Part shown: piece by piece, positions 1 through 64,000 of the stretch
How the letters are laid out: every line of letters begins with the position of its first letter
Position numbering within the stretch: the stretch's first letter is position 1
Source: Jiangellales bacterium
GTDB lineage: Bacteria > Actinomycetota > Actinomycetes > Jiangellales > Jiangellaceae
Assembly: GCA_942491665.1 (NCBI GenBank)
Contig: CALOBR010000015.1
Coordinates: 7,908-71,907 of the forward strand
Reading direction: 5' to 3'
Length of the DNA stretch: 64,000 nucleotides
The notes under the pieces: model-generated
What the model was told of the DNA's origin: nothing
Databases searched by the model: none
Seen by the model: only the letters and a program-made list of their open reading frames with translations
Made by a program: the position numbers and the translations under genes

Positions 1-97
1 GCCCTGTCGAAGTCGGCCGACCAGGTGCAGGACGCCGTCGACTCCTGATCGGGCACCGCGTTCTTCGTGGGCGCCTGACGAGAAAGGGAGAGGTCAG

Positions 98-493
98 ATG
101 AACGAGCAACCGAGTGGTTGGGCCATCGGGTGGACGGCTTTCGCCGGAATCATGATGGTGATAGGCGGCATCTGGTGGGCGATCATCGGAATCGTCGCAC
201 TGGCGAACGACACGTTCTACGTCGTGGGTGAGGAGTACATCTTCCAGTTCGACGTCACGACCTGGGGCTGGATTCACCTGCTCCTGGGCATCGTGGCCGC
301 CTTGGCCGGTGTCTTCCTCTTCGGCGGCGCGGTGTGGGCACGCACCGTGGGCGTGATCGTCGCAGTGCTGTGGGCGCTGATCGCCTTCGCCTGGCTGCCG
401 TGGTACCCGGTGTGGGCGATCCTTCTCATCGCCGTATCGGTCTTCGTGATCTGGGCACTCACCGTGCACGGACGCGACATCGTCGAGGCCTAG
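98..493 (+). CDS. small polytopic membrane protein (DUF7144-like); paralog of 20273..20680
   Basis: 131-aa ORF with a GGGAGAGG RBS just upstream of the ATG and four hydrophobic helices. Alignable over full length with the 20273..20680 product (shared FDVTTWGW-HLLLG, FAWLPWYP-WAI, HGRDI). Confidence 0.75.
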   Translation: MNEQPSGWAIGWTAFAGIMMVIGGIWWAIIGIVALANDTFYVVGEEYIFQFDVTTWGWIHLLLGIVAALAGVFLFGGAVWARTVGVIVAVLWALIAFAWLPWYPVWAILLIAVSVFVIWALTVHGRDIVEA

Positions 494-598
494 CCGCAAA
501 GAGCGTGTGGTCGCGCCGCGAATGCTCCAGGGCGAGCGTGCGGCGTGATCACACTCACGAACGTTCGAACCCCAGCAGCACCGCAAGGAGAACCGGAC

Positions 599-2062
599 AT
601 GGATACGACAAGCATCTTCAGCCCCACGGGAGCACCACACTCCCAGCCGTTCAGCCCGGCCGCTGGGCAGGTCAAGACCCGGTTCGGTGATCTGGCGTTT
701 CTCCGCGGCTACCCGACCGACGACACGGTGCAGAAGGTCTACGACGAGCTCGATCTGCAGCGCGCCACCCAGCTCTACCTGGACATGTACCCGACCCTGT
801 CGATGCACGGCATGCTCACCGGGGTCGTACGCGACTACGGCGTCGCCACCTGTTCCGACATCTGTGTGACGGCGAACCGGCTCGACTCGAAGGCGCTCTT
901 CCTGACCGGCAACACCGAGAGCATCTACGTCTTCGTCGTGATCGACACGTTGGTCGACGGGCCGACCGTCGTGGAGGTTCCGCCGGGCGTGATGGGACCG
1001 TTCGACGATCACACCTTCAAGTTCGTGTTCGACATCGGCCCGACCGGCAAGGATGAGGGCAAGGGAGGGAAGTACCTCGTGCTACCTCCTGACTACGACG
1101 GCGACGTGCCGGACGGCTACTTCGTGTTCCGCTCACCCACCTACGTCAACTTCTCGTTCATGCGGGCCAACGCCGCCGAGGTCGGATTCGGCGACGAGGC
1201 GATGTCGTTCGTTCGTGAGAACTGCAAGGTCTATCCGCTCTCGACTGGTCCGCGGGAGGGGCGCTTCACGAACGTCTCCGGAGTTCCGAGCAACACGCTG
1301 GTTCCTGAGGATGGGTCGGCGTTCGAGTGGATGCATCAGGTCATCAGCTACGAACCGGCCGACGCCTTCGGCAGGGAGCTGCTCGGGAGGCTCGCGTCGC
1401 TCGGCATCGAGCGCGGCAAGCCGTTCAGCCCCGACGCACGGATGCGGAATATCTTCGACCAGGCTGCGGTGCAGGGTGTGGCCATGTCCCGCGTCATCGC
1501 CTTCAGCTGCCGCGACGATCAGGCTGTCGTCTACCCGGATCGGCGGTGGGAGAGCCCGTACGTCACCAACAACTCGACCTTCTACCAGGACGACTACATC
1601 AACCTGGAGGCCCGCACGGTCTTCCACTTCTGCGCCGACGGCATCACACCGGCGATGGCGGCCCAGATGCCCGAGGGCAAGGGGTCCCGCTACCAGACGA
1701 CCTACAAGGACAAGGACGGCAACTTCTTGGACGGCAACAAGACCTACAAGGTCAACGTGCCGGCCAAGGTCCCCGTTGCGAACTTCTGGGCGGTCACCGT
1801 CTACGACCCGTGGAGCCGTTGCGAGATCCAGAGCCAGCGCTACCCGAGCATCAGCAGCCAGCAGGACCCGCCACCGGCGACCAACCCGGACGGCTCGGTA
1901 GACATCTACTTCGCCACCGCCAAGCCTCACGGCGTCCCGGAGCAGAACTTCGTCAAGACGCTGCCCGATCAAGGCTTCTTCGTCTACTTCCGCTACTACG
2001 GCCCACTCAACGCCTTCAACGACCAGACGTGGGTGCCCAACGACGTGGAGCTCGTCGACTGA
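599..2062 (+). CDS. DUF1254/DUF1214 domain protein, paralog 1
   Basis: ATG at 599 sits 8 nt after AAGGAG. The track ORF starts earlier, at 545. Family-typical C-terminus (F-VYFRYYGP...W-P..VELV). Paralogous to 5258..6754 and 10181..11638. Confidence 0.8.
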   Translation: MDTTSIFSPTGAPHSQPFSPAAGQVKTRFGDLAFLRGYPTDDTVQKVYDELDLQRATQLYLDMYPTLSMHGMLTGVVRDYGVATCSDICVTANRLDSKALFLTGNTESIYVFVVIDTLVDGPTVVEVPPGVMGPFDDHTFKFVFDIGPTGKDEGKGGKYLVLPPDYDGDVPDGYFVFRSPTYVNFSFMRANAAEVGFGDEAMSFVRENCKVYPLSTGPREGRFTNVSGVPSNTLVPEDGSAFEWMHQVISYEPADAFGRELLGRLASLGIERGKPFSPDARMRNIFDQAAVQGVAMSRVIAFSCRDDQAVVYPDRRWESPYVTNNSTFYQDDYINLEARTVFHFCADGITPAMAAQMPEGKGSRYQTTYKDKDGNFLDGNKTYKVNVPAKVPVANFWAVTVYDPWSRCEIQSQRYPSISSQQDPPPATNPDGSVDIYFATAKPHGVPEQNFVKTLPDQGFFVYFRYYGPLNAFNDQTWVPNDVELVD

Positions 2063-2063
2063 G

Positions 2064-3797
2064 GTGAGTGCTGTGGCGGACGCCTCCGGCGGTCTCGGGA
2101 GCCGGCTAGGCAAGCGATTCCCCCTCAGGCATCTCCGTAGAGACCTCCCCGCTGGTGTCGTGCTCGGTGTCGAGAGCGTTCCCGACGGTCTTGCCGGCGG
2201 CCTGCTCGCCGGCGTCAACCCCGTCTACGGCCTCTACGGCTACCTGTTCGGCACCCTGTTCGGCGCCGTGGCAACCAGCTCTGCGTTCATGGCTGTGCAA
2301 GCCACCGGCGCGATGGCGGTGGTCGTCTCCGATGTGGAGCAGGTGCGGGGTGACTCCCCGGAGGCGGTGACGGCGCTGTTCACGCTGTCGGTGATGGCCG
2401 GGGTGGTGATGCTGGCGCTCGGCCTGGCTCGGATGGGATGGATCGTGCGGTGGGTCCCGAACGCGGTGCTGACCGGGTTCATCAATGCTGTCGCGGTCAA
2501 CATCGTGCTGGGTCAGCTGGACAACCTCACCGGCTACACCGCTGAGGGGGCGAACCGGGTCGCCCGCGCGGTGGACACCGCACTGAACGCGCCGGAGTTC
2601 GTGTGGCCGGCGGTGCTGGTCGGCACGGTCACGATCGCGCTGATCGTGGCCTTGGAGCGCACCCGGCTGGGGGCGTTGGGCATGGTGGTGGCCATTGTGG
2701 CCGGCTCGGTTCTGGTGGTGGTGGGTGACATGGATCAGGTGGCCCAGCTGCGTGACATCACTGAGGTGCCGCGTGGGCTGCCGGTCCCGCAGCTGCCGAG
2801 CTTGGCCCTGGTCGGGTCGTTGCTGATCCCGGCGCTCTCACTGGCCTTCGTCGGGCTCGTCCAGGGTGCGGCCATCAGCTCGTCGGTGCCCAACCCGGAC
2901 GGGGAGTACCCGGATGCCTCCGGCGACTTCCGCGGCCAGGGCATCGCCAACATCGGCGCCGGGATCTTCCAGGGCATGCCGGTCGGCGGGTCGATGTCGG
3001 CCACCTCCATCGTCACCGCCGCGGGTGCGCGCAGCCGCCTGGCCCTGCTGGTCGCCGCTGCCACCATGATCGTCACGATCTTGCTGTTCGCCGACCTCGT
3101 CGGCTACATCGCCATGCCCGCGCTCGCCGGGCTGCTGATCGTGGTCGGGGTCAAGACGTTCAAACCCGACAACGTCCGGCTGGTGCTGCGCACCGGGCCG
3201 GTGCAGGCCACCGTCATGCTCACCACGTTCGTGCTCACCATGATCATCCCGCTGCAGTACGCCGTGCTGATCGGGGTCGGCCTGTCAATCATCTTGTACG
3301 TGGCCCGCCAGTCCAACCGCATCCAGGTCAAGCAGTGGGTCTTCAGCCCCGACGGCACCATCACCGAGCAGGACCCGCCCGCAGAGCTGCCTCCCGACGA
3401 GACGGTTGTGCTGCGCCCCTACGGCAGCCTGTTCTTCGCCGCCGCCGCAGCGTTCGAGACGGCCCTACCCACCGTCACCGACCACTCGCGACACACCGTG
3501 GTCATCATCACCCTGCGCGGGAAAGAAGACCTCGGCAGCACCTTCATCAACGTCGTCACCCGCTACGCCGAACGCCTGCACGACGTCGACAGCACCCTCA
3601 TGCTCGCCGGCGTCTCCGACCGGGTCGCCGACCAGCTGGACAGCACTAGAGCCAGCAGCACCATCGGACCCGACAACATCCACCGCGCCACCCCAGCCGT
3701 CACCGAGTCCACCCGGCGCGCCATGGCGCAAGCGCGACGTGGGGCCGACCGACCGGACGAGGCGCCGTCCACCACACCTGACGAGGAGAACGGGTGA
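2064..3797 (+). CDS. SulP-family anion transporter with C-terminal STAS domain, copy 1
   Basis: 577 aa with many TM segments and a SulP-like N-terminus (DL-AG--LG---VPDGLA). STAS-like tail. GTG start 2 nt after the upstream stop suggests an operon. Confidence 0.85.
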   Translation: MSAVADASGGLGSRLGKRFPLRHLRRDLPAGVVLGVESVPDGLAGGLLAGVNPVYGLYGYLFGTLFGAVATSSAFMAVQATGAMAVVVSDVEQVRGDSPEAVTALFTLSVMAGVVMLALGLARMGWIVRWVPNAVLTGFINAVAVNIVLGQLDNLTGYTAEGANRVARAVDTALNAPEFVWPAVLVGTVTIALIVALERTRLGALGMVVAIVAGSVLVVVGDMDQVAQLRDITEVPRGLPVPQLPSLALVGSLLIPALSLAFVGLVQGAAISSSVPNPDGEYPDASGDFRGQGIANIGAGIFQGMPVGGSMSATSIVTAAGARSRLALLVAAATMIVTILLFADLVGYIAMPALAGLLIVVGVKTFKPDNVRLVLRTGPVQATVMLTTFVLTMIIPLQYAVLIGVGLSIILYVARQSNRIQVKQWVFSPDGTITEQDPPAELPPDETVVLRPYGSLFFAAAAAFETALPTVTDHSRHTVVIITLRGKEDLGSTFINVVTRYAERLHDVDSTLMLAGVSDRVADQLDSTRASSTIGPDNIHRATPAVTESTRRAMAQARRGADRPDEAPSTTPDEENG

Positions 3798-3848
3798 CCT
3801 TCGGCGTGCTAGGCGCGCCGATCAGTTCGGGGCCGAGCCTCGCCGCGA

Positions 3849-5075
3849 TCAGAGGCCCGCGTTCGCTGCGTCGCGGTCCAACAACGCTCGCTGGTGGCGA
3901 ATGGCGTCGTGACGCCAGGGCTGCGTGAGGTTCGTCAGTCCGTCCAGCATCCGCCGCATCGCGGACACCACGCTGGGTGAGTCGTGGCCGTAGACGCGGA
4001 TCTCCGTGACGGCAAGAGCGAGAAAGTCTTCCCACGTAGGGGTGGGATAGATGAATCGCAGGCGGCCGTCTTCGGTGTGAAATGCCCCATCAGGGAGCCG
4101 TCGCGAACCAACGAACGCCAGCATGTCTCCGATGCGACCGATCGCATCCACGGCTGTCGTCGGATCGTTCACAGCAGGTGACAGGGCGCGGATGGCGATG
4201 TCCACCAGGACCCGGAAGGCGAAACCAGGGTCTTGGCGGAACGTCCGCTCATCGCCCAATGCCACCCAGTCCAACAGCCGCTCCGCCTCCTCGGGGTCGA
4301 CATCTCCGTACAGTCGGAACACTGGAGCGAACGAAGGCACGAACTCGCCGACGGGCGACACCATCTCGACCGTCACGTCCAGCTGCTCTGCCGCGGAGAC
4401 GACACCCTCCGCGTGCATGGCCTGGATGACGCCTCCCCCGTACCGTGGGTTGACCACCACGAAGGTGGCGGTCTCCGCTGCTATCGGCTCCGACGAAACG
4501 CCCGACGGCAGGCGCGTGGGCTCCGGATAGGTCGCGTCGATCACCTGACGTCCGAGTCGGGCCACGTCGGTGACGACCCTGCCTGATCGGACGGTCGCCG
4601 TCACCCTCGCGAGGATCTCGAGGAAGAGCAGGGTCGAGACCCCGACCAGGAGCACGGCAAGGAGAACTGAGCGCTGGGGAACGTAGACGGTGTCACCGGG
4701 GGCGACGTCCGCCAGGACGAGCAGCGAGTAGACGAAGGTTGCGATGAAGATGCCCAGAGAGACCTTGGTCCTGACGTCGGTTGCCACCGTTCGCAGGAGG
4801 CGAAGCGAGTAGGTCGAAGCCCCGAACTGAAGGGCGAAGGTCACGATCGAGAACACGAAGCCCGTGAACACAAGCATGCCGGACGAGATCGCCGACAGCG
4901 TCGACTGAGCGGAGCTGGCGCTGTAGGTGAACGGAGGGGCGCCCGGGACCTGTCGATCGACCCACGGCATCAACACGGCTAGGCCGATCGCGAGGACGAT
5001 GAAGGCCAGCGGAATCGCCAACATGCTTGAGGCCAACCGCGTGCGCACGCTGAACCGTTGGGCCCACGTCAGCAT
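3849..5075 (-). CDS. DUF2254-family membrane protein
   Basis: ATG at 5075 (MLTWAQRF...). N-terminal TM helices followed by a soluble domain. QFGASTYSLRLL resembles the DUF2254 Q-SPR-L motif. The track ORF extends 57 codons further upstream, which is unlikely. Confidence 0.7.
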   Translation of the reverse strand: MLTWAQRFSVRTRLASSMLAIPLAFIVLAIGLAVLMPWVDRQVPGAPPFTYSASSAQSTLSAISSGMLVFTGFVFSIVTFALQFGASTYSLRLLRTVATDVRTKVSLGIFIATFVYSLLVLADVAPGDTVYVPQRSVLLAVLLVGVSTLLFLEILARVTATVRSGRVVTDVARLGRQVIDATYPEPTRLPSGVSSEPIAAETATFVVVNPRYGGGVIQAMHAEGVVSAAEQLDVTVEMVSPVGEFVPSFAPVFRLYGDVDPEEAERLLDWVALGDERTFRQDPGFAFRVLVDIAIRALSPAVNDPTTAVDAIGRIGDMLAFVGSRRLPDGAFHTEDGRLRFIYPTPTWEDFLALAVTEIRVYGHDSPSVVSAMRRMLDGLTNLTQPWRHDAIRHQRALLDRDAANAGL

Positions 5076-5179
5076 GATGGACACCTCCCCGCCCACGCTG
5101 ACGACGCCAACCCTCGCTGTGTCGACAGATCCCTGCGCTCCACGGTTGACAGACTCACCACGGCTGAGCCACCGAGCAT

Positions 5180-5194
5180 CACCCGGTTCGGGTG
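5180..5194 (+). promoter_or_regulatory. YACCC-N5-GGGTG palindrome, site a (CACCCGGTTCGGGTG)
   Basis: Lies in the divergent intergenic region between 3849..5075(-) and 5258..6754(+), 64 nt upstream of ATG 5258. Confidence 0.4.
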
Positions 5195-5257
5195 GTGTGC
5201 TTGGCAGGTCTGAGCGCCAGTGTCGGTGACAACGGTTGTTCGGCAAAGGAGCCCAGG

Positions 5258-6754
5258 ATGAGCAAGCCCACGATGATCACCCAGCAGCCGGTGATGACGA
5301 TGACGACCCCGATCCCGCAGAACCGCACCACACCGGACTCGGTCGAGACGTCGATCGGAACGCTCGAGTTCTTCGACGGCGTCCCCATCGGCGACACCAA
5401 GGACAGACTGGTCGATTTCGTCGCACGCGGTCGAGCCGTCGAGGCCTTCCTCAACATGACCCCAGCGGCATCGATGTACTCGCTTCGACAAGGCCATCGG
5501 GACCTGGGGCTGACCGAGTGCAACCAGATCCTGATCGCCGAACAGCTCGGCGACTCCAAGCCGCTCGTCCTCACCTGGAACAACACGTCGCTGTACACGT
5601 GGGGCTTCCTCGACCTCGAGAAGGACGGCCCGACGGTCATCGAGATCCCGCCCGACGTGCTGGGCATTCTCGACGACATGTACTTCCGCTACATCAGCGA
5701 CATGGGAGCCGCCGGCCCCGATCACGGCAGGGGCGGCAAGTACCTGGTACTCCCGCCCGACCACGACGGCGACGTGCCGGAGGGGTACTACGTGGTCAGA
5801 TCGCGGACGTACTGCGTCTGGAACTTCATGCGTGGGTACGTGCGGGGCAACGTCCACGACCCCGCGAACGTCAAGAAGGCAGCGGACAACATCAAGCGGA
5901 ACCTCAAGGTATACCCGCTGTCGGAGAAGGCCGATCCACCTGCGATGCAGTTCACGAACATGTCGGGCCTGGCGGGCTACAACACGATCATGCCCAATGA
6001 CGTCAGCTTCTTCGACGTCGTCGACCAGATCGTGCAGGAGGAGGCCGATGGCTGGCTCGACCCTGAGCTGGCGGGACAGCTTCGCGCGATCGGGATCATG
6101 AAGGGCCAGAAGTTCGACCCCGACGAACGGATGACGAGGATCCTCACCGAAGCGGTGGCGATCGGCAACGGGTACGCACGCGTCAACACGGTGTATCCGC
6201 AGGACGAGGGGTCATACGTCTACCACGACGTGCACACCGAGTGGGTCATGGCGTACCCCGACAAAGACACGACGTTCTTGCAGCAAGGCGCCCGCCGCAT
6301 GGATGGCCGCCTCTGGATGCACTACAACGCGGTGTGCGTGACACCGGCGATGGCCGTGACGAAGCCGGGCGTCGGGTCGGACTACATGATCACAGGCCTC
6401 GACGCCGAGGGTCGACCGCTGGACGGGGCGAAGACCTACAAGCTCCACCTGCCACCGAACGTTCCGGTCAAGGACAACTGGTCGGTGACCATCTACGACC
6501 CGCAGACCCGGAGCATGCTGCAGACCGACCAGACGTTCGCCGGAATCAACAGCTTGAGCGCCGATCAGAGGCAGAACGACGACGGTTCCATCGATGTCGT
6601 TCTTGGTCCTGAACCGCCGGCTGGCATGGAGAAGAACTGGATCCAGACGATCCCCGGCAAGAGCTGGTTCATACTCCTGCGCGCCTACGGGCCACTGGAG
6701 CCCTGGATCGACAAGACCTGGCGGCCGCGCGAGCTCGAGGAGGTGGAGGGGTGA
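5258..6754 (+). CDS. DUF1254/DUF1214 domain protein, paralog 2
   Basis: ATG 5258 follows AAAGGAG. The N-terminus (TTPIPQNRTTPDSVETSIGTLEFFDGVP) is nearly the same as in the 10181..11638 product. Confidence 0.85.
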   Translation: MSKPTMITQQPVMTMTTPIPQNRTTPDSVETSIGTLEFFDGVPIGDTKDRLVDFVARGRAVEAFLNMTPAASMYSLRQGHRDLGLTECNQILIAEQLGDSKPLVLTWNNTSLYTWGFLDLEKDGPTVIEIPPDVLGILDDMYFRYISDMGAAGPDHGRGGKYLVLPPDHDGDVPEGYYVVRSRTYCVWNFMRGYVRGNVHDPANVKKAADNIKRNLKVYPLSEKADPPAMQFTNMSGLAGYNTIMPNDVSFFDVVDQIVQEEADGWLDPELAGQLRAIGIMKGQKFDPDERMTRILTEAVAIGNGYARVNTVYPQDEGSYVYHDVHTEWVMAYPDKDTTFLQQGARRMDGRLWMHYNAVCVTPAMAVTKPGVGSDYMITGLDAEGRPLDGAKTYKLHLPPNVPVKDNWSVTIYDPQTRSMLQTDQTFAGINSLSADQRQNDDGSIDVVLGPEPPAGMEKNWIQTIPGKSWFILLRAYGPLEPWIDKTWRPRELEEVEG

Positions 6755-6849
6755 GCTGAGGAACCGCCTGAGTGGACCGGTTCACAGGGTCCCATCAGAT
6801 GGACGTGCACGTCACGGAAGAAGGTTCAGTCGGTCGAGAAGGGGACATC

Positions 6850-7620
6850 ATGAGTAGTGATACCGCAGATCAGGGAGTTGCGGGCGTCGGCATGCTCCTC
6901 GCGAACTACACCAGCAAGGAAGGCGCGGCATCGACCTACGAGAGCCTGAAGCGCGCTATGGATGCCGGCCAGTTCTACTACGAGGACGCCGCTGTTGTGA
7001 GCCGCGATGTCGATGGCACGGTGAGCATCACCGAACACGGCGACATGAGCACGGGCAAGGGCGCTGGGATCGGCGCACTGATCGGCGGCGTGATCGGAAT
7101 CCTGGGTGGCCCAGCCGGCATCGCGATCGGTGCCGGCGCAGGCGCCGCGATCGGCGGGGTCGCTGCACATTCCGATGCCGGCTTCAACAACGAGACGCTG
7201 GAAAGGATCGGCGGCGCGCTGCCCAACAACACGTCGGCGCTGGCGGTCACAACCAGCAAGGACTTCGTTGAAGCGGTGCGCAGCCAATCCACTGATGATG
7301 AAACGGTCATGATGGCTCAGGACATCGCCGATGTGATCACCAGCAACCTGAACGCCGGCCAGGACGTGTTGCTGGCACTAGTGCTGACCGAGAACGGGGT
7401 GGCTGCCACCAGAGTGGCTGCCAGCGACGATGCGGTTGGCGTATTCGGAATGGTGGCAACCGACGAGGGCGCAGCCGCTCGCGCAGTGGTTGCGACCGAT
7501 GAGGGCGTAGCTGCGGCCGAAGCGGCAGCAACCGCCGCCGCGGACGACTCGACATCACCCCCCGCGGCCGACGACTCGGCATCCAGTGGAGACTCCGAGA
7601 GCAGGGACGGCCAGGCCTGA
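6850..7620 (+). CDS. DUF1269-like glycine-zipper membrane protein, paralog 1
   Basis: ATG 6850 follows GAAGGGGA. Soluble N-domain, then a Gly/Ala-zipper TM stretch (GAGIGALIGGVIGILGGPAGIAIGAGAGAAIGG). Same architecture as 24876..25409 and 34942..35463. Confidence 0.65.
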   Translation: MSSDTADQGVAGVGMLLANYTSKEGAASTYESLKRAMDAGQFYYEDAAVVSRDVDGTVSITEHGDMSTGKGAGIGALIGGVIGILGGPAGIAIGAGAGAAIGGVAAHSDAGFNNETLERIGGALPNNTSALAVTTSKDFVEAVRSQSTDDETVMMAQDIADVITSNLNAGQDVLLALVLTENGVAATRVAASDDAVGVFGMVATDEGAAARAVVATDEGVAAAEAAATAAADDSTSPPAADDSASSGDSESRDGQA

Positions 7621-7889
7621 GGAGCTGAGCTGGGCGACCTGCGCGCTCGGAACGCGGTACGGACACCGTTTCGACCGACCACACGACGCGCGCAGGTCGC
7701 CAGATCGAGGACTACCAGATCAGCCCCAAGCCCAGCGCTGCACGATGCGGCCGAGGTTCAGGGACCCACCCAACTGACGAGGGGGTCCGATGGACGTCCT
7801 GAGCACCGTTGTGAGTATGTCCGGCCTCGTCTTCGTCCTTGCCCTCCTCGTGAACATCGTCGCCGTTCCGGCGGTGGCGTGGGGGTCTG

Positions 7890-9125
7890 ATGAGGGTGAT
7901 CACTATGGAGGATTGGGCGGAGATCCGCCGGTTGCACCAGTCGGAGCGGTTGTCGGGGCAGGCGATCGCCAAGCAGTTGGGGATCTCGAGGAACACGGTC
8001 GCGGCGGCGTTGGCCTCGTCAGGGCCGCCGGAGTACGAGCGTGCCGCGGTCGGGTCGGTGATCGACAGCTTGGAGCCGGAGATCCGGCGATTGTTGGAGG
8101 CGACGCCCTCGATGCCGGCGACGGTGATCGCTGAGCGGGTGGGCTGGGACCGGGGCATGAGCGTGTTCACCGCGCGGGTGCGCGAGTTGCGCCCGTTCTA
8201 CTTGCCGCCGGACCCGCCCTCGCGCACGACCTATCTGCCGGGTGAGCGGATGCAGTGCGACTTGTGGTTCCCGCCGGCGGACATCCCGCTGGGCCATGGG
8301 CAGGTCGATTCCCCGCCGGTGCTGGTGCTGACCGCGGGGTACTCGCGGGTGCTCGACGCGGTGATGATCCCGACCCGGACCGCGGAGGATCTGATCGCCG
8401 GGCACTGGCTGCTGCTCAACCGGTTCGGGGTGGTCCCTCGGGAGCTGGTCTGGGACCAGGAGGACGCGGTCGGGGCCTGGCGCCGGGGCAAGCCGGTCCT
8501 CACGCAGGAGTTCGAGGCGTTCCGCGGAATGCTGGGCACCTCGGTGCGGTCGTGTCGGGCGCGCCGCCCGCAGGCCAAGGGCCTGGTCGAGCGGAACAAC
8601 GGTTGCTACGAGACGTCGTTCCTACCCGGGCGGGTGTTCACCTCCCCGGCGGACTTCAACACCCAGATCAGCGCGTGGATCGAGTCCCGGGCCGACGTGC
8701 GTCACCATCGGGTGTTGGGCTGCCAGCCGATCACCCGGTGGGCGACCGACAAGGCCGCGATGCTGCCGCTGCCTCCGGTCGCCCCGGCGCTGGGTTGGCG
8801 GCACTCGGTGCGCATGCCCCGGGACCACTACGTGCGCATCGATGCCAACGACTACTCGGTCGACCCGCGGGTGATCGGCCGATGGGTCGAGGTGATCGCC
8901 GACCTGGACCGGGTTGCGGTGACCTGCGCCGGGCAGTCGGTCGTCGACCACCCACGCTGCTGGGCCGCGCACCAGAGCATCACCGATCCCGCCCATGCCG
9001 CCGCCGCGGTCGCGTTGCGGGCGGCGGGTCGCCAGGCCCGGCCGCTGGAGGATCCGCATCAGGTCGAGGTCCGTGACCTCAGCTCCTATGACCAGGTGTT
9101 CGGCCTGGACGGGGAGGTGGCCTGA
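7890..9125 (+). CDS. istA: IS21-family transposase IstA
   Basis: 411 aa with an N-terminal HTH (EDWAEIRRLH-...SGQAIAKQLGISRNTV) and a DDE-type core typical of IstA. Its stop overlaps the istB start (ATGA-type junction). Confidence 0.9.
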   Translation: MRVITMEDWAEIRRLHQSERLSGQAIAKQLGISRNTVAAALASSGPPEYERAAVGSVIDSLEPEIRRLLEATPSMPATVIAERVGWDRGMSVFTARVRELRPFYLPPDPPSRTTYLPGERMQCDLWFPPADIPLGHGQVDSPPVLVLTAGYSRVLDAVMIPTRTAEDLIAGHWLLLNRFGVVPRELVWDQEDAVGAWRRGKPVLTQEFEAFRGMLGTSVRSCRARRPQAKGLVERNNGCYETSFLPGRVFTSPADFNTQISAWIESRADVRHHRVLGCQPITRWATDKAAMLPLPPVAPALGWRHSVRMPRDHYVRIDANDYSVDPRVIGRWVEVIADLDRVAVTCAGQSVVDHPRCWAAHQSITDPAHAAAAVALRAAGRQARPLEDPHQVEVRDLSSYDQVFGLDGEVA

Positions 9126-9947
9126 TGCCCACCTCCAGGAACACCCGAGACTTCGGTGCCGAGATCGCCTACCTGACCCGCGCGTTGAAGGCCCCCACCC
9201 TGCGCGAGTCGGTGGACCGCCTCGTCGAGCGGGCCACCGCGGAGTCGTGGTCGTATCCAGAGTTCCTGGCCGCCTGCCTGCAGCGCGAGGTCTCCGCGCG
9301 GGAGTCCCACGGCGGCGAGGGTCGGATCCGCGCGGCCCGGTTCCCTGCCCGCAAGAGCCTCGAGGAGTTCGACGACGACCACGCCCGCGGACTCAAGCGG
9401 GAGTCGATCGCCCACCTGGGCACCCTGGACTTCGTCACCGCGAAGGACAACATCGTGTTCCTCGGCCCGCCCGGGACCGGGGAAGACGCACCTGGCCACC
9501 GGGTTGGCGATCCGGGCCTGCCAGCCCGGACACCGGGTGCTGTTCAACACCGCAGCCCAATGGGTCACCCTGCTCGCCGACGCCCACCACGACGGACGGC
9601 TGCAAGCCGAGCTCACCCGGCTGGGTCGCTACCCCGCTGATCGTCGTCGACCTATGCGGATATCGGCATAGGTTGATGAGGTCGGCTACATCCCGTTCGA
9701 ACCCGAGGCCGCGAACCTGTCCTTCCAATTCGTCTCATCCCGCTACGAACGGGCCTCCCTGATCGTCACGAGCAACAAGCCGTTCGGGATCGCTGGGGCG
9801 AGGTATTCGGCGACGACGTCGTGGCCGCAGCCATGATCGACCGGCTTGTCCACCACGCCGAAGTCATCGCCCTCAAAGGCGACAGCTACCGACTCCGCAA
9901 CCGAGACCTCGGCGGCCGACCACCAGCCGCCACCACTGACCAAGACT
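9125..9947 (+). pseudogene. istB: IS21 helper ATPase IstB, disrupted by several indels
   Basis: The Walker A motif reads GPPGTGEDAPG instead of GPPGTGKTHLA because of an extra G near 9480. Further 1-2 nt indels lie near 9630 and 9790, and a 26-nt insertion at about 9652-9677 splits VVD|EVGYIPF. The C-terminus (MIDRLVHHAEVIALKGDSYRL) survives in another frame. Confidence 0.8.
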
Positions 9948-10131
9948 GACCAACAACAACCGAGGCAGGTGGCTCAGTCTTCGACCGCATGAAGTGGCTC
10001 AAATTTCAGCCGCAGTTGACACAGGCGTCGATTCCTAGAGCCATGGATGCCGGCGGGTCATCACCCAAGACGGGTACGAACGATCGTTTCGAAGATGAGT
10101 TGCACCTCGACCGCAGCCTGTGTGACAGATC

Positions 10132-10164
10132 GAGAGGGGCCGCCTCGTCGAGGCGGCCCCTCTC
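10132..10164 (-). terminator. perfect 13-bp stem hairpin downstream of 10181..11638
   Basis: GAGAGGGGCCGCC-tcgtcga-GGCGGCCCCTCTC, 17 nt beyond the TAA stop on the minus strand. There is no clear U-tract. Confidence 0.6.
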
Positions 10165-10180
10165 GTCGACGCGATCGTGA

Positions 10181-11638
10181 TTACTCCACCAGTTCGATCT
10201 GGCTGGGGCGCCAGGTCTGGTCGAGCCACGGCTCGAGCGGCCCGTACATGCGCAGGGCGATCAACCAGCTCTTGCCAGGAATAGTCTGGAGCCAGTTCCC
10301 TTCCCAGCCTTCCGGTGCCGTTGGGCCGAAGTAGATGTCGTAGGAACCGTCTGGGTTCGCCTTCATGCCCTTGTCCTGGCTACCGACCGTCGGGAACTGC
10401 TGATCAGTCTGCAATTGTGAGCGAGTCTGGGTGTCGTAGATCGTGACCGCCCAGAAGTCCTTGACCGGCACGTCCTTCGGCAGATGCAGCTTGTAGGTCT
10501 TGGACCCGTCGACAGCCTTGTGCCTCGAGTCGAGCGTCCCGATCGTGTACGACGACCCGGTTCCTGGCTTCGGCACACCCATGGCCGGCGACACGCAGAT
10601 GCAGTTGTAGTGGTACCACGCCCGGGCGTCGAGCACCCGTGCGCCTTCGTTCTCGAAGAAGCAGTTGTTGTCTGCATAGACGTTCAGCCAGTCGGCCGTG
10701 CTGTCCTGATACGTGCGCTGGCCGAGATACCGCGGGTAGAACATGATTGCACGAGCCGCCGCGTTTCCGATCGCCGCAGCGTCGGCGAGAATCTCCTTCA
10801 TCCGCTCGTCCGGCTTGAAGGGCTGGCCCTTGACGATGCCGATCGCCGCCATGCGGCCGGCGCGCTCCGGATCGAGAAAGCCGACGGCTTCGCCCTGGAT
10901 GAGTTCGTTCAGCTTCTCGAAGTAGGTGTCGTCGTTCGGAACCACCGTGTTCAGGTTGTTGCCGGAGACGTTCACGAACTCCATCGCGGGCGGGTTGTCC
11001 GCCTTCGAGAGCGGATAGACCTTGAGGTGATCTCTGATGTTGTCGGATGCTGCCTTGATGCCGTGCGTCAGATAGCCGCGCATGAACAGCCACACGCCGT
11101 ACGACTTCGACTTGACGACGTAATAGCCGGCCGGAACATCACCCTTGTAGTCGGGAGGCAGGATGAGGTACTCCCCGCCCTTGCCCTTGTCCGGGCCGGC
11201 GACACCGAGGTCCTGCATATACAGGAACGCCATGTCGTTGAGGATCCCGAGCATGCCGGTCGGCAGGTCGACGACAGTCGGGCCGTCGGTGTCGAGAGCA
11301 AGGAAGCCGACGGCATACATCGTCGACGTGTTGCCGGTGAGCACGAGCGACGTGGAATCCATGAGCGTGTCCCAGATACAGACCTGGTTGCTCGCCTTCG
11401 CTCCCGCGTCAGCCTGGCCTCTGCGCAACTGAGCCATGGACATGAGCGGGATGGAGTCAACGAACACCTCAACAGCGCGGGCACGGTCGAGGTAGTCGTA
11501 CACCGTGGTCACGGTGTCCGATTTCGGAACACCATCGAAGAACTCCAACGTCCCGATTGAGCTGTCCACCGAATCCGGGGTGGTGATCGATGCCGGGATC
11601 GGCGTCGTCATCTTGAAGCTAGGAACCTTGTCGGACAT
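10181..11638 (-). CDS. DUF1254/DUF1214 domain protein, paralog 3
   Basis: 485 aa with GAGAGGAG RBS upstream of the ATG. Collinear with paralog 2 over its entire length. Confidence 0.85.
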   Translation of the reverse strand: MSDKVPSFKMTTPIPASITTPDSVDSSIGTLEFFDGVPKSDTVTTVYDYLDRARAVEVFVDSIPLMSMAQLRRGQADAGAKASNQVCIWDTLMDSTSLVLTGNTSTMYAVGFLALDTDGPTVVDLPTGMLGILNDMAFLYMQDLGVAGPDKGKGGEYLILPPDYKGDVPAGYYVVKSKSYGVWLFMRGYLTHGIKAASDNIRDHLKVYPLSKADNPPAMEFVNVSGNNLNTVVPNDDTYFEKLNELIQGEAVGFLDPERAGRMAAIGIVKGQPFKPDERMKEILADAAAIGNAAARAIMFYPRYLGQRTYQDSTADWLNVYADNNCFFENEGARVLDARAWYHYNCICVSPAMGVPKPGTGSSYTIGTLDSRHKAVDGSKTYKLHLPKDVPVKDFWAVTIYDTQTRSQLQTDQQFPTVGSQDKGMKANPDGSYDIYFGPTAPEGWEGNWLQTIPGKSWLIALRMYGPLEPWLDQTWRPSQIELVE

Positions 11639-11732
11639 GGATATCTCCTCTCGAGGCGCGAGTCGCAGATTCGCTCACGCCGTGGGCGTGCTTGGACTCA
11701 CTCATACTGCGTCCCAACGCCGGCTTGGACAC

Positions 11733-11747
11733 CACCCGAATCGGGTA
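11733..11747 (-). promoter_or_regulatory. YACCC-N5-GGGTG palindrome, site b (minus strand TACCCGATTCGGGTG)
   Basis: 95 nt upstream of the start at 11638. The flank GGGTGGTGTCC resembles site a (GGGTGGTGTGC). Confidence 0.4.
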
Positions 11748-12256
11748 CGACTCACGCTGGGATCGTCCGCACCCGGAGTGGGGGAGAAGGCCTCGCCGTC
11801 CCGCTCCCGTGACAAACCGGCCGGCACGTGTGCTGGTCAGGTGTTCGCCTGTGCCACGGCCTCTTCGAGGAGCCATGTCTGCACGTCGACGTCGCCGCAA
11901 CGCCACGAAGGGACTAGCCACAGTGCCCCTGGCGGGGCGCCCGTTCCGGGGTGAAAATGGGTCCGTGACCGTCCGGTCGACGACGTCGTTCCTATGCTCC
12001 CTCGATGGCGTGGACTAGCCGGGACGTGGAGACCCGCATGTGCCCTTCAGTGATGCGGTGGCTCCGTTCGCCACCAAGCTCGAGAAGTAGATTCGCTTCC
12101 CTGATGGGTCTCTCCGGGCGGTCACCTGACCGATCCATCCGTGAGCAGAAGGAGACACCGGCACCCACACCCACAACGGCATAGGCAACCCAGTTCCCTC
12201 CCGTCGGAACCGACCGGGAGACGGGTGCTTCTGCCCACTCACCTTCCGTTTTCGAA

Positions 12257-12374
12257 GTAGCGGCACATCGGGGCCTCGGTGGGCGGCCCAGCGAGAGTGG
12301 CTGGATCGAGGCGGGTGCCGGTGAGGCTCTGATCACCCTGGAGCGGTGCACGGAGGGCCTCGCGCTGACCGAAG
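12257..12374 (+). pseudogene. internal fragment of a LuxR/LAL-regulator paralog
   Basis: Translates to VAAHRGLGGRPSESGWIEAGAGEALITLERCTEGLALTE. This matches IAHRQGD...GRKSETGFVEAAAGEALIAVERYTEGLALTED of the intact regulator, encoded near 14130-14270. Confidence 0.6.
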
Positions 12375-12467
12375 GATCCCCGGCAAGAGCTGGTTCATAC
12401 TCCTGCGCGCCTACGGGCCACTGGAGCCCTGGATCGACTTGACCCCTGGCGGCCGCGCGAGCTCGAG
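12375..12467 (+). pseudogene. 3'-terminal fragment of a DUF1254/DUF1214 gene (copy of about 6651-6750)
   Basis: Near-identical DNA to the end of paralog 2 (GATCCCCGGCAAGAGCTGGTTCATACTCCTGCGCGCCTACGGGCCACTGGAGCCCTGGATCGAC), followed by a small indel and GGCGGCCGCGCGAGCTCGAG. Confidence 0.8.
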
Positions 12468-12610
12468 CAGATGCGCTGACGAGCCCGCCCCGTGGACCAG
12501 GTCACTGGCCCCTCAGGGCGGCTCGGTGCCGGCGCCTGCTCGGCGGCGGTATGGGCCGCGGCAGACGGCGCCGCTGGGCCTGACGGCGCCGTCTGCCACT
12601 ATGGACCTGG

Positions 12611-15358
12611 GTGGAGTGCCCAACGGAGAAGGCGCGGCCGCGCAGAGGGGGCTTCGTGACCGAGTCGGGCCGTGTGGTCGTGGCTGCGAAGCTGCGCCCG
12701 CCGAGCGTGCCCGGCAACGCTGCTCGTAGGGATCGACTGCACCATCTGCTGGACTCTGTCTTCCACTTCCCCGTGACGTCGGTGACGGCCCCGGCAGGCT
12801 TCGGGAAGTCGTGGTTGGTGGCGTCGTGGCTGAGGGAACACCCCGGGACCCCTCAGGCCTGGGTAACGTTGGACCGGCTCGACGCGGACCCGGTCCGCTT
12901 CTGGTCCCACGTTCTCCAAGCCACGGCACAGTCAACCCTCCCCGATGCCGGGCGCGAAGCGCTCCGTGTGATGGACGCCGCGGATGCGGCGTGGCCGCTG
13001 ATCGTCGACTCGCTCGCGGCGGGACTTGCTGCCCGTCGTGAACACTTCATTCTCGTGCTGGACGAGTCGCAGCGACTTGCCGGGGACGAAGTACTCGCCT
13101 CTCTGACGCAGTTTCTGAGCCAGCTTCCTTCCAACGCTCACGTCATGCTGGTCGGACGGCATGACCCGTCGCTGATGCTGGCCCGGTGGCGCCTGGTCAA
13201 CGAGCTGCTTGAGATTCGCACCCTCGACATGCGGTGCACGCAGCAAGAGAGCGTCGACGTGGTCACGACCTCCTTGGGCCTCGACCTCCCATACGAGGCC
13301 ATCGACGAGGTTCGCGAACGAACCATGGGGTGGATAACCGGCATACGTCTTGCCTCGTCTGCCGCCGCACGACGTGATGACGTCGTGGCTGCGGCGAGAC
13401 AGCTGTCCCCGGTGGGCGCTGTCGCCGGCGCCTATGACGCTTTGGGTGACTATCTCGTCGAGGAAGTGCTGGGCGAGATGGACGGCGAGCTGAGCGACTT
13501 CCTGCTGGACACGTGTGTGCTGACCGAGCTGAATCCGCCGCTGTGCGACGCGGTGTCCCGTCGCCGTGACAGCGCCGAGCGGCTGGATCACCTTGCCCGG
13601 ACCGGCATGTTCACCAGCCGCCTCGAGGGGGTCAATCCGCACTACCGATACGACGACATGTTTCGCGACGCGCTGACCACGCTGCTCTACCGGGGTGGCC
13701 CACAGCGCCCCGCCAGGTCGCACCGCCGAGCAGCCGAGTGGCTGAGTCACGACGGCCAGCTGGTCGACGCGGTCGAGCACGCCGTCAGCGCCAACGACTC
13801 TCGCCTCGCCCAACGGATCCTGGTCGAAGCCACCTCTCCGCTGCTCGCCGCCCGACAGATCGACACTCTGGTCGCCTTGTTCGAGGACGTCGATGCTCTC
13901 GGAGCCGAGCTGGCTCCATCCACCCTGATGTCGTGGGCGGGTGCGGCGCTTTACAGCTCGCGGCCAGCAACCGACATCGATCGCCTGCTTGAGAGGACCA
14001 GGCGCCGGCTCGCGTCCTTGACTCCCGACGAAGAAGCCGAGGCTGCCCGCGACCTGATGGTTAGCGCCGAGCCCTTCCATGAATCGGTCCATGAGTTCCG
14101 GGTCACAGTCGACGCCACCATCGCGCACCGTCAGGGGGACCTCGACCTGGCCCTCGCCGGGCCGAAGCAGTTGAACGGCCGCAAGAGCGAGACGGGGTTC
14201 GTCGAAGCGGCCGCAGGTGAGGCGCTCATCGCCGTCGAGCGCTACACCGAGGGGCTCGCCCTGACCGAAGACTGGCAGCGCTACTGCAACGTGGCCGCAA
14301 ACGACACCATGGGCGTGACCAACCTCGCCCACTGCCTGTCGATCGCTGCGCTCGCCCGCGTGGGCCAAGGCCATCTGGTCGAAGCCGACCAACTCGCCAA
14401 CCGGGCGGTGGAGGCCCTGCGCATGCGGGGTCTGACAGACCGTCCCCAGTACGCCGTAGCAGCGCTACCTACCGGGTGGGTGGCCTGGGAACGCGGTGAC
14501 CTCGCCGCCGCAGGAGGTGTGGGCCGCATGGTCCTGCGCCCTATCAGGCAACTGGGTGAGATACCGGCAGAGGTCTCCGTTCGGATGCTGCTGGCCAGAA
14601 CGTACTGGTCAGCGGGGAACCGGGAAGCCGCCGAGGTTGAGCTCGACAAGTCACTGGCCGTAGGGGGCTCCGGGCCCGTCAGCCGGCACTTGGCCGAGCG
14701 CGTCGCTCTGGAACGTACCCGGTTCGCCCTGCTGTCCGGCGATGTCGCGGGAGCGCAGCTCGCGCTCCCTGATTGGCAAGTCCGAGTGTCAGCCGGCGCC
14801 GCGACCATGCGCGAGTATCTGCTCCTGCACCGGATGCTCCTAGAGATCGACGGTGACGCCGGCCGCCTGGAGGATCTCGCCCTGCCACCGGAGGCAGACG
14901 TGGCCGCCAGCCATCGCATCGAGATTCACAAGCTGGCCGCTCTCGCCGCGCTCGCTCGCCATGACGAGACCCTGGCACTGGATGAGCTGACCGCCGCGAT
15001 GGCCATCGCCGCCCACACCGGCCACCGACAGACGTTCCTCGACGAGCAGTCCGCTTTCGGGGTGCTCCTCGACAACGCGGCAGCGCGAGGCGGCTTGGTG
15101 CTGCGACCCGTGGGCCTGACCGCGCCGGACACGAGCACTCAGGAGCCTGTCGCGGCGCTGGTGGAGCCCCTCACCGAACGCGAGCTGCAGGTGCTCCGGC
15201 TGCTGCCGAGCCACTACTCCTACCGCCAGATCGCAGAGCACCTCTTCGTCTCCCCCAACACCGTCAAGTCGTATGTGAAGTCTGTGTACCGCAAGCTCGA
15301 CGCCGAACGACGCAGCGATGCCGTTGACAAGGCCCGCGCGCTCGGCCTGGTCACCTAG
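12611..15358 (+). CDS. large ATP-binding LuxR-family (LAL/MalT-like) transcriptional regulator 1
   Basis: About 900 aa. N-terminal P-loop-like APAGFGKSWL, a long helical repeat region, and a C-terminal LuxR HTH (LTERELQVLRLL...SPNTVKSYVKSVYRKLD). The start is uncertain; GTG near 12656 is also possible. Confidence 0.85.
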   Translation: MECPTEKARPRRGGFVTESGRVVVAAKLRPPSVPGNAARRDRLHHLLDSVFHFPVTSVTAPAGFGKSWLVASWLREHPGTPQAWVTLDRLDADPVRFWSHVLQATAQSTLPDAGREALRVMDAADAAWPLIVDSLAAGLAARREHFILVLDESQRLAGDEVLASLTQFLSQLPSNAHVMLVGRHDPSLMLARWRLVNELLEIRTLDMRCTQQESVDVVTTSLGLDLPYEAIDEVRERTMGWITGIRLASSAAARRDDVVAAARQLSPVGAVAGAYDALGDYLVEEVLGEMDGELSDFLLDTCVLTELNPPLCDAVSRRRDSAERLDHLARTGMFTSRLEGVNPHYRYDDMFRDALTTLLYRGGPQRPARSHRRAAEWLSHDGQLVDAVEHAVSANDSRLAQRILVEATSPLLAARQIDTLVALFEDVDALGAELAPSTLMSWAGAALYSSRPATDIDRLLERTRRRLASLTPDEEAEAARDLMVSAEPFHESVHEFRVTVDATIAHRQGDLDLALAGPKQLNGRKSETGFVEAAAGEALIAVERYTEGLALTEDWQRYCNVAANDTMGVTNLAHCLSIAALARVGQGHLVEADQLANRAVEALRMRGLTDRPQYAVAALPTGWVAWERGDLAAAGGVGRMVLRPIRQLGEIPAEVSVRMLLARTYWSAGNREAAEVELDKSLAVGGSGPVSRHLAERVALERTRFALLSGDVAGAQLALPDWQVRVSAGAATMREYLLLHRMLLEIDGDAGRLEDLALPPEADVAASHRIEIHKLAALAALARHDETLALDELTAAMAIAAHTGHRQTFLDEQSAFGVLLDNAAARGGLVLRPVGLTAPDTSTQEPVAALVEPLTERELQVLRLLPSHYSYRQIAEHLFVSPNTVKSYVKSVYRKLDAERRSDAVDKARALGLVT

Positions 15359-15436
15359 CTCATCGCCGGGAGGCCGAGACCATCGCCCGCGATGCCGTGC
15401 TGCTTGGACGGCACTGACGGCTGACCTGGCCAGCCT

Positions 15437-15451
15437 CACCCCATTCGGGTG
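15437..15451 (+). promoter_or_regulatory. YACCC-N5-GGGTG palindrome, site c (CACCCCATTCGGGTG)
   Basis: 78 nt upstream of ATG 15529. Confidence 0.4.
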
Positions 15452-15528
15452 TAGCCATCCCTCTCAGAATGGCCCACGATGGGTGGGCAGCGGGCGTCAC
15501 CTGCGCCGCATGAGACTGGGAGGACCCC

Positions 15529-16893
15529 ATGAACGCTATGACCGCCCACGATCGCGTCGCGGCCGGGAAGCAGGCTCGCTCGTCTGTTCCGCGATCCAGT
15601 CACGGCGACTGGTCCCCAGCCGCTGGCCGCATCGATCCGGTGACGCTGCTCACCGCTCAGGACGAGGAACGACTGCAGTGGCTCGTTCCTGTCCGACACG
15701 GCCGCATGGCCGACTCGGCGTTCACCTTCTACCGAGGCGCCGCTGCGATCATGGCTCAAGACCTGGCCACGACACCGTCATCAGGCATCTCAGCCCAGCT
15801 GTGCGGGGACGCACATCTGGCCAACTTCGGCTCCTTCGCCTCCCCCGAACGGCAGCAGGTCTTCGACATCAACGACTTCGACGAGACGCTGCCTGGACCG
15901 TGGGAGTGGGACGTCAAACGGATGGCCACAAGTTTCGTGCTGGCCGCACGCGACAACGGCTACCCCGAGCAGCAGGAGGCGCTGGCGGCCGCGTCCGTCG
16001 CCGGGTATCGCGCGGCGATGGCGCGGTTCGCGAGCGCCCCGACGATGGACGTCTGGTACGCCCAGTTCGACCTGGACATGCTGATGAAGGCCACGTCCGC
16101 CAAGGCAGACCGGAAGCGGATCAAGAGGAGCGCCAAGTCCGCCCGCAAGCGCAACAGCGAGAAGGCCCTCACCAAGCTCAGCGAGACAGTGGACGGCACG
16201 TTGCGAATCCGGTCCCAGCCGCCGCTGCTGGTACCGCTGCGCGACCTGGCCGACCACATGGACGTCGAGAAGTATCGGGCGTGGATCGAGGCGAGTTTCC
16301 ACGCCTACGACGCGAGCATCCAGTCCGATCGCGCGCACCTGCTGCGCCGGTTCCAGATCCGAGACATCGCTCTGAAGGTGGTTGGCGTCGGCAGCGTCGG
16401 CACCCGCTGCTTCGTGGTACTGCTCACTGGGCGAGACCACGGTGAGCCGCTGTTCCTGCAGGTCAAGGAGGCCGTGGACTCCGTGCTCGAGGCCTACCTG
16501 CCATCCAGCGAGTACAGCGAGCACGGCGAGCGGGTCGTCGCCGGGCAGCGTGTTCTGCAGGCCAGCAGCGACATCTTCCTCGGCTGGTCGGCCGTCCAGG
16601 GCGGGCACCACTACTACTGGCGGCAGTTCCACGACATGAAGGGGTCCGCCGACGTCACCACCATGACACCGGACCAGCTGGCCTCCTACGCCCGCGTCTG
16701 TTCATGGTCGCTGGCGCACGGCCACGCACGCTCCGGCGACGCATTGGCCATCAACGCCTACCTCGGCCGCGGTGCCGCGTTCGACAAGGCGTGCGGCCGG
16801 TTCGCGGTGGCCTACGCCGACCAGAACGAGAAGGACTATGAAGAGTTCACCCAAGCCATCGCCGACGGACGCATCGAGACGAGCGCGGGGTAG
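15529..16893 (+). CDS. DUF2252 domain protein
   Basis: Family-typical N-terminal region (RHGRMADSAFTFYRGAAAIMAQDLA...QLCGDAHLANFG-FASPERQQVFDINDFDETLPGPWEWDVKR). Confidence 0.85.
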   Translation: MNAMTAHDRVAAGKQARSSVPRSSHGDWSPAAGRIDPVTLLTAQDEERLQWLVPVRHGRMADSAFTFYRGAAAIMAQDLATTPSSGISAQLCGDAHLANFGSFASPERQQVFDINDFDETLPGPWEWDVKRMATSFVLAARDNGYPEQQEALAAASVAGYRAAMARFASAPTMDVWYAQFDLDMLMKATSAKADRKRIKRSAKSARKRNSEKALTKLSETVDGTLRIRSQPPLLVPLRDLADHMDVEKYRAWIEASFHAYDASIQSDRAHLLRRFQIRDIALKVVGVGSVGTRCFVVLLTGRDHGEPLFLQVKEAVDSVLEAYLPSSEYSEHGERVVAGQRVLQASSDIFLGWSAVQGGHHYYWRQFHDMKGSADVTTMTPDQLASYARVCSWSLAHGHARSGDALAINAYLGRGAAFDKACGRFAVAYADQNEKDYEEFTQAIADGRIETSAG

Positions 16894-17017
16894 GCAGACC
16901 GTGTCCCACCCTGGGGCGTTCTCGGTATGCGGGGACGGCTTGTCGGTCGGCCGTTGCACGGGCGCCCCGGTCACCCCGGACTACCCTGGCCATCGCGACT
17001 GAGGAGGAAGGACAGCC

Positions 17018-17332
17018 ATGGCGCCGCTCGGTTCCGGCACCGATCCGACTTCGACACAGGGTGACGGACTGCGGATGGCCGTCAAGATCGCCGTTGTCGA
17101 GAGCGCGGCGTCGTGGCTGGTGCGCCGGGCGATGGAGTCGGGCTACCGGGCGGCGACTGGACAATCGCCACCGACCGCCCGAGACCAGGGCATCCCACTT
17201 CGGCGCATCCTCGTGTGGGCGAGCGCATCGGCAGCGGGGGTCGCGGTCGCCAACGTGGTGGCTGACCGCATCGTTCTGCGTCACGAGTCGTCGCCCGGCG
17301 GTGATGGCCGGTTCGTGCCGGAACTGGATTGA
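17018..17332 (+). CDS. small protein, DUF4235-like
   Basis: Strong RBS GAGGAGGAAGG lies 6 nt before the ATG. 104 aa with a helix-linker-helix pattern. The family assignment is tentative. Confidence 0.45.
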   Translation: MAPLGSGTDPTSTQGDGLRMAVKIAVVESAASWLVRRAMESGYRAATGQSPPTARDQGIPLRRILVWASASAAGVAVANVVADRIVLRHESSPGGDGRFVPELD

Positions 17333-17565
17333 GCGAGTCGACTCGCAGCGATCGACTGGGGAGCGACGTCACCGGACGACGGGAGGCCCCTCCTGGCCAA
17401 CGTGCTCGAGCCCGAACATCGGATGCTCATCCGTGGCGCGGAGATCCCGTCCGTGGGGCTACGTCTGGCGTTCCGCAGCTGTGGTGCCGGACGGTGGCAT
17501 GGAATGGCGGGTTTGCCTGCGGGAACGCAGGTTCGGCTGGTGACACGGCGTGTCACTACCGGGCC

Positions 17566-17751
17566 ATGGGCTTCCCCGGAGCGGAGGACCTGGGCAACAT
17601 GTTCCCGTTCTACCGCGACTTCGACGACTACTTCGTCGGCGAACGCGACCTGACCCTGGTCCGGCAGCTCAACCCCGAGCTGATGTCCTTCCGAGACTGG
17701 CTCGCCGCCCACGCCCACCAGATCCCCATCCCACCCGCCGAGGACGCGTAA
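17566..17751 (+). pseudogene. C-terminal remnant of an NmrA-family gene
   Basis: MGFPGAEDLGNMFPFYRDFDDYFVGERDLTLVRQLNPELMSFRDWL matches the conserved NmrA-like tail. No N-terminal Rossmann part is present upstream in any frame. Confidence 0.6.
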
Positions 17752-18068
17752 CCCTCCCACCCACAGCCGCGAGCAGGACGCTGCGCGGCGAAGTGGGGCT
17801 GGTGGCGGTGGCGGGAACGGCAACTCGCTCCGCCCGCCCTTGTAGACGGTGATGACGCCGGCGCGATCAAGGACGATCATTCTCTGGCCGAGGTGCGTCT
17901 GCGCCCGGAGGTAGGGCAGGGTTGACGTTCTGCATGTGCCGATTTCTGGGGAAGGCTGCGGCTGTCGGCCCGCCTCCGGCTTGACCACCTGCAAGACCGG
18001 GCCGCCCTTGACGCGGGCCGTGGAGTCGAACTTGACTCTGGACGATGCCTCCTTGGAAGGGAGCGGAG

Positions 18069-18446
18069 ATGAATGAGCCGGTACGCAAGCTGACCGACGC
18101 CGAGCTGCGTGAAGCGCAGGGAACCCCGGGATTGACGCGCCGAACGGCATTCGAGGGTGATGGGCATTGGTTCGGGCACGTAGAGGCGGCTCCCGTGACC
18201 ATGTCCGGGTGGCACCACCACGGCGACAACGTGACGATGGGATACGTGCTCAAGGGAAGTGTCACACTGGAGTTCGGCCCTGGTGGGAGCCAGCAGGTCG
18301 ACGTCGGCGAGGGCGAGTACTTCGAGGTACCCAAGAACACGGTGCACCGCGAAGGCAACACCTCGCCGCAAGTCGGCGAAGTGGTGATCTCGCGAGTGGG
18401 CGAGGGGCAGCTCGTGTTTCCCGTCGACGGGCCAGACGCGACCTGA
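18069..18446 (+). CDS. cupin domain protein
   Basis: ATG 18069 follows GGAAGGGAG. Cupin motifs G-HHHGD and GEYFEVP-NTVH-EGN are present. Confidence 0.8.
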   Translation: MNEPVRKLTDAELREAQGTPGLTRRTAFEGDGHWFGHVEAAPVTMSGWHHHGDNVTMGYVLKGSVTLEFGPGGSQQVDVGEGEYFEVPKNTVHREGNTSPQVGEVVISRVGEGQLVFPVDGPDAT

Positions 18447-18816
18447 CTCACCTGCTCGCTTGCCCCCGACAACGGCCCGGTCGCCGACTCGCGGAGTCCC
18501 AGCTGAGCACCGCGGCGTCGGGATCGCGGCTGGGAACCGCGGCGGGGAACCGAAGACTCGCGTTGCCGCACAGCACTGGCCCTGCTGCGCTCCGGGCCGC
18601 TGTGGTGCCCGCCCCACGGCACCCGACAGGGTCACCTCGGCCTGGGGCGCGGTGTTTGCATTGCTGCTGGTCCGGTGCGTCTTTCGGCATTGCAGTCTCC
18701 GTCCCTTCGCGTGATCGCTGCCACCCTTCGCCCTGTGACCGGCTCTCCCGGACTCCGTGGGAGGTCGTGACTCCTGCGACTACTACGGCGGCTCCGCGCC
18801 ACCCCGCGACACCTTC

Positions 18817-19215
18817 GTCACCTCCTACGTCCCCTACATCGGTGCCCTGGTCTCCGGGGCGTTCGCCGTGCTCATCGCCCTCGGTTCGGGTGGGGTGACG
18901 CAGGCCGCGATCGTGCTCGCCGTCATCCTGCTGGTTCAGAACGTGCTCCAGCCGGTGCTGCAGAACAAGATGACCGCCGAGGAGCTGGACCTGAACCCGG
19001 CCGTCAGCTTCGGCTCGACGATCGTTGGTGCAGCGTTCGCCGGCGTTCTCGGGGCCACCCTCTCCGCCCCGGTACTGAGCATGATGATGCGCATCGCGGA
19101 GCGCGTTCGTGCCTACCAAGCAGGAGCGCTAGTCATGCCCAGTGAGGCGTCGGGCCCGCCCAGCAGTTCGATGTCAGCGAAGCGAGCCAATGCGGAGCCG
19201 GCATCGCCCGGATGA
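18817..19215 (+). pseudogene. C-terminal third of an AI-2E (PerM/UPF0118) family transporter
   Basis: VTSYVPYIGALVSGAFAVLIAL...LLVQNVLQPVLQNKM...LNPAVSFGSTIVGAAFAGVLGATLSAPV matches the family C-terminus. The roughly 250 N-terminal residues are absent. Confidence 0.6.
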
Positions 19216-19228
19216 GGTGGCCGCGGAC

Positions 19229-19243
19229 TACCCGAATCGGGTG
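19229..19243 (+). promoter_or_regulatory. YACCC-N5-GGGTG palindrome, site d (TACCCGAATCGGGTG, then AGGCC)
   Basis: Lies between the AI-2E remnant and the membrane-protein ORF that can start at GTG 19271. Confidence 0.35.
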
Positions 19244-19270
19244 AGGCCGGGGGGTTCGCGGCCAGCCACC

Positions 19271-20100
19271 GTGTGGAGGTGGCTTCTGTCCTCTGATGCC
19301 TTTCGGGCCGCGTGGGACGCCTCGCTTGCCGCCGGCCACCGGGTGACGATCGGGATCCTCTCCGGGTCGGACACCACGGCGATCGAGAACACCGACGGCA
19401 CCGTCGTGCTGAACCTGACTCCGGTCGTGAACTCCCTTGTCGCCGAAGGAGCGGGCTTCTTGTCCGGGCTGCTCGACCGGGACGTCAACGCGCCTGAGCT
19501 CACCAGCGACGACATCGACGCAGCCATCGCGGCCCTGGAGCAGCAGCTCGGGACCGACCTGCCGGCTGACTTCGGTCAGGTCGTGCTGTTCCAGTCCGAC
19601 GACCTGGCGGCAGCCCAGCGGGCCTACCAGGTGGCGAGGACGTCGGCGTGGCTGGCGCCGCTGGCCGCCCTGGTCATGGTGCTGATTGCGCTCGCCGTGG
19701 CGCCGAACCGGGTGCGGGCCGCCCTGGGGATAACGATCGGCGTCGCACTGGGCATGCTTCTGGTAGCGATAGCCCTTCAGCCCCTGCAGTCGACCCTGCT
19801 GAGCGCGGTCGCCGACGACGGGCTGGCGAACGCCCTGGCAGCCGGCTTCTCGACGGTGCTGTCGTCGCTGCTCAGCGGGATCGTCCTGATTACCGTGCTC
19901 GGCGTCGTCGCCGCAGCGCTGACGTTCCTCACCGGTCACTCATCGGCAGCAGCGCGAAGCCGCGAGGTCGTGGGCCACTCGCCCTCGCTGGCCGCGGCAC
20001 ACCGCGGCGCGTTCCTTGTCGGGGGCTTCGTCGTGGTCCTTCTGGTTCTGGCGCTCATCCCGGGGCAGAGCTGGGGTCGCGTCGGCTTCGGCCTGCTGCG
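19271..20100 (+). CDS. integral membrane protein of unknown function; boundaries unresolved, possibly truncated
   Basis: Several clear TM helices (LAPLAALVMVLIALAV, ITIGVALGMLLVAIAL, GIVLITVLGVVAAALTFL, FLVGGFVVVLLVLAL). There is no in-frame stop before the next gene. The last roughly 60 codons before 20273 are Arg/Pro-rich and look non-coding. Confidence 0.35.
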
Positions 20101-20180
20101 CCCGCGTCTACCGATGCCGAGCCCGCCGATGCCGAGTCCGCAGAGGACCGATCGACCTAGCGGGCGACAAGGCAGATATC

Positions 20181-20195
20181 ACCCCCTGAGGGGGA
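20181..20195 (+). promoter_or_regulatory. YACCC-N5-GGGTG-like palindrome, site f (CACCCCCTGAGGGGG, then AGGCC)
   Basis: 78 nt upstream of ATG 20273. Its presence argues that 20273..20680 is its own transcription unit. Confidence 0.35.
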
Positions 20196-20272
20196 GGCCT
20201 CCACGACGGTGCACGGCGATGCTGGGAGCACGCGCCCGACAATGGGTCGAGTCCAGCCGAGAGGGACAAGCA

Positions 20273-20680
20273 ATGAGCAACCAGCGGTCCGCGACGTACA
20301 GCAGTGGAGCTGTCGGTCTAACGGTCTTCGCGTCGGTCATGATGATCATGATCGGCACATTTCAGGCCATCGCGGGGGTAGTCGCGCTGGTCAACGATGA
20401 GTTCTATGCCGTAGCTGGCGACTGGGTGTTCAAGTTCGACGTCACCACCTGGGGCTGGGTCCATCTGTTGCTGGGTGTCGTGATCTTCGCGGCTGGCATC
20501 GCCCTCTTTGGGGGTTCGGTGTGGGCGCGAACAGTGGGTGTCGTGGTGGCCGTTATGAGCGCTGTGGTGAACTTCGCTTGGTTGCCGTGGTACCCGATCT
20601 GGGCAATCGTGATGATTACGGTCGATGTCTTCGTGATCTGGGCGCTGACGGCTCACGGGCGTGACATCACCCGGGCCTGA
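20273..20680 (+). CDS. small polytopic membrane protein (DUF7144-like); paralog of 98..493
   Basis: ATG 20273 follows GAGAGGGA. Full-length similarity to the 98..493 product. Confidence 0.75.
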   Translation: MSNQRSATYSSGAVGLTVFASVMMIMIGTFQAIAGVVALVNDEFYAVAGDWVFKFDVTTWGWVHLLLGVVIFAAGIALFGGSVWARTVGVVVAVMSAVVNFAWLPWYPIWAIVMITVDVFVIWALTAHGRDITRA

Positions 20681-20690
20681 AGGGAGACTC

Positions 20691-21212
20691 GTGCAGGAGA
20701 CTGACCCAGCGTTGGCGCCACGCGTGCCGGACGCGGTGACGGACGAGGCCGGTGTGCAGCTGGCTGTTCCTGCTGCCGCGGATCGTCGCCGGTGGGCCCG
20801 GATCACGGCCCGCAATTGGCGGCTGTTCGTTGTGCGGTTCTTCGTGGCCGGTTTGTCTGTGGTGCTCACGGTCGTCGTTGTGCCGGGTCTCGGTTTCGAC
20901 GGTTGGCGGTTGGGTCAGTTCGCCGTGATCGGGCTTGTGTACGGGCTGCTGAGCGCGTTGGTGAAGCCGGCGTTGGAGTTCTTGGCGCTGCGGTTCTTGG
21001 TCGCGACCTATGGTTTCGTGGTCGTGCTCGTCAACGCTTTGTTGCTCTACCTGCTGGCCTGGATTCTGCCCACGGTCCTCGTCTATGACCGTGTCTGGCA
21101 GTTGTTGTTGGGTGGGTTGGTGGCCGGGGCGGTGGGCATGTTCTTGGAGACGGTGGTCGGGGCGACCCAGCCGGTGCTGGACCGTCCCGCGAAGGGTGAG
21201 TCGCCCTCATGA
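20691..21212 (+). CDS. phage-holin-family (DUF360, 4-TMS superfamily IV) membrane protein
   Basis: GTG 20691 follows AGGGAG. TM pattern and the motif LVKPALEFLALRFLVATYGFVVVLVNALLLYLLAWILP. Its stop overlaps the next start (ATGA). Confidence 0.7.
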   Translation: MQETDPALAPRVPDAVTDEAGVQLAVPAAADRRRWARITARNWRLFVVRFFVAGLSVVLTVVVVPGLGFDGWRLGQFAVIGLVYGLLSALVKPALEFLALRFLVATYGFVVVLVNALLLYLLAWILPTVLVYDRVWQLLLGGLVAGAVGMFLETVVGATQPVLDRPAKGESPS

Positions 21213-22903
21213 CCCAGTTCGACACGATCAATGAGAACCGGCGCATGCAGCAGATCTACGGCGCGGTTCTGCACTACGCCGCTGACACCGTGGTGGAGGC
21301 GACGGCGTTCGGTGTTCCTCGTCGGCGGATGCAGACGTGGATCTACCGGCTGGATGAGGTTCCGCCGAGGCTGTCGACGCCGGTGCGTACCCGGCTGCTG
21401 CTGGAGGGTCTGGGCCCGACCTATGTGAAGCTGGGCCAGATCGTGTCGAGTCAGGCGAGCACGTTGCCCGATGAGTGGAAGGTTGAGCTCGACCGGTTGC
21501 AGAGTGAGGTTCCGCCGGTCCCGTACGACGTTGCTCGGCAGGTGATCATCGACGAGCTCGGTGCCCCACCGGAGGACTTGTATGCCTGGTTCGACACTAG
21601 GCCGCTTGCCGCGGCGTCGTTGGGTCAGGTGTACCGGGCCACCCTGCACGATGGGCGTGATGTGGTCGTCAAGGTGCAGCGGCCTGCGCTGGACAAGCAG
21701 GTCAAGGCCGATCTGGGCGTGACGCGGGTGGTGAGTACCTACGCTGAGCGGCGCAGCTCCTACGCGCGGGAGATCGGCCTGAAGTCGATGCTGGAGGAGT
21801 TCGGCAGCACGCTGCTCGATGAGTTGGACTACTACGGCGAGGCGTACAACATGCAGCGCCTGGCGGAGAATCTCGCCGATATCCCGGGCGTGCACATCCC
21901 GACGATCGAGCGGTCGCTGTCGACGCGGCGGGTGCTGACGCAGGAGTTCATCAGCGGTGTCAAGATCTCCGACGTCGAGGCGATGACGGCGGCCGGGCTC
22001 GACCTGCCGACGATCGGTGACTCCGCACTGCGCGCCGCCATCAAGATGCTGCTGATCGACGGCTTCTTCCACGCCGACCCGCATCCGGGCAACCTGCTTG
22101 TCAACCTTGAGACCGGGGTGGTGACGTTCCTCGACTCCGGCATGGTCGGGCAGATCACGCTCGCCCAGCGCGCCAACATGGCGATGCTGCTGTGGACGTT
22201 CGTCCAGGGGGACGTGCCGGCGATGGGGCGTCAGCTGCGCAGCCTGAGCGTGTCCTTCCGCGACGGGGTCGACGACAAGGCGTTCGACAAAGACTTCGAG
22301 CGCAAGATGGCCCGCTACGGGCGGGGTTCGGGCGCCGACATCAAGTCGGTGATGAGCGCCGGGCTGGCCGTGCTGCGCGACAACGGGTACCGGCTCGACC
22401 CACAGCTCACCCTGGCGCTGAAGTCGATGACGCAGGCGTCGGCGTTCTTCACCCCCCTGGCCCCTGAGGATCGGCTGTTCACGCAGGCCGCGCTGGAAGC
22501 AGCGATGGAGCTCGGCGAAGTCGCTCTCACCGGTGACGCTGCCAGCGAGGCGGTCAAACGCGAGGGCATCCGGCTGCTGGGCGAAGGGGCCCAGGCCTTG
22601 CCGGCGTACCTACGTGGCCTGCTCTCGTGGAACGACCAGCTCAAGCGCGGCAAGCTCACCGTCTACGTCGACACCTCCTCGCTGGACCGTCAGATGAACC
22701 AGGCACGGCAGCTGACATCCATGATCGTCGTCGCCGTGCTGGTGGCCGGGGGGCTGATCGGATCGGCGCTGGCATCCCAGGTGTTCGCCGACGCCCCCGA
22801 CCAACGCCTGGTCGCCGCCAGCCAGATCGGATTCTTCGGGTTCCTGAGCGTCGCCGCGGTACTGGTAGTCGTACTCCTGACACGCTCGATCCGACGGCGC
22901 TGA
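21209..22903 (+). CDS. ABC1/UbiB(AarF)-family atypical kinase
   Basis: LGPTYVKLGQIVSSQASTLPDEW, AAASLGQVYRA-L-DGR-VVVKVQRP and FHADPHPGN are present, with C-terminal TM helices. Confidence 0.85.
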   Translation: MTQFDTINENRRMQQIYGAVLHYAADTVVEATAFGVPRRRMQTWIYRLDEVPPRLSTPVRTRLLLEGLGPTYVKLGQIVSSQASTLPDEWKVELDRLQSEVPPVPYDVARQVIIDELGAPPEDLYAWFDTRPLAAASLGQVYRATLHDGRDVVVKVQRPALDKQVKADLGVTRVVSTYAERRSSYAREIGLKSMLEEFGSTLLDELDYYGEAYNMQRLAENLADIPGVHIPTIERSLSTRRVLTQEFISGVKISDVEAMTAAGLDLPTIGDSALRAAIKMLLIDGFFHADPHPGNLLVNLETGVVTFLDSGMVGQITLAQRANMAMLLWTFVQGDVPAMGRQLRSLSVSFRDGVDDKAFDKDFERKMARYGRGSGADIKSVMSAGLAVLRDNGYRLDPQLTLALKSMTQASAFFTPLAPEDRLFTQAALEAAMELGEVALTGDAASEAVKREGIRLLGEGAQALPAYLRGLLSWNDQLKRGKLTVYVDTSSLDRQMNQARQLTSMIVVAVLVAGGLIGSALASQVFADAPDQRLVAASQIGFFGFLSVAAVLVVVLLTRSIRRR

Positions 22904-23026
22904 CGACGCTGCGGCGATGGGCATCAGGTGGTTGTGCGATGGCCTCACGGTCCTCGGCCGGAGAAGGCGGACGATGGGTCCGGACCCCGAGCGGGGACCG
23001 GAGTCCGAGACGAAAGGGACTGACCG

Positions 23027-24292
23027 ATGACGGCACCTCAGATGCTGCCCCTTGACCGCCGGTGGTACCGAGAACTCCTGGTGGTCGCGGCGCTGGTGGG
23101 GGGCGTTGTCGGCGTGCTGGGCCTGGCCTACCTGGGCATCACGGGAGTGATGGCCGACCTCGTGTTTGGCGACCCGCGGATACAGGCTTGGTCAGGCGAG
23201 TGGTGGTGGGTGGGGGTCACCGCCGGCGGTGGGCTTGCGGTCACAGCACTGCGCCAGTGGTGGAAGGTTCCGCAGAAGGTGCCTGGCGGCGTTGCCATCA
23301 TCGAGTCGGGCGTCGTCAACCCGCGCGTGGTTCTGCCCTGGGTGGGCCTCGCGCTGGTGTCGGCGGTTGCCGGAGCGAGCCTCGGTCCGTCCTTCGCCCT
23401 GGTGATGATGGGTGGAGGGTTGGCGTCGTGGATCGCGTCGCGACGCTGGCCCGGCAACGAGGACGCCCGTCTGCAGGCGACCAGTGCCGGGATCGCCGGC
23501 GGGTTCGGGGGCGCTTTCACCTCTCCGCTGCTCGGAACGATCATGGTCAGCGAGCTGGCTCCCGTCCCGCGCCGAAAGTACATCGAGGCGGTGGTTCCGC
23601 AGCTGATCGCCGCCACCGTCGGGTTCGGGCTGTACTTCGGCGTCGTCGGAACCACGTTCTTGAACAGCTTCGCCATCCCGGTCGATGACTTCAGGCCCTC
23701 CCAGCTGCTTGTCGGAGCTGTGCTCGGGGCTGCGTCGAGCCTGCTCATGGTCACGTTCGTGGTCATCGTCAAGCTGGTGAGCATGGGAGCCGCCAAGCTC
23801 ACGCACCCCTATGTCCGCGGCGGCGTCCTCGGCGGCCTGGTGGGGCTGATCGCCGTGGCGCTGCCGTTGACGGTGGGTGCCGGCAACTCCCAGCTGACCT
23901 CAGTGATCGACAACGCGGCCACGATCAGTGTCTGGCTGCTCGTGGCCGTGCTGGTCGGCAAGATGCTGGCCATGGCACTGAGCCTGGCTGCCGGATTCAT
24001 CGGCGGCAACGTGCTTCCGATGCTGTTCGTCGGCGGTACCGCTGGAGTAATCGCCCACCAGCTCTTTCCGAGCATCCCGTACGCGATCGCCGTCGGCTGC
24101 ATGCTCTCGGCTGTCCCGGGCGCAACCATCCGGGCACCTCTCGGGCTGACAGCGATCGCGTCACTGTCCATCGGCCTGGGTCCCGTGACCACTGCCCCCG
24201 TGGCCGCTGCCGTGGTGACCGCCCACGTACTCACCTCGGCCATCGTGCGGCTCATGCAGACCCGAACTTCGGTTCCGGCCGTTCACGCCTGA
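23027..24292 (+). CDS. ClC-family chloride channel/antiporter
   Basis: About 10-12 TM helices. ClC-like motifs GASLGPS, GGFGGAFTSPL and GFIGGNVLP. Confidence 0.8.
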   Translation: MTAPQMLPLDRRWYRELLVVAALVGGVVGVLGLAYLGITGVMADLVFGDPRIQAWSGEWWWVGVTAGGGLAVTALRQWWKVPQKVPGGVAIIESGVVNPRVVLPWVGLALVSAVAGASLGPSFALVMMGGGLASWIASRRWPGNEDARLQATSAGIAGGFGGAFTSPLLGTIMVSELAPVPRRKYIEAVVPQLIAATVGFGLYFGVVGTTFLNSFAIPVDDFRPSQLLVGAVLGAASSLLMVTFVVIVKLVSMGAAKLTHPYVRGGVLGGLVGLIAVALPLTVGAGNSQLTSVIDNAATISVWLLVAVLVGKMLAMALSLAAGFIGGNVLPMLFVGGTAGVIAHQLFPSIPYAIAVGCMLSAVPGATIRAPLGLTAIASLSIGLGPVTTAPVAAAVVTAHVLTSAIVRLMQTRTSVPAVHA

Positions 24293-24318
24293 CCTGCGCC
24301 TGCGGGCCGGACGTACCT

Positions 24319-24333
24319 CACCCGACGGGGGTG
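24319..24333 (+). promoter_or_regulatory. YACCC-N5-GGGTG palindrome, site k (CACCCGACGGGGGTG)
   Basis: 86 nt upstream of ATG 24419. Confidence 0.4.
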
Positions 24334-24418
24334 ATGTGGCTGCCTACGAAGGCTCGTAGCCTCGCAAGCGAAGTCGCGCACGCAGTCGGCTGCGCGGCCA
24401 GGCAACGAGGAGTCCGAG

Positions 24419-24754
24419 ATGCCCGCAGAAGCACCCCTGCTCGACACGCTCGCCGCGATGACCGTCGCGTCAGTAGAGCTATCTGACCTTGAGCCGCGCG
24501 AGCTGATGCTCGCCCGGATCGCCGCACTCGCGGCGTCCGATGCGCCGCCTGCGTCGTATCTGGCCAATGCCGGTACCGCCATGGATGTCGGGGTAACCCT
24601 TGAGGACGTCCAGGGCGTCCTCGTCGCCGTGGCGCCGATCATCGGCTCGCCGCGTGCCGTCACTGCCGCAGGCAACGTTGCCGAGGCCTTGGGCTTCGCC
24701 ATCCTGGCGATCGAGGATGAGATCGCCGCGGCCATCGAGTCCGAGCTCGACTAG
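24419..24754 (+). CDS. carboxymuconolactone-decarboxylase (AhpD-like) family protein
   Basis: 111 aa with the helical CMD pattern (LARIAALAASDAP...GVTLEDVQGVLVAVAPIIG). Confidence 0.55.
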   Translation: MPAEAPLLDTLAAMTVASVELSDLEPRELMLARIAALAASDAPPASYLANAGTAMDVGVTLEDVQGVLVAVAPIIGSPRAVTAAGNVAEALGFAILAIEDEIAAAIESELD

Positions 24755-24875
24755 CCGGCCACCATGCGGGGCACGTGCATCTGTCGACCAGGCCGTCGGG
24801 CTCTCTCCGCGCAGTGCTGTGTCACCAGTCAACCGGATTCTCACTGAGGCCGGACCAGCCATTGAGGGAGTAGAG

Positions 24876-25409
24876 ATGCAGGGGTTGGACACATTCGCAG
24901 CATTCGGGGCGACCTACGGTTCGCTCGACGACGCCGAGGCCGACTACGAGGCCATCAAGGCGCTGTACTACGACGCCGGGATTATCGACACGTTCGACGC
25001 TGCCGTCATCACGAAGACTGACAAGGGCAAGGTCAAGATTGTGAAGAAGCACGAGCAGCCGCTGCGTCAGGGTGCGTGGGTCGGTGGGGGCCTCGGCCTG
25101 GCGACCGGGCTGTGCGTTGCGCTGTTCCCGGCGGTCGCCGTGGGTGCCGGGATCGCCTGGGGTACCGGCATCGGTGCCGGGCTCGGTGCGCTCGCCGGCC
25201 ATGCGGCCGGCGGCATGAGCCGCTCCGACCTGAAGGACCTCGGTGAGTCCTTGGACAACGGTGAAGCCGCCGTCGTCGCGATTGCTGCGGTCGCAGTCGC
25301 AGACCGAGTCGAAGCGGCGCTCAACCGAGCAGACAAGGTGGAGCGCAAGGAGATGAAGGCCGACGCTGACGCCGTCAAGGCCGACGTGGCCGAGGCAGCC
25401 ACCGAGTAG
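24876..25409 (+). CDS. DUF1269-like glycine-zipper membrane protein, paralog 2
   Basis: ATG 24876 follows GAGGGAG. Same N-domain and glycine-zipper layout (GAWVGGGLGLATG...GAGIAWGTGIGAGLGALAGHAAGG). Confidence 0.65.
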   Translation: MQGLDTFAAFGATYGSLDDAEADYEAIKALYYDAGIIDTFDAAVITKTDKGKVKIVKKHEQPLRQGAWVGGGLGLATGLCVALFPAVAVGAGIAWGTGIGAGLGALAGHAAGGMSRSDLKDLGESLDNGEAAVVAIAAVAVADRVEAALNRADKVERKEMKADADAVKADVAEAATE

Positions 25410-25514
25410 GCGCCAGCAACCCGTTCGCGGCCGCTGGGCCGACCAAGCTCGGCGGCCCGGGCCGTCCGGTGGGCCCAGTCGGCCAGTTGACTGTCGAGCG
25501 TTGGGAGATCAGTT

Positions 25515-27254
25515 GTGACGAAAGATGCGGCCACTCGTTCCGACGAGACCCCGGGACTGATCAAGCGGTCCCTGCCCATTCTGGTGTGGCTGCCGCAGTA
25601 CCAGCGGTCGTGGTTGAAGAGCGACGTGGTTGCCGGCCTCTCAGTCTGGGCCCTGATGGTGCCTACGTCGCTGGGCTACGCGACGCTCAGCGGCGTCCCC
25701 GTGCAGAACGGGTTGTACGCGGCCGCAGCCGGGCTGATCGTATTCGCGATCTTCACTACCTCGAGGCAGGTCACCCAGGGCCCATCGTCGTCCACGGCGC
25801 CCGTGCTCGGTGCAGCCGTGGTCTCGCTGGCCACTGCGGGGTCCGAGGACGCCGTGGCTGTGGCTGCCGCGGTGGTGCTGACCGCCGGACTTCTGTTCGT
25901 TGTGATGGCCGTGCTGAAGATGGGATGGATCTCGCAGTTCCTGTCAGCGGCGGTGCTGACAGGCTTCACGTTTGGTGTCGCCATCAACGTCGCTTCCGGT
26001 GAGCTCTTCAAGATCACTGGCACTGACTCGGCGGGGTCGAACACGTGGCAGAAGGTAGGCAACTGGGTGTCGAGCCTGCCCGAGGCGAACGGCACCACGC
26101 TCGTGGTCGGAATGGCAGCGCTTGTGCTGCTCTTCGGTCTCAAGCTGCTTGCGCCCAAGGTCCCCGCTGCTCTGGTGGCAGTCATCCTGGGCATCCTCGC
26201 CACGAGGGTGCTTGACCTCGGTGACCGCGACGTCGAGCTCATCGCCGAGGTGCCACGCGGTCTGCCCAGCCCAGTGATACCTGACTTCGGACTGATCCTG
26301 GACAACCTGGCGACCATCGTCAGCGCGGCGGTTGGCCTGCTACTCATCGGGTTCTCCGTGACTACGGCCGCTGTCAGGCAGTACGCGACGAAGCACAACT
26401 ACCGGGTCGACATCAATCAGGAACTCCTCGCGCAGGGCATGTCCAACGTCTCATCGAGCATGTTCCAGGGCATCTTCAACAACGGCTCCCTCTCCAAGAG
26501 CCCCGTCAACGATGATGCGGGCGCGAAGTCTCAGGTGTCGAACCTGGCGCAGTCCGTGTTCATCATCCTGACCCTGCTGTTCCTCGCCCCCCTGTTCTCT
26601 GACCTGCCTGAGGCCGTGCTGGGCGCCATCATCATCGAGGCCGTCGTGATGGGCATGATGGACGTCGGCGAGATGAGGCGGTTGCTCTCGGTCAAGCCGT
26701 TCGAGTTCGCCGCGGCACTCGCCGCGCTGCTGGGCGTCATGACGTTCGGTATCCTGCCGGGCGTCTTCATCGGGGTCGGACTGTCCATGATCTGGTTGGT
26801 CGCCGTGTCCGCCCTCCCGTACATCCCGGACCTCGGGCGCAAGCCCGGGACCGATGCGTTCTTCGACGTCGACAGGCACGAGGACTGCGAGACGTACCCC
26901 GGTCTTACCATCCTTCGCTTCGACGGTGGCCTGTTCTTCGTCAACGCCGACGCCTTGTCCGACCGTGTGCGCCAGATCCGCATCGAGTCGACTGCGTCGA
27001 TGCAGGGGGTCGTCCTCAGCATGGAGGGCGTCAACTTCATCGACACCGAAGGCGCCGACGTGCTGAAGGCGATCGCCAGGGCCGGCACGGACCGGAGCAT
27101 CGACCTGTACCTCGCACGCGTCAAGCCACAAGTGGTCGAGGTACTGGAACGGGATGGCTTCTTCGACCTCGTCTCCCGCGACCACGTCAGCGACGACATC
27201 GCTGCCGCAGTCAGACTTCACGCCCAGCGTCACCCCGCCGCGGCGCGCGAGTAG
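25515..27254 (+). CDS. SulP-family anion transporter with STAS domain, copy 2
   Basis: 579 aa with a SulP N-terminus (WLPQYQRSWLKSDVVAGLSVWALMVPTSLGYATLSG) and a STAS tail. Confidence 0.85.
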   Translation: MTKDAATRSDETPGLIKRSLPILVWLPQYQRSWLKSDVVAGLSVWALMVPTSLGYATLSGVPVQNGLYAAAAGLIVFAIFTTSRQVTQGPSSSTAPVLGAAVVSLATAGSEDAVAVAAAVVLTAGLLFVVMAVLKMGWISQFLSAAVLTGFTFGVAINVASGELFKITGTDSAGSNTWQKVGNWVSSLPEANGTTLVVGMAALVLLFGLKLLAPKVPAALVAVILGILATRVLDLGDRDVELIAEVPRGLPSPVIPDFGLILDNLATIVSAAVGLLLIGFSVTTAAVRQYATKHNYRVDINQELLAQGMSNVSSSMFQGIFNNGSLSKSPVNDDAGAKSQVSNLAQSVFIILTLLFLAPLFSDLPEAVLGAIIIEAVVMGMMDVGEMRRLLSVKPFEFAAALAALLGVMTFGILPGVFIGVGLSMIWLVAVSALPYIPDLGRKPGTDAFFDVDRHEDCETYPGLTILRFDGGLFFVNADALSDRVRQIRIESTASMQGVVLSMEGVNFIDTEGADVLKAIARAGTDRSIDLYLARVKPQVVEVLERDGFFDLVSRDHVSDDIAAAVRLHAQRHPAAARE

Positions 27255-27321
27255 CTCTGATGACGAAAGGCGACCCCTGCCGAGTCGGTGGCGCCCGACC
27301 GGCTGCTCCTGAGGCTGTGCC

Positions 27322-28185
27322 ATGGTCTGGTTGGACGCTGTCCACAACCCGGAGGGCCGCGTGACCCCGTCAGCTCCGAGCGGACTGCGCCTCGCACACG
27401 TGTCCGACATCCACGTCGGTGCTCATGACGACAGCGCGATCGAGGGGCTGGTCGCCGATCTCCATTCTGCGGGCGTGGCTGCGACGGTCGTCACGGGGGA
27501 CCTGACGATGAGAGCACGGACCCACCAGTTCGTTCGCGCCGTTGAGCTCGTCGGTCGATTTCCGTCTCCCACGATGATCGTTCTGGGGAACCACGACCTG
27601 CCCCTGACCAACCCGCTCAGACGGTTGGCAGCTCCCTATGCCAAATTCCAGGCTCAGGTCACCGACGAGCTCGACCCGATTCTTGATCTCGGCACTGTGC
27701 GGATCCAGGGCCTGGGGTCGATGCCGCGCTGGCGATGGAAGTCGGGCCGGGTCTCCGGTCGGCAGACCGACCTGATCCGTGCCACATTCGCCGATTCCCC
27801 GCCGTCAACAGCCCGGGTGGTCGCGCTGCACCACCCGCCGAGTTTGACGAACCTGGAATCGTTGGCGGGCCGCGCTGACTTCGAGCACGCGCTGGTGGAT
27901 GCCGAGATTGACGTCGTCCTGGCGGGGCACACCCACGTTCCCGCGGTCCAGGTGCTGCAGGTGGCTTCGGGTTCGCGGGTCCGGCGGATCGTCGAAGTCG
28001 TGGCCGGCACCGCGACCAGTGACCGTACTCGCGGCGTGGAGCAATCCTGGTCGCTGCTGGAGTTCGCCGCGGAGACGGTCACGGTGACTGAGCGCTTCGC
28101 CGGTGAAGGGCGGTGGCGGCCCGGTCCGAAGCAGTCATTCCGGCTCTCACCTGGCGCCCACCGCCCAGCAGGCGCGTCGGGATGA
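27322..28185 (+). CDS. metallophosphoesterase
   Basis: Calcineurin-like motifs: HVSDIHVG, TGDLT, GNHD, LHHPP, GHTHVP. Confidence 0.8.
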   Translation: MVWLDAVHNPEGRVTPSAPSGLRLAHVSDIHVGAHDDSAIEGLVADLHSAGVAATVVTGDLTMRARTHQFVRAVELVGRFPSPTMIVLGNHDLPLTNPLRRLAAPYAKFQAQVTDELDPILDLGTVRIQGLGSMPRWRWKSGRVSGRQTDLIRATFADSPPSTARVVALHHPPSLTNLESLAGRADFEHALVDAEIDVVLAGHTHVPAVQVLQVASGSRVRRIVEVVAGTATSDRTRGVEQSWSLLEFAAETVTVTERFAGEGRWRPGPKQSFRLSPGAHRPAGASG

Positions 28186-28249
28186 GTGCTGTTCTTCGGG
28201 GCCGCCAGTGTGTGACCAGACTGTCCCGAGCCCGGAAGGGGGTGCGGTT

Positions 28250-29545
28250 GTGTCCCGTCGTGTTGCCGCCGCGCTAGCACTGCTGTCCCTGGTCGTCGGT
28301 GGGGCGCTGCTGGTGTTCTTGGTCGTCGCGGAGTTCCCCCGCGGCCTGATCGCGCTTGCCCTGCTGGTGCTGGCGGCAACGGCTGGGTGGCGTGGCCTGA
28401 TCCGCACGGGGGGCGCTCGCCTGTGGCTGTGGGTCGGGGCCGGCGCGCTGCTGCTGGGTGCGCTGGCTGTCGTGCTCGTCGATGGGATCCGCCCGGCCGG
28501 GCTGGTGGGCATCGTTCTCGTCGTGCTGACCGTCGCGGCCAGCACGCGGGCGTTCTCCGTGCACCTGCACCTGCCAGCAGCACCTCGACCCACTCGGGCG
28601 GTGGTCGCCTACAACATCAAGTCCGGTGGTGGCAAAGCAGTGCGCGACAACCTGGCGCAGGAGGCGCGCTCCCGCGGGATCACCCCGCGGGAGCTGAAGC
28701 CCGGCGAGGACTGGGAGCAGGTAGTGCGCGACCTGGTCGACGGCGGCGCCGACGGGCTGATGGCGGCCGGCGGGGACGGGACGCAGGCGCTGGTGGCTAC
28801 CATCGCGGCCGAGCATGACCTCCCCTTCGCCTGCATCCCGGCCGGCACTCGCAACCACTTCGCCCTGGACCTCGGCGTTGACCGCAACGACGTGGTCGGT
28901 GCGCTGGACGCCTTCGTCGACGGCGGGGAGAAGAGGGTCGACCTGGGCGAGGTCGGTGGCCGGGTGTTCGTGAACAACGTGTCCTTCGGTTTGTACGCCG
29001 AGGCAGTGCAGAGCAAGGGCTATCGGGACGCGAAGATCCGCACCCTCCTCGACACCGTGCCGACCGCGGTGGGGCCCGGTCAGGACGGCACCCAGCGCCC
29101 GCTGCGCTGGATCGGGCCGGACGGCACACCGCACTCGTCCGCGATGGTGATCTTGGTGTCCAACAACGTGTACCGGCTGGGCAAGGCCATCGGCTCGGGC
29201 ACCCGCCCCCGCATGGACGCCGGGGTCCTCGGGGTCGCAGTCATGGGCGCCCCATCCCCCAGCGGCCACATCCCGCCCTTGCTGCAGTGGGCCACGCCGG
29301 TGCTCGTGGTCGATTCCGACGGCGACGTCCCAGTCGGCGTCGACGGCGAGGCGCTGATGCTGCCGACACCGCTGACCTTGCGGATCCGACCCGCTGCGCT
29401 GCGCGTCCGCATCGCCCCGCAGCACCCGGGTGCGTCTCCGGCCTACGCCCAGCCGACAGGGATCCGCGACGCCATACGCGACCTGGTGCGCATCGCCGGG
29501 GGCGCTTCGCCCGCGGCGCCGGGCGGCTCCTCCACCGGGCTTTGA
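28250..29545 (+). CDS. diacylglycerol-kinase-family lipid kinase with N-terminal TM helices
   Basis: GTG 28250 follows GGAAGGGGG. The track ORF start at 28103 overlaps the upstream gene. DAGK catalytic signature AAGGDGT and IPAGTRNHFA. Confidence 0.8.
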   Translation: MSRRVAAALALLSLVVGGALLVFLVVAEFPRGLIALALLVLAATAGWRGLIRTGGARLWLWVGAGALLLGALAVVLVDGIRPAGLVGIVLVVLTVAASTRAFSVHLHLPAAPRPTRAVVAYNIKSGGGKAVRDNLAQEARSRGITPRELKPGEDWEQVVRDLVDGGADGLMAAGGDGTQALVATIAAEHDLPFACIPAGTRNHFALDLGVDRNDVVGALDAFVDGGEKRVDLGEVGGRVFVNNVSFGLYAEAVQSKGYRDAKIRTLLDTVPTAVGPGQDGTQRPLRWIGPDGTPHSSAMVILVSNNVYRLGKAIGSGTRPRMDAGVLGVAVMGAPSPSGHIPPLLQWATPVLVVDSDGDVPVGVDGEALMLPTPLTLRIRPAALRVRIAPQHPGASPAYAQPTGIRDAIRDLVRIAGGASPAAPGGSSTGL

Positions 29546-29664
29546 TCGTCAACTCCCTTCATGCCGAGGGCACTGCCGAGCACAGGGTCGTGGACTCGTG
29601 CTCCTTTTCCGTTGGCCTGGCCGGGTGTTGACCCTGAACTCCGACGTGGCGGGTCTGGGCACCT

Positions 29665-29679
29665 CACCCGCTACGGGTA
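29665..29679. promoter_or_regulatory. YACCC-N5-GGGTG palindrome, site h (CACCCGCTACGGGTA)
   Basis: 101 nt upstream of ATG 29780. The flanking bases fit the oriented consensus better on the minus strand. Confidence 0.35.
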
Positions 29680-29779
29680 GTCCGGCCTTGGCCGTGCCGG
29701 TCTAGCCTCGGTCGATGAAAGGTCCGTGAACTCGTCACGGGGCCGTCACGACACCTGGACGTAGGTCTGGAGGGCTTTC

Positions 29780-32551
29780 ATGAGTACCGCTAGCAACGCA
29801 ACTGGCACTCCCGATCAGGTTGAGTGGTACGCGAGGTCAGCACAGGACACGGCTGCGGCGGTGGGTGTGGACCCCAGCACCGGTCTCAGCGCCTCAGAGG
29901 CAGCCGCGCGCTTGGCAAAGAGCGGGCCGAACGCACTCCCCGCCGAGGATCCGCCGCCACCATGGACGCTCTTCCTGGCCCAGTACAAGTCCTACATGCA
30001 GATCATCCTCGTGGGCGCGGCGGTCGCCTCGATCCTGATCGGCCAGGTCTCCACGGGCGTCATCGTCTTGGCGATCACGGCGCTCAACGCCGTCGGCGGG
30101 CTGCGGCAGCAGGGCAAGGCCGAGAGTGCGATGAACGCACTCCAGTCGATGCTCAAGACCTCGGCTCGCGTCCGTCGGGACGGTTCGGAGAAGAAGATCG
30201 ACGCCGACCAGGTCGTTGTCGGCGATGTGGTGCTGCTCGCCGCTGGTGACGACGTGTGCGCCGACGGCCGACTCATCGACGCCACCTCACTGCAGATCGA
30301 CGAGTCCGCTCTGACCGGTGAGAGCGTCCCCGCGTCGAAGAGCGCCGACACAGTCACCGCCTCGAATCCGGTGCTCGGCGATCAGTCCGACATGGCCTTC
30401 ATGAACACGCCGGTCACGCACGGCAGCGGCGTGATGGTCGTGACCGCCACCGGTGGCGACACCGCGGTAGGGGGCATCTCGGGGATGCTCAAGTCGGCCC
30501 CGAACGTCAAGACTCCGCTGACCAAGCAGCTGGACTCGCTGACGCTGTGGATCGCTGGCGCCGCCGGGCTGACGATTGTGATCATGTTCGCCCTCGGGAT
30601 CTCCCGCGGCGAGGAGACGCAGGTCATCTTCACCACCGCCATCGCGCTCGCCCTGGCCGCGGTGCCGATGGCGATGCCCACGGTGCTTCAGGTGATCCTG
30701 TCGACAGGATCGACCAAGCTCGCCGCGCAAGGCGCGGTCGTCAAGAGCCTCGACTCGGTCGAGACGCTGGGGTCGACATCGGCCATCAACTCCGACAAGA
30801 CCGGGACGCTGACGATGAACGAGGTCACGGTCGTTCAAGTCATTGATCCCACCGACCGGTTCTCGATCACGGGCATGGGGTACGGGCTTGACGGAGAGGT
30901 GCACCACACCGCGGGAAACACGAACACGATCGAGGAGTCGATCCTGCCGTTCGTGATCTGCAACGACGCCAAGCTGGTCGACGGCAAGGTGGTCGGCGAC
31001 CCAACCGAGGGCGCCTTCCTGGTCATGGGGCACAAGGCGAAGCTCGACATCGAGGGCACGCAAGCGGCCTTCCCGCGGCTGGCCACCCTGCCCTTCGATC
31101 CGACGTACAAGCTGATGGCTGTGTTCTGCCAGGCCACCGACGAGGCCGGGAACGCTGTGGTGCGCGTATTCGTCAAGGGGGCCGCCCCAGCAGTGATCGC
31201 CAAGGCGTCGACAGCGCTGGCCAACGGGGAGAGCGTGCCGTGGACCGATCAACAGGACGAGAGGTCGACGAAGGAGCAGAAGGCGCTGGCTGCCAAGGGC
31301 CTGCGGGTCATGGCGGCGGCCATCAAGGATCTGGACCCCGCTCAGTTCGATCCGGATGGCGACCTGCTCTCCTTGATCGAGGACCTGCAGATGACCGCCA
31401 TGGTCGGGATGATCGACCCTCCACGGAAGGAGTCAGCGGGTGCGGTGAAGGCCGCGCAGGCGGCCAACATCCGTGTACGGATGGTGACCGGCGACGACGT
31501 GCTCACCGGTGCCGCCGTGGCCAAGCAGGTGGGGATACCAGGAGAGGCAATTCTGGGCACTGACTTGGCGGCAATGTCGGAGGAGGAGCGCCTGGCACGA
31601 ATCGATGACATCGGTGTGGTGGGACGCGTGGCGCCTGAGCACAAGGTGCTGATGGTTGAGACGCTTCGAAAGAAGGGTGACGTGGTCGCCATGACCGGCG
31701 ACGGTGTCAACGACGCCCCTGCCATCAAGACGGCCGACATCGGCATCGCGATGGGTTCGGGAACCCAGGTCGCGAAGAACGCGGGTCGCATGATCCTGAC
31801 CGACGACAACTTCGCCACCATCGTGCTGGCCGTGTCCGAGGGACGCAAGATCTACGACAACATGCTCAAGTACATCCGGTTCATGCTTGTTGCGCTGGTC
31901 ACGTATGTCGTGACGTTCTTGATCGCCAATGTGCTCAACATCGCTGGGGGACAACCATTCTCCGCGACTCAGATCCTGTGGATCAACTTCCTGATCACTG
32001 CCCCTATTGGCATCGCCCTGGGTCTGGACAAGGAGACTCCTGGGCTGATGAAGCGCATGCCCAGGCCGAGGGCAGCCTCGATCATGACGCCGGACATGCT
32101 GACCACCGTGGGCCTGGTTGGCCTGTTCATGTCCGTCACCATCAACCTGCTGATCGTCTTCGGGGAGAACGAGTACGACGCGGTCGAGACCGGAAGCAGC
32201 ATGGGCCTGGTCGCCTTCTCGTTGATGCTTGTGGTCGCTGCCTTCGAGAGCCGCGACTCCAAGGCCACAGCTCTGCGCACGGAGACCTTTGACAACAAGA
32301 CCCTGAACATCACCGCCCTGGTCGAGATTCTCCTAGCCGTCCTGATCACCAGGGGTGACGCACTGACCGACCTGCTCGGTACGGTCGCCCTTACCGACAC
32401 TCAGTGGCTCATCGGTGCCCTCCCAGCGCTCGTCCTGTTTGTGGGTTGGGAGATCGGCAAGCTCATCGCCCGTTCGCGAGGTGGCGCTGGGGCCGAGGCC
32501 CCGGACTCTGTGGCGCCAGTCGCCAAGGTCCCGGTCTCTGCCGGGTCCTGA
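29780..32551 (+). CDS. cation-translocating P-type ATPase (P2-like, Ca2+/Mg2+ type)
   Basis: 923 aa with TGES, DKTGTLT and TGDGVNDAPA motifs and 10 predicted TM helices. Confidence 0.9.
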   Translation: MSTASNATGTPDQVEWYARSAQDTAAAVGVDPSTGLSASEAAARLAKSGPNALPAEDPPPPWTLFLAQYKSYMQIILVGAAVASILIGQVSTGVIVLAITALNAVGGLRQQGKAESAMNALQSMLKTSARVRRDGSEKKIDADQVVVGDVVLLAAGDDVCADGRLIDATSLQIDESALTGESVPASKSADTVTASNPVLGDQSDMAFMNTPVTHGSGVMVVTATGGDTAVGGISGMLKSAPNVKTPLTKQLDSLTLWIAGAAGLTIVIMFALGISRGEETQVIFTTAIALALAAVPMAMPTVLQVILSTGSTKLAAQGAVVKSLDSVETLGSTSAINSDKTGTLTMNEVTVVQVIDPTDRFSITGMGYGLDGEVHHTAGNTNTIEESILPFVICNDAKLVDGKVVGDPTEGAFLVMGHKAKLDIEGTQAAFPRLATLPFDPTYKLMAVFCQATDEAGNAVVRVFVKGAAPAVIAKASTALANGESVPWTDQQDERSTKEQKALAAKGLRVMAAAIKDLDPAQFDPDGDLLSLIEDLQMTAMVGMIDPPRKESAGAVKAAQAANIRVRMVTGDDVLTGAAVAKQVGIPGEAILGTDLAAMSEEERLARIDDIGVVGRVAPEHKVLMVETLRKKGDVVAMTGDGVNDAPAIKTADIGIAMGSGTQVAKNAGRMILTDDNFATIVLAVSEGRKIYDNMLKYIRFMLVALVTYVVTFLIANVLNIAGGQPFSATQILWINFLITAPIGIALGLDKETPGLMKRMPRPRAASIMTPDMLTTVGLVGLFMSVTINLLIVFGENEYDAVETGSSMGLVAFSLMLVVAAFESRDSKATALRTETFDNKTLNITALVEILLAVLITRGDALTDLLGTVALTDTQWLIGALPALVLFVGWEIGKLIARSRGGAGAEAPDSVAPVAKVPVSAGS

Positions 32552-32572
32552 GTGCCCGGCGACGTCGCGCTG

Positions 32573-33154
32573 CTAGTCCTCCCTGCGGTGAGTGCGGCGG
32601 AGGGCGTTGTTGACGCGTGCAATCGAGGCGCGGAGCATGTCGGCCCGAGCGGCTTGGACTGGGTTGGCGTGTCGGCGCGCGATGTCGGCCAGCCGCACCT
32701 CGGGGTCGATGACCTCACCGGAAGGTGCTGAGTGCATGTCGGAGTACGCCAATGCGTCGGCCAGCAAGGAGTCCTCTCGCGCAAACTGGTCCTCGAGGTC
32801 GTGTACTCCGTTCTGCGGGGCGGTGAGCACTGCCCAGGAGTGATGTGCCACCAAACGGGGCAGCCGCTCCGGGTAGCCCTCGGAACGAAGAAACAGCGCC
32901 CCGTCCAAAGGGTGGAATCCCGTCCGGACGACGCGTGCGGAGTAGCCGATGTCATGCAGGGTTGCGGCAGCGACCAGTAGTTCAGCCTCGTCGGGGTCGA
33001 ACAGATGCGCCAGGCCCGCCGCGACCGACCCAGCTGTCAGCACGTGCACCCACCGAGTGCCGTGGTCGTGAAGCAGGTCGTGCGCCAGAGCCTGCGCGTC
33101 CTCCCGAGTGGGGCCGAGCGGATCCGAGGGATCCCCGGAGACCAGCTTGGACAT
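32573..33154 (-). CDS. HD-domain phosphohydrolase
   Basis: ATG 33154 is preceded by GAGGAGGAG. HD signature ATLHDIGYS and HHSWAV. Confidence 0.75.
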   Translation of the reverse strand: MSKLVSGDPSDPLGPTREDAQALAHDLLHDHGTRWVHVLTAGSVAAGLAHLFDPDEAELLVAAATLHDIGYSARVVRTGFHPLDGALFLRSEGYPERLPRLVAHHSWAVLTAPQNGVHDLEDQFAREDSLLADALAYSDMHSAPSGEVIDPEVRLADIARRHANPVQAARADMLRASIARVNNALRRTHRRED

Positions 33155-33221
33155 CACTCCTCCTCTCGATGGCCGCCCAACGCTCACAGTCGATGCTCTC
33201 CGCCCTGCCGCCGCGCCGCCT

Positions 33222-33236
33222 CACCCATGACGGGTA
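33222..33236 (-). promoter_or_regulatory. YACCC-N5-GGGTG palindrome, site i (minus strand TACCCGTCATGGGTG, then AGGCGG)
   Basis: 68 nt upstream of the HD gene start at 33154. Confidence 0.4.
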
Positions 33237-33282
33237 GTGCGTGCACACGGGCTGAGCACGGCGGGGCCGGGCCCAGTTGAAC

Positions 33283-33297
33283 TACCCGGTAGGAGTG
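33283..33297 (+). promoter_or_regulatory. YACCC-N5-GGGTG-like site j (TACCCGGTAGGAGTG, then AGGCGG)
   Basis: 56 nt upstream of ATG 33354. This is the second site in the same divergent intergenic region. Confidence 0.35.
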
Positions 33298-33353
33298 AGG
33301 CGGATCCGATGTCCCGGCCGCATCCTTGAGAGACCTGACCCGAGGAGACCCTG

Positions 33354-33611
33354 ATGCTTGAACGGTGCTACGAGGTCTCCGTGCGTGGGGTCATCCCCGA
33401 GGAGTTGCTCGACGAGGTGCGGTCTGGCCTCATCGAGGTTCAAGCCATGACGATTCTCATCGGTCGTGTGCGTGACCAGGCCGAGTTGCAGGGGGTGCTG
33501 CGCCGCGTACACAGCCTCGGCTTGGAGCTGCTCGAGGTGCGCCAAGTTGCCGATGCTTCCGGAGGCAGAACACCGGACCCGGCATCAACCCGGGCCCACG
33601 ACAGTGATTGA
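33354..33611 (+). CDS. small conserved-looking hypothetical protein
   Basis: 85 aa, with GAGGAG RBS 6-7 nt before the ATG. No family recognised. Confidence 0.5.
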   Translation: MLERCYEVSVRGVIPEELLDEVRSGLIEVQAMTILIGRVRDQAELQGVLRRVHSLGLELLEVRQVADASGGRTPDPASTRAHDSD

Positions 33612-33960
33612 CATCGAGGTCGTGGTGGCCGGCGCGGTGGGTGACCTCGCCCGGTCGATGCTGCAGCAGCTCTCCGGCTATGAGCAGTCCACGCGAGTGG
33701 TCGTGTGCAGCAGGCGTGCCCTGGGGGACCTGCTTGCCGGGCTGGACGAAGCCCGCCTCGACGTAGAACGTGTCACGGCGCTCACCGTGTCTCCCGAAGA
33801 ACCACCCGCTCGGGGTGAGGCGCAGACAACCAGCTCACTGAAGCATGAGAACGGCGAACCGTCGCGACGTGTCCTCGACAAATCGATGCCCGACAACTCA
33901 GGAGGATCCAACCATGGCCAAGGGCAAGAAGGCGAAGACGTCGAAGTCCAAGCAGGGTAA
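33604..33960 (+). CDS. second small hypothetical protein, possibly a paralog of 33354..33611; 3' end doubtful
   Basis: GTG 33604 overlaps the upstream stop. The first roughly 65 aa repeat the pattern of the upstream protein. The ORF then runs through motif site m and into ppk2, so the true end is unclear. Confidence 0.3.
   Translation: MIDIEVVVAGAVGDLARSMLQQLSGYEQSTRVVVCSRRALGDLLAGLDEARLDVERVTALTVSPEEPPARGEAQTTSSLKHENGEPSRRVLDKSMPDNSGGSNHGQGQEGEDVEVQAG
33803..33817 (+). promoter_or_regulatory. YACCC-N5-GGGTG palindrome, site m (CACCCGCTCGGGGTG, then AGGCG)
   Basis: 97 nt upstream of the ppk2 ATG at 33914. Confidence 0.4.
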
Positions 33961-34783
33961 GAAGCACGACGCCCCCGCCGATGCCGATGTCACCACGGGC
34001 GGTCCCCCCGCGAAGATGAAGACGAAGGACTACGAGCGCGAGATGCGCCGGCTGCAGGGTGAGCTGGTTGCCATGCAGGAATGGGTCGTCGGCACCGGGG
34101 GGAAGATCTGCGTCGTCTTCGAGGGGCTGGACTCCGCCGGCAAGGGCGGGACCATCAGGCGGATCACCGAGCGAACGAGTCCGCGGGTGTTCAAGCACAT
34201 CGCCCTGCCGACGCCGAGCGCGCGTGAGAAGTCTCAGATGTATGTGCAGCGCTACATGGCCCACTTCCCGTCAGCTGGGGAGGTCGCGATCTTCGATCGC
34301 AGCTGGTACAACCGCGCCGGAGTCGAACCAGTCATGGGCTACTGCACCCAGGAACAGACCGACAAGTTCTTGAGGATGGTGCCTGCGGTCGAGAAGGCGA
34401 TGGTCGAGTCCGGAATCATCCTGGTTAAGTACTGGCTCAACGTGAGCGTGGACGAGCAAACGCGTCGGCTGTCCAACCGGATCGACGATCCCCGCAAGGT
34501 GTGGAAGCTCTCCCCGACCGACTTGAAGTCGTACAGCCGGCACTACAAGTACTGCCAGGCCCGTGATGCGATGCTTGCCGCAACGGACACTTCATGGGCG
34601 CCGTGGTTCGTCGCGGACAACAACGACAAGAAGCGTGGGCGACTCAACATCATCAGCCATCTGCTCACCCAGGTGCCCTACGCACCGCTGCCGCCCTCGG
34701 ACGTGGCCATGCCCAAGCGCCCGACCCCCCGCGGGTACGTCGAGCCCGGCATGCCGCTGCACCGCGTGCCGGCGCTGTTCTGA
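33914..34783 (+). CDS. ppk2: polyphosphate kinase 2 (PPK2 family)
   Basis: ATG 33914 follows AGGAGGA. Walker-A-like GLDSAGKGG, FDRSWYNR, and a lid region typical of PPK2. Confidence 0.9.
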   Translation: MAKGKKAKTSKSKQGKKHDAPADADVTTGGPPAKMKTKDYEREMRRLQGELVAMQEWVVGTGGKICVVFEGLDSAGKGGTIRRITERTSPRVFKHIALPTPSAREKSQMYVQRYMAHFPSAGEVAIFDRSWYNRAGVEPVMGYCTQEQTDKFLRMVPAVEKAMVESGIILVKYWLNVSVDEQTRRLSNRIDDPRKVWKLSPTDLKSYSRHYKYCQARDAMLAATDTSWAPWFVADNNDKKRGRLNIISHLLTQVPYAPLPPSDVAMPKRPTPRGYVEPGMPLHRVPALF

Positions 34784-34836
34784 GCCGGCGGCTCGCGGCG
34801 GTCTCTGCGGGAGGTGCATGAAAGCAGGTCGTTGAC

Positions 34837-34851
34837 CACCCGTTGAGGGTG
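34837..34851 (+). promoter_or_regulatory. YACCC-N5-GGGTG palindrome, site e (CACCCGTTGAGGGTG, then AGGTGG)
   Basis: 91 nt upstream of ATG 34942. Confidence 0.4.
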
Positions 34852-34941
34852 AGGTGGCCTGGACGCGGCGGACCTATGGTTCGAGCATCCCAAAGACTGG
34901 CTCGGCCGAAGGCCGGCCGAGCACGAATATGGAGGTTGGAC

Positions 34942-35463
34942 ATGGCAGAGCCGAACTTCGTCCTGTACGTGGCGACATACGGAGACGATGCGACCGCGGC
35001 AGGGGAGGACTTCGAAGCGATCAAGCAGCTCGGCGACACGGCTGTGGTCGCAGCCGTCGTGCTCGACCGCGACGCGGAAGGCAAGGTAACTGTCAAGGAG
35101 CATGGTGGTGGCCGTGTCGGCGGAGGCGCAGTCGTGGGTGGCGTGGCTGGATTCGTCGTCGGACTGTTCGCACCGCCACTTCTTGCTGCCTCGGCGATCG
35201 GCGCCGGTATCGGCGCCGCCACCGGCAAGATCATGAAGCATCACGAGGAGAAGTCGATCGGCGTCGACGCCGAGACCTGGCTCCCGGCCGGGTCCTCCGC
35301 GATCGTGGCTGTCGTCGACGACCTGTACTTGGATCGCATCGACAAGGCCGTCACCAAGGCGGTCAAGAAGACCAACAAGGCCATCGACAAGGACGACTAC
35401 GACGCGGTGGTCAAGGCTCTCAACGAAGGCGCCGACAACATCGGCGACGCCATCGACAGCTGA
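34942..35463 (+). CDS. DUF1269-like glycine-zipper membrane protein, paralog 3
   Basis: ATG 34942 follows GGAGG. N-domain (FVLYVATYGDDATAAGEDFEAIK) plus glycine zipper (GGGAVVGGVAGFVVG...AIGAGIGAATG). Confidence 0.65.
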   Translation: MAEPNFVLYVATYGDDATAAGEDFEAIKQLGDTAVVAAVVLDRDAEGKVTVKEHGGGRVGGGAVVGGVAGFVVGLFAPPLLAASAIGAGIGAATGKIMKHHEEKSIGVDAETWLPAGSSAIVAVVDDLYLDRIDKAVTKAVKKTNKAIDKDDYDAVVKALNEGADNIGDAIDS

Positions 35464-35479
35464 TCAGCAGACGTCACAG

Positions 35480-35512
35480 AATCGGCTCGCCTCACGGTGG
35501 GGCGGGCCGATT
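35480..35512 (+). terminator. 12-bp stem hairpin after 34942..35463
   Basis: AATCGGCTCGCC-(9 nt)-GGCGGGCCGATT with one G-T pair, 17 nt after the stop. There is no U-tract. Confidence 0.5.
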
Positions 35513-35535
35513 GTCGCCTCGTCTAGTCTTGATGG

Positions 35536-38220
35536 ATGCTTGACCGCGTATCGGCTGCGGCCCTGACGCCGATCCGAAGCCAGCGTCGGGTACCGGTACC
35601 GCCGGCGGATGTGGTGGTCCGCGGCAGCCTCGTCGACCTGCTGAACTCCGCCCCGGACCATCGCCTGACGGTCGTGGCTGCCGGGCCCGGATGGGGAAAG
35701 ACAACTGCAGTAGCGGCGTGGGCCGGCTCTGAACACCACCCAGCGGACCTGCTAGTGGCATGGGTCACCCTCGAACCATCGTCGGACGACCCCCTCGTGT
35801 TCTGGGACAGCGTCCTGACGGCACTACACGAATGCGACGCCATTCCGGCGGACCACGTTCTGTCGGGGTTGAAGCCCTCCGCCGGTATGTCCGACGAGGT
35901 GCTCCTAGAGCTTCAACGTGGCTTGGCCGCCCTGCCCAGCCCGGTGCTGCTCGTGCTCGATGACTTCCATCTCATCGAGGACCCCGCCATCCTCGACGCC
36001 CTCATGCAGACCGTCACGTACAACAGCGCCCTGGCGCTGATGGTGCTGACGCGGGTGAGCCCCCCATGGCCCCTGCACCGGCTGCGCTTGTCAGCAGACC
36101 TGCTGGAGCTGTCGTCGAGCGACCTCGCCTTCGACGACGCAGAGATCCGAACCGCGACAGATGGGCGGGGCATCGACCTGTCCGAGTCGGCGCTCTCGGA
36201 CTTGCTGCGCCGTACGCAGGGTTGGCCGGCGGGTGTCCGCCTCGCCATCCGGTTCCTGCAACGGGCAGGCGCGTCGGACGGGCTCGCCGGGTTCGTGGGG
36301 ACGGAGGCCTCGGTCGCGGAGTACCTGGTGGCCGAGGTGCTCGCCCTTGCGCCGCCGGAAGACCAGGACTTCCTTCTGCGCACGAGTGTGTGCGATCAGT
36401 TGTCCGGCGATCTCGCTGAGGCCATCGTCCCCGGCCGCAGCGGCCAGCAGACGCTCGAGGCGCTCGCGGCGGACAACGACTTCGTCATGGCACAGGGGCC
36501 GCAGCAAGCCTGGTTTCGTTACCACCCCCTGCTGCGTGACCTCCTTCAGCACACGCTGCGCCGGGACCAGCCTGAGCGGTTCCGTGACGCGCACCGGGCC
36601 GCGGCCCGGTGGAAGGCCCAGCACGGTCACCCCATGGCAGGGCTGCGCCACGCCATCAGTGCCGAGGACTGGATCTTGTTTGCGCGGCTCTACACCACGG
36701 CGGCCGGACCAGCGCTGGTTGGCGGGCGCCGCGCAGCCCTTGAGTCACATCTGCGCGACGTACCCTTCAGCGAGTTGGCGAACACACCGGAACTCGAGCT
36801 GTGCCGGGCTGGCCATGCTCTCCTGACCGGCCGCATCCAGGCAATCGAGGGCCACGCCCAGCTGGCCCGCTCCCTTATGGGCGTCGACGGGGAGCAGCCG
36901 ACGGCCGCGGCGGCCGCGCTGCTGGAACTGCTGGCCATGAGCGGTGCGTGGGTGAGGGGCGATGTCCAGGGAGTAGGGCGGTTCGCTCGGGCAGCGGGTG
37001 CGATCCTCGATGCTGCTGACCCGTTTCCCGCGGCCGAGGGGTACCGGTCCATCGCCATGATCAACCTCGCCGGCAGCCAGTTCTGGTCCGGCGAGCTGGA
37101 CCGGGCCCGAGCCACAGTCGCATCCGGGCTCGACCTCGACGGGTCCGGGGACGCGGAGCTGGCCGCCCTCTCATGCTGGGCGCACCTGGCCAACACGGAC
37201 CTGCTCCAGACCCGCCTAGACTCCGCTGAGCAGTTGGCGACGGACGTGGTCGGCCAGGCGATGGTCCGCGGGTGGGCCTCACACATGCAGGTAGCCATGG
37301 CGCACCTAGTTCTCGCGCACGTCCGGCTCCTACGCGGCCAGACAAGCGGCGCCGCTGAGGCTTTGGCCGCCGCCGAGGCAGCCACCGTGGGGGGCCGGAC
37401 CCTCGTAGCGGCCACTGCGCTGGCAACGACCAAAGCTCAGCTGATGATCTCGCGGGGCCGTCCTTCGGCTGCGCAGGACTCGGCCACTCAGGCGAATCAG
37501 ATGGCATCGTTATGGCCGATCCCTGCCTTCCTGGCGGATCAGCTGAACCAAATGGCGACCGACATCGCCGTACTCACCGGCGCCCCGGGACCTGCGGTTG
37601 TCCAAGCACCGGACAATGACTCTGCAACATTGGCGTCGATGCGGGCGCGCCTCACGTGGGCTGCGGGGGATCTTCGCGCCGCCCGATCGCATGCGACGTC
37701 AGTCATCGACGCCGAGGAATTCCCTGCCCAATCCAGCATCAACGACGTGGTCGCCCTCGTCGACGCGTGGTTGGTGCTGGCGCTCGTTGCCGATGTGGAC
37801 AGACGCCCCGTGGATGCCTCAGCGGCGTTGCGTCGATCCGTCGAGATAGCCGGGGAACACCATCTGGTCCGACCCTTCCTTGTCACCGGGTCCGATCGGA
37901 TAGGCGTGCTGCTTCGGCGACTCGCCGATAGTCAGGTCTTCCATGAGTCGGAGCCGTTCCTCGCCGAGCTACTCACCCAGGTCGCGCCCCGACGACCGCC
38001 CGCGACGGAGCCTCCATCGCTGCGAGAGCCGTTGACTGCCCGGGAACTGGCCATGCTTGTCGAGCTGCCCACAATGAAGAGCAATGCAGAGATCGCTGGG
38101 GAGTACTTCGTCTCCGTCAACACGGTGAAGGCCCATCTGAAGAACGTCTACCGGAAGCTTGACGTCGACAGTCGCAGGTCTGCCGTGAGGCGGGCGCGAG
38201 AGCTGGACCTGCTCCCCTGA
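35536..38220 (+). CDS. large ATP-binding LuxR-family (LAL/MalT-like) transcriptional regulator 2
   Basis: 894 aa with P-loop AAGPGWGKTT and a C-terminal LuxR HTH (LTARELAMLVEL...SVNTVKAHLKNVYRKLD). Paralog of 12611..15358. Confidence 0.85.
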   Translation: MLDRVSAAALTPIRSQRRVPVPPADVVVRGSLVDLLNSAPDHRLTVVAAGPGWGKTTAVAAWAGSEHHPADLLVAWVTLEPSSDDPLVFWDSVLTALHECDAIPADHVLSGLKPSAGMSDEVLLELQRGLAALPSPVLLVLDDFHLIEDPAILDALMQTVTYNSALALMVLTRVSPPWPLHRLRLSADLLELSSSDLAFDDAEIRTATDGRGIDLSESALSDLLRRTQGWPAGVRLAIRFLQRAGASDGLAGFVGTEASVAEYLVAEVLALAPPEDQDFLLRTSVCDQLSGDLAEAIVPGRSGQQTLEALAADNDFVMAQGPQQAWFRYHPLLRDLLQHTLRRDQPERFRDAHRAAARWKAQHGHPMAGLRHAISAEDWILFARLYTTAAGPALVGGRRAALESHLRDVPFSELANTPELELCRAGHALLTGRIQAIEGHAQLARSLMGVDGEQPTAAAAALLELLAMSGAWVRGDVQGVGRFARAAGAILDAADPFPAAEGYRSIAMINLAGSQFWSGELDRARATVASGLDLDGSGDAELAALSCWAHLANTDLLQTRLDSAEQLATDVVGQAMVRGWASHMQVAMAHLVLAHVRLLRGQTSGAAEALAAAEAATVGGRTLVAATALATTKAQLMISRGRPSAAQDSATQANQMASLWPIPAFLADQLNQMATDIAVLTGAPGPAVVQAPDNDSATLASMRARLTWAAGDLRAARSHATSVIDAEEFPAQSSINDVVALVDAWLVLALVADVDRRPVDASAALRRSVEIAGEHHLVRPFLVTGSDRIGVLLRRLADSQVFHESEPFLAELLTQVAPRRPPATEPPSLREPLTARELAMLVELPTMKSNAEIAGEYFVSVNTVKAHLKNVYRKLDVDSRRSAVRRARELDLLP

Positions 38221-38725
38221 TCTCACGGTCGCTCCCACGGTGGACCCAACACCTCCCGACCGTCCGCCGCGTCGTGGCCATGTCCTGCCCGTGGCGTGGG
38301 TCCCGAGCCGGCTGATGCCTCGGCTCGCCTGGTTTCTCAGGTGGCCGGGTCGCTGTCGTCATCACCCGCTGAGGAAGGCCAGCGCCCAACTCACCCGGCC
38401 CTGACACCCCATCGCAGGGGTCCTCAGGTCTGTCGACAAGCGGCGTCGGGTGGTCAGGGACGGACCCGGCGGCGCCTGCCGGCCGACCCAACCCAGCATT
38501 CGAGTACGGCTGGGCCAGTGCGCGCTCTCGGCGACGTGGTTGCGGCCCTCCAGCGGCTGTGTCGATGACGACCAGATCGCGTCATCGGTGCGGGGTACCA
38601 CCCGAGAACGGGGCAAGCACGAGCGGACAAGTCGCAGCAAGGCACGAAGCCAGTCCTTTCGGGGGGCACACCCGCGGTCACTAACCACAGCCCAGCACCT
38701 TCGGGCTGCGTTGGTGATCCTCTTT

Positions 38726-38925
38726 GTCCTATCGCCGCCTGTGGACGCACCAAGACCCGGCGTCGCTTCCGCCCGCTGTGGGGCAGGTCGATGACCGGCG
38801 TGGAGCCGACGACGACACCCTGAACGTGCCACAACAACTCGCCACGAGTCAGGACCACGCCGTCAGCGACGTCGTTCGAGATGTGCTCATCCGGCACCGC
38901 GCCGCCAGCTGAGAATCGCCCACAC
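38726..38925 (+). repeat. tRNA-3'-like cassette-boundary repeat R1 (long form)
   Basis: GTCCTATCGCCGCCTGTGGACGCACCAAGACCCGGCGTCGCTTCCGCCCGCTGTGGGGCAGGTCGATG, followed by a roughly 120-nt tail ending CCAGCTGAGAATCGCCC. Confidence 0.8.
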
Positions 38926-39058
38926 AGCCCGGCGACCTGGCCCCGCTCGTTCAGACCCGTTGCCCAGGACACGCCCCCCGAGGGTGCCCATGTCCGTACG
39001 CTCAGCTCGACCAGACGCGCACGGCCGGCGCCCCGTCACCCGCCGGTGGAGGCGACCT

Positions 39059-39151
39059 GATGACCAAGCTCCAGCAGCTCGCCGAACTGAAGAGCCAGGG
39101 ACTGCTCAGCGACGCACAGTTCACGGCCGCGAAGGCCAAGCTGCTGGGCTG
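39059..39151 (+). CDS. 30-aa SHOCT-domain mini-protein (not in the ORF track)
   Basis: ATG 39059 is 8 nt after GGAGG. Translation MTKLQQLAELKSQGLLSDAQFTAAKAKLLG matches the SHOCT consensus (L--L--L---G-LS--EF---K--LL). Confidence 0.5.
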
Positions 39152-39212
39152 AGAGGCTGGGTAGCGCGTCCGCCGCCGGGCTCGGTAGCCTGGAGAAGAG
39201 GGTGAGGGACGG

Positions 39213-40622
39213 ATGACAGCGGCGCGCATCGCGATGCTTGCCAGTGCCCTCGTCTTGCTCGCCGCCGCCTGCACGGGCGGCACATCCACCTCGACGGCAC
39301 CGACGACGTCGGCCGATGCTGCTGGCCCTGAGCTGGTGATCTGGGTCGGAGACGTGGCCGAGCAGACCATAGAGTTCCAGGTCGCCGTTGATGAGGCGGG
39401 AGCGGTCACCGGCACGGTGTCGAGCCCTCTCGACGACGAACCGGCCGTCCCGATCGATGGTTCGGTCGACGGTGAGTCGTTCACCATTCGGATTCCCGCG
39501 GTCGCAGTGGTGTTCGAGGGCGAGTTCTCGGGCGACACCTTGACCGGGACGTGGTCCCAGTCGGGGACCGAACTCCCGGTCACGATGCAACGTCGTGATC
39601 AGCCGCTCGTCCTCAAGCGACCGCAGGAGCCCGCTACCCCCTTCCCGTACGAGTCGACCGACGTGAGGTTCGACAACGCCGACGTCTCGCTCGCCGGCAC
39701 CCTCGTCATCCCCGCCGGCGACGGGCCGTTCCCGGCCGTCGTGCTGGTGTCGGGATCCGGCGCACAGGATCGCGACGAAACCCTCCTCGGGCACCGGCCC
39801 TTCCTCGTGCTGGCTGACAGGTTCGCGCGGCGTGGAATCGCCTCGCTGCGGTACGACGACCGTGGGGTGGGCGGATCCACCGGAGGTCCCCTCGGTGCCA
39901 CCACGGCCGATCTGGCGACCGATGCCGCGGCGGCGGTCGCCTACCTCGATGCCAACCCGAGGACCGGATCGGTCGGCATCGTCGGTCACAGCGAAGGCGG
40001 AATCATCGGCCCCATGGTCGCCGGGGAGTCCGATGCGGTCGAGTTCGTCGTACTACTGGCCGGCCCCGGTCTCCCGGGACGCGACGTCCTGCTCCGGCAG
40101 ACAGAGGATCTCATGCGTGTCGCAGGCGCGTCCGAGGCAGACATCGCGTGGCAGCTCGACTGGCGATCGCAGATCGTGGATGTATCAGCCTCGGGGCTCC
40201 CTGCGGCCGAGGCCGCGCGTGAGATCAGGGCCCTGGCCTCGGCCGCGCTCACGAACCCGCCCGACGGTGTGACCGATCCGCTCGCTCCGACGCTTGCCGA
40301 TACGTTGGTCAAGGCTTTCGCCGATCCGTGGATGCGGTCCTTCCTCGCCTACGACCCGGCACCGGCCCTCGTTGCGCTCGACATCCCGGTCCTGGCGCTC
40401 GTCGGGAGCTTGGATCTCCAAGTCTCGGCAGAGGAGAACATCCCGGCGCTCGACGACGCGCTCGCCGCCAACCCGGCGGCGACAGTGATGGAGTTGGCGG
40501 GCCTGAACCACCTCTTCCAGACCGCGACCACGGGTGCCGTCTCCGAGTACGCCTGGATCGAGGAGACGTTCGCTCCCTCCGCGATCGACATCATCGCGAG
40601 TTGGATCCTCGAGCACAGCTGA
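39213..40622 (+). CDS. alpha/beta-hydrolase lipoprotein
   Basis: Signal peptide with lipobox LLAAAC. Nucleophile elbow GHSEGG. 469 aa. Confidence 0.8.
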   Translation: MTAARIAMLASALVLLAAACTGGTSTSTAPTTSADAAGPELVIWVGDVAEQTIEFQVAVDEAGAVTGTVSSPLDDEPAVPIDGSVDGESFTIRIPAVAVVFEGEFSGDTLTGTWSQSGTELPVTMQRRDQPLVLKRPQEPATPFPYESTDVRFDNADVSLAGTLVIPAGDGPFPAVVLVSGSGAQDRDETLLGHRPFLVLADRFARRGIASLRYDDRGVGGSTGGPLGATTADLATDAAAAVAYLDANPRTGSVGIVGHSEGGIIGPMVAGESDAVEFVVLLAGPGLPGRDVLLRQTEDLMRVAGASEADIAWQLDWRSQIVDVSASGLPAAEAAREIRALASAALTNPPDGVTDPLAPTLADTLVKAFADPWMRSFLAYDPAPALVALDIPVLALVGSLDLQVSAEENIPALDDALAANPAATVMELAGLNHLFQTATTGAVSEYAWIEETFAPSAIDIIASWILEHS

Positions 40623-40886
40623 CGCCAGCCGGGGTCGCGTGGCTCTCGACCTGTGCGGGAATCCAGTCGGGTGCCATCTCGGCGATCGACGAGCTGTGTC
40701 GCGAGTCCCGCGTCTGCGTCCTTCAGGGACTCAGAACGAGGTGTGCTGGGCTCGGATGAGTGCCACGGCTGCACCACGGGGGCCACGCACCGCCAACGCG
40801 TTGTGGTGATGTTGCGGTCGATCACTGAGCACCGCAGGTCCCGCAGCGCAACACGCATCCTCAGCCGCGGTTCTGTCGTCCTCCGG

Positions 40887-41080
40887 GTGTCCTGTCGCCG
40901 CCTGTGGACGCACCACGACCCGGCGTCGACTCCGCCTGCTGTGGGGCCGGTCGATGACGAGGCTTGGGCCGGCGATGGCACCCTGAACTCGCTGCAGAAA
41001 CTCGCCAGGAGTCTGGGCCGCGCGGTCAGCGACGTCGTTCGAAGTGCGCTCAGCCGGTACCTCGCCGACAGTTCACCCAC
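40887..41080 (+). repeat. tRNA-3'-like cassette-boundary repeat R2 (long form)
   Basis: GTGTCCTGTCGCCGCCTGTGGACGCACCACGACCCGGCGTCGACTCCGCCTGCTGTGGGGCCGGTCGATG plus a tail homologous to those of R1, R7 and R8. Confidence 0.8.
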
Positions 41081-41099
41081 TGCGGTCGCCTCCCGCGTG

Positions 41100-44009
41100 T
41101 CAGCCGACCGCGAGCGCAAGTGCCTGCTCTTCCGACAGGGATGCGCCGAGTCCCACCTCTGCTTGAAACCCGTCACCCAAGGCGTGGTGCGAGCGGGAGA
41201 ACCGGTAGAGGGAGGCGAACAAGGGCCAGACTGGTGCTCGGGCGGTGGCTGCGCCCCACAACTGGGCGGCGCGGACGGCGTCGCCCTCCGCCTCAGCGAT
41301 GGCAGCGAGCGGCTGGAGGGCGAGGCCGAACTGGAACGTGTTGCCGGTGTCGAGGGCGATCTGCGCGGCGCGGAGGGCCGGGGCACGAGCAGCCTTGTCG
41401 TCGCCGCTCTTCACCAGAGCGCATGCGCGCACCACCAGGCTGCTCTGCTCGTAGGGGACTTGGTGCTGGCGACGGCTGTAGGTCTCGCAGGCCGCGGCGT
41501 CGCTCAGGCACCTGTCGATGTCGTCTCGCGCGTAGCGGGCGAGTGCTCCCACCATGAGCAGGTGAGCCTGCAGCTGGTGGTCCTCAGGACCGCCGACCTC
41601 GCTCGCACGAGCGATGGTGGCGGCCGTGTTGTCGGTGACCGCATCATCGAAACACTCCAGCTGAGCCAGGTGTGCCGCGCACCAAGCCTCCACGACCGGC
41701 GCGCCCTCCTCCTGACCGATGCGGTAGCCCTGTCGCAGCACCTGGCGAGCCGCCGCGATGTCACCGGCGGCCAGCAGCTGCATCCCCCCGCGGTGCCAGG
41801 CAAGGACGCCGAGACCGGATTGATCGCCCACCTGACGGAACAGAGCTTCGGCGCGGTCGCAGGCCCGCATCGCCCAGGTCAGATCGCCGCAGAGGTAGGC
41901 GCCCGTCACCAGCTCGACCCATGCCCACGCCAAAGCGTCGGCGTCGGCCCCTGCCGCGTCAGCCTCTTCCACGATGGCCTTCAGCGACACGAGCTCGGCG
42001 CCCAAGTCCGCAGGGAGTGCCCAGAACACCCGCCCGATGGCTCGCACGAACGGCAGCGCCTGCGACGCCGCCTCGTACGCGACCGACCAGTCCAACGCCG
42101 CCCGGAGATTGGCCATCTCCCTGGCTGCCCGCGCCAGCCCCGCGCCGGATCGCGGACCGTTCATCTCTGCGCTTGCTTCCTCCGCCACCTGCCGGTAGCG
42201 GCTGCTGAAGGCCCGGCCTGCCAGCGTCGTCTCACCCCTGTCGTCCAGGCGCTCGGCCGCGAACTGACGGACGACGAAGAGCAGTCGGTAGCGCGTGTCC
42301 TGCCCAACAGTCCGGGTGTCGAGCAACGCCGACTCGACAAGGGTCGCTACACAGCGACGGCTCGAGGCGGCAGTCGTCCCGGGGACGGCGCCCGCGATCG
42401 CCTCCGCCGCGGGGGCGTCGAAGTCGGCCGGGAACACCGACAGCCACTCCAGCACGCGCTGGCATCTGGCGCTGAGCGTGGAGTAGCTCCAGTCGATGGC
42501 CTGGGCCACAGTGGCGTGATGGTCGATACGAGCGACCTGAGCCGGGCCGTGGAGGAACTCACCGTCCAGCCCTTCGTTGATCTCCCGCACCGTCATCTGA
42601 TGGGAGCGGGCTGCGGCCAGCTCCAGCGCAAGCGGCAGCCCGTCCAGAGCGCGGCACAGCCGGACTATCTCTGCGGCCGTGGCAGGCGGCACGTCCGCCG
42701 GTCGCCAGCCACGCAGCTGAAGGAACAGGGTGGCGGCGGCTGACTCGAGCGCCTGCTGGGTGTCAGCACCCGCGGCGGGTACCTCCAGCGGTGGCACGTC
42801 CCAGCGGGTCTCCCCACTCACCCGAAGGCGAACCCTGCTGGTGGCGAGCACCCGCAGCGCTGCTGCCCGGTCCAGCCATGACAGGACTATCGCGGCCAGG
42901 ACGTCGGCGACGTGCTCGCAGTTGTCGAGGATCAGCAATACTGCGCGGTGCTCCAGATGCCTGCGAATCGCGACCTGCTGCGGCACCCCTGGAGCAGCAA
43001 CGACGCCGAGCGTGCCAGCGACTTGGCGCAGCACGCCGGCAGCGTCATTCGCGGCGGTCAAGTCGACCCACCACACACCATCAGCGAATCGTGTGCGAAC
43101 GACCCGGGCCACCTCCATCGCCACCCGAGACTTGCCGACACCGGCGCCACCGTGCAGCGTCACCAGCCGCTGAGAACCCAGCAGCTCGGCAATGCGCCCG
43201 ATCTGCTCCAGCCGGCCCACGGTGGTGGTCAGCGGAGTTGGGACGACCAGCGGTGGCTCGGGTGGCTGGGGGTCGAGGTGCGGATCCTGACGCAGAATCT
43301 GCCACTGGAGGCGCTGCAGCGGTGGGGACGGCTCCATCCCCCACTCCGTGGCGAGCCGCATACGGAGGCGCTCATAGGCACGCAACGCCTCGACCTGTCG
43401 GCCCGAGCGGTACAACGCCAGCATCAGCAGCCGCCACCGCGTCTCCCGCATCGGCTGATCCACAAGTGCCCGCTGCAGCTCCTCGACAACCTGGGCGTGT
43501 CGACCCAGGTCAAGATCAGCCTCGATGCGGGCTTCCCGAACCTGCTCCCACTGCTCCCGTAACCATTCCACTTGCTCCCGTCGCCGCGCCGTGTCGGCCA
43601 GGTCTAGGAGAGGTTCTCCGCGCCACAGGTTCTCGGCGTCAGCCAGGCGTCGCCGCCGGGTCACCGGGTCGACATCCACAGTGGCCTGCGAGTCGCAGAC
43701 GAGGGCGCTGTGGAGACGGGCGGCGTCGACGGCATCGGGAGGCACAGCGAGCCGGTACCCGTCCGCGCTCGTCGCAACCGAGTCAGAGCCCAGGCATCGG
43801 CGAAGCCGCGACACGTGGCTGCGCAGCGACTCGGCTGCGGTGCGAGGCGGGTCGTCACCCCACAGCGCGATCTCACAGTCGATCCGCGGGACGGTGCGAG
43901 CGACGTTCAGCGCCAGCAGTGACAGCAGCGCACGCTCCTTGGCCATCAGCGGCTCCGACGCGGCACAGGCGGACCTGACCCGGACGGGCCCGAGCACATC
44001 GACCTGCAT
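41100..44009 (-). CDS. AfsR/SARP-family regulator (winged helix + BTAD + NB-ARC + TPR)
   Basis: ATG 44009 (MQVDVLGPVRV). BTAD region (LMLALYRSGRQVEALRAYERLR), P-loop GGAGVGKSRVA, and a long TPR-like C-terminus. Confidence 0.85.
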   Translation of the reverse strand: MQVDVLGPVRVRSACAASEPLMAKERALLSLLALNVARTVPRIDCEIALWGDDPPRTAAESLRSHVSRLRRCLGSDSVATSADGYRLAVPPDAVDAARLHSALVCDSQATVDVDPVTRRRRLADAENLWRGEPLLDLADTARRREQVEWLREQWEQVREARIEADLDLGRHAQVVEELQRALVDQPMRETRWRLLMLALYRSGRQVEALRAYERLRMRLATEWGMEPSPPLQRLQWQILRQDPHLDPQPPEPPLVVPTPLTTTVGRLEQIGRIAELLGSQRLVTLHGGAGVGKSRVAMEVARVVRTRFADGVWWVDLTAANDAAGVLRQVAGTLGVVAAPGVPQQVAIRRHLEHRAVLLILDNCEHVADVLAAIVLSWLDRAAALRVLATSRVRLRVSGETRWDVPPLEVPAAGADTQQALESAAATLFLQLRGWRPADVPPATAAEIVRLCRALDGLPLALELAAARSHQMTVREINEGLDGEFLHGPAQVARIDHHATVAQAIDWSYSTLSARCQRVLEWLSVFPADFDAPAAEAIAGAVPGTTAASSRRCVATLVESALLDTRTVGQDTRYRLLFVVRQFAAERLDDRGETTLAGRAFSSRYRQVAEEASAEMNGPRSGAGLARAAREMANLRAALDWSVAYEAASQALPFVRAIGRVFWALPADLGAELVSLKAIVEEADAAGADADALAWAWVELVTGAYLCGDLTWAMRACDRAEALFRQVGDQSGLGVLAWHRGGMQLLAAGDIAAARQVLRQGYRIGQEEGAPVVEAWCAAHLAQLECFDDAVTDNTAATIARASEVGGPEDHQLQAHLLMVGALARYARDDIDRCLSDAAACETYSRRQHQVPYEQSSLVVRACALVKSGDDKAARAPALRAAQIALDTGNTFQFGLALQPLAAIAEAEGDAVRAAQLWGAATARAPVWPLFASLYRFSRSHHALGDGFQAEVGLGASLSEEQALALAVG

Positions 44010-44687
44010 GGCACCCTCGCAGATGTCCTGCCCACCAATGTACGAGTGCGGTCGGCGTGCCGGTAGGGAAACCCGTCCCGAGAAGTCGCCCACCCCATCC
44101 CGTGATCCACGCTGAATCGTCAGCCCGCCAGTGACGAGGGGACTCTCATGCGGTTGACCTGACACGGCCGCCACCGCACGCTACTAGCAGTGACACGGCC
44201 CGGTACGGGGGCGGCCATGTAGTCACGCGATACAGAGTTGGGGGACCCGAGCCGTCCAGCCCGCACAGCACGGCTTCGCACGCACCACAGCCAGGGCGCA
44301 CTGGTGAAGAAACTGCGAAACGAATCGCTGGTGCAGCAACAAGTGGGGGCGGCTACCGACAGTGCCCCCACTGTTACTGGCGGACGGGCCTTCCCGTCTA
44401 CCGCGGACTTGCGCGGTCCGATCGGCTTCCAGGTGCGTCTATCCGCCGCGTCGCGTGCGCCCTCATCTCGGTCACTTAGGCGTCAGTTCTTCGCGCTGGC
44501 GCGTCGGCAGTGCGCCGGGAGATAGGTTGCAGCGGGCAGGTGATCAGGGCCGCGCTGCTTGTCCGATTGGGGCGTGCTGACCGCCAGCCCTCGTCGATGG
44601 CCTACGCCTCTGGACCGCGAACCCGGGAGGGAGTAACCACGGGAGCGACGAGTGAAGTGCCGCTCGGCCAGAGTCTGGGGGTGGGCC

Positions 44688-45434
44688 ATGGACGTATCGA
44701 TGGTGGAGGTCGCTTCAGGGGTGTGGCAGGCGCGGGCTCAGCACGTGTGCTGGGTCCTGATCGTCGACGGTGCCGGGGTCACCCTCGTCGACACTGGCTA
44801 TCCCGGCGACAAGGAGCGGGTGATCGCGTCACTGGGGAAGATCAGGCGGGCACCGGCCGACGTCGATGCCGTCGTGCTCACCCACGCTCACCCGGACCAC
44901 CTCGGTAGCGCGGAGTACTTCCGCTCCCAGGTGGGCAAGCCGGTGTGGGTGCATGAGCAGGAGGAGGCCAACGCCACCGGCGAGCGCGTCGAGCAAGTGT
45001 CGATCGCGACGCTGCTGAAGATGGCGTGGCGGCCCAGCGTCCTGGTGTGGTTCGTGCAGGTAGGGGCCGGGTTGAAGGCCGCGCAGATCCAGCGGCTCGG
45101 CGCGGTGGAGAAGACCTACAGCGGAGGCGCGTTGGACGTCCCGGGCCGCCCGCTGGCGGTGCACACGCCCGGCCACACCTCCGGGCACGCGGCGCTGCAC
45201 CTGCCCGATCAGGGTGTGCTGGTGGCCGGGGACGCGTTGATGACCGAGCACGCCCTGTCCACGTCGAGCGGCCCGCAGCTGCTTCCCGACTTCTTCAACA
45301 CCGACACGACCCAAGCCCGGGCGTCGCTGGAACTCCTGCGCCCGCTCGGCGCCGACGTCGTCATCCCCGGACACGGCCCCGTCTTCCACGGCACCCCGAA
45401 CCAGGCCGTCGACCTCGCGCTCGAGCACAGATAG
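44688..45434 (+). CDS. MBL-fold metallo-hydrolase
   Basis: THAHPDH motif. 248 aa counted from ATG 44688. Confidence 0.8.
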   Translation: MDVSMVEVASGVWQARAQHVCWVLIVDGAGVTLVDTGYPGDKERVIASLGKIRRAPADVDAVVLTHAHPDHLGSAEYFRSQVGKPVWVHEQEEANATGERVEQVSIATLLKMAWRPSVLVWFVQVGAGLKAAQIQRLGAVEKTYSGGALDVPGRPLAVHTPGHTSGHAALHLPDQGVLVAGDALMTEHALSTSSGPQLLPDFFNTDTTQARASLELLRPLGADVVIPGHGPVFHGTPNQAVDLALEHR

Positions 45435-45557
45435 CCATGCCCCAGACACGGACACCAGCCAGCCGCCCGGGCCATGGCGCGGCGGCAGCGGCGGTGTGCT
45501 GTCAGGCGTGGAAGACCACTGAGGGCGAGACCGTGACGTCTCGAGATTGGGGACCCC

Positions 45558-45863
45558 TTGTTTGCGCTCTATGTTTGGCATCAGTTGCTGCCCGAATCAG
45601 TCTCTGACTTCGATCGACTGGTCGAGCAGACCGTCCCGAGCATCCGAGCCCACGAGCCCGGCACGCTCGTATACGTCGTGGGCGCAGCCAAGGACGACCC
45701 GACCGCACGGGTATTCCTGGAGATCTACCGAGACGAAGCGGCCTTCGACCATCACAACGCCCAGCCGTACGTCCGGCGCTTCCTCGAAGCGCGAGGACCG
45801 ATGCTCACAGACCTGCGTGTCGAGTTCATGCCCGACTGCGACGGCCAGCTGCAGGCCCCCTGA
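45558..45863 (+). CDS. antibiotic-biosynthesis-monooxygenase (ABM) family protein
   Basis: 101 aa ferredoxin-like fold pattern (FLEIYRDEAAFDHHNAQPYVRRF). Confidence 0.7.
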   Translation: MFALYVWHQLLPESVSDFDRLVEQTVPSIRAHEPGTLVYVVGAAKDDPTARVFLEIYRDEAAFDHHNAQPYVRRFLEARGPMLTDLRVEFMPDCDGQLQAP

Positions 45864-46076
45864 CAGGCCCGACGAAGGCAGTACCGGGGTGTCATCGCAC
45901 CAGCGATGACAAGTGCCACGTGCTCATCCTTACGTCGACCACTACACGCTCACCATCATCGATCCCCAACCATCACCGCGCTGCGGGCGATGCAGACCGC
46001 CCCACTCCGCCGCGCGCTGGGCGCGCTGCTTGCGGCCCGGAATGCGAGTGCCGCAGTTGTCCTGGTGCTGGGTGGT

Positions 46077-46349
46077 TCAGCCGGCGTCAGTCAGTTCGGC
46101 CTCGATGCCGGTCAGGATCGGTGGGATGTCGTGCTCCAAGGTCCGGCGCACGATGTCTGTGTCGACGAGCAGGTAGCCGTGTGCTACGCGGTTGCGCATC
46201 CCCCACATGAGGGGCCACGCGTCGCCGAACAAGCGATCCCTGGTTGCGGTGTCGAGTGGGGCCAGCGCCTCCACCCCGGCGGACAGCCGCATGCAGATCG
46301 CGTCGATCACCAGCTGGTCATCCAGGTTGCCCTGGGCGTGCTGGACCAT
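46077..46349 (-). CDS. HepT-like (DUF86) RNase toxin, copy 1; N-terminus possibly frameshifted
   Basis: R-X4-HXY motif (RNRVAHGY). An alternative GTG at 46406 overlaps the MNT stop (GTGA) but runs into a TGA after 17 codons, in a different frame. Confidence 0.65.
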   Translation of the reverse strand: MVQHAQGNLDDQLVIDAICMRLSAGVEALAPLDTATRDRLFGDAWPLMWGMRNRVAHGYLLVDTDIVRRTLEHDIPPILTGIEAELTDAG

Positions 46350-46398
46350 CAGGGCGAAGTGGGCTTGGCTTCCCGCAGGACTTGTTCGGGGGTCCGGG

Positions 46399-46869
46399 TC
46401 ACAGGGCCACCGCCTCGGTGAGAACGCGATCGCGCAGGTCTGGTCGCAGGGTCGCTGCGGGGATCAGGTCGACGTCTGCGCCGAGCAGTTCGGACAGGCG
46501 TCGTTCCAGCGTGCCGAGCTCCATCAGGCCCATCGGAGTACCCATGTCGAACAGCAGGTCGATGTCGGACCCCACGTGCTCGGTGCCCATGGCCACCGAG
46601 CCGAACACGCGAACGTTGCCGCCTCCGGCCTGATCGATCAGTTCCCGGACCTCGCGGGCATGCCGCCGCAACCGCCGTGCCAGCAGGCCCCGGCCGTGGA
46701 AGCGCAGCAGCCGGGACACCTCGGGCTGGCTGCGCCCGATCAGCTGCGCGATCTGCGCCTGGGTGAGGCCCTGCCTCGAGGCCTCGCGAACGGCGTGCAC
46801 CAACTCGGCCCGGGCGTCGCGAACCGCCTCGTCGCTGCGTCGGGCCACCGCCGCTACGTCGACCACCAC
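46399..46869 (-). CDS. MNT-type nucleotidyltransferase antitoxin with N-terminal HTH, copy 1
   Basis: GS-X10-SDIDLL signature (FGSVAMGTEHVGSDIDLLF), preceded by an XRE-like HTH (LTQAQIAQLIGRSQPEVSRL). Start taken as GTG 46869. Confidence 0.75.
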   Translation of the reverse strand: MVVDVAAVARRSDEAVRDARAELVHAVREASRQGLTQAQIAQLIGRSQPEVSRLLRFHGRGLLARRLRRHAREVRELIDQAGGGNVRVFGSVAMGTEHVGSDIDLLFDMGTPMGLMELGTLERRLSELLGADVDLIPAATLRPDLRDRVLTEAVAL

Positions 46870-46939
46870 ACGAGAGAAGATAGCAGATGCTATGAAGTCC
46901 CGAGGCCGTGTCGCTTCGGCGCATCCCCACCTGCCCCAC

Positions 46940-47012
46940 TTCGCCGCCTGTGGACGCACCACGACCCGCGTCGATTCCGCCCAGTCGGGGCTACGACGTC
47001 GGTCATGGGTTT
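46940..47012 (+). repeat. tRNA-3'-like cassette-boundary repeat R3 (short form)
   Basis: CCTGCCCCACTTCGCCGCCTGTGGACGCACCACGACCCGCGTCGATTCCGCCCAGTCGGGGCTACGACGTCGG. Confidence 0.8.
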
Positions 47013-47062
47013 GTGGTCCAATTGCCTGGCAAGGTCGCCCTACCGGCTGGCCTCGAGCCTGG

Positions 47063-47410
47063 CTACTGCTGGAGGTGGGCCCGAAGGGCGTCGTTCAGTC
47101 GTTCCATGACGTGGGGTGGGACGCGCCCGATGACCGTGCCCAGCCGATGCACCGACACCGAACGGATCTGTTCGCTTTGTGCTTTGGAGTCCACCCGCAG
47201 GCCGGTCTCGTCGGCTGTCAGCAGGGCCTGGAACGGGAAGACGCGGGTGACGTTGCTGGTGACTGGCACGACGGTCACGACACCGCGGCCCAGCCGGGCT
47301 GCGGTGGCATTGGCGCGGTCGTTGCTGACCAGCACCGCGGGGCGCCGCTTGCCGGCTTCGCTTCCCTGTGTCGGGTCGAGATCGGTCAACCGGATCTCAC
47401 CGCGCAGCAT
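47063..47410 (-). CDS. MazF/PemK-family endoribonuclease toxin
   Basis: [31 protein letters not shown]...VVPVTS is the classic PemK fold signature. Overlaps the upstream antitoxin by 14 nt. Confidence 0.85.
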
Positions 47411-47627
47411 CGACGAGCCCGTCCGCAAGAGTTGTCTCCCACGCGGCGGCATCGCCTGAGGCTTCCCACTCGTCCCATGCGGCCGCGTACGCGTCGTCTA
47501 GGGCAGGGTCACCCAGCATTCGGATGGCGCGCTGGATCGCCGCAGAGCGTGAGGTGAGTCCCGCCGCGTCGGCGTAGCGGTCCAGGGTGGCAACGTCGTC
47601 TTCGGACAGGCTGACGCTCAACTTCAT
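47397..47627 (-). CDS. ribbon-helix-helix (CopG/MazE-like) antitoxin
   Basis: [38 protein letters not shown] has the RHH pattern. 76 aa. Confidence 0.75.
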
Positions 47628-47969
47628 GAAACAATCCTACCCTGGTAGGACTGATGATGCTACTAGGGTAGCGCTTCGGCGTCGGCCGCACACTGATCGT
47701 CCTGTGGGTGCATCCATGTGCGCACTGCACCTGGCCCATTGGACGCTTCTTCGAGTTGGATCTGGCGTCGCTTGCCCGCGTCGTTCGGTGAGACGAAGCG
47801 ACTGCGACGTGAGCTGGCTGGTGATCAGAGGATGCCGCGCTCCGCGACTGGTCGTTGGCTCGACTGGTGCGTCGCCAGTGCCACCAGGCCCCGAGCCGCT
47901 TGGTCTCGTTGGCAAACCCGATGCGCCTGAAGTCGCCGGTCCGCCCCCTTCTGGGGGGAGGATCGGGTC

Positions 47970-48866
47970 ATGCCTGGACATCCCGCTGCCCTGCCGTCTC
48001 GTGTCGCTGTCACTGGTAGCCAGGGCAAGCTTGGCCGCGCTGTCGTGGGACACCTGCGATCGGTGGGCGTCGACGTGCTGGCGATCGACCGCTCCGGAGG
48101 TGACCCGCGGGAGGTTGTTGGTGAGTTCCTGCTTGTTGACCTGACCGACTACGGCCAGGTGGTCGAGGCCCTCACCGGTGGCGTCGACGAGCACCAGCCG
48201 GTGGAGGCCGTCGTCCATCTCGCGGCCATCCCGGCCCCGGGGCTCACCTCGAACGCGGTGACGTATGCGAACAACTCCGCGTCGACCTACAACGTGTTCG
48301 CCGCCTGCCGCGCCGCCGGCATCACCACAATCGTGTGGGCCTCGAGCGAGACGGTTCTCGGCCTACCTTTCCACGACCCGCCGCCCTACGCCCCGGTCGA
48401 CGAGGGCTACCCGCCACGGCCGGAGTCGACGTACGCGTTGAACAAGAGCCTCGAGGAGGAGCTGGCCCGGCAGTTCTGTCGGTGGCAGCCGGATCTGATC
48501 GCCGTCGGACTGCGCTTCTCCAACGTCATGGACGTCGCCGACTACGCCGATTTCCCCTCCTTCGACGTCGACCCCCACCTGCGCAAGTGGAACCTGTGGG
48601 GCTACATCGACGCGCGCGACGGTGCCCACGCCGTCGAGCGAGCGCTCTCCTACGGCGTGCCGGGTGCGGATGTCTTCATCATCGCCAGTCCCGACACCGT
48701 GATGACCCGCTCCAGCGCCGACCTGATGGCGCAGGTGTATCCCGACGTCCCCTTGAAGACGACCCTCGGCGAGCATGAGACGCTGCTGAGCATCGACAAG
48801 GCTCGTCGCCTGCTGGGGTACGAGCCGGTCCACTCCTGGCGAGCTCACGTCGACCCACCGGTGTAG
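47970..48866 (+). CDS. NAD-dependent epimerase/dehydratase family protein
   Basis: Rossmann motif VAVTGSQGKLG and a catalytic Y-X3-K (YALNK). Confidence 0.8.
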   Translation: MPGHPAALPSRVAVTGSQGKLGRAVVGHLRSVGVDVLAIDRSGGDPREVVGEFLLVDLTDYGQVVEALTGGVDEHQPVEAVVHLAAIPAPGLTSNAVTYANNSASTYNVFAACRAAGITTIVWASSETVLGLPFHDPPPYAPVDEGYPPRPESTYALNKSLEEELARQFCRWQPDLIAVGLRFSNVMDVADYADFPSFDVDPHLRKWNLWGYIDARDGAHAVERALSYGVPGADVFIIASPDTVMTRSSADLMAQVYPDVPLKTTLGEHETLLSIDKARRLLGYEPVHSWRAHVDPPV

Positions 48867-49006
48867 TCCCCGCGCCGCACCCGGCGGCGCATCACCCCCG
48901 GCCTGAGCACGTGTCACCACAGGCACAGCCGGCAAGAGACAGCACGAGTCCACCCTCGGCATAGCGCCGCGAAGGCGACCATGTCACGCCGCCGCCGGCC
49001 GGCCAC

Positions 49007-49381
49007 TCACCGACGCGGCGGGCGGTCGAGGTCTGCGGAACTTGATGCGGATGAGGTTGTCGCGGCCAGCAGTCGTCGCGCCCGACGCCCGAGGTCGCTC
49101 AGATCCACTCGCCCCTCCTCGGCCGCGGCCGCCAGTCGCGCGGCGAGGTCCATTGCCTCGTCGAGCTCGGGTGCAGCAACGGCGGATTCCTGGCCCATGT
49201 CGCGAAGAATGGTGGTCTCCGTCCTAGAAGCGATCAAAGGCTCGGTGACCCCGTCGATCCATACTCGAGTCCGGCGGCCATCGCCGCGTTCCTCCCCGGT
49301 GATTCGCTCCAGCGCGAAGATGCGGTCGGCGCGCGCGAACTTGCCGAAGCCCAAGGCCACCATGCGGGAGTCCGATGCCAC
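49007..49381 (-). CDS. RemA/DUF370-like small protein (tentative)
   Basis: The N-terminus VALGFGKFARADRIFAL...GRRTRVWIDG resembles the RemA pattern INIGFGN-V-A-R--AI...GRRTRAV. It lacks part of the middle region. Confidence 0.4.
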   Translation of the reverse strand: MASDSRMVALGFGKFARADRIFALERITGEERGDGRRTRVWIDGVTEPLIASRTETTILRDMGQESAVAAPELDEAMDLAARLAAAAEEGRVDLSDLGRRARRLLAATTSSASSSADLDRPPRR

Positions 49382-49447
49382 GTCGTCATCTTGTCATTGC
49401 CCGCCGACCACTGACCTGGCGTGCAAGCGCGGCTGGCGGAGGTGGTG

Positions 49448-49510
49448 ACCCACTTCGCCGCCTGCGGACGCACCACGAACCGGCGTCGATTCCGCTCAGA
49501 AGGCAGCGAC
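49448..49510 (+). repeat. tRNA-3'-like cassette-boundary repeat R4 (short form)
   Basis: ACCCACTTCGCCGCCTGCGGACGCACCACGAACCGGCGTCGATTCCGCTCAGAAGGCAGCGAC. Confidence 0.75.
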
Positions 49511-49723
49511 TGCGAGAAGGCGGGAGTGGATCGATGTTCCGGGCTTGGCTCGGGTCGATGGGACACCCGAGCCCATCCGACCTTGGAGCCCTCGGGTTGT
49601 CGGTTATCCGCAACTGGGCCGCAACCGTCCCACAACAGGCCGGTTCTACGTTCACAAGTGGAGGGTTGACGCCCTGCGGTCCGTGGATCTGCCACGGATG
49701 TCGAGCGGAAGAGGCTGAGCAGC

Positions 49724-50224
49724 ATGAGAAGGGCTATTGCAGTGGTGACGGTGGGACTGCTGGCCATGCTGACCCTTGTCGCACCGGTGGCGGCGGACAG
49801 CCAGGCTCGACCGATCCAGGGCCAGGTGTCCGGTGATCTCGTCTTCGTGGTGGGAGGCGACTACGCCGTGTGCGACGCGGGCTACCCAGGAATGGGAGCC
49901 GAGTACGTGGCCTACGGGAACGCAGCGCATCTGGGCAAGACGACGATGACCGGCTCGCACTGCGCATCTGAGACGGCGGCGGGCAGCCTGACCCTGGTCG
50001 CGGCGAACCGAGACGAGATCTACGTCGACTACACAGCGGTCGAGGCCTGTGACTACCCGTCGGCAACGACGGGCACGTGCGACTTCGACGGCACCGTGAC
50101 CGGTGGGACCGGCCGTTTCGAGGACGCCGCGGGTGACCTGTCGCTCAACGTCGCCTTCACGGACATCAGCGGCTTCCCTGTCTGGCCGGCACTGTTCACC
50201 TGGACCGGGACGATCGGCTACTGA
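49724..50224 (+). CDS. secreted hypothetical protein
   Basis: Signal peptide MRRAIAVVTVGLLAMLTLVAPVAA. 166 aa, Cys-containing, no recognised family. Confidence 0.6.
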   Translation: MRRAIAVVTVGLLAMLTLVAPVAADSQARPIQGQVSGDLVFVVGGDYAVCDAGYPGMGAEYVAYGNAAHLGKTTMTGSHCASETAAGSLTLVAANRDEIYVDYTAVEACDYPSATTGTCDFDGTVTGGTGRFEDAAGDLSLNVAFTDISGFPVWPALFTWTGTIGY

Positions 50225-50376
50225 CCGGCAACGCCCTCACCTCAGGGACGGCTGGCGCGGATGTGCGCGGTGCGCAGCCCGTCAGCAGTCTCGTCGAGGA
50301 GGTCGACGTCGATGTCGACGAAGCCGACGGGACCGATGTGCAACCGGTCATCAGCGATCCGGCCGGCTTGAGGTAG

Positions 50377-50432
50377 CCCATACCGCCGCCTGCGGACGCA
50401 CCTCACGGGCTGCGGATCGGGGCTAGCGTCGG
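50377..50432 (+). repeat. tRNA-3'-like cassette-boundary repeat R5 (short, right arm divergent)
   Basis: CCCATACCGCCGCCTGCGGACGCACCTCACGGGCTGCGGATCGGGGCTAGCGTCGG. It ends 9 nt before the recombinase ORF. Confidence 0.7.
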
Positions 50433-50441
50433 CTGGTCCGG

Positions 50442-51179
50442 GTGCGGGCCCACGTCGAGCTCTACATCCGCAGCCTGGGCGCGCGGGGACTGATGGACTC
50501 CTCCGTAGTCACGATGATGCACGGGGTGCGGGGCTTCTTCCGCTTCGCCCACGTCGACGGGCTGATCACCGCCGACCCGGCGGTGTATGCGCGGCTGCCG
50601 AAGGTGCAGCGGGACGAATCCCGCACCCAGGGCCTGGACCGACTGGAACTGATCCGCTTCCTGCAAGTGGCGCAGACCATCAGCGTGCACCACGGCGCCC
50701 TGGCCTTCCTGCTCGGCATCAATGCCCTGCGCGCATCGGAAGCCGCCGCCGTCCACACCGAGCACTACGCCGACACCCTGCGCGGGCACCGGGTGCTCCA
50801 CCTGGTCGGCAAGGGCAACAAGCCGGCCACCATGCCACTCACCCTTCCCGTGTTGCGGGTGCTGGAAGCCTGCCGGGGCCAGCGCACCTCCGGGCCGCTG
50901 GTGCTGCGACCGGTGTCCGGGAAGCCGATCGACCGCCGCGACGCCTACCGGATGGTCACCCGCATCGCCAAGACCGCGAAGATCCCGCGTCACATCAGTC
51001 CGCACTCGCTGCGCCATGGCGCGATCACCAACGCCCTCGACGCCGGCGTCCCGCTACGTGATGCGCAGATCCTGGCCCGCCACGCCGACCCCCGCACCAC
51101 CGAGCACTACGACCGCGCCCGCGGGAACCTCGACCGGCACGGCGTCCACTTCCTCACCGCGTACGTCGCCGGCGTGTGA
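50442..51179 (+). CDS. tyrosine recombinase/integrase, 5'-truncated (catalytic domain intact)
   Basis: R (ALRASE), K (GKGNK), H-X-X-R (HSLRH), H (ARH) and Y (EHY) are all present. Only the last helix of the N-terminal SAM-like domain remains. The ORF opens at a GTG right after a TAG that lies inside repeat R5. Confidence 0.8.
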   Translation: MRAHVELYIRSLGARGLMDSSVVTMMHGVRGFFRFAHVDGLITADPAVYARLPKVQRDESRTQGLDRLELIRFLQVAQTISVHHGALAFLLGINALRASEAAAVHTEHYADTLRGHRVLHLVGKGNKPATMPLTLPVLRVLEACRGQRTSGPLVLRPVSGKPIDRRDAYRMVTRIAKTAKIPRHISPHSLRHGAITNALDAGVPLRDAQILARHADPRTTEHYDRARGNLDRHGVHFLTAYVAGV

Positions 51180-51232
51180 ACGAAGGGGCGCACCTGCGTC
51201 GCTTCCGGCCCACTGTGGGGCACGTGCCGGCG

Positions 51233-51598
51233 TCAGGCGGTCGGGTCTGGGTCTTCGTCGTCATCCAGGGTGCTGATGGCACTCTCGAGCTGCTGGATCA
51301 TGTGCGGGAGGTCATCGACAGCGGTCGCTACGAGGGTCTCTACATCGATATCCCAGTAGCCGTGGACGATTCGGTTGCGTAGACGGGTGGCTGCGCGCCA
51401 CGCGATCTGAGGGTGGGCGTCCTTCGTCTCGACAGGGATCTGGCTGGCGGCTTCCCCGAGAACAGTGAAGTGCCACAGGAGCGCTGAACGCCGCAGCGCA
51501 TCAGCATCAACCTCGTCGGCGTTTCGACCGCCGACCAGGTCCCGGATCGAGCCTGCGGCGTCGCGCATCTCGCGCAGGAGCAGCAGCTCACGCCGCAT
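51233..51598 (-). CDS. HepT-like (DUF86) RNase toxin, copy 2
   Basis: ATG 51598. R-X4-HXY motif (RNRIVHGY). Overlaps the MNT gene by 11 nt. Confidence 0.75.
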   Translation of the reverse strand: MRRELLLLREMRDAAGSIRDLVGGRNADEVDADALRRSALLWHFTVLGEAASQIPVETKDAHPQIAWRAATRLRNRIVHGYWDIDVETLVATAVDDLPHMIQQLESAISTLDDDEDPDPTA

Positions 51599-51881
51599 AG
51601 AGCGGCCGCGCCTCGGCGAGCACCTGCTCGCGGATGTACCGGTTGACCGACTTGCGGGAGACGAGGTCGACCGGTCGGCCGAGGAGGGCCGCGAGCTCGT
51701 CCTCAAGATCAAAGAGCCTGAACCCCAGGCGGGCATGCGGCTTCAACACGTAGAGCAGGTCGATATCGCTGTCCTGCCGATCCTGGTTGCGAGCGGCCGA
51801 GCCGAAGACCTCCAGGGAGGCGACCCCGTAACGCTCGCACACGTCACGCAGTCGCTGCGGGTCGACGTCGACGTTCAACAC
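51588..51881 (-). CDS. MNT-type nucleotidyltransferase antitoxin, copy 2
   Basis: GSAARNQDRQDSDIDLL signature. 97 aa. Confidence 0.8.
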   Translation of the reverse strand: MLNVDVDPQRLRDVCERYGVASLEVFGSAARNQDRQDSDIDLLYVLKPHARLGFRLFDLEDELAALLGRPVDLVSRKSVNRYIREQVLAEARPLYAA

Positions 51882-51991
51882 GCGTCAAGGGTATCCCCGC
51901 GTCGCAGTCAGCTCGCACCCGTTCGCCCCCGCCATGTGAAGGAGGTTGACCGGGGACGACCTACGCGACGTCTCCGCAGACGAGACCTCGG

Positions 51992-52076
51992 CCTGCCCCA
52001 CTTCGCCGCCTGTGGACGCTCTTCGTTGAGGGCGCGCGGCGACGCCAGCCGCGTGCGCCGGGCACTCCCGCCCTAG
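51992..52076 (+). repeat. tRNA-3'-like cassette-boundary repeat R6 (left arm intact, right arm degenerate)
   Basis: CCTGCCCCACTTCGCCGCCTGTGGACGC is identical over 28 nt to R3. A diverged centre follows, then ...GCGTGCGCCGGGCACTCCCGCCCTAG. Confidence 0.65.
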
Positions 52077-52081
52077 CTGCT

Positions 52082-53266
52082 GTGACTAGGGAGGAGGAGT
52101 ATGAGGGTGAGGTGGTGGGGTTGGGGACTGGCAGGGAGGACGAACACCACGCGGAACGGCAAGGTGCTCGGATGTTGGTCGGTGTGAGACGGCCTGCTCC
52201 CTTTGGTTTCGGTCTCTCGCAGGAGGATGAGCACATCGAATCGGTTGCTCTGGGCATGCCCGGTGGTTCGGTGCTGAGCGTGACGAGTGCTGGGGACATG
52301 GCGCTGTCGCTGCGTGCTCTGGGTGCCGAGCGGGTGACGGGAGTGGATATCGAGCCGTCCCAGAATCATCTGGCTCGGCTCAAGCAGGCGGCCGTTTTGA
52401 CCCTTGATCCTCTCGACGCTGCGGGGCTGCTGGGCGACCGCCGCGCTGACCCGGGCCGACGATCAGTCTGGTTCGAGGAGGTGAGGCCGTTCCTGCCGCC
52501 TGGCTCGCAGATGTGGTGGGGTCAGCACCTGCAGCTGGTGCTCTCCGGCGCCGTGTGGGCGGGTCGGTTCGAGAGTTTCGTCCGACGCGTCGTCCGCGCG
52601 CTTCGGCCCTTGCTCGAGCCGCGGTTCCGGGCGCTGCTGGAGGCTCCCGACCTCGCTAGTCAGCGCGAAGTGTTCAATCGACGTCTGGACCTGCCGCCGG
52701 TTCGGGGGCTGTTCCGGGTCGCGTTCACTCCGCGGGTGTTCGCCAGGCGCGGCATGGACCCGCGCAGCCTGCAATTCCATGACCCCACCCGGTCGCTCGG
52801 CGCGGAGTACTTCGCGCGGTTCCGGGACATGTGCACCTCGTCCCCGGCTCGGGCGAACCCGTACCTGCAGCTGTTCACGATGGGCGAGGTCGTCTACCCC
52901 GAGGCCCTTCCTGCGTTCCTGACCCCGCAGGGAGCAACCGCGCTGCGCTCGGACCCAGGGGCAGTCCGGTTCGTCGACGCCGACATCACACGGCACCTGG
53001 CCACCGAGCCGAAGGGGACCTACAACCGGTTCCACCTGTCCAACGTGACCGACTGGCTACCGGCCGACGCGTTCGACGAACTGCTCACCACCATCGCCGG
53101 TCGCTCCGCCCGACCCGCACGCCTCGTGTGGCGAGCCATCCACGTCGACCGGGGCATTCCCGACACCCTGACCGGCACCATCACCACCAACCGGGAGTGG
53201 GGCAAGCAGCTGCGGGCGCACGACCGGTTCCCCATCTATGCGATCATCCCGGCGACGGTCGAGTAG
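52082..53266 (+). CDS. DUF3419 (BtaA-like, SAM-dependent) family protein
   Basis: SQEDEHIESVALGMPGGSVLSVTSAGDMALSL and FHLSNVTDWL match the DUF3419 pattern. The start is uncertain; ATG 52172 is plausible. Confidence 0.55.
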   Translation: MTREEEYEGEVVGLGTGREDEHHAERQGARMLVGVRRPAPFGFGLSQEDEHIESVALGMPGGSVLSVTSAGDMALSLRALGAERVTGVDIEPSQNHLARLKQAAVLTLDPLDAAGLLGDRRADPGRRSVWFEEVRPFLPPGSQMWWGQHLQLVLSGAVWAGRFESFVRRVVRALRPLLEPRFRALLEAPDLASQREVFNRRLDLPPVRGLFRVAFTPRVFARRGMDPRSLQFHDPTRSLGAEYFARFRDMCTSSPARANPYLQLFTMGEVVYPEALPAFLTPQGATALRSDPGAVRFVDADITRHLATEPKGTYNRFHLSNVTDWLPADAFDELLTTIAGRSARPARLVWRAIHVDRGIPDTLTGTITTNREWGKQLRAHDRFPIYAIIPATVE

Positions 53267-53275
53267 CGCACACAC

Positions 53276-54406
53276 GTGGCCCGGCTACCTGCCTCCAGAT
53301 GTCCCGCCTGGACAATCAGACTGCTTGCTCAGGACGACGTGCCGGCCTTGCTCGACGTGGACCGGCGGTGCGCTATCTCGGCCGAGTGGAGGTTCCGCTA
53401 CGACCGAGAGCCTGACTTCTTCGCCTGGCCCCGCTTGATGTTCGAGCGGTTCGCGTACGTCGGCGCATTCATCGCGAACCAGCTGGTCGGGTACGGGATG
53501 GTGGCGACGTACCCAGGCATCCCCACGGCGCCGGACGCAGCCGCGGCGCCCGTCCTGTACGTCGGTGACGGACGTGTGCTCCCGCAGTACCGGACGGTCG
53601 GGATCGCCCACGCTCTTCTCGCCGCCGGCCCGTCTGCGCTCGAGCACATCGACGGCACGGACACCTACCAGGGATGGACGCTGGTGGCCCGACAGAACAC
53701 GTCTGCTCAACGACTGGTGCAACACTGGTCCGTGCCCGGGTTCACCATCTCTCGCGCGGCTGACGTGACTGCTCACACTCTTGTTGCCGGCCTGCCCACC
53801 CTGTCGCACCGCGCGTCCGGCACGCCCGTCACCGTCGCCGGAGCGGAGGGAGTCGACAACCTCGCCGACGCACACGCGCGCATCAACGGTGACCGTCCGT
53901 TCGCCCCGCGACTGACCGCGGCTCTGCTGGCCGAATGGATGGCGGAAGGTGCGCTGCACGGCGTGCTCCTCGCAACTCGACGGCAACGAGTGGTCGGTGC
54001 CGCCGGTCTCTGGGACCCCAACCGCGCAAGGCGCCTTGTCATCGACGCCTACCCACCGGCGCTGGATGCGATGAGAGCAGGCGCCGAACGGGTGCTTCGC
54101 GTAGCTGGGCGCCCAGAACCGTCCTGGCTGCAGCCAGGAGGCACAGTCCCCACACTCACGCTTGCGCCCCTGGCATCGACCACGCCCGCCGTCCTACGGG
54201 CCCTCTGTATCGCTGCCCTTCACTGGGCACGTGAGAACGGTCGCCTGGCGGTTCACGTCGGACTCCTCGACGAGGACCCTGCCGCTCCCGGTCTCACCGG
54301 GCTCCCTCGCATCCAGCTGCACTCAACCCTGCAGACCATGCTCCGGCCGGGAGCAGAACCCGCCCACCCGCGACAGCGACCCTACGTCGACCTGGCGAGG
54401 GTGTAG
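53276..54406 (+). CDS. GNAT-like acetyltransferase domain protein (tentative)
   Basis: The N-terminal roughly 150 aa fit a GNAT layout (IRLLAQDDVPALLDV...VGDGRVLPQYRTVGIAHALL). The remainder is unknown. Confidence 0.4.
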   Translation: MARLPASRCPAWTIRLLAQDDVPALLDVDRRCAISAEWRFRYDREPDFFAWPRLMFERFAYVGAFIANQLVGYGMVATYPGIPTAPDAAAAPVLYVGDGRVLPQYRTVGIAHALLAAGPSALEHIDGTDTYQGWTLVARQNTSAQRLVQHWSVPGFTISRAADVTAHTLVAGLPTLSHRASGTPVTVAGAEGVDNLADAHARINGDRPFAPRLTAALLAEWMAEGALHGVLLATRRQRVVGAAGLWDPNRARRLVIDAYPPALDAMRAGAERVLRVAGRPEPSWLQPGGTVPTLTLAPLASTTPAVLRALCIAALHWARENGRLAVHVGLLDEDPAAPGLTGLPRIQLHSTLQTMLRPGAEPAHPRQRPYVDLARV

Positions 54407-54567
54407 ACGCCCCGAGTACTCCCTCCCTCGCGTAGGCCATCGGCTACCCGCTCTACCAGAGCAAGAACCGCTCGCTCATCGGCTGGAGCCAGCGACACCG
54501 CGCAACCCAAGCGACGACTCCCGCGACGATGCGTCCTTTCGGCAGCCGCGTAGCGGGCGCCCGCGGG

Positions 54568-54772
54568 GCGTGTCACTGCGCCGCCTGTGGACGCACCACG
54601 ACCCGGCGTCGTTTCCGGCTCCATTGTGGGGCAGGTCGATGGACGGATTCGGGCGACGACGACACCCTGAACGCTCTACAGCACCTCGCCAGGAGTCTGG
54701 ACCGCGCGGTCAGCGACGTCGTTCCTGATGCGCTCAGCCGGTACCTCGCCGCCAGCTGAGAATCGCCCTCAC
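54568..54772 (+). repeat. tRNA-3'-like cassette-boundary repeat R7 (long form)
   Basis: GCGTGTCACTGCGCCGCCTGTGGACGCACCACGACCCGGCGTCGTTTCCGGCTCCATTGTGGGGCAGGTCGATG plus a tail ending CCAGCTGAGAATCGCCCTCAC. Confidence 0.8.
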
Positions 54773-54871
54773 AGCGGCAAAGGCGGGCATTCGATCGGGG
54801 TCCGGTCGTGCGTCATCGGCGGCGCTGGTCGGCCCCGCAGGTAGGCCCTCGTCCCGCCCGCCAGCGGGCGG

Positions 54872-55585
54872 TCACTCGGGGCGTTCACCAGCCATCTGCC
54901 CGACCAGGGCACGCACGTCGTCATCGTCCAGCCCCTGCGCGGCGAGCCGGGACGGCTCGGTGGGGTCCCGCAGGAACGAATGCAGCACCTCGTCCCGGCG
55001 GGCCAGCACGAGGTCCGTGCTCTCGCGGGTGCCGTCGTCCTGCCAGCGAGTGGTGGTAACCAGGGCGGTCGCCGAGGCCGCAGGCAGCACGGCCGACACG
55101 TCGGCATCGGCGGGACCGCGGTCGCCGTGCGGAAGCCTGTCCAGCAGGCGGTCGAGGGCATCGCCGGTGAGTCGCAGCCAGTAGAAGTGGATGCCGAGCG
55201 CGTCAATCATGACCTCGAGCGAGACGCCCTCCGGCTGGGGCAGCAGGAGGATCCGCCAGGGCTCGTCGGGCTGTGTGCCGGTCAGCCGAGTGTCGAGCAC
55301 CAGCCGGGACCGCTCCTGGAAAGCCAGGCCGATGCCGAGATCGCCGCGCACCTCGACGTCGTCGTCGCCGGGCGCCGTGGTGATGAGGTTGCGTGCGGCA
55401 AGCGAGCGCACCGCCTCGGCCACCAACTCGGGGTCGGGCTCGCGCTCGAGGAAACTGATGACACCGTTGACGGCGGCGATCTCGGCCAGCGTGTAGGCCC
55501 CCAGCGGCACCGGGCCGGTGTGGACGAGGTCGACAACGGCCTGGATGAGCCCCGCTGGGACGTCGTGGACGCTTTGCTCGGTCAC
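54872..55585 (-). CDS. acidic hypothetical protein, translationally coupled to 55582..56610
   Basis: GTG 55585 overlaps the upstream stop (GTGA). About 237 aa, no recognised domain. Confidence 0.55.
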   Translation of the reverse strand: MTEQSVHDVPAGLIQAVVDLVHTGPVPLGAYTLAEIAAVNGVISFLEREPDPELVAEAVRSLAARNLITTAPGDDDVEVRGDLGIGLAFQERSRLVLDTRLTGTQPDEPWRILLLPQPEGVSLEVMIDALGIHFYWLRLTGDALDRLLDRLPHGDRGPADADVSAVLPAASATALVTTTRWQDDGTRESTDLVLARRDEVLHSFLRDPTEPSRLAAQGLDDDDVRALVGQMAGERPE

Positions 55586-56610
55586 GTGTGGGTGTCTCCC
55601 TGGTCCGGCGGCTCGGGGGCGGTAGCGGTGGTGGCTGCCGCTGAGGGAACCGGGGCGGGCGGGGCCGGCTCCTGCGGGGAGAGCACGCGGACAGCGCACG
55701 GCAGCGCCCGGTGGCCCAGCGTCAAGGTGGCGGGCCTCGTCGTGCCGACGGGGGGCAACGTCCAGACAGGCGCCTGCTGCTCCTCGACCAGCAGCCCCCG
55801 AGCCTGGGTGGAAGCGACCTCAGTGACCCACACGTCCGAGGCGCCGAAGAGACCGCTGGCTCGCTGGTCACCTCCGACGAACACGAGCTCGGCGAGCGTG
55901 TCGGCGCGGTCCGGCGGCGGGAAGAGCCGCGCCAGGTCGGCGGAGGCGGCGGTCGTGTCGTCGTCGTCCTCGATTCGCTCAAGGGCGGCCGTGAGGTCTG
56001 AACTGGCCGACGCAGGCAACGGCACCCGCGCGCGCAGGTCCGGGGAGAGGTACATCGGTCGCTTCTCCGTAGCCGCCGACAGGCCCCAGGGTCCGACGTT
56101 GCGGTTGGTGATGCGGTAGACGACGTAGTCGGCGAGGTGCTGGACGTCGTGCCAGTTCGGCAGGCGGAAGCCGTCGCCCATCGACGCCGGGGTCTTCTCG
56201 AGCTGCACCCAGGTACCCGACGAGGTGCGTCCGTGGAGCTTCTCGCGCACCACCGGCCCCTTGAGCCCGATGTCGGGGTACTGGGTCTTGTCGACCGCCT
56301 TATGGTGGCTCGACAGCCGCTGCCTGCTCCTCGGGAACCGCCACGCGTCGTACAGCGACGGGTCGTCCACCAGCACGTGCGCCCCGCACAGCACATCGCG
56401 CATCCGGATCACGTCGAGACCGTGCCGTTCGAGGTCGGTCAAGATCGCTGCCTCCGACGGCGTGAGGCGCTCCGTGGCGTCCAGCAGCCCCTTGCGGAAC
56501 CCGCCCTTGCGCGCAGTGATCTCCACCAGCAGCCGCACACGGGTGCGGACCCGCTCGGCATCCCGCTCGACAGCGGTGGTAGCGGCGCGACGGCGACGGC
56601 GACGAGCCAT
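55582..56610 (-). CDS. hypothetical protein with an Arg-rich N-terminus
   Basis: 342 aa. The N-terminus is MARRRRRRAATT. No domain recognised by eye. Confidence 0.55.
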   Translation of the reverse strand: MARRRRRRAATTAVERDAERVRTRVRLLVEITARKGGFRKGLLDATERLTPSEAAILTDLERHGLDVIRMRDVLCGAHVLVDDPSLYDAWRFPRSRQRLSSHHKAVDKTQYPDIGLKGPVVREKLHGRTSSGTWVQLEKTPASMGDGFRLPNWHDVQHLADYVVYRITNRNVGPWGLSAATEKRPMYLSPDLRARVPLPASASSDLTAALERIEDDDDTTAASADLARLFPPPDRADTLAELVFVGGDQRASGLFGASDVWVTEVASTQARGLLVEEQQAPVWTLPPVGTTRPATLTLGHRALPCAVRVLSPQEPAPPAPVPSAAATTATAPEPPDQGDTHT

Positions 56611-56854
56611 GGCAGGACCCTAGCGGCAGGTCCGCTCACCAGGATCTTCGGCTCAGCTCTCGCTGAGTACGGGGCAGGGCCTTCGGGGCCCACGCCCATC
56701 ACAGCTGCGCCACCTCACCACGAGTGGGCCACTGCGGCCCCTACGGTGCCAGCAGCCGACGATGCGTCCGCCAGGACCGCCAGCCGCAGTCCGCGTCCGA
56801 CCGCTCATCGGCCATGTTGGGGCGTTGCCGCGCAACCTGAACGACGATCGACCG

Positions 56855-57073
56855 GTGCGTCACTCCGCGTGTGGACGCACCCCCACGAGCGCGATCTTGC
56901 CCGCGCCTGCGTCGTTTCCGCCCACTGCGGGGCAGGTCAATGGGCGGATCTGGGTCGACGGCTACACCCTGAACGCGCTACTGCAACTCGCTTGGAGTCA
57001 GGACGGCGCGTCAGCGGCGTCGTTCGAGACGCGCCCAGCGGGCGCCTCGCGACCAGCTCAGAATCGCTCTCAC
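56855..57073 (+). repeat. tRNA-3'-like cassette-boundary repeat R8 (long form, expanded centre, diverged tail)
   Basis: GTGCGTCACTCCGCGTGTGGACGCACCCCCACGAGCGCGATCTTGCCCGCGCCTGCGTCGTTTCCGCCCACTGCGGGGCAGGTCAATG plus a tail ending CCAGCTCAGAATCGCTCTCAC. Confidence 0.75.
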
Positions 57074-57146
57074 TGTGGCAGGTGCTGGCGTTTGGCCGGC
57101 TGTCGTGGACGGTCGAGGTGTTTGCGGTGGATCGCTGGTCAGTGGT

Positions 57147-57626
57147 TCACCTCGGGGGTTGTTGCGGGTGCTGTTGGAGAAGGGTGGGGGCGTGGTCGGT
57201 GCCGAGCTCGTCGAGCACGGCACGGAAGGTTGCGTACCGGTCCTCGCCGACTTGCTGAGCCCAGGATCGTTCGAGGTCGGCGATGGCGCGGTGGAGGTGG
57301 GCGGCGACGCGGTCGCCGGCGGGGGTGCGTCGCACGATCACGGCCCGTCGGTCGGTCGGGTCCGGGTCGGTGCGCACGAGTCCGAGGTCGACGAGTTCGC
57401 GGACTCGTTGGCCGATGGCTTGCTTGGAGACCCACCGACCGTCGGCGAGCTCGGTCGGGCGTGCGCCGTCCTCGGGGAGCAGGTGCAGGATCAGCCCCTG
57501 CGATCCGCGCGTGATGGGGACGTCGTGGGCCTGCTGCAGTGCCCGTACGTCCTCGGCGATGCGACGGGTGAGCCACTCCACGGCTGCCAGCACGTTGGGG
57601 GACGTCATCTCTGGGCGGGAGGACAT
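57147..57626 (-). CDS. MarR-family transcriptional regulator
   Basis: Winged-helix region (RPTELADGRWVSKQAIGQRVRELVDLGLVRTDPDPTDRRAVIVRRTPAG). Confidence 0.85.
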   Translation of the reverse strand: MSSRPEMTSPNVLAAVEWLTRRIAEDVRALQQAHDVPITRGSQGLILHLLPEDGARPTELADGRWVSKQAIGQRVRELVDLGLVRTDPDPTDRRAVIVRRTPAGDRVAAHLHRAIADLERSWAQQVGEDRYATFRAVLDELGTDHAPTLLQQHPQQPPR

Positions 57627-57659
57627 GCGACCTCGCTTCTCAACGGCGAACAGGGCTCG

Positions 57660-57692
57660 GTAGTCAATCTACTTGACCATAGTAGTCAATCT
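57660..57692. promoter_or_regulatory. candidate MarR operator: two GTAGTCAATCT direct repeats 22 bp apart, forming GTCAA/TTGAC palindromes
   Basis: GTAGTCAATCTacTTGACcataGTAGTCAATCT lies in the locally AT-rich divergent region between marR and the phosphotransferase gene. Confidence 0.45.
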
Positions 57693-57745
57693 GGTTTACG
57701 TTCCGGGGAGTTGCCTACGTCTGCCATACCCCGGAGGTGCTCCCC

Positions 57746-58930
57746 ATGGGAGTCGACACGCCACAGATGCACGAGGCCAGCATCGACCCGGACACCGACG
57801 CGGACGTGGCCGTGGAGTCGATGGTCGGGGACCGTGAGCGGCTCACCGCTGTCGTGCGCCGCGTGACCGGACGAGCCGACGCGCAGGTCGCCACCGTCAG
57901 GGTCCGCCCGGCCTCGCGCCGGGTGGAGAACTACACGACGCAGGCGCTGACCCACGTGTGGGGGACCCTGGTCGACGGGACACCCTGGCGGGTGTTCGCC
58001 AAGACGCTGCGCCCGGCCTGGCACGCCCCGCAGTGGGAGTTGATCCCGCCGCAGTTCCACGAGCAGGTCCGGCGCACGCTGGACTGGCAGGACGAACCAC
58101 GGGTCTACGCCAGCCCGCTGGCTCGCGACCTGCCGCCCGGCGTGCGGTTCCCCCACCTGCTCGCTGTCGACGACGGCGAGGAGCGCATCACCGTGTGGCT
58201 AGAGGACGTCGACGACACCCAGGCCTGGGACCCCGCCCGCTACCAGCGCACCGCCCGCCGGCTCGGGCGGCTCGCCGGCCGCTGGCCCGAACACCGCGTG
58301 GTCGACGAGCTCGGACTGCGCCGCCGGCCACATGTGCAGACGTTGTTCAGCAAGGTCACCCATGCGGACCTGCCCGCCCTCGCCGACGACGCGCTGTGGC
58401 AGACACCGGCCCTGCAGGCCGCGACCGCCCGCCACGGCGACCTGCGCGGCGACCTGGACCGGCTGGCCGCCGTAGCCCCCACCCTGGTCGAGGCCTACGA
58501 GGACCTGCCGACCGCACTCGCCCACGGCGACGCCACCCCCGACAACCTGCACGAACCCACACCAGGCGACACCGTCGCGATCGACCTCAGCTACGTCGGA
58601 CCCGCCGCCCTCGGCAGCGACCTCAGCCAGCTGCTGGTCGGCCGGTTCGAGTCCGGCGCGGCCACCGAGCACGACCTCGACGCGATCACCGCGACGCTGC
58701 TGCCGGCCTACCTCGACGGCCTCGCCGACGAGGGGCTAGACGTCGACCCAGATCACGTCGAGGCCGGGTGGGCCATCACCCTCGCCATCAGGTCGGTCTT
58801 CACGGCCCTGCTCGTCGACCACCGCCCCGACCTCGACCAAGCAACCCGAGACGAACTGCTCGCCCGCCGCGCACTCACCTGCCGCTTCGGCCTCGACCTC
58901 GCCCTGGATGTCGCCAACCGGCTCCGCTGA
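57746..58930 (+). CDS. aminoglycoside-phosphotransferase-like (APH/choline-kinase fold) protein
   Basis: ATG 57746 is 8 nt after GGAGG. Catalytic loop HGDATPDNL and the downstream IDLSYVG. Confidence 0.75.
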   Translation: MGVDTPQMHEASIDPDTDADVAVESMVGDRERLTAVVRRVTGRADAQVATVRVRPASRRVENYTTQALTHVWGTLVDGTPWRVFAKTLRPAWHAPQWELIPPQFHEQVRRTLDWQDEPRVYASPLARDLPPGVRFPHLLAVDDGEERITVWLEDVDDTQAWDPARYQRTARRLGRLAGRWPEHRVVDELGLRRRPHVQTLFSKVTHADLPALADDALWQTPALQAATARHGDLRGDLDRLAAVAPTLVEAYEDLPTALAHGDATPDNLHEPTPGDTVAIDLSYVGPAALGSDLSQLLVGRFESGAATEHDLDAITATLLPAYLDGLADEGLDVDPDHVEAGWAITLAIRSVFTALLVDHRPDLDQATRDELLARRALTCRFGLDLALDVANRLR

Positions 58931-59060
58931 ACACCCCACCGGACCGGCCCGCGGGTACCCGACCACCAGCCGACTCGCACTGCAATCACGCGGGCCTGTG
59001 AAGGGCGCCCCCACCAGCTGAGCGAGCATTGCCGCACAACTGAAGCGACCACCCCGGGAC

Positions 59061-59070
59061 CCGCGTCACA
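59061..59070 (+). repeat. displaced left tip of repeat R9 (CCGCGTCACA)
   Basis: Matches the GYGTCAC(A/T) left tip of R7, R8 and R10. It is separated from the rest of R9 by the IS110 element. Confidence 0.45.
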
Positions 59071-59087
59071 GTGGCACCCCTCTGATG

Positions 59088-60317
59088 TCAAGTGGTCATC
59101 TGAGGCGTCTTTCGCGGTGAGGTCTGTCGGGGTCGCTGAACGGGTTGTAGCGTCGGTTGCGCGGGTCCCGGGAGTGGCTGATCCGAAGTGTCGATGGGCG
59201 GGGGCAGGTCGACCGCGCTGGATTCTTGAGACGCCCCGCAGTGCCCTCCCGGGCCCGCACTCACCTCACCACCGACCGGGCCTTCGGCCGCTGCGGCGTG
59301 GGCGTCGGCGACGAGCTGGCGGTAGATCGCATCGGAGATGCGGCGCTTCAGGCAGCGGATCGCTTCCATCGGTTTCTTGCCTTCGGCTCGCTTGCGTCGG
59401 TAGTAGGCCCGCCCGTCGCAGTCCACCCGCAGCCGGCTGATCGCGGCGATCATGTGGTTCATCCGCCGGTTCCCGGCCCGCGAGAGCCGGTGGCGGTTCT
59501 GCTCCCCGGAGGAGGCGTCCAACGGGGCGGTGCCGGTCCAGGACGCGAAGCGGTTGCGGTCAGCGAACCGGGCCACGTCCCCGACGTCGGCCAGTACCCG
59601 GGCGGCGACGACGGGGCCGACAACCCGCAGGTCCATCAGGTGGGAGTCGCGGGCCAGGACCATGGTCTTGAGCTCGGCGGTGGCCTTCTTGATCGTGGCC
59701 TCGACCGCGACCAGCTCGGCCAGCTCGTCGGCGGCGATACGCCGGCGGGTCTTCCCGGCGATGTCCCGCGGACGCACCCCGGCCAGCATCGCCTTGGCCT
59801 GACCTGTGGTGATGTCCTTCTTCGCCTGCCCCGGCAGCAGCTCGCCGAGCAGCGCCCGCAGCCGGTTGACGGTCTGGATGCGGCGCCGAGTCAGTGCCTC
59901 GCGGCGGTCGGTGAGCATCCGCAACGCCTCCAGCTCCGCGTCGACCTTCAGCACCCGAAGCCCCTCGGTACGCACCGCCACGACCGCGATCGAGTGCGCA
60001 TCATGGGCGTCGGCCTTGCGGCCGTGCCCGACATCGAGCAGCCTCGCGCGGGCGGCGAGCTTGGCCGGTACATCGACGACGTTCTCCCCAGCCTCCAGCA
60101 GCCGCTGCGCCAGCGGGCGCCCGACACCGTTGGCGCCCTCGACCGCCCACACCCGATCCGGCCAGGCCGTGGCGTACTTGCGCATCGCCGCGTAGCCGGC
60201 CTGATCGGTGGCGAACCGGCCCGACCCGAGCATCCTCTCCTGGGCGTCGACGACCTCGATCGTGGCCGACACCTTGTGGGGATCCACCCCGATGACCACC
60301 TGCTGCACCTGCTGCAT
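59088..60317 (-). CDS. IS110-family transposase (DEDD + Tnp_20 type)
   Basis: 409 aa with N-terminal VIGVDPHK (DEDD-type) and a conserved C-terminal domain (SWTGTAPLDASSGEQNRHRLSRAGNRRMN). Confidence 0.9.
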   Translation of the reverse strand: MQQVQQVVIGVDPHKVSATIEVVDAQERMLGSGRFATDQAGYAAMRKYATAWPDRVWAVEGANGVGRPLAQRLLEAGENVVDVPAKLAARARLLDVGHGRKADAHDAHSIAVVAVRTEGLRVLKVDAELEALRMLTDRREALTRRRIQTVNRLRALLGELLPGQAKKDITTGQAKAMLAGVRPRDIAGKTRRRIAADELAELVAVEATIKKATAELKTMVLARDSHLMDLRVVGPVVAARVLADVGDVARFADRNRFASWTGTAPLDASSGEQNRHRLSRAGNRRMNHMIAAISRLRVDCDGRAYYRRKRAEGKKPMEAIRCLKRRISDAIYRQLVADAHAAAAEGPVGGEVSAGPGGHCGASQESSAVDLPPPIDTSDQPLPGPAQPTLQPVQRPRQTSPRKTPQMTT

Positions 60318-60467
60318 CTGCTGCTCCCGCCTTCGCTCGAACCGATAGGGACGGCGAGGTGGGCAGTGCTACTACGAGCAGGGCAGTCCCCTCTGGAGCC
60401 ACACCTCGTCAACGGTGCCCGACGGGCTGCAAACCGATAGCGAGCCACACCCAACAACCCGGGTGGG
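60318..60467 (-). ncRNA. candidate IS110 bridge-RNA-like leader
   Basis: Three pairs of direct repeats within 150 nt: AACCGATAG (60341, 60433), GGTGGGCAG (60359, 60463 at the IS terminus) and GAGCCACACC (60397, 60443). CCCCTCTG at 60389 matches the other IS end at 59077. Confidence 0.35.
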
Positions 60468-60543
60468 CAGCCGCCTGTGGACGCACCGCGAGGAGCGCTG
60501 GCTCGGTCCTTGAACCGCGTCGATTGCGCCCAGATAGGGCTAC
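60468..60543 (+). repeat. tRNA-3'-like cassette-boundary repeat R9 (main part, expanded centre)
   Basis: GCAGCCGCCTGTGGACGCACCGCGAGGAGCGCTGGCTCGGTCCTTGAACCGCGTCGATTGCGCCCAGATAGGGCTAC. It abuts the vapC stop codon. Confidence 0.75.
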
Positions 60544-60960
60544 CTATTCGAACGGGTCGACGATGGTCAGCCCAGGCGTTGCAGAGAAGTCACTGATGTT
60601 GCGAGTAGCCAGCTCATAGCGGCCTGCGAGGCAGATGCCTGCGATCTGGGCATCGGCCAGGGACATCGGTCGGCCAGAAGCCTCGGCCGTCACCAGGATC
60701 TCAGCGGTCTGTCGGGCCGCTGGCAGGTCGTAGACAGCGACTGCCTCGGCGAAGGTGTCCACCAGCCGGCTCCAGCGCTGCTCCAGGTCAGCGCGACGTC
60801 GCCCCGCGGGCAGCCGCCCCAGCCCTCGTTCGATCTCCTCGACCGTCACGACACAGATGGTCAGGTCCGCCGGGCCGAGGCCCTGCGCCCAGGCGAGCAC
60901 CGCTCGGTCTGGTGAGTCCCTCATGAACTCCGACACCACGTTGGTGTCAGCGATGATCAC
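60544..60960 (-). CDS. vapC: PIN-domain toxin VapC
   Basis: The MIIADTNVVSE N-terminus carries the PIN acidic residues. 138 aa. 4-nt overlap with the upstream antitoxin. Confidence 0.85.
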   Translation of the reverse strand: MIIADTNVVSEFMRDSPDRAVLAWAQGLGPADLTICVVTVEEIERGLGRLPAGRRRADLEQRWSRLVDTFAEAVAVYDLPAARQTAEILVTAEASGRPMSLADAQIAGICLAGRYELATRNISDFSATPGLTIVDPFE

Positions 60961-61193
60961 GCCAGGTCCACCCGGCGTGGTTGATCGGTGCGAGACGGCA
61001 CGTCGAGGTTAGCTCCGCCGATCTCAGCCAAGGACGCATGCAATGACAGCAGGAGGTTCTGCTCGGGAAGGTCGACGGCCGCGTCCAGGATCGCCCGAAC
61101 CTCGGCCTCGACCGAACGCCCATGCTCGGCCGCTCGCCCCCGCAGCCTCGCATGCGTCCGCTCGTTTAGCTGCCTGATCGTGAGAGTACCCAT
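60957..61193 (-). CDS. vapB: ribbon-helix-helix (FitA/VapB-like) antitoxin
   Basis: ATG 61193 is 7 nt after GGAGG. MGTLTIRQLNERTHARLRGRAAEHGRSVEAEVRAIL has the RHH pattern. Confidence 0.75.
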   Translation of the reverse strand: MGTLTIRQLNERTHARLRGRAAEHGRSVEAEVRAILDAAVDLPEQNLLLSLHASLAEIGGANLDVPSRTDQPRRVDLA

Positions 61194-61252
61194 CACCCAC
61201 CTCCTGACAGCAATGCTAGCATCCAGCAGGACGTGGAGTCGCACCCCTGTGT

Positions 61253-61330
61253 GTGTCACATCGCCGCCTGTGGACGCATCGGGACGAGAGTGATGTCGGC
61301 CGGACCTGCGTCGTTTCCGCCCACGTTGAC
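61253..61330 (+). repeat. tRNA-3'-like cassette-boundary repeat R10 (expanded centre)
   Basis: GTGTCACATCGCCGCCTGTGGACGCATCGGGACGAGAGTGATGTCGGCCGGACCTGCGTCGTTTCCGCCCAC. The centre is alignable with that of R8. Confidence 0.8.
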
Positions 61331-61438
61331 GCACGCCATTGCGCGGATGAGGCGATGGGGGGCTCGCTGCATCTGGACTGCAACACCACCACAACAGCGC
61401 CGGAGCATCCTGAGGGTGAGGGAGAGGAGGTGAGCAGA

Positions 61439-62005
61439 ATGCGTGGACACAGACTGTTCGTGACGCTGCTGGCGGCGTTCTCGATGGCTGCCATGCTGCT
61501 CAGTGGGCTGCTCGTCCTGCCGCCACGATCGGGTGACGAGGTTGCCGCACCGGACTCCGCCGGACAGCGGGTGGAGACGTCGCAGGCGATCAGCGAGGAT
61601 GATCTGGTCCTGCTGGGGCGTCGCCGTCCGGGCCACGAAGGCATCAAGGCTCGCATGCGGTGGGTCGTGCTCGGGGGGACTGTCATCGCCGCCGACATCA
61701 ACCCCACGCTGCCGGGCAACAAGTCCTACAAGGTCGTGCTGAAGGTCAAGCACCAGGGCGAGTGGGTCCGCTGCGGCGCGATGCGCACCCGCAACGTCAT
61801 GGTCGGGGAGTACGTCCCGGAGTCCGCGTGGTTCACCCGTGGACCGCGGCCGCACGAGGCCGCGATCTTCGCGGACCTCTACGGGCCGTTCGACACGATC
61901 AAGTGCCCGGGAAACCCGAGGAGTGCCAAGAAGTACCGCATCGTCCTGCCGAAGCAGCACGGCTTCGAACGGACCATCTCGCGGGTCTTCCGGATTCAGC
62001 AGTAG
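61439..62005 (+). CDS. hypothetical protein with N-terminal signal/anchor helix
   Basis: ATG 61439 is 8 nt after GGAGG. Hydrophobic N-terminus LFVTLLAAFSMAAMLLSGLLVL. No family recognised. Confidence 0.55.
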   Translation: MRGHRLFVTLLAAFSMAAMLLSGLLVLPPRSGDEVAAPDSAGQRVETSQAISEDDLVLLGRRRPGHEGIKARMRWVVLGGTVIAADINPTLPGNKSYKVVLKVKHQGEWVRCGAMRTRNVMVGEYVPESAWFTRGPRPHEAAIFADLYGPFDTIKCPGNPRSAKKYRIVLPKQHGFERTISRVFRIQQ

Positions 62006-62501
62006 TGCCTCGGTCGACCTCAGGGCCACCGAGACCAGACGGGGCCGGACTCAGGCACCGTGGATGCCGAATCCGGCCCCGGCAACTGCCACCGGGCATG
62101 GTCGCGATCCCATCGACTTCCCGGCGCGTCACCACGGCCGCGTAGCGTGCGCCCGCGGCCGTGTCACTCCGGCGCCAGTGACGAACACGCTTGCGAAGAA
62201 GGCAAGCTCGACGGACAGCCAACTGCGGACTCGAAGTGCACCCACCAGTGAGTGGACCGCATTCGGTCTGGGCGCGAGATCGTCGAGACAACCCGGGCGC
62301 ATGACATGCGCACGCACCAGACGCCGGTCAGCACCGGCTGACATGCGACGACACGCCCACTGAGCCCTCTCAGTACACATCCAGTACACGCCAGCGTGTG
62401 CACTGGATGTGTAACTGGAGAGGTACAAAGCGGACTATCCAGGCACTACGTCTGCTGGGACGCCCATCGGGAAAATGCCGTCTGGCCTGGGCAAATGCTT
62501 G

Positions 62502-62575
62502 AGCCGCCTGTGGGAATCGAACCCACGACCTACGCATTACGAGTGCGTCGCTCTGGCCAACTGAGCTAAGGCGGC
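62502..62575 (-). tRNA. tRNA-Thr (anticodon CGT)
   Basis: A 74-nt cloverleaf on the minus strand: GCCGCCT-TA-GCTC-AGTTGGCCA-GAGC-G-ACGCA-CTCGTAA-TGCGT-AGGTC-GTGGG-TTCGATT-CCCAC-AGGCGGC-T. CCA is not encoded. Confidence 0.9.
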
Positions 62576-62705
62576 GAGCGGGCCATTCGGCCCGGCAGCC
62601 CGCCCAGTGTACGTGGGTCAGATCGGCGTGATTCGTCAGGCGAAGCCCATTGGCAAGCCGGGAGCCGCCGACCACTCGTTGACGCCCTCGCCGTACAGTC
62701 CCGAC

Positions 62706-64000
62706 GTGCCTGGACGTCGAGCGGCCGTCGCCGCGGGATCGACCGGGGCCGTCGAGGCTGCCGGTCACGTCCTGCGCGCAGGCGGCAACGCGGTCGACGC
62801 GGCGGTTGGCGCCGCCTTCGCGGCCACAGTCTGCGAACCAGGTCTTGCCAGCCTGGCCGGCGGGGGCTTTCTCACCGTCCGGACGGACGACGGCGAGGAG
62901 GTCGTCCACGACTTCTTCGTCAACGCGCCGGGGCTCGGTCGCCGTGACGACGCGCCCGCAACGACGTTGGACACTGTCACCATCAAGTTCGGCGGAGCCG
63001 ATCAGGTGTTCCACGCAGGACTGGGCTCGCTCGCGGTGCCTGGAACGCTGGCGGGCCTGCTGCACGCCCACGGCAGGCACGGCCGACTCGATCTCGCTGA
63101 GGTCGTTGCTCCCGCGACGCGACTCGCGACCGAGGGCTGGACTGTCGATGCGACGCAGCACTCCGTCGGCGTCCTGCTCGCCGAGATCTTCCGGTTGAGC
63201 GACGAGTGCTGGTCGCTGTACTCGATCGACGGCGCAACTCCGCCCGTCGGCTCGGTTCTTACCAACCCGGAGTTGGCAGCCACACTGCAGTCGATCGCGA
63301 GCGGGAACGTGCGCCGCTTCGCCGACATCGAGGGCGTGCGTGCGCTGCTGGACGACATCGCGGCCGTGGGCGGCGCCCTGACTGCCGACGACCTGGCCGC
63401 CTACGCCCCCGTCGAGCGGGCACCGCTGCGGGCGGGCCACCGCGGCGCGGTGCTGTCGACCAACCCGGCGCCGTCGTTCGGCGGGCCAATCCTCGCCGAG
63501 GCCACCCGGCTTCTCGGCGAGCAGGGCCCGGTGTCCACCGACGCAGCGGGCGCCACCAGGCTCATCGAGGCACTGCGCGGGGCAACGGAGCGCGAGAAGG
63601 AGCTGCGTCGCCGCGTCCAGGTCGCAGTCAAGGGGACAACGCACGTCAGCGTCGTCGATGACGACGGAGCCGTGGCATCGCTCACCCAGTCGAACGGGTC
63701 GAGCAGCGGCATCATGGTGCCGGGCGCGGGCGTCCAGATGAACAACGTAATGGGCGAAGAAGACCTGCACCCGGCGGGCCTGCACACCGCCGTCCCCGGG
63801 TCACGGATCGGCTCGATGATGGCGCCGTCCCTGCTCGACCTGCCCGACGGTCGCGTCGTGGCGCTCGGTAGCGGCGGAAGCGAGCGCATCCGCAGTGCGA
63901 TGCTGTCGGTGCTCGTGGGGCTCGTCGACCGCGGCGAGCACGCGGACGGGGCGGTCGAGGCGCCCCGCGTCCACTGGGACGGGTCAACGGTCCAGGCGGA
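62706..64000 (+). CDS. ggt: gamma-glutamyltransferase-family protein, 3' end beyond the window (absent from the ORF track)
   Basis: My own translation from GTG 62706: VPGRRAAVAAGSTGAVEAAGHVLRAGGNAVDAAVGAAFAATVCEPGLASLAGGGF...KGTTHVSVVDDDGAVASLTQSNGSSSGIMVPG...GSRIGSMMAP. It contains the GGT autoprocessing Thr context. The frame is open to the end of the window. Confidence 0.8.
   Translation, partial: MPGRRAAVAAGSTGAVEAAGHVLRAGGNAVDAAVGAAFAATVCEPGLASLAGGGFLTVRTDDGEEVVHDFFVNAPGLGRRDDAPATTLDTVTIKFGGADQVFHAGLGSLAVPGTLAGLLHAHGRHGRLDLAEVVAPATRLATEGWTVDATQHSVGVLLAEIFRLSDECWSLYSIDGATPPVGSVLTNPELAATLQSIASGNVRRFADIEGVRALLDDIAAVGGALTADDLAAYAPVERAPLRAGHRGAVLSTNPAPSFGGPILAEATRLLGEQGPVSTDAAGATRLIEALRGATEREKELRRRVQVAVKGTTHVSVVDDDGAVASLTQSNGSSSGIMVPGAGVQMNNVMGEEDLHPAGLHTAVPGSRIGSMMAPSLLDLPDGRVVALGSGGSERIRSAMLSVLVGLVDRGEHADGAVEAPRVHWDGSTVQA

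Follow-up and report, generated by a model that had tools for sequence, protein, structure and literature searches.

MalT-type regulons and related operators

The closest known system to the one described here is the MalT (ACSP50_3915) regulon of Actinoplanes sp. SE50/110, described as a large region of the genome regulated by maltose (Droste et al. 2020, PMC7567727). At 17 promoters with a mapped start site, its operator TCATCC-N5-GGATGA overlaps the -35 region, at a distance of 34.4 +/- 1.0 nt from the start; deletion of malT lowered 42 of 51 genes and overexpression raised 39, and the contact between MalT and DNA was deduced from genetics and not from footprinting (PMC7567727). The region encodes two MalT-like proteins together with DUF1269, SHOCT, AI-2E, diacylglycerol kinase and metallophosphoesterase proteins, and the regions of relatives add DUF2252 and ppk2 (PMC7567727). 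The E. coli-type MalT box borders on the -35 region, and the promoters concerned have no -35 element (PMC7567727). MalT boxes of E. coli and Klebsiella read GGGGA(T/G)GAGG with the core GGA(T/G)GA; in E. coli they are decamers without symmetry that mostly occur as direct repeats and stand in front of maltodextrin genes.

DosR/DevR and NarL are dimeric GerE helix-turn-helix (HTH) proteins that bind G-rich inverted repeats, and the primary DosR site overlaps the -35 region. In the 7-2-7 sites of NarL the TACCC and GGGTA pentamers are separated by 6 nt and not by 5. Operators of CsoR/RicR (TACCC-N5-GGGTA type) are repressor sites without a fixed position near -43.

A recurrent palindrome in one half of the window

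An exact search for YACCCNNNNNGGGTR in the window (the whole stretch of 64,000 nt that was analysed) returned 11 matches where 0.32 were expected, and none of 100 dinucleotide shuffles reached 11, so that the recurrent palindrome described in an earlier note on this DNA is real. The element, YACCC-N5-GGGTR, is a 15-base palindrome in front of about a dozen genes. Ten of the 11 exact matches are intergenic in a window that is about 85% coding (P = 7e-8), and all ten lie within the first 35 kb. Nine of the eleven sites listed in the earlier note were recovered as exact (5180, 11733, 15437, 19229, 24319, 29665, 33222, 33803 and 34837) and two are degenerate: the site given as 20181 begins at 20180, and the one at 33283 carries one mismatch. 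Two exact matches, at 10062 and 42767, had been overlooked. The putative operators, with their candidate -10 hexamers and the genes they face, are as follows.

5180..5194, both directions: CACCCGGTTCGGGTG, exact; divergent DUF2254 (-) and DUF1254/DUF1214 (+) genes; -10 CAGTGT 5218-5223 (+) and GAGTCT 5151-5156 (-), both at 23 nt
10062..10076, minus: TACCCGTCTTGGGTG, exact, intergenic, adjoining an IS21 insertion; imperfect -10, CTAGGA/TAGGAA, 10033-10038; downstream nothing but a weak small ORF, 9743-9973 (-)
11733..11747, minus: TACCCGATTCGGGTG, exact; second DUF1254/DUF1214 gene, 10181-11638 (-); -10 CAGTAT 11704-11709 (-); RBS-preceded ATG 94 nt past the motif end
12334..12348, plus: CACCCTGGAGCGGTG, weak candidate, one core mismatch; upstream of LAL1; AAGGAT at spacing 23
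15437..15451, plus: CACCCCATTCGGGTG, exact; DUF2252, 15529-16893; -10 CACGAT 15475-15480; start codon 77 nt past the motif end
19229..19243, plus: TACCCGAATCGGGTG(AGG), exact; unannotated membrane-protein gene (about 19343-20150), a coding frame with high GC3; -10 CACCGT 19267-19272
20180..20194, plus: CACCCCCTGAGGGGG(AGG), degenerate; DUF7144-holin-ABC1 genes; -10 GATGCT 20218-20223; RBS-preceded ATG 78 nt past the motif end
24319..24333, plus: CACCCGACGGGGGTG, exact; CMD-family gene (24419-24754) and DUF1269; -10 TAGCCT 24357-24362
29665..29679, plus: CACCCGCTACGGGTA, exact; type II P-type cation ATPase (29780-32551); -10 TAGCCT 29703-29708
33222..33236, minus: TACCCGTCATGGGTG(AGG), exact; HD-domain gene (-); -10 GAGCAT 33193-33198 (-); ATG 67 nt past the motif end
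33283..33297, plus: TACCCGGTAGGAGTG(AGG), one mismatch; small protein gene (about 33355-33612); -10 CATCCT 33321-33326
33803..33817, plus: CACCCGCTCGGGGTG(AGG), exact; ppk2; -10 AAGCAT 33841-33846
34837..34851, plus: CACCCGTTGAGGGTG(AGG), exact; DUF1269, probably co-transcribed with LAL2; -10 TATGGT 34875-34880
42767: match inside a SARP/AfsR-like gene

The match at 42767 is the only one in the 'accessory' half, where none had been reported; it has a -10 hexamer in neither direction and is judged a chance match. Site 10062 was possibly orphaned by the IS21 insertion. Site 12334 might serve autoregulation of LAL1 and is kept as tentative, since about 5.7 chance matches per window are expected at one core mismatch. 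On account of its A/T-rich centre and missing AGG flank, site 5180 was placed in a 'class 1', and site 11733 has the same type of centre. Pfam searches confirmed the genes named earlier as served by the palindrome (DUF2254, DUF1254/DUF1214, DUF2252, DUF7144, CMD, P-type ATPase, HD, PPK2 and DUF1269), as well as the two LAL genes.

Promoter layout

In 12 of the 13 gene-oriented sites the 15-mer is followed, at exactly 23 nt, by a -10 hexamer of the form xANNNT (P about 1e-18; A in alignment column 40, T in column 44), and in relatives this distance is 23 or 24 nt (52 oriented sites, all loci). No TTGACA-like -35 element is conserved upstream of the -10 at gene-oriented window sites. Given the fixed distance of 23 nt, the palindrome would span roughly -50 to -36, with its centre near -43; such a position without a -35 is the layout of an activator-dependent promoter. 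With start sites placed from the -10 hexamer, the 3' end of the 17-mer (the palindrome with its outer bases) would lie about 34-36 nt from the start site. RBS-preceded start codons follow the end of the motif by 63-104 nt, close to the 55-100 nt given before.

The sites are also oriented. On the promoter-proximal side, 46 of the 52 oriented sites of all loci have G as the outer base; the next positions are A (39 sites), K and G (39 sites), which agrees with the proposed AGG side facing the gene. On the distal side the outer base is split between C (29 sites) and T (23 sites).

Two MalT-like regulators in the same region

The region encodes two MalT-like proteins:

12611..15358, plus: LAL1, MalT-like STAND regulator with AAA/NOD, MalT-like TPR and GerE HTH
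35536..38220, plus: LAL2, MalT-like STAND regulator, the widespread paralogue

Pfam domains are GerE, TPR_MalT and AAA_22 in LAL1 and GerE and AAA_22 in LAL2, whose homologues carry WHD_MalT, TPR_MalT and GerE. As in E. coli MalT, a GerE HTH stands at the C-terminus, and the N-terminal 400 aa of the LALs match the MalT structure 8BOB at the level of 1e-32 (4e-32 for the N-terminal 400 aa of LAL1, 3e-33 for LAL2). The LAL1 gene is flanked by sites 11733 and 15437.

Conservation in relatives

The motif is kept upstream of ppk2 in five related genomes (L001, L002, L003, L011 and L018), whose ppk2 genes are 77-83% identical and whose flanks have diverged. Motif density was 18 matches in 1.51 Mb of ppk2 loci versus 38 in 195 kb around LAL orthologues, and on unrelated contigs the orthologues of LAL1 and LAL2 alike have palindromes clustered about them. 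A LAL gene with a site a few hundred bases away was found in 10 of 11 non-redundant loci (LAL2-type: L036, L082-L087, L091; LAL1-type: L089, L090); in the eleventh, L088 (LAL1-type), some 1.9 kb separate the LAL gene from the closest good site. The motif is present in all three LAL1 orthologue loci (L088-L090), and a site adjoins the gene in 9 of 9 LAL2-type loci examined. L081, a 96% relative of the window, also has an adjoining site and is not independent.

Individual sites are retained as well. Site 29665 is found in L081 at 3089, and site 33283 is there exact (TACCCGATAGGGGTG), with an 85-aa gene called downstream. The counterpart of site 20180 in L036 lies at 10052 and precedes holin-ABC1, and the DUF1269-LAL2 pair with the motif between or before the genes is kept in L081, L082 and L083. 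L001-L003 have the ppk2 site and no LAL within 10 kb; the L003 contig encodes a 43% LAL2 homologue elsewhere, with its own site. In Chloroflexia loci LAL, P-type ATPase and ppk2 genes occur together and the palindrome is absent. The co-localisation of motif and regulator genes favours a LAL as the binder and is circumstantial.

Comparison with the described systems

As in Actinoplanes, a palindromic 6-5-6 operator overlaps the -35 region, with its 3' end about 34-35 nt from the start site (here placed by prediction); many promoters are gathered in a single island, which comprises about 40-50 genes and includes two MalT-like LuxR genes; and relatives show a rearranged gene order. Shared families are DUF1269 (three copies), SHOCT, AI-2E transporter, diacylglycerol kinase and metallophosphoesterase and, in relatives, DUF2252 and ppk2. 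The half-sites TCACCC/GGGTGA differ from TCATCC/GGATGA by one base each. Unlike that of Actinoplanes, a member of the Micromonosporaceae, the island of this uncultured Actinomycetota lineage has no glucosidase, amylase or arginine-deiminase genes and encodes SulP, ClC, P-type ATPase, DUF1254/DUF1214 and DUF2254 proteins. The earlier note's proposal of a common operator for the two LALs is supported by this match in geometry and promoter position with a genetically validated operator, and by the fixed, class-II-like position of the palindrome 23 nt upstream of the -10.

The proximal half-site with its flank, GGGTGAGG, is about one base off the MalT box GGATGAGG or GGGGATGAGG, whereas E. coli boxes are mostly repeated directly and here there is a single inverted repeat; no maltodextrin genes are found in the window island. 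The TACCC half-site resembles the NarL heptamer, as had been suggested, and the likeness holds at the family level of GerE-type HTH sites and goes no closer. DosR half-sites (GGGAC...GTCCC) are oriented oppositely, and DosR and NarL are phosphorylated receiver proteins whereas the window LALs are STAND ATPases. To CsoR/RicR operators the core is nearly identical on paper, but here the outer bases prefer C/G and carry an oriented AGG flank.

Alternative explanations

The binder could also be a different dimeric regulator, of the GerE type or not, whose gene lies elsewhere in the genome. Were it a response regulator of the NarL/DosR family, the LAL genes would be mere targets; GerE dimers of this kind bind similar G-rich inverted repeats near -43, and the motif alone cannot tell these families apart. 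We consider this unlikely, as no such response regulator was found in the island, none recurs beside the motif in the gene tables of L081-L091 while a MalT-like LAL occurs in each, and the malT deletion in Actinoplanes shows the homologous motif class to be under the control of a LAL (PMC7567727).

An operator for a metal- or persulfide-sensing repressor of the CsoR/RcnR family (DUF156) appears very improbable. The family's known sites look like TACCC-N5-GGGTA, the sole literature match to TACCCNNNNNGGGTA is a CsoR operator from Bradyrhizobium, and a P-type ATPase is among the targets. This ATPase, however, is a type II cation pump (Cation_ATPase_N, Cation_ATPase_C) in which copper-type domains were not found. 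No DUF156 gene occurs among the scanned window ORFs or the called genes of twelve gene-table loci, nor were copper genes found here, in contrast to CsoR/RicR systems. Placed rigidly from -50 to -36 in promoters that lack a -35 consensus, the motif suits an activator and not a repressor, and it tracks LAL orthologues.

Even less credible is the idea, raised earlier, that GGGTG is the -10 recognised by a stress sigma factor of the SigB/SigF type (consensus GGGTA) and the sites are alternative-sigma promoters. GGGTR does resemble the GGGTAT -10 of such factors and the gene set looks stress-related, but the distal ACCC, which a sigma factor does not need, is as invariant as GGGT, a GTTT-like -35 is absent 14-17 nt upstream, a separate xANNNT hexamer of the sigma-A type stands at a fixed 23 nt downstream, and two divergent promoters share one of the sites.

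An RNA hairpin that acts in 5' leaders on stability or regulation, or a short terminator after upstream genes, is equally hard to sustain: a G+C stem of 5-6 bp could form and several sites lie directly 3' of a stop codon, but the start site is predicted about 35 nt past the motif, which would leave it outside the transcript it controls, the sequence itself is kept beyond pairing (outer positions vary independently, C..A and T..G), and neither a T-run after the repeat nor an Rfam match at gathering score was found.

A proposed LAL regulon

We therefore regard it as quite probable that MalT-like LAL activators, two of which are encoded inside the island, use the palindrome as their operator; start sites, binding, activation over repression and the pairing of paralogues with sites are here inferred from sequence. 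Such an activator, a STAND ATPase with a C-terminal GerE/LuxR HTH, would bind (T)YACCC-N5-GGGTG(A), centred near -43, as a dimer of HTH domains, probably as part of an ATP- and ligand-induced oligomer. The GGGTGA half-site would abut or overlap the -35 slot, and the bound LAL would bring in RNA polymerase, with a sigma factor of the housekeeping type, at promoters in which the -10 (xANNNT) is recognisable and a -35 consensus is lacking. Some twelve promoters, of which one is bidirectional, would be turned on jointly, and with them roughly 25 genes whose products are membrane, ion-transport and phosphate-related proteins. LAL1 and LAL2 may use distinguishable operator subtypes. Experiments in Actinoplanes have already demonstrated a system of this kind, and the island described here, 38 kb of poorly understood membrane and stress genes, would most likely be under the control of LAL1 and LAL2.

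Palindrome sites and gene content of the window

Exact matches to YACCCNNNNNGGGTR were found 11 times in the 64-kb window, compared with 0.32 expected from dinucleotide shuffles, and none of 100 shuffles contained 11 or more. Ten of these exact sites are intergenic, though about 85% of the window is coding (P = 7e-8). The earlier note had listed 11 sites, nine of which are exact and correctly placed. At the remaining two a site is indeed present, but the one reported at 20181 lies at 20180 and is degenerate (CACCCCCTGAGGGGG), and the one at 33283 is likewise degenerate (TACCCGGTAGGAGTG). Two exact sites were absent from that list: 10062 (minus-oriented, intergenic) and 42767, which lies within a SARP/AfsR-like gene, has no -10 in either direction and was treated as a chance match. 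A relaxed scan (one core mismatch plus -10) added weak candidates at 12334, 21184 and 27272, which are only tentative since such a scan gives about 5.7 chance matches per window.

A gene map based on GC3 calling and Pfam agreed with the genes that had been assigned to the sites. The first ~38 kb of the window, here termed the island, contains paralogues of poorly characterised families (three DUF1254/DUF1214, two SulP, three DUF1269 and two DUF7144) along with genes for DUF2254, DUF2252, CMD, ClC, an ABC1 kinase, a four-TMS holin-like protein, a metallophosphoesterase, a diacylglycerol kinase, a type II P-type ATPase, an HD protein, PPK2 and SHOCT. The true start of ppk2 lies ~23 codons downstream of the annotated one. 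The island also encodes two LAL regulators of ~900 aa each:

12611-15358, plus strand, LAL1
35536-38220, plus strand, LAL2

Several structural features of the window were observed in addition. The segments 7854-9640 and 9743-10076 of the island comprise an IS21-type element, with istA (rve and Mu-transposase C-terminal domains) and a truncated istB, and the adjoining operator 10062. This operator has an imperfect -10 and is followed only by a 76-aa ORF without Pfam match, so that the insertion may have left its promoter without a gene. Positions 19133-20680 form a single stop-free frame that holds a membrane-protein gene (~19343-20150, high GC3) and a DUF7144 gene (from ~20273), with the 20180 operator and promoter placed where GC3 is low, between the two genes. 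Without a stop between the two genes, read-through or fusion, or loss of a stop, would be implied. At the left edge (1-3797) a DUF7144 gene cut by the window end, the third DUF1254/DUF1214 paralogue and the second SulP gene indicate that the island, and probably more operators too, reach past the window. The part at 38700-64000 has the appearance of accessory or mobile DNA, with the following features:

41100-44180, minus strand, SARP/AfsR-like regulator
47063-47497, minus strand, MazF toxin
50427-51179, tyrosine integrase
51588-51884, minus strand, nucleotidyltransferase
57147-57668, minus strand, MarR gene
59088-60368, minus strand, IS110 transposase
62502-62575, minus strand, tRNA (Rfam at gathering score)

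LAL regulators and conservation of the palindrome

On domain content, LAL1 and LAL2 are MalT-like STAND regulators with recognisable P-loop/winged-helix, TPR and GerE parts. Both have AAA_22 Pfam matches, WHD_MalT (PF25873) occurs on all close homologues, and the N-terminal ~400 aa of LAL2 and LAL1 match E. coli MalT (PDB 8BOB) in phmmer at 3e-33 and 4e-32, respectively. TPR_MalT was detected in LAL1 at 2.6e-11, under Pfam's curated cutoff, and is weak or absent in LAL2 itself; most homologues of LAL2 and of LAL1 have a precomputed PF17874 annotation. The C-terminal HTH matches GerE at 2e-14 and 8e-14 in the two proteins.

We compared loci, each with 10-kb flanks, of LAL2-type homologues (39-96% identity; L081-L087, L091, plus L036) and of LAL1 orthologues (44-56% identity; L088-L090). 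The non-redundant LAL loci contain 38 exact sites in 195 kb, ~20-fold over the background at ppk2 loci (18 matches in 1.51 Mb, many of them the conserved ppk2 sites themselves). A site lies at most a few hundred bases from the LAL gene in 10 of 11 non-redundant loci, the exception being L088, and the same holds for L081 (GCA_942492495.1), a contig outside this count whose LAL2 is 96% identical to that of the window. LAL-adjacent sites are usually situated either in a divergent intergenic region common to the LAL gene and a target (DUF1269, SulP operon, DUF6325) or just past the end of the LAL gene, where DUF7144, LOR or holin genes follow. Recurrent neighbours in these loci are DUF1269, SulP, DUF2252, DUF7144, AI-2E, ClC, FUSC_2, SHOCT, P-type ATPase, DUF2254, DUF1254/DUF1214 and ABC1. 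This comparative evidence, along with a genetically validated homologue in Actinoplanes, supports the reading favoured in the earlier note, namely that the palindrome would be an operator of the LAL regulators. Another GerE-type regulator, e.g. a response regulator, could in principle be the binder; this we regard as improbable, as no other GerE-type regulator recurs near the motif in the loci with gene tables (L081-L091). A LAL paper on SCO6993 (PMC9628970) offered no helpful consensus, and literature searches for regulons involving the DUF families gave nothing relevant.

The palindrome was also followed at ppk2 loci (L001-L080) from a species-representative collection that does not include the source genome, in which the nearest ppk2 relatives are uncultured Actinomycetota MAGs with up to 83% identity. 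It is kept upstream of ppk2 in L001, L002, L003, L011 and L018, where the neighbouring intergenic sequence has diverged; the distance to the start codon varies at ppk2-locus sites, and that to a -10-like hexamer is constant at 23-24 nt. Homologues of window genes are also preceded by isolated sites, e.g. DUF7144 of Fodinibacter luteus (L055), SulP of an Acidimicrobiales MAG (L075) and holin-ABC1 of a Jiangellales MAG (L036). In the cultured F. luteus there is one motif site, without a clean -10. The palindrome is absent from several Chloroflexia loci that have an adjacent LAL gene, and the regions ahead of the P-type ATPase gene in Chloroflexia and other loci with a linked LAL gene revealed no common palindrome.

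With regard to gene order, ppk2 directly adjoins a type II P-type ATPase gene (~80% identical to that of the window) in most Actinomycetota loci, e.g. L002 10001-13690, and many Chloroflexia MAGs have the two genes paired likewise, at ~45% identity. Frequent further neighbours are SulP, diacylglycerol kinase, DUF2252 and HD genes. One Chloroflexia MAG with a LAL gene nearby (L053) has a different palindrome, TGGGGAATGTCCCCA (GGGxx outward, DosR-type-like), upstream of the P-type ATPase at 7056-7070, a single occurrence. In L081, the closest relative, the metallophosphoesterase-diacylglycerol kinase pair found between SulP and the P-type ATPase in the window (27313-29545) is missing (L081 2432-2977), and an IS (DUF4096 plus DDE_Tnp_1) lies between the ATPase and HD genes (6049-6940). 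Since the LAL2 proteins are 96% identical, these differences indicate remodelling of the island on short time scales. Past LAL2, where the window has its accessory-type DNA, L081 continues with TrwC relaxase, VapBC and AEP primase instead. Small genes of 78-85 codons without Pfam match were repeatedly located directly downstream of an operator and may represent a conserved small-protein family of the regulon:

L081 7741-7998
L082 8580-8834
L083 7691-7942
L084 9602-9853
L085 9542-9778
window ~33355-33612

Predicted promoter architecture

Thirteen gene-oriented window sites were aligned, with 5180 counted in both directions. A was found at column 40 and T at column 44 in 12 of 13 each, forming an xANNNT -10 hexamer that starts exactly 23 nt past the last base of the 15-mer YACCC-N5-GGGTR, or 22 nt past the 17-mer (T)YACCC-N5-GGGTG(A). 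At the window frequencies of 16% for A and 16% for T, the probability of these columns by chance is ~1e-18. Among 52 oriented sites from all loci the hexamer stands at spacing 23 in 33 and at 24 in 19; the 17-mer-type motif itself counts 12 sites in the window and more than 40 in related loci. In the 13 aligned sites, no base is conserved beyond 3 nt upstream of the palindrome and no TTGACA-like hexamer is present in the -35 slot. That slot is occupied by a flank A-K-G-Y, which corresponds to the "AGG(C/T)G or GTGT" noticed previously after the second half-site. If the -10 is set at -12 to -7, about -50 to -36 is taken up by the palindrome, with its centre near -43 and the GGGTG half promoter-proximal, and the start site implied by the hexamer would lie ~34-36 nt from the 17-mer end. 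RBS-supported start codons follow the motif end by 63-104 nt, giving inferred leaders of 28-69 nt. Site 5180 has a -10 at the correct spacing on both strands and is therefore probably common to the divergent DUF2254 and DUF1254/DUF1214 genes. The layout fits an activator-dependent, class-II-like promoter.

This geometry bears on several other interpretations. A CsoR/RcnR-type operator has a near-identical core on paper and was rejected on the activator geometry, on the class of the ATPase (type II in the window, not a heavy-metal pump) and on the absence of DUF156 matches among the 50 window ORFs scanned and in the gene tables of L081-L091. The combination of a palindrome with a fixed -10 and no -35 argues both against a sigma-factor -10 and against a leader RNA hairpin. 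A GGGT-type -10 of a stress sigma factor, the alternative offered in the earlier note, was rejected in its SigB/SigF form, since the palindrome is symmetric, both half-sites are invariant, a conserved ANNNT follows 23 nt downstream, and window sites lack a GTTT-like -35 at 14-17 nt upstream of a GGGTA-type -10. A leader hairpin was dismissed because transcription is inferred to begin past the motif and sequence rather than pairing is conserved; at gathering score Rfam found only the tRNA in the window and nothing at the palindrome. The reported ECF56 sigma motif, CGATGAGTT-N14-GGTC (10.1101/2020.01.30.927608), is unrelated.

Comparison with the Actinoplanes MalT regulon

Judging from sequence and by analogy, the palindrome system would belong to the already known actinobacterial MalT-like LAL regulons. 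The nearest described system is the 51-gene "maltose-regulated large genomic region" of Actinoplanes sp. SE50/110, which has the MalT-like ACSP50_3915 as its activator (Droste et al. 2020, PMC7567727); malT deletion lowers 42 of the 51 genes and overexpression raises 39. The MEME motif 5'-TCATCC-5 nt-GGATGA-3' was found upstream of 17 experimentally mapped start sites. It overlaps the -35, its 3' end stands 34.4 +/- 1.0 nt away from the start, and the authors related it to the E. coli MalT box GGGGA(T/G)GAGG. The region includes a second MalT-like gene (ACSP50_3917), three DUF1269 genes, SHOCT, an AI-2E transporter, diacylglycerol kinase and metallophosphoesterase. In relatives, where gene order is shuffled between species, DUF2252 and one or two ppk2 genes are present as well.

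The window element (T)CACCC-N5-GGGTG(A) has the same 6-5-6 geometry and differs from TCATCC/GGATGA by one base in each half; a hybrid of both types, CATCC-N5-GGGTG, is present in Cellulomonas biazotea (L091 at 4279). The promoter position would also be the same, as a distance of 22 nt between the 17-mer and the -10 implies a start ~34-36 nt from the 17-mer. Both systems are islands in which two MalT-like genes are embedded among motif-bearing genes, and a comparison of PMC7567727 (Tables S3/S4 and text) with the window Pfam matches gave at least seven common families, namely DUF1269, SHOCT, AI-2E, diacylglycerol kinase, metallophosphoesterase, DUF2252 and ppk2. New here are the variant half-site, a phyletic spread wider than reported for the Actinoplanes system and, plausibly, a paralogue-specific split of the operators into two subtypes.

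Two possible operator subtypes and proposed mechanism

The palindromes may be sorted into two classes:

class 1, A/T-rich spacer centre, no AGG flank: YACCCGAATCGGGTG
class 2, G+C-rich centre and AGG flank: TACCCGCTGCGGGTGAGG

LAL1-type and LAL2-type proteins form two clades whose HTH sequences differ (...LPSHLTYR.IA..VSPNTVKSY.K... and ...LPTMKSNAEIA..VSVNTVKAHLK..., respectively), with VSPNTVKSY and VSVNTVKAH as the recognition helices. At LAL1-type loci all 12 sites have at least two A/T in the central three bases and one of 12 has the AGG flank, whereas at LAL2-type loci such centres occur in 6 and the flank in 15 of 26 sites. Fisher tests gave P = 7e-6 for the centre and P = 0.005 for the flank, values that are optimistic because of phylogenetic dependence among the loci. 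All four window sites round LAL1 (5180, 11733, 15437, 19229) have class 1 centres, and the DUF2254, DUF1254/DUF1214 and DUF2252 genes are served by three of these; 15437 and 19229 carry the class 2 AGG/CCT flank too and are thus mixed. Sites 20180 to 34837 are class 2 in look. The two flanks distinguished in the earlier note, AGG(C/T)G and GTGT, match this split between class 2 and class 1.

LAL1-type sites may be of the form YACCCGAWWCGGGTR without an AGG flank, with DUF2254, DUF1254/DUF1214 and AI-2E as targets. LAL2-type sites may combine a G+C-rich centre with a GGGTGAGG flank and serve DUF1269, SulP, P-type ATPase, ppk2, DUF7144 and SHOCT. We tentatively propose, as a possibility somewhat short of an even chance, that the island consists of two interleaved sub-regulons of paralogous MalT-like activators, which have the core half-site in common and are distinguished by spacer and flank, jointly forming a maltose-independent regulon for stationary-phase or ion/phosphate homeostasis.

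The MalT-like LALs would bind the palindrome via a pair of GerE HTH domains, presumably after ATP- and ligand-driven oligomerisation, and from about -43 might recruit RNA polymerase to promoters without a -35. DUF1269 and LAL2 probably share one transcript from the promoter at 34837, and LAL2 would then be under positive autoregulation; the weak candidate site 12334 precedes LAL1. No maltose genes were found in the island and the Actinoplanes MalT does not act on maltose metabolism either, so the name "MalT" is uninformative on the signal.

Significance

Around 25 genes of unknown function, among them those for DUF1254/DUF1214, DUF2254, DUF2252, DUF1269, DUF7144, ppk2, SulP, ClC, P-type ATPase and ABC1 kinase, are joined here in one predicted co-regulated unit with a testable regulator and with exact promoter predictions (motif, -10 and inferred start). 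Cellulomonas biazotea (GCA_042434765.1; L091, with sites at 6626, 9476 and 9966) provides a cultured host with the same architecture, and LAL1 and LAL2 form a natural paralogue pair for studying operator discrimination by spacer or flank. Should the reading as two sub-regulons be true, the regulon would occur in Jiangellales, Dermatophilaceae, Cellulomonas, Fodinibacter and an Acidimicrobiales MAG, with the Actinoplanes "maltose-regulated region" as a local form. The finding itself indicates that the Actinoplanes MalT region is no Micromonosporaceae oddity and represents a regulon that recurs, with a one-base operator variant, in several Actinomycetota lineages.

Follow-up and report, generated by a model that had tools for sequence, protein, structure and literature searches.

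What assembled a string of small gene modules beside a tRNA gene in a Jiangellales bacterium? Across the 64,000 nt analysed (the window), ten repeats, all on the + strand, carve 24 kb into gene modules (array at 38.7-61.3 kb). A preliminary description had raised two readings, serial integration at the 3' end of tRNA-Thr with an att duplication at each event, and an integron-like cassette platform; it is partly supported by what follows, in its cassette platform but not in the tRNA integration as stated. We put at roughly 0.65 the probability that the repeats and an associated integrase, Int304, form a tyrosine-recombinase-driven cassette platform, integron-like in its working and outside the integron family. 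No prior description of such a site-enzyme platform was found. To our knowledge complete integrons are reported to be absent from Actinomycetota, and the array resembles an integron in that phylum.

Repeat array and site anatomy

Each repeat comprises two tandem, co-oriented sites, S1 and S2. S1 (GTGCGTCACTT-CGCCGCC-TGTGGACGCAC) has 11-bp imperfect inverted arms and an asymmetric 7-bp spacer, and S2 reads GCGTCGnTT-CCGCCCA-cTGTGGGGCAGG; arms of ~11 bp (GTGCGTC... and ...GACGCAC) thus flank CGCCGCC, or CCGCCCA in S2. Both are built like simple tyrosine-recombinase sites, in which two inverted arms surround a short spacer. The asymmetric spacer makes each site directional, which would explain the shared orientation throughout the array. 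S1 and S2 are separated by 10-36 nt, except in R5, which has the integrase gene there instead:

38722-38789, +: R1, S1, 11-nt centre, S2
40885-40952, +: R2, S1, 11-nt centre, S2
44428-44492, +: degenerate site, GTGCGTCTAT-CCGCCGC-GTCGCGTGCGCCC...GGTCACTTAGGCGTCAGT, paralogous to 62124-62192
45999: possible single degenerate site, inside cassette 3
46931-46992, +: R3, S1, 10-nt centre, S2
49445-49512, +: R4, S1, 11-nt centre, S2
50373-50441, +: R5 left part, S1, 24-nt centre, degenerate box resembling S2; forms the integrase unit's 5' leader, alignable with L171 and L169 from position 9866 onward
51993-52095, +: R6, S1, long divergent centre, degenerate S2
54568-54637, +: R7, S1, 11-nt centre, S2
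56853-56939, +: R8, S1, 30-nt centre, S2
59061-59072, +: R9 displaced left arm, CGCGTCACAGT
59073-60469, -: IS110-family insertion sequence (Pfam PF01548 and PF02371), between R9 left arm and spacer
60470-60546, +: R9 remainder, spacer, right arm, 32-nt centre, S2
61249-61336, +: R10, S1, 30-nt centre, S2 of GACGCAC type
62124-62192, +: two tandem degenerate sites, with the final array junction at ~62165; homology to L177 and L178 starts here

All ten copies of the preliminary description are present on the + strand, at the starts given there. The motif CCGCCTGYGGACGC, with at most one mismatch, has 10 matches in 64 kb, all on the + strand and within 38.7-61.3 kb, against 0.51 +/- 0.76 in dinucleotide shuffles (0 of 100 reach 10); the right-arm pattern has 11 matches versus 2.5 expected. 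A split copy and two or three degenerate copies add to these ten. The split of the ninth copy by an IS110 was likewise seen, with GCGTCACAGT (~59062-59072) parted from AGCCGCCTGTGG (60470).

Wherever a locus holds at least two copies, left-arm matches are confined to one strand (window, L005, L009, L015, L019, L021, L032, L035, L040, L103, L169-L171, L176, L177, L180 and L181), and the surroundings of Int304 in four cultured isolates gave 22 profile matches, all 22 on the integrase strand. Two tandem sites are present at most junctions; those at L177-6834, L176-78/837/4750 and L103-955 have a single site and lack the S1-centre-S2 duplication. In Pedococcus, Nocardioides and Knoellia, single sites show poor conservation of the right arm, which counts against the platform.

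Gene content of the modules

The repeats do delimit modules. Most gene calls of the preliminary description were recovered by Pfam, although SHOCT and RemA-like were not:

38790-40884: cassette 1, truncated RHH ORF (38775-38912, +), alpha/beta hydrolase (39213-40622, +) (Pfam, translation)
40953-44427: cassette 2, truncated RHH ORF (40938-41075, +), SARP/NB-ARC regulator (41100-44174, -) (Pfam)
44253-44427: remnant of an 'anchored protein' gene in cassette 2, paralogous to 61942-62179
44493-46930: cassette 3, MBL hydrolase, ABM monooxygenase, HepT/MNT (46077-46962, -) (Pfam)
46993-49444: cassette 4, MazF (47063-47452, -), RHH antitoxin (47397-47627, -), epimerase, unknown 155-aa ORF (Pfam)
49513-50372, +: cassette 5, secreted 166-aa protein
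51227-51992, -: cassette 6, HepT/MNT toxin-antitoxin pair (Pfam)
52096-54567, +: cassette 7, DUF3419 protein, GNAT-like protein (Pfam)
54638-56852: cassette 8, frameshifted RHH fragment plus a minus-strand pair of unknown genes
56940-59060: cassette 9, frameshifted RHH fragment, MarR (57147-57626, -), 397-aa protein without a family match (Pfam)
60547-61248, -: cassette 10, VapC (PIN), FitA-like RHH antitoxin (Pfam)
61337-62123, +: cassette 11, membrane-anchored hypothetical protein

At cassette 2, L039 is 96% identical and has an additional site and an intact anchored-protein gene; at the cassette 11 position, L177 has YoeB/Phd instead. Because cassette genes lie in both orientations, sometimes several per cassette, expression from a common promoter is unlikely, a point against the platform.

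An integrase gene inside a repeat

The R5 region carries two further features:

50442-51179, +: integrase remnant, 245 aa (Pfam PF00589)
51186-51226, +: S2 closing the integrase unit, GCGTCGCTTCCGGCCCACTGTGGGGCAC; same post-stop position in L169, L170 and L171

The preliminary description had recognized the integrase as truncated but had entered it as cassette content, when it is part of the repeat system: R5 has no right arm nearby, and one lies at 51196-51225, directly past the integrase stop, which places the gene inside R5. DNA comparison revealed an internal deletion of ~240 nt at the 5' end, so that residues 1-59 of a 304-aa protein are missing. The remainder has 98% identity with P0001 at 100% query coverage. 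Intact 304-aa homologs of 89-98% identity come from Knoellia, Nocardioides, Pedococcus and many metagenome-assembled genomes, and the homologs listed, in the same identity range, extend across Knoellia, Pedococcus, Nocardioides, Intrasporangium, Monashia, Phycicoccus, Jiangellales and Nanopelagicales. In all contexts examined the Int304 homologs lie between S1 and S2, mostly within a co-oriented site array. In L169, L170, L171, L180, L181 and the window, S1 precedes the start codon by 124 nt and S2 follows ~18 nt past the stop.

This linkage suggests that the repeats are the recombination sites of Int304, the name used here for this small, Xer-like 304-aa tyrosine recombinase; the link is associative, and Int304 is the presumed catalyst. 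Since its integrase lacks the first 59 codons, the window array is probably frozen unless another Int304 copy acts in trans.

Cassette differences among related strains

The preliminary description had proposed looking among relatives for variation bounded by repeats, and such variation was found. Single cassettes (secreted protein, HepT/MNT, VapBC) are common to related strains but in different neighbourhoods: 49446-50392 is 97% identical to L103, with both neighbours different; 51195-52033 is 98% identical to L113, with a different left context; and 60470-61267 is 97.7% identical to L177 8071-8868, again with different neighbours. In L171 the integrase has a sigma70-SnoaL-ferric reductase cassette upstream of it, and in L181 this cassette is found on the downstream side. 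Homology breaks off within or immediately beside the site spacers, in a 7-10-nt window; R5 and L103 part after CCGCCGCCTG, and R10 and L177 after CATCGCCGC. At six of six informative junctions the left arm stays linked to the upstream cassette, the right arm to the downstream one. L103 and L113 come from short-read assemblies, but at their junctions just ~10 nt are shared, too few to cause a mis-join. Three contigs from one sample have an identical GGT protein and tRNA-Thr with unrelated arrays on the left; one of these arrays spans at least 28 kb, comprises at least 17 sites and carries an intact Int304. Counting against a cassette platform, some strain differences are simple deletions whose ends lie elsewhere than at sites (window versus L039; L171 versus L181).

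Recurring modules, in-site breakpoints and the embedded integrase support the integron-like platform of the preliminary description. We propose that Int304 would recombine any two co-oriented sites inside the spacer, releasing the intervening DNA as a circle with one site, and that the circle would re-integrate into any other site, whether of that array or of a different one. Repeated rounds would build and reshuffle arrays whose modules, of 1-5 genes each, are rich in toxin-antitoxin pairs, while loss of a site by deletion would fuse neighbouring cassettes into multi-gene modules. The integrase gene, lying between S1 and S2, is itself in this sense carried within a site.

The tRNA-Thr locus and alternative explanations

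The right edge of the region is occupied as follows:

62193-62500: tRNA-adjoining segment, conserved in L177 and L178, containing a palindrome, outside the cassette array
62501-62575, -: tRNA-Thr(CGT) (ARAGORN; Rfam 72.6 bits)

The tRNA had been described as having the same orientation as the repeats, but ARAGORN places it on the minus strand, so that the repeats resemble the antisense of its 3' end, which faces the array. The stretch GCCGCCTGTGG is common to the tRNA 3' end and to the S1 spacer plus right-arm start. The reported collinearity is real but modest, and weaker than claimed, at about 11 identical nt: the local alignment score of 26 is reached by 2 of 5000 shuffles, and background windows have a 99th percentile of 21 and a maximum of 29. 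The score comprises GCCGCCTGTGG and CCACGACC, the latter limited to short-centre copies. tRNA-Thr is a general integration hotspot in the lineage: in L176 a PrimPol, an HTH_17 and a 368-aa integrase abut it, and L178 has a true tRNA-Thr att duplication at the same locus, an exact 44-nt duplicate of the tRNA 3' part, 7.5 kb from the tRNA and joined to a second copy of the tRNA-adjoining segment. The tRNA 3' end, which carries the spacer sequence, may have been the ancestral target.

These hotspot cases, the abutment of the array on the tRNA 3' end with 11 identical nt, and the small PrimPol element of L176, lying between an S1 site and the tRNA with GCCGCCTGTG in both, would suit serial insertion of tRNA-Thr-targeting integrative elements that left the repeats as decayed tRNA 3'-end att scars. 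We nevertheless think this quite unlikely. The window has neither such a 44-nt att duplication nor a second tRNA T-arm copy, 335 nt separate its final site from the tRNA, and the Rfam tRNA model matched none of the repeats. Across genera the repeats are much closer to one another than to the tRNA, conserving GGACGCAC, GCGTCGnTTCCGCCC and the GTGCGTCA left arm, all absent from it. The search of relatives that had been suggested revealed co-oriented copies at each locus with at least two of them, but linkage to tRNA-Thr is not general: no tRNA lies within 10 kb of arrays in Jiangellales, Knoellia, Nocardioides and Pedococcus, and MFD09779.bin.1.9 lacks repeats at its GGT locus, though several other loci of that genome carry them. 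Sedentary chromosomal integrons likewise combine sites of one orientation with small cassettes, many of them of toxin-antitoxin and GNAT type, yet a true integron or CALIN (an attC cluster without integron integrase) too diverged for standard detection is extremely improbable. Int304 scores 37.7 bits against an integron-integrase model with a cut-off of 265, the match being limited to the last 60 residues; the integrase is located within the array and shares the strand of the sites, and genes lie in both orientations. Single-strand folding of the sites is no better than shuffled (z-scores -1.1 to +1.6), in agreement with the earlier remark that they do not look like attC.

A less improbable alternative, though still unlikely, is an IS- or MITE-like element in which only the 1.09-kb S1-int-S2 unit is mobile, inserting at a single specific target motif; its non-autonomous, internally deleted derivatives would be the 55-100-nt repeats, accumulated in a permissive accessory island without mobilizing the intervening genes, and coinciding breakpoints would reflect ordinary homologous recombination between copies. 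Indeed, what L169 and L171 have in common is exactly the 1093-bp unit (93.7% identity) and nothing beyond it, their flanks being unrelated, and Knoellia has three integrase units within 14 kb. Medium-length centres keep CnCACGrGC..GATC and GCGCACCT, resembling the 5' leader and the last 8 nt of the integrase-bearing form, and short centres could be internal-deletion remnants of it. However, the 25-50 bp between two spacers are too small for movement as a circle by tyrosine recombination, and homologous recombination would spread breakpoints over the 60-100-nt repeat rather than a 7-10-nt spacer window. Cassettes are also bounded by single hybrid-site junctions, and co-orientation is strict in every array. 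A conserved RHH-like ORF follows four copies, as might be expected if the repeat were an sRNA, a terminator or an operator of that small adjacent gene. Such a transcribed or regulatory role is very unlikely: the ORF is an N-terminally truncated fragment missing at six copies, site orientation is independent of that of flanking genes, and the repeats have no Rfam match and no stable fold.

Insertion sequences at the sites

Besides the IS110 in R9, one further insertion-sequence feature was seen:

38612-38725, +: non-coding end remnant of a second IS110 lineage, abutting the R1 spacer

This remnant is 83-93% identical to L176 7325-7461, L021 and L088, and the L176 copy adjoins an intact IS110 gene. 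L019 has an insertion sequence 76% identical to that in R9 at the equivalent position of another site.

Repeat copies and site anatomy

Repeat finding and pattern searches recovered the ten repeat copies (R1 to R10) reported in the preliminary description, with the same starts and all on the plus strand. Allowing up to one mismatch, the core CCGCCTGYGGACGC matched 10 times, always on the plus strand and within 38.7-61.3 kb, against an average of 0.51 in shuffled sequence; the right-arm pattern matched 11 times in the window against 2.5 expected. Profile searches of both strands of the window found no more copies in the remaining 40 kb. The splitting of copy 9 by an IS110 element was as described, and Pfam reproduced most of the gene calls. 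A lone GCCCCACTTCGCCGC (left arm plus spacer) at 17785-17799 on the minus strand, opposite in orientation to the array and distant from it, may be a chance match. Paralogous segments are present at 44253-44487 and 61942-62179.

When the window copies were aligned with about 35 true family members found in other genomes, each repeat resolved into two sites in tandem, S1 and S2, and most junctions have the tandem pair. S1 consists of GTGCGTCACTT, the spacer CGCCGCC and TGTGGACGCAC; its arms are 11-bp imperfect inverted repeats, with GTGCGTC pairing with GACGCAC, around an asymmetric spacer of 7 bp, and G(C/A)CCCACTT is a frequent variant of the left arm. S2 consists of GCGTCGnTT, CCGCCCA and c.TGTGGGGCAGG; its right arm reads ...GTTGACGCAC in some copies, which clearly marks S2 as a site of the S1 type. 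The gap between them is 10-12 nt in five window copies, about 30 nt in R8, R9 and R10, and longer and divergent in R6.

The possibility of attC-like hairpins was dropped, as no copy folded significantly better than shuffles: single-strand DNA folds of ten sequences, covering both strands and several copies, gave z values of -1.13 to +1.62. Rfam searches likewise gave no match on the repeats, at E ≤ 1 for 36-64 kb or at gathering thresholds for the whole window, while finding the true tRNA. Judged from these null results, the repeats look like ordinary double-stranded protein-binding sites rather than attC-like hairpins or RNAs. The size and layout of the candidate site (~29 bp, inverted arms, 7-bp spacer) match those of a simple tyrosine recombinase site (28-34 bp, 6-8-bp spacer).

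The integrase Int304

The 'truncated integrase' of R5 is a 245-aa remnant of a 304-aa Xer-like tyrosine recombinase, here called Int304. It is preceded by the S1 of R5, and its stop codon is followed by a lone S2.

Integrase features of the window
50442-51179, plus strand: 245-aa Int304 remnant
51196-51225: lone S2

A protein search with the window integrase gave 4042 relatives at E ≤ 1e-20. The best 120 of these were 89-98% identical to it and nearly all 304 aa long; they came from Knoellia, Pedococcus, Monashia, Phycicoccus, Intrasporangium, Nocardioides, Jiangellales and Nanopelagicales. In every locus fetched with a full-length gene (L169, L170, L171, L180 and L181), S1 lies 124 nt 5' of the ATG and S2 about 18 nt past the stop, and Knoellia and two Nocardioides strains have the same S1-integrase-S2 layout in diverged form. 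Exactly this 1093-bp unit, at 93.7% identity, is all that L169 and L171 have in common. Relative to these two loci, the window integrase is missing about 240 nt, so that codons 1-59 are gone and this copy is probably inactive.

Int304 has the core-binding and catalytic domains (PF02899 and PF00589) in about 300 aa, lacks an arm-binding domain, and shows visible HxxR and Y motifs. Its best NCBIfam matches were XerC and XerD, both far below the family cut-offs. The integron-integrase model TIGR02249 scored 37.7 bits (cut-off 265), over residues 225-284 only, and NF011946 scored 17.5 bits (cut-off 435). By sequence, the closest solved structure was XerD 1a0p (E = 6.3e-13); Gp33 of 5vfz, which we take to be the Brujita integrase, matched more weakly (E = 2.3e-5), and mycobacteriophage matches were at most 29% identical, so that membership of the IntBrujita subgroup was rejected.

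Plasmid relatives were essentially all <60% identical, with 60-80% in one of 521 records, and phage relatives reached 51% at most. In Arthrobacter and Gordonia phages, a classical integrase is accompanied by a second, small tyrosine recombinase that is 38-51% identical to Int304; no S1- or S2-like site adjoins the homolog of Arthrobacter phage Seahorse (L175, 26187-27107). The integrase of L044, 36% identical and devoid of flanking sites, was rejected as part of the system. No P-P' site, expected on an excised integrase circle or a cassette-loss chromosome, was found in any fetched locus. On a short-read metagenome contig (L095, about 2080-2185, minus strand), codons 2-33 of an integrase homolog lie at their usual place but in reverse orientation when compared with L171, which could be either a real event at the gene start or an assembly artefact.

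Arrays in other genomes

When one genome per species was scanned with a two-arm pattern, about 20 of the 45 loci proved real; the true copies were nearly all in actinobacterial MAGs, and the type strain Ornithinimicrobium pekingense DSM 21552 carries one. A metagenome scan with an 18-mer core gave about 6 loci of the true family in 120 (L103, L113 and L095 among them), the rest being chance matches, and viral contigs had three matches to this core. Intact Int304 genes are flanked on both sides by arrays on the integrase strand.

Site positions in arrays around intact integrase genes
L171: 1612, 3633, 4775, 5937, 9109, 9877, integrase, 16145
L169: 2821, 8176, 9877, integrase, 16872
L181 and L176 (together one contig): 17 or more sites in a span of at least 28 kb

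Dispersed repeats of the MITE or REP type lie scattered over a genome in both orientations, with terminal inverted repeats and target-site duplications. Wherever a locus had two or more copies, all were on a single strand. Copies were clustered and co-oriented in the window and all fetched loci, and in four cultured isolates 22 of 22 profile matches were on the integrase strand. One MAG has copies at at least four places of a 2.6-Mb contig, with orientation differing between places.

Cassette differences between strains

The proposal that the repeats delimit gene cassettes was borne out by comparison with several close relatives, in which repeat-bounded cassettes were shared in differing contexts. 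L103 matches window 49446-50392, the secreted-protein cassette from R4 to R5, at 97% identity, with different DNA on both sides; the homology ends exactly after CCGCCGCCTG (R5 spacer). L113 matches 51195-52033 (HepT/MNT) at 98%, from the S2 right arm to the S1 of R6, and its left neighbour is not the integrase. L177 matches 60470-61267 (VapBC, R9 to R10) at 97.7%; the homology ends after CATCGCCGC, and the following cassette is YoeB/Phd where the window has the anchored protein. A sigma70-SnoaL-ferric reductase cassette is common to L171 and L181 from site to site, preceding the integrase in L171 and following it in L181, and L180 and L181 are 99% identical from S1 to the post-integrase S2 and unrelated beyond.

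At all six informative junctions, the upstream cassette kept the left arm and the downstream cassette kept the right arm, the partition that a crossover within or beside the spacer predicts. Single hybrid-site junctions were also seen, with left arm, spacer and then the start of the cassette. Some strain differences are plain deletions that took out a site and fused its neighbours (window versus L039; L171 versus L181), which would explain multi-gene modules of mixed gene orientation. The sole candidate for a repeat-only insertion polymorphism, also between L171 and L181, was a 345-nt indel with non-repeat flanks and was uninformative. Upstream of the MBL gene of the window, the 3' end of an 'anchored protein' gene and a degenerate site remain; in L039 the gene at this position is still complete and has a site of its own.

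The tRNA-Thr locus

ARAGORN found one tRNA in the window, tRNA-Thr(CGT), whose location on the minus strand means that its 3' end faces left, towards the array.

Features of the tRNA-Thr locus
Window 62501-62575, minus strand: tRNA-Thr(CGT)
Window 62193-62500: array-tRNA segment, conserved in other strains, with the long palindrome ACATCCAGTACACGCCAGCGTGTGCACTGGATGT
L176 7461-9822: 2.4-kb PrimPol-HTH_17-368-aa integrase element between an S1 site and tRNA-Thr
L178 2096-2348 and 9535-9898: flanks of a 7.5-kb element, comprising an exact 44-nt copy of the tRNA 3' part together with 210 nt of tRNA-proximal segment

The likeness of the repeats to this tRNA was upheld in part. The short-form consensus scored 26 against the tRNA plus strand, a score reached by 2 of 5000 shuffles (in background windows, the 99th percentile was 21 and the highest score 29), but only about 11 nt are shared: GCCGCCTGTGG and, in short copies, CCACGACC. 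The further proposal that the repeats are att duplications of the tRNA 3' end was not supported, these two stretches alone being shared and the window having no second copy of the tRNA T-arm. The last site of the window, at ~62165, is separated from the tRNA by 335 nt that are kept in other strains and are part of the classical att region. Arrays adjoin tRNA-Thr in the window, L176 and L177, and no tRNA was found near the Int304 arrays of L169, L171, L172, L173, L182 and L183 in the 17-21 kb fetched (none within 10 kb). Because of the missing duplicate, the conserved 335-nt gap and the tRNA-free arrays of other genera, we conclude that the array is next to the tRNA and not made of tRNA copies. 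The spacer sequence shared with the tRNA may record an ancestral target.

The tRNA-Thr locus is a hotspot in its own right. Three contigs from one sample have an identical GGT protein and the same right flank and tRNA-Thr, with unrelated DNA leftward. Left of the tRNA, one of the three has a site array. In L176 the PrimPol element directly adjoins the tRNA and a site array lies on its far side, and L178 has a classical element marked by the exact 44-nt duplicate of the tRNA 3' part, which is absent from the window. GCCGCCTGTG is a candidate for the core used by the 368-aa integrase of the PrimPol element.

A proposed cassette platform and its alternatives

The evidence best supports a cassette platform operated by a simple tyrosine recombinase. 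In this reading, Int304 would join co-oriented sites by recombination within the spacer, the DNA between two sites would leave as a circle with one site, and the circle would re-insert at other sites. The main rival holds that only the 1.09-kb integrase unit is mobile, the short repeats being what internal deletion has left of it. The likeness of the medium-length centres to the integrase leader speaks for this rival; the spacer-precise cassette breakpoints, the single-site junctions and the strict co-orientation speak against it. The two views are not mutually exclusive. In its full form, the cassette-platform reading is that Actinomycetota possess a second gene-capture system, of independent evolutionary origin, that fills the role of an integron with other components: a 304-aa Xer-like recombinase that spreads horizontally, with its gene inside one of its sites, would excise and re-insert cassettes at arrays of canonical ~29-bp double-stranded sites, generating strain-level variation in toxin-antitoxin, regulator and enzyme genes. 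Taken jointly, we give these propositions slightly less than an even chance (about 0.45).

Relation to known systems

The proposed platform would work like an integron and like tandem integrative elements, yet it falls within neither class. As in sedentary chromosomal integrons, a tyrosine recombinase is tied to co-oriented sites delimiting small accessory cassettes, cassette content varies between close strains, toxin-antitoxin cassettes are frequent, and the sites are invaded by IS110-family elements. IS1111 elements insert into attC in integrons. Unlike those of integrons, the integrase is Xer-like rather than IntI and lies within a site inside the array, on the strand of the sites, instead of at the edge and divergent; the sites appear double-stranded, ~29 bp long with inverted arms and a spacer, whereas attC sites are folded single-strand hairpins; and the cassettes are often multi-gene, in either orientation. 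No attI or Pc promoter was identified. Integron membership was therefore rejected: an array of co-oriented sites with exchangeable cassettes was found, but not IntI, attC folding or an edge-divergent integrase with attI and Pc. Among 2484 genomes surveyed in a published study, none from Actinobacteria was reported to have a complete integron (PMC4889954).

The tycheposon islands of Prochlorococcus are tRNA islands formed through serial integration, with partial tRNA copies as separators (bioRxiv 10.1101/2020.12.28.424599). Like them, the window has a variable island by a tRNA, with successive modules parted by short co-oriented repeats and an integrase kept in only some modules, along with degenerate integrases and remnants. 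The present repeats differ in sharing only ~11 nt with the tRNA, in their own conserved two-site structure and in forming arrays away from tRNAs. Tandem tRNA-targeting elements were accordingly rejected, since the flanking repeats are not tRNA 3' copies and the array is not always at a tRNA.

In SCC elements, serine recombinases supplied by one of the modules act at the 3' end of rlmH, and the pdif modules of Acinetobacter have sites that alternate in orientation and use the host XerC/D. With SCCmec composite islands and pdif modules, the arrays would have in common short-site-bounded modules and composite arrays via serial insertion, but their sites are co-oriented and their integrase is dedicated and horizontally spreading.

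With XerC/D-dif, Cre-loxP and Brujita Int, the system shares a recombinase of ~300 aa without an arm-binding domain and a short site in which inverted arms enclose a spacer of 6-8 bp. It differs from XerC/D-dif in that Int304 is below the XerC and XerD cut-offs, and from dif or attP/attB in that its sites occur in arrays of tandem pairs rather than singly. Simple tyrosine recombinases mobilise phages and islands (PMC8138268). Such recombinases and the tRNA islands of serial integration were already known; full-text literature searches turned up no account of the Int304 site-array system.

If a separate Xer-like cassette platform does exist, modular gene capture evolved more than once, and the platform would help to account for fine-scale strain variation in soil Actinomycetota. 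The system is open to experiment because Knoellia sp. S7-12, Nocardioides sp. dk4132, Nocardioides terrigena and Pedococcus bigeumensis, all of them cultured, have intact Int304 copies. Being small and having a short, GC-rich site with a direction, the recombinase could also serve as an engineering tool for high-GC Gram-positive bacteria.

Insertion sequences and other features

Two distinct IS110-family lineages insert right by the S1 spacer, a parallel with IS1111 at the attC sites of integrons; by this analogy, the targeting of S1 resembles that of attC. The window IS110 and a 76%-identical IS of L019 occupy the same position, between GCGTCA..G and AGCCGCC. The second lineage is represented in the window by an end remnant, and the same sequence was found in three other loci, in one of them by an intact transposase gene.

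IS110-family insertions at S1
Window 59073-60469: first lineage
L019 about 1603-2995: first lineage
Window 38612-38725: second lineage, 115-nt end remnant adjoining the R1 spacer on its left
L176 7183-7440: second lineage, by an intact transposase gene
L021 2102-2239: second lineage
L088 4124-4257: second lineage

Within the window IS110, at 59172-59268 on the plus strand, Rfam gave a sub-threshold match to ncrMT1302, an sRNA of Mycobacterium (37 bits, against a gathering score of 45).

A small conserved ORF, ...DDDTLNxLQxLAxSxDRAVSDVVRDALSRYLAAS*, follows S2 in four window copies.

Post-S2 ORF in the window
38775-38912: R1, in frame
40938-41075: R2, in frame
about 54640-54762: R7, frameshifted
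about 56940-57063: R8, frameshifted

Its match to the RHH_1 profile is limited to the C-terminal two helices (E = 0.0016). The ORF was also found in L031, L032, L038, L103, L110, L169, L171 and L177, and in L169 and L170 it comes after the post-integrase S2; it could be either a gene fragment or a partner protein. Elsewhere in the window, 9940-10022 is 90.6% identical over 85 nt to positions 1780-1864 of L037, from another MAG, and looks like a transposon end by the 485-aa ORF at 10181-11638 on the minus strand.
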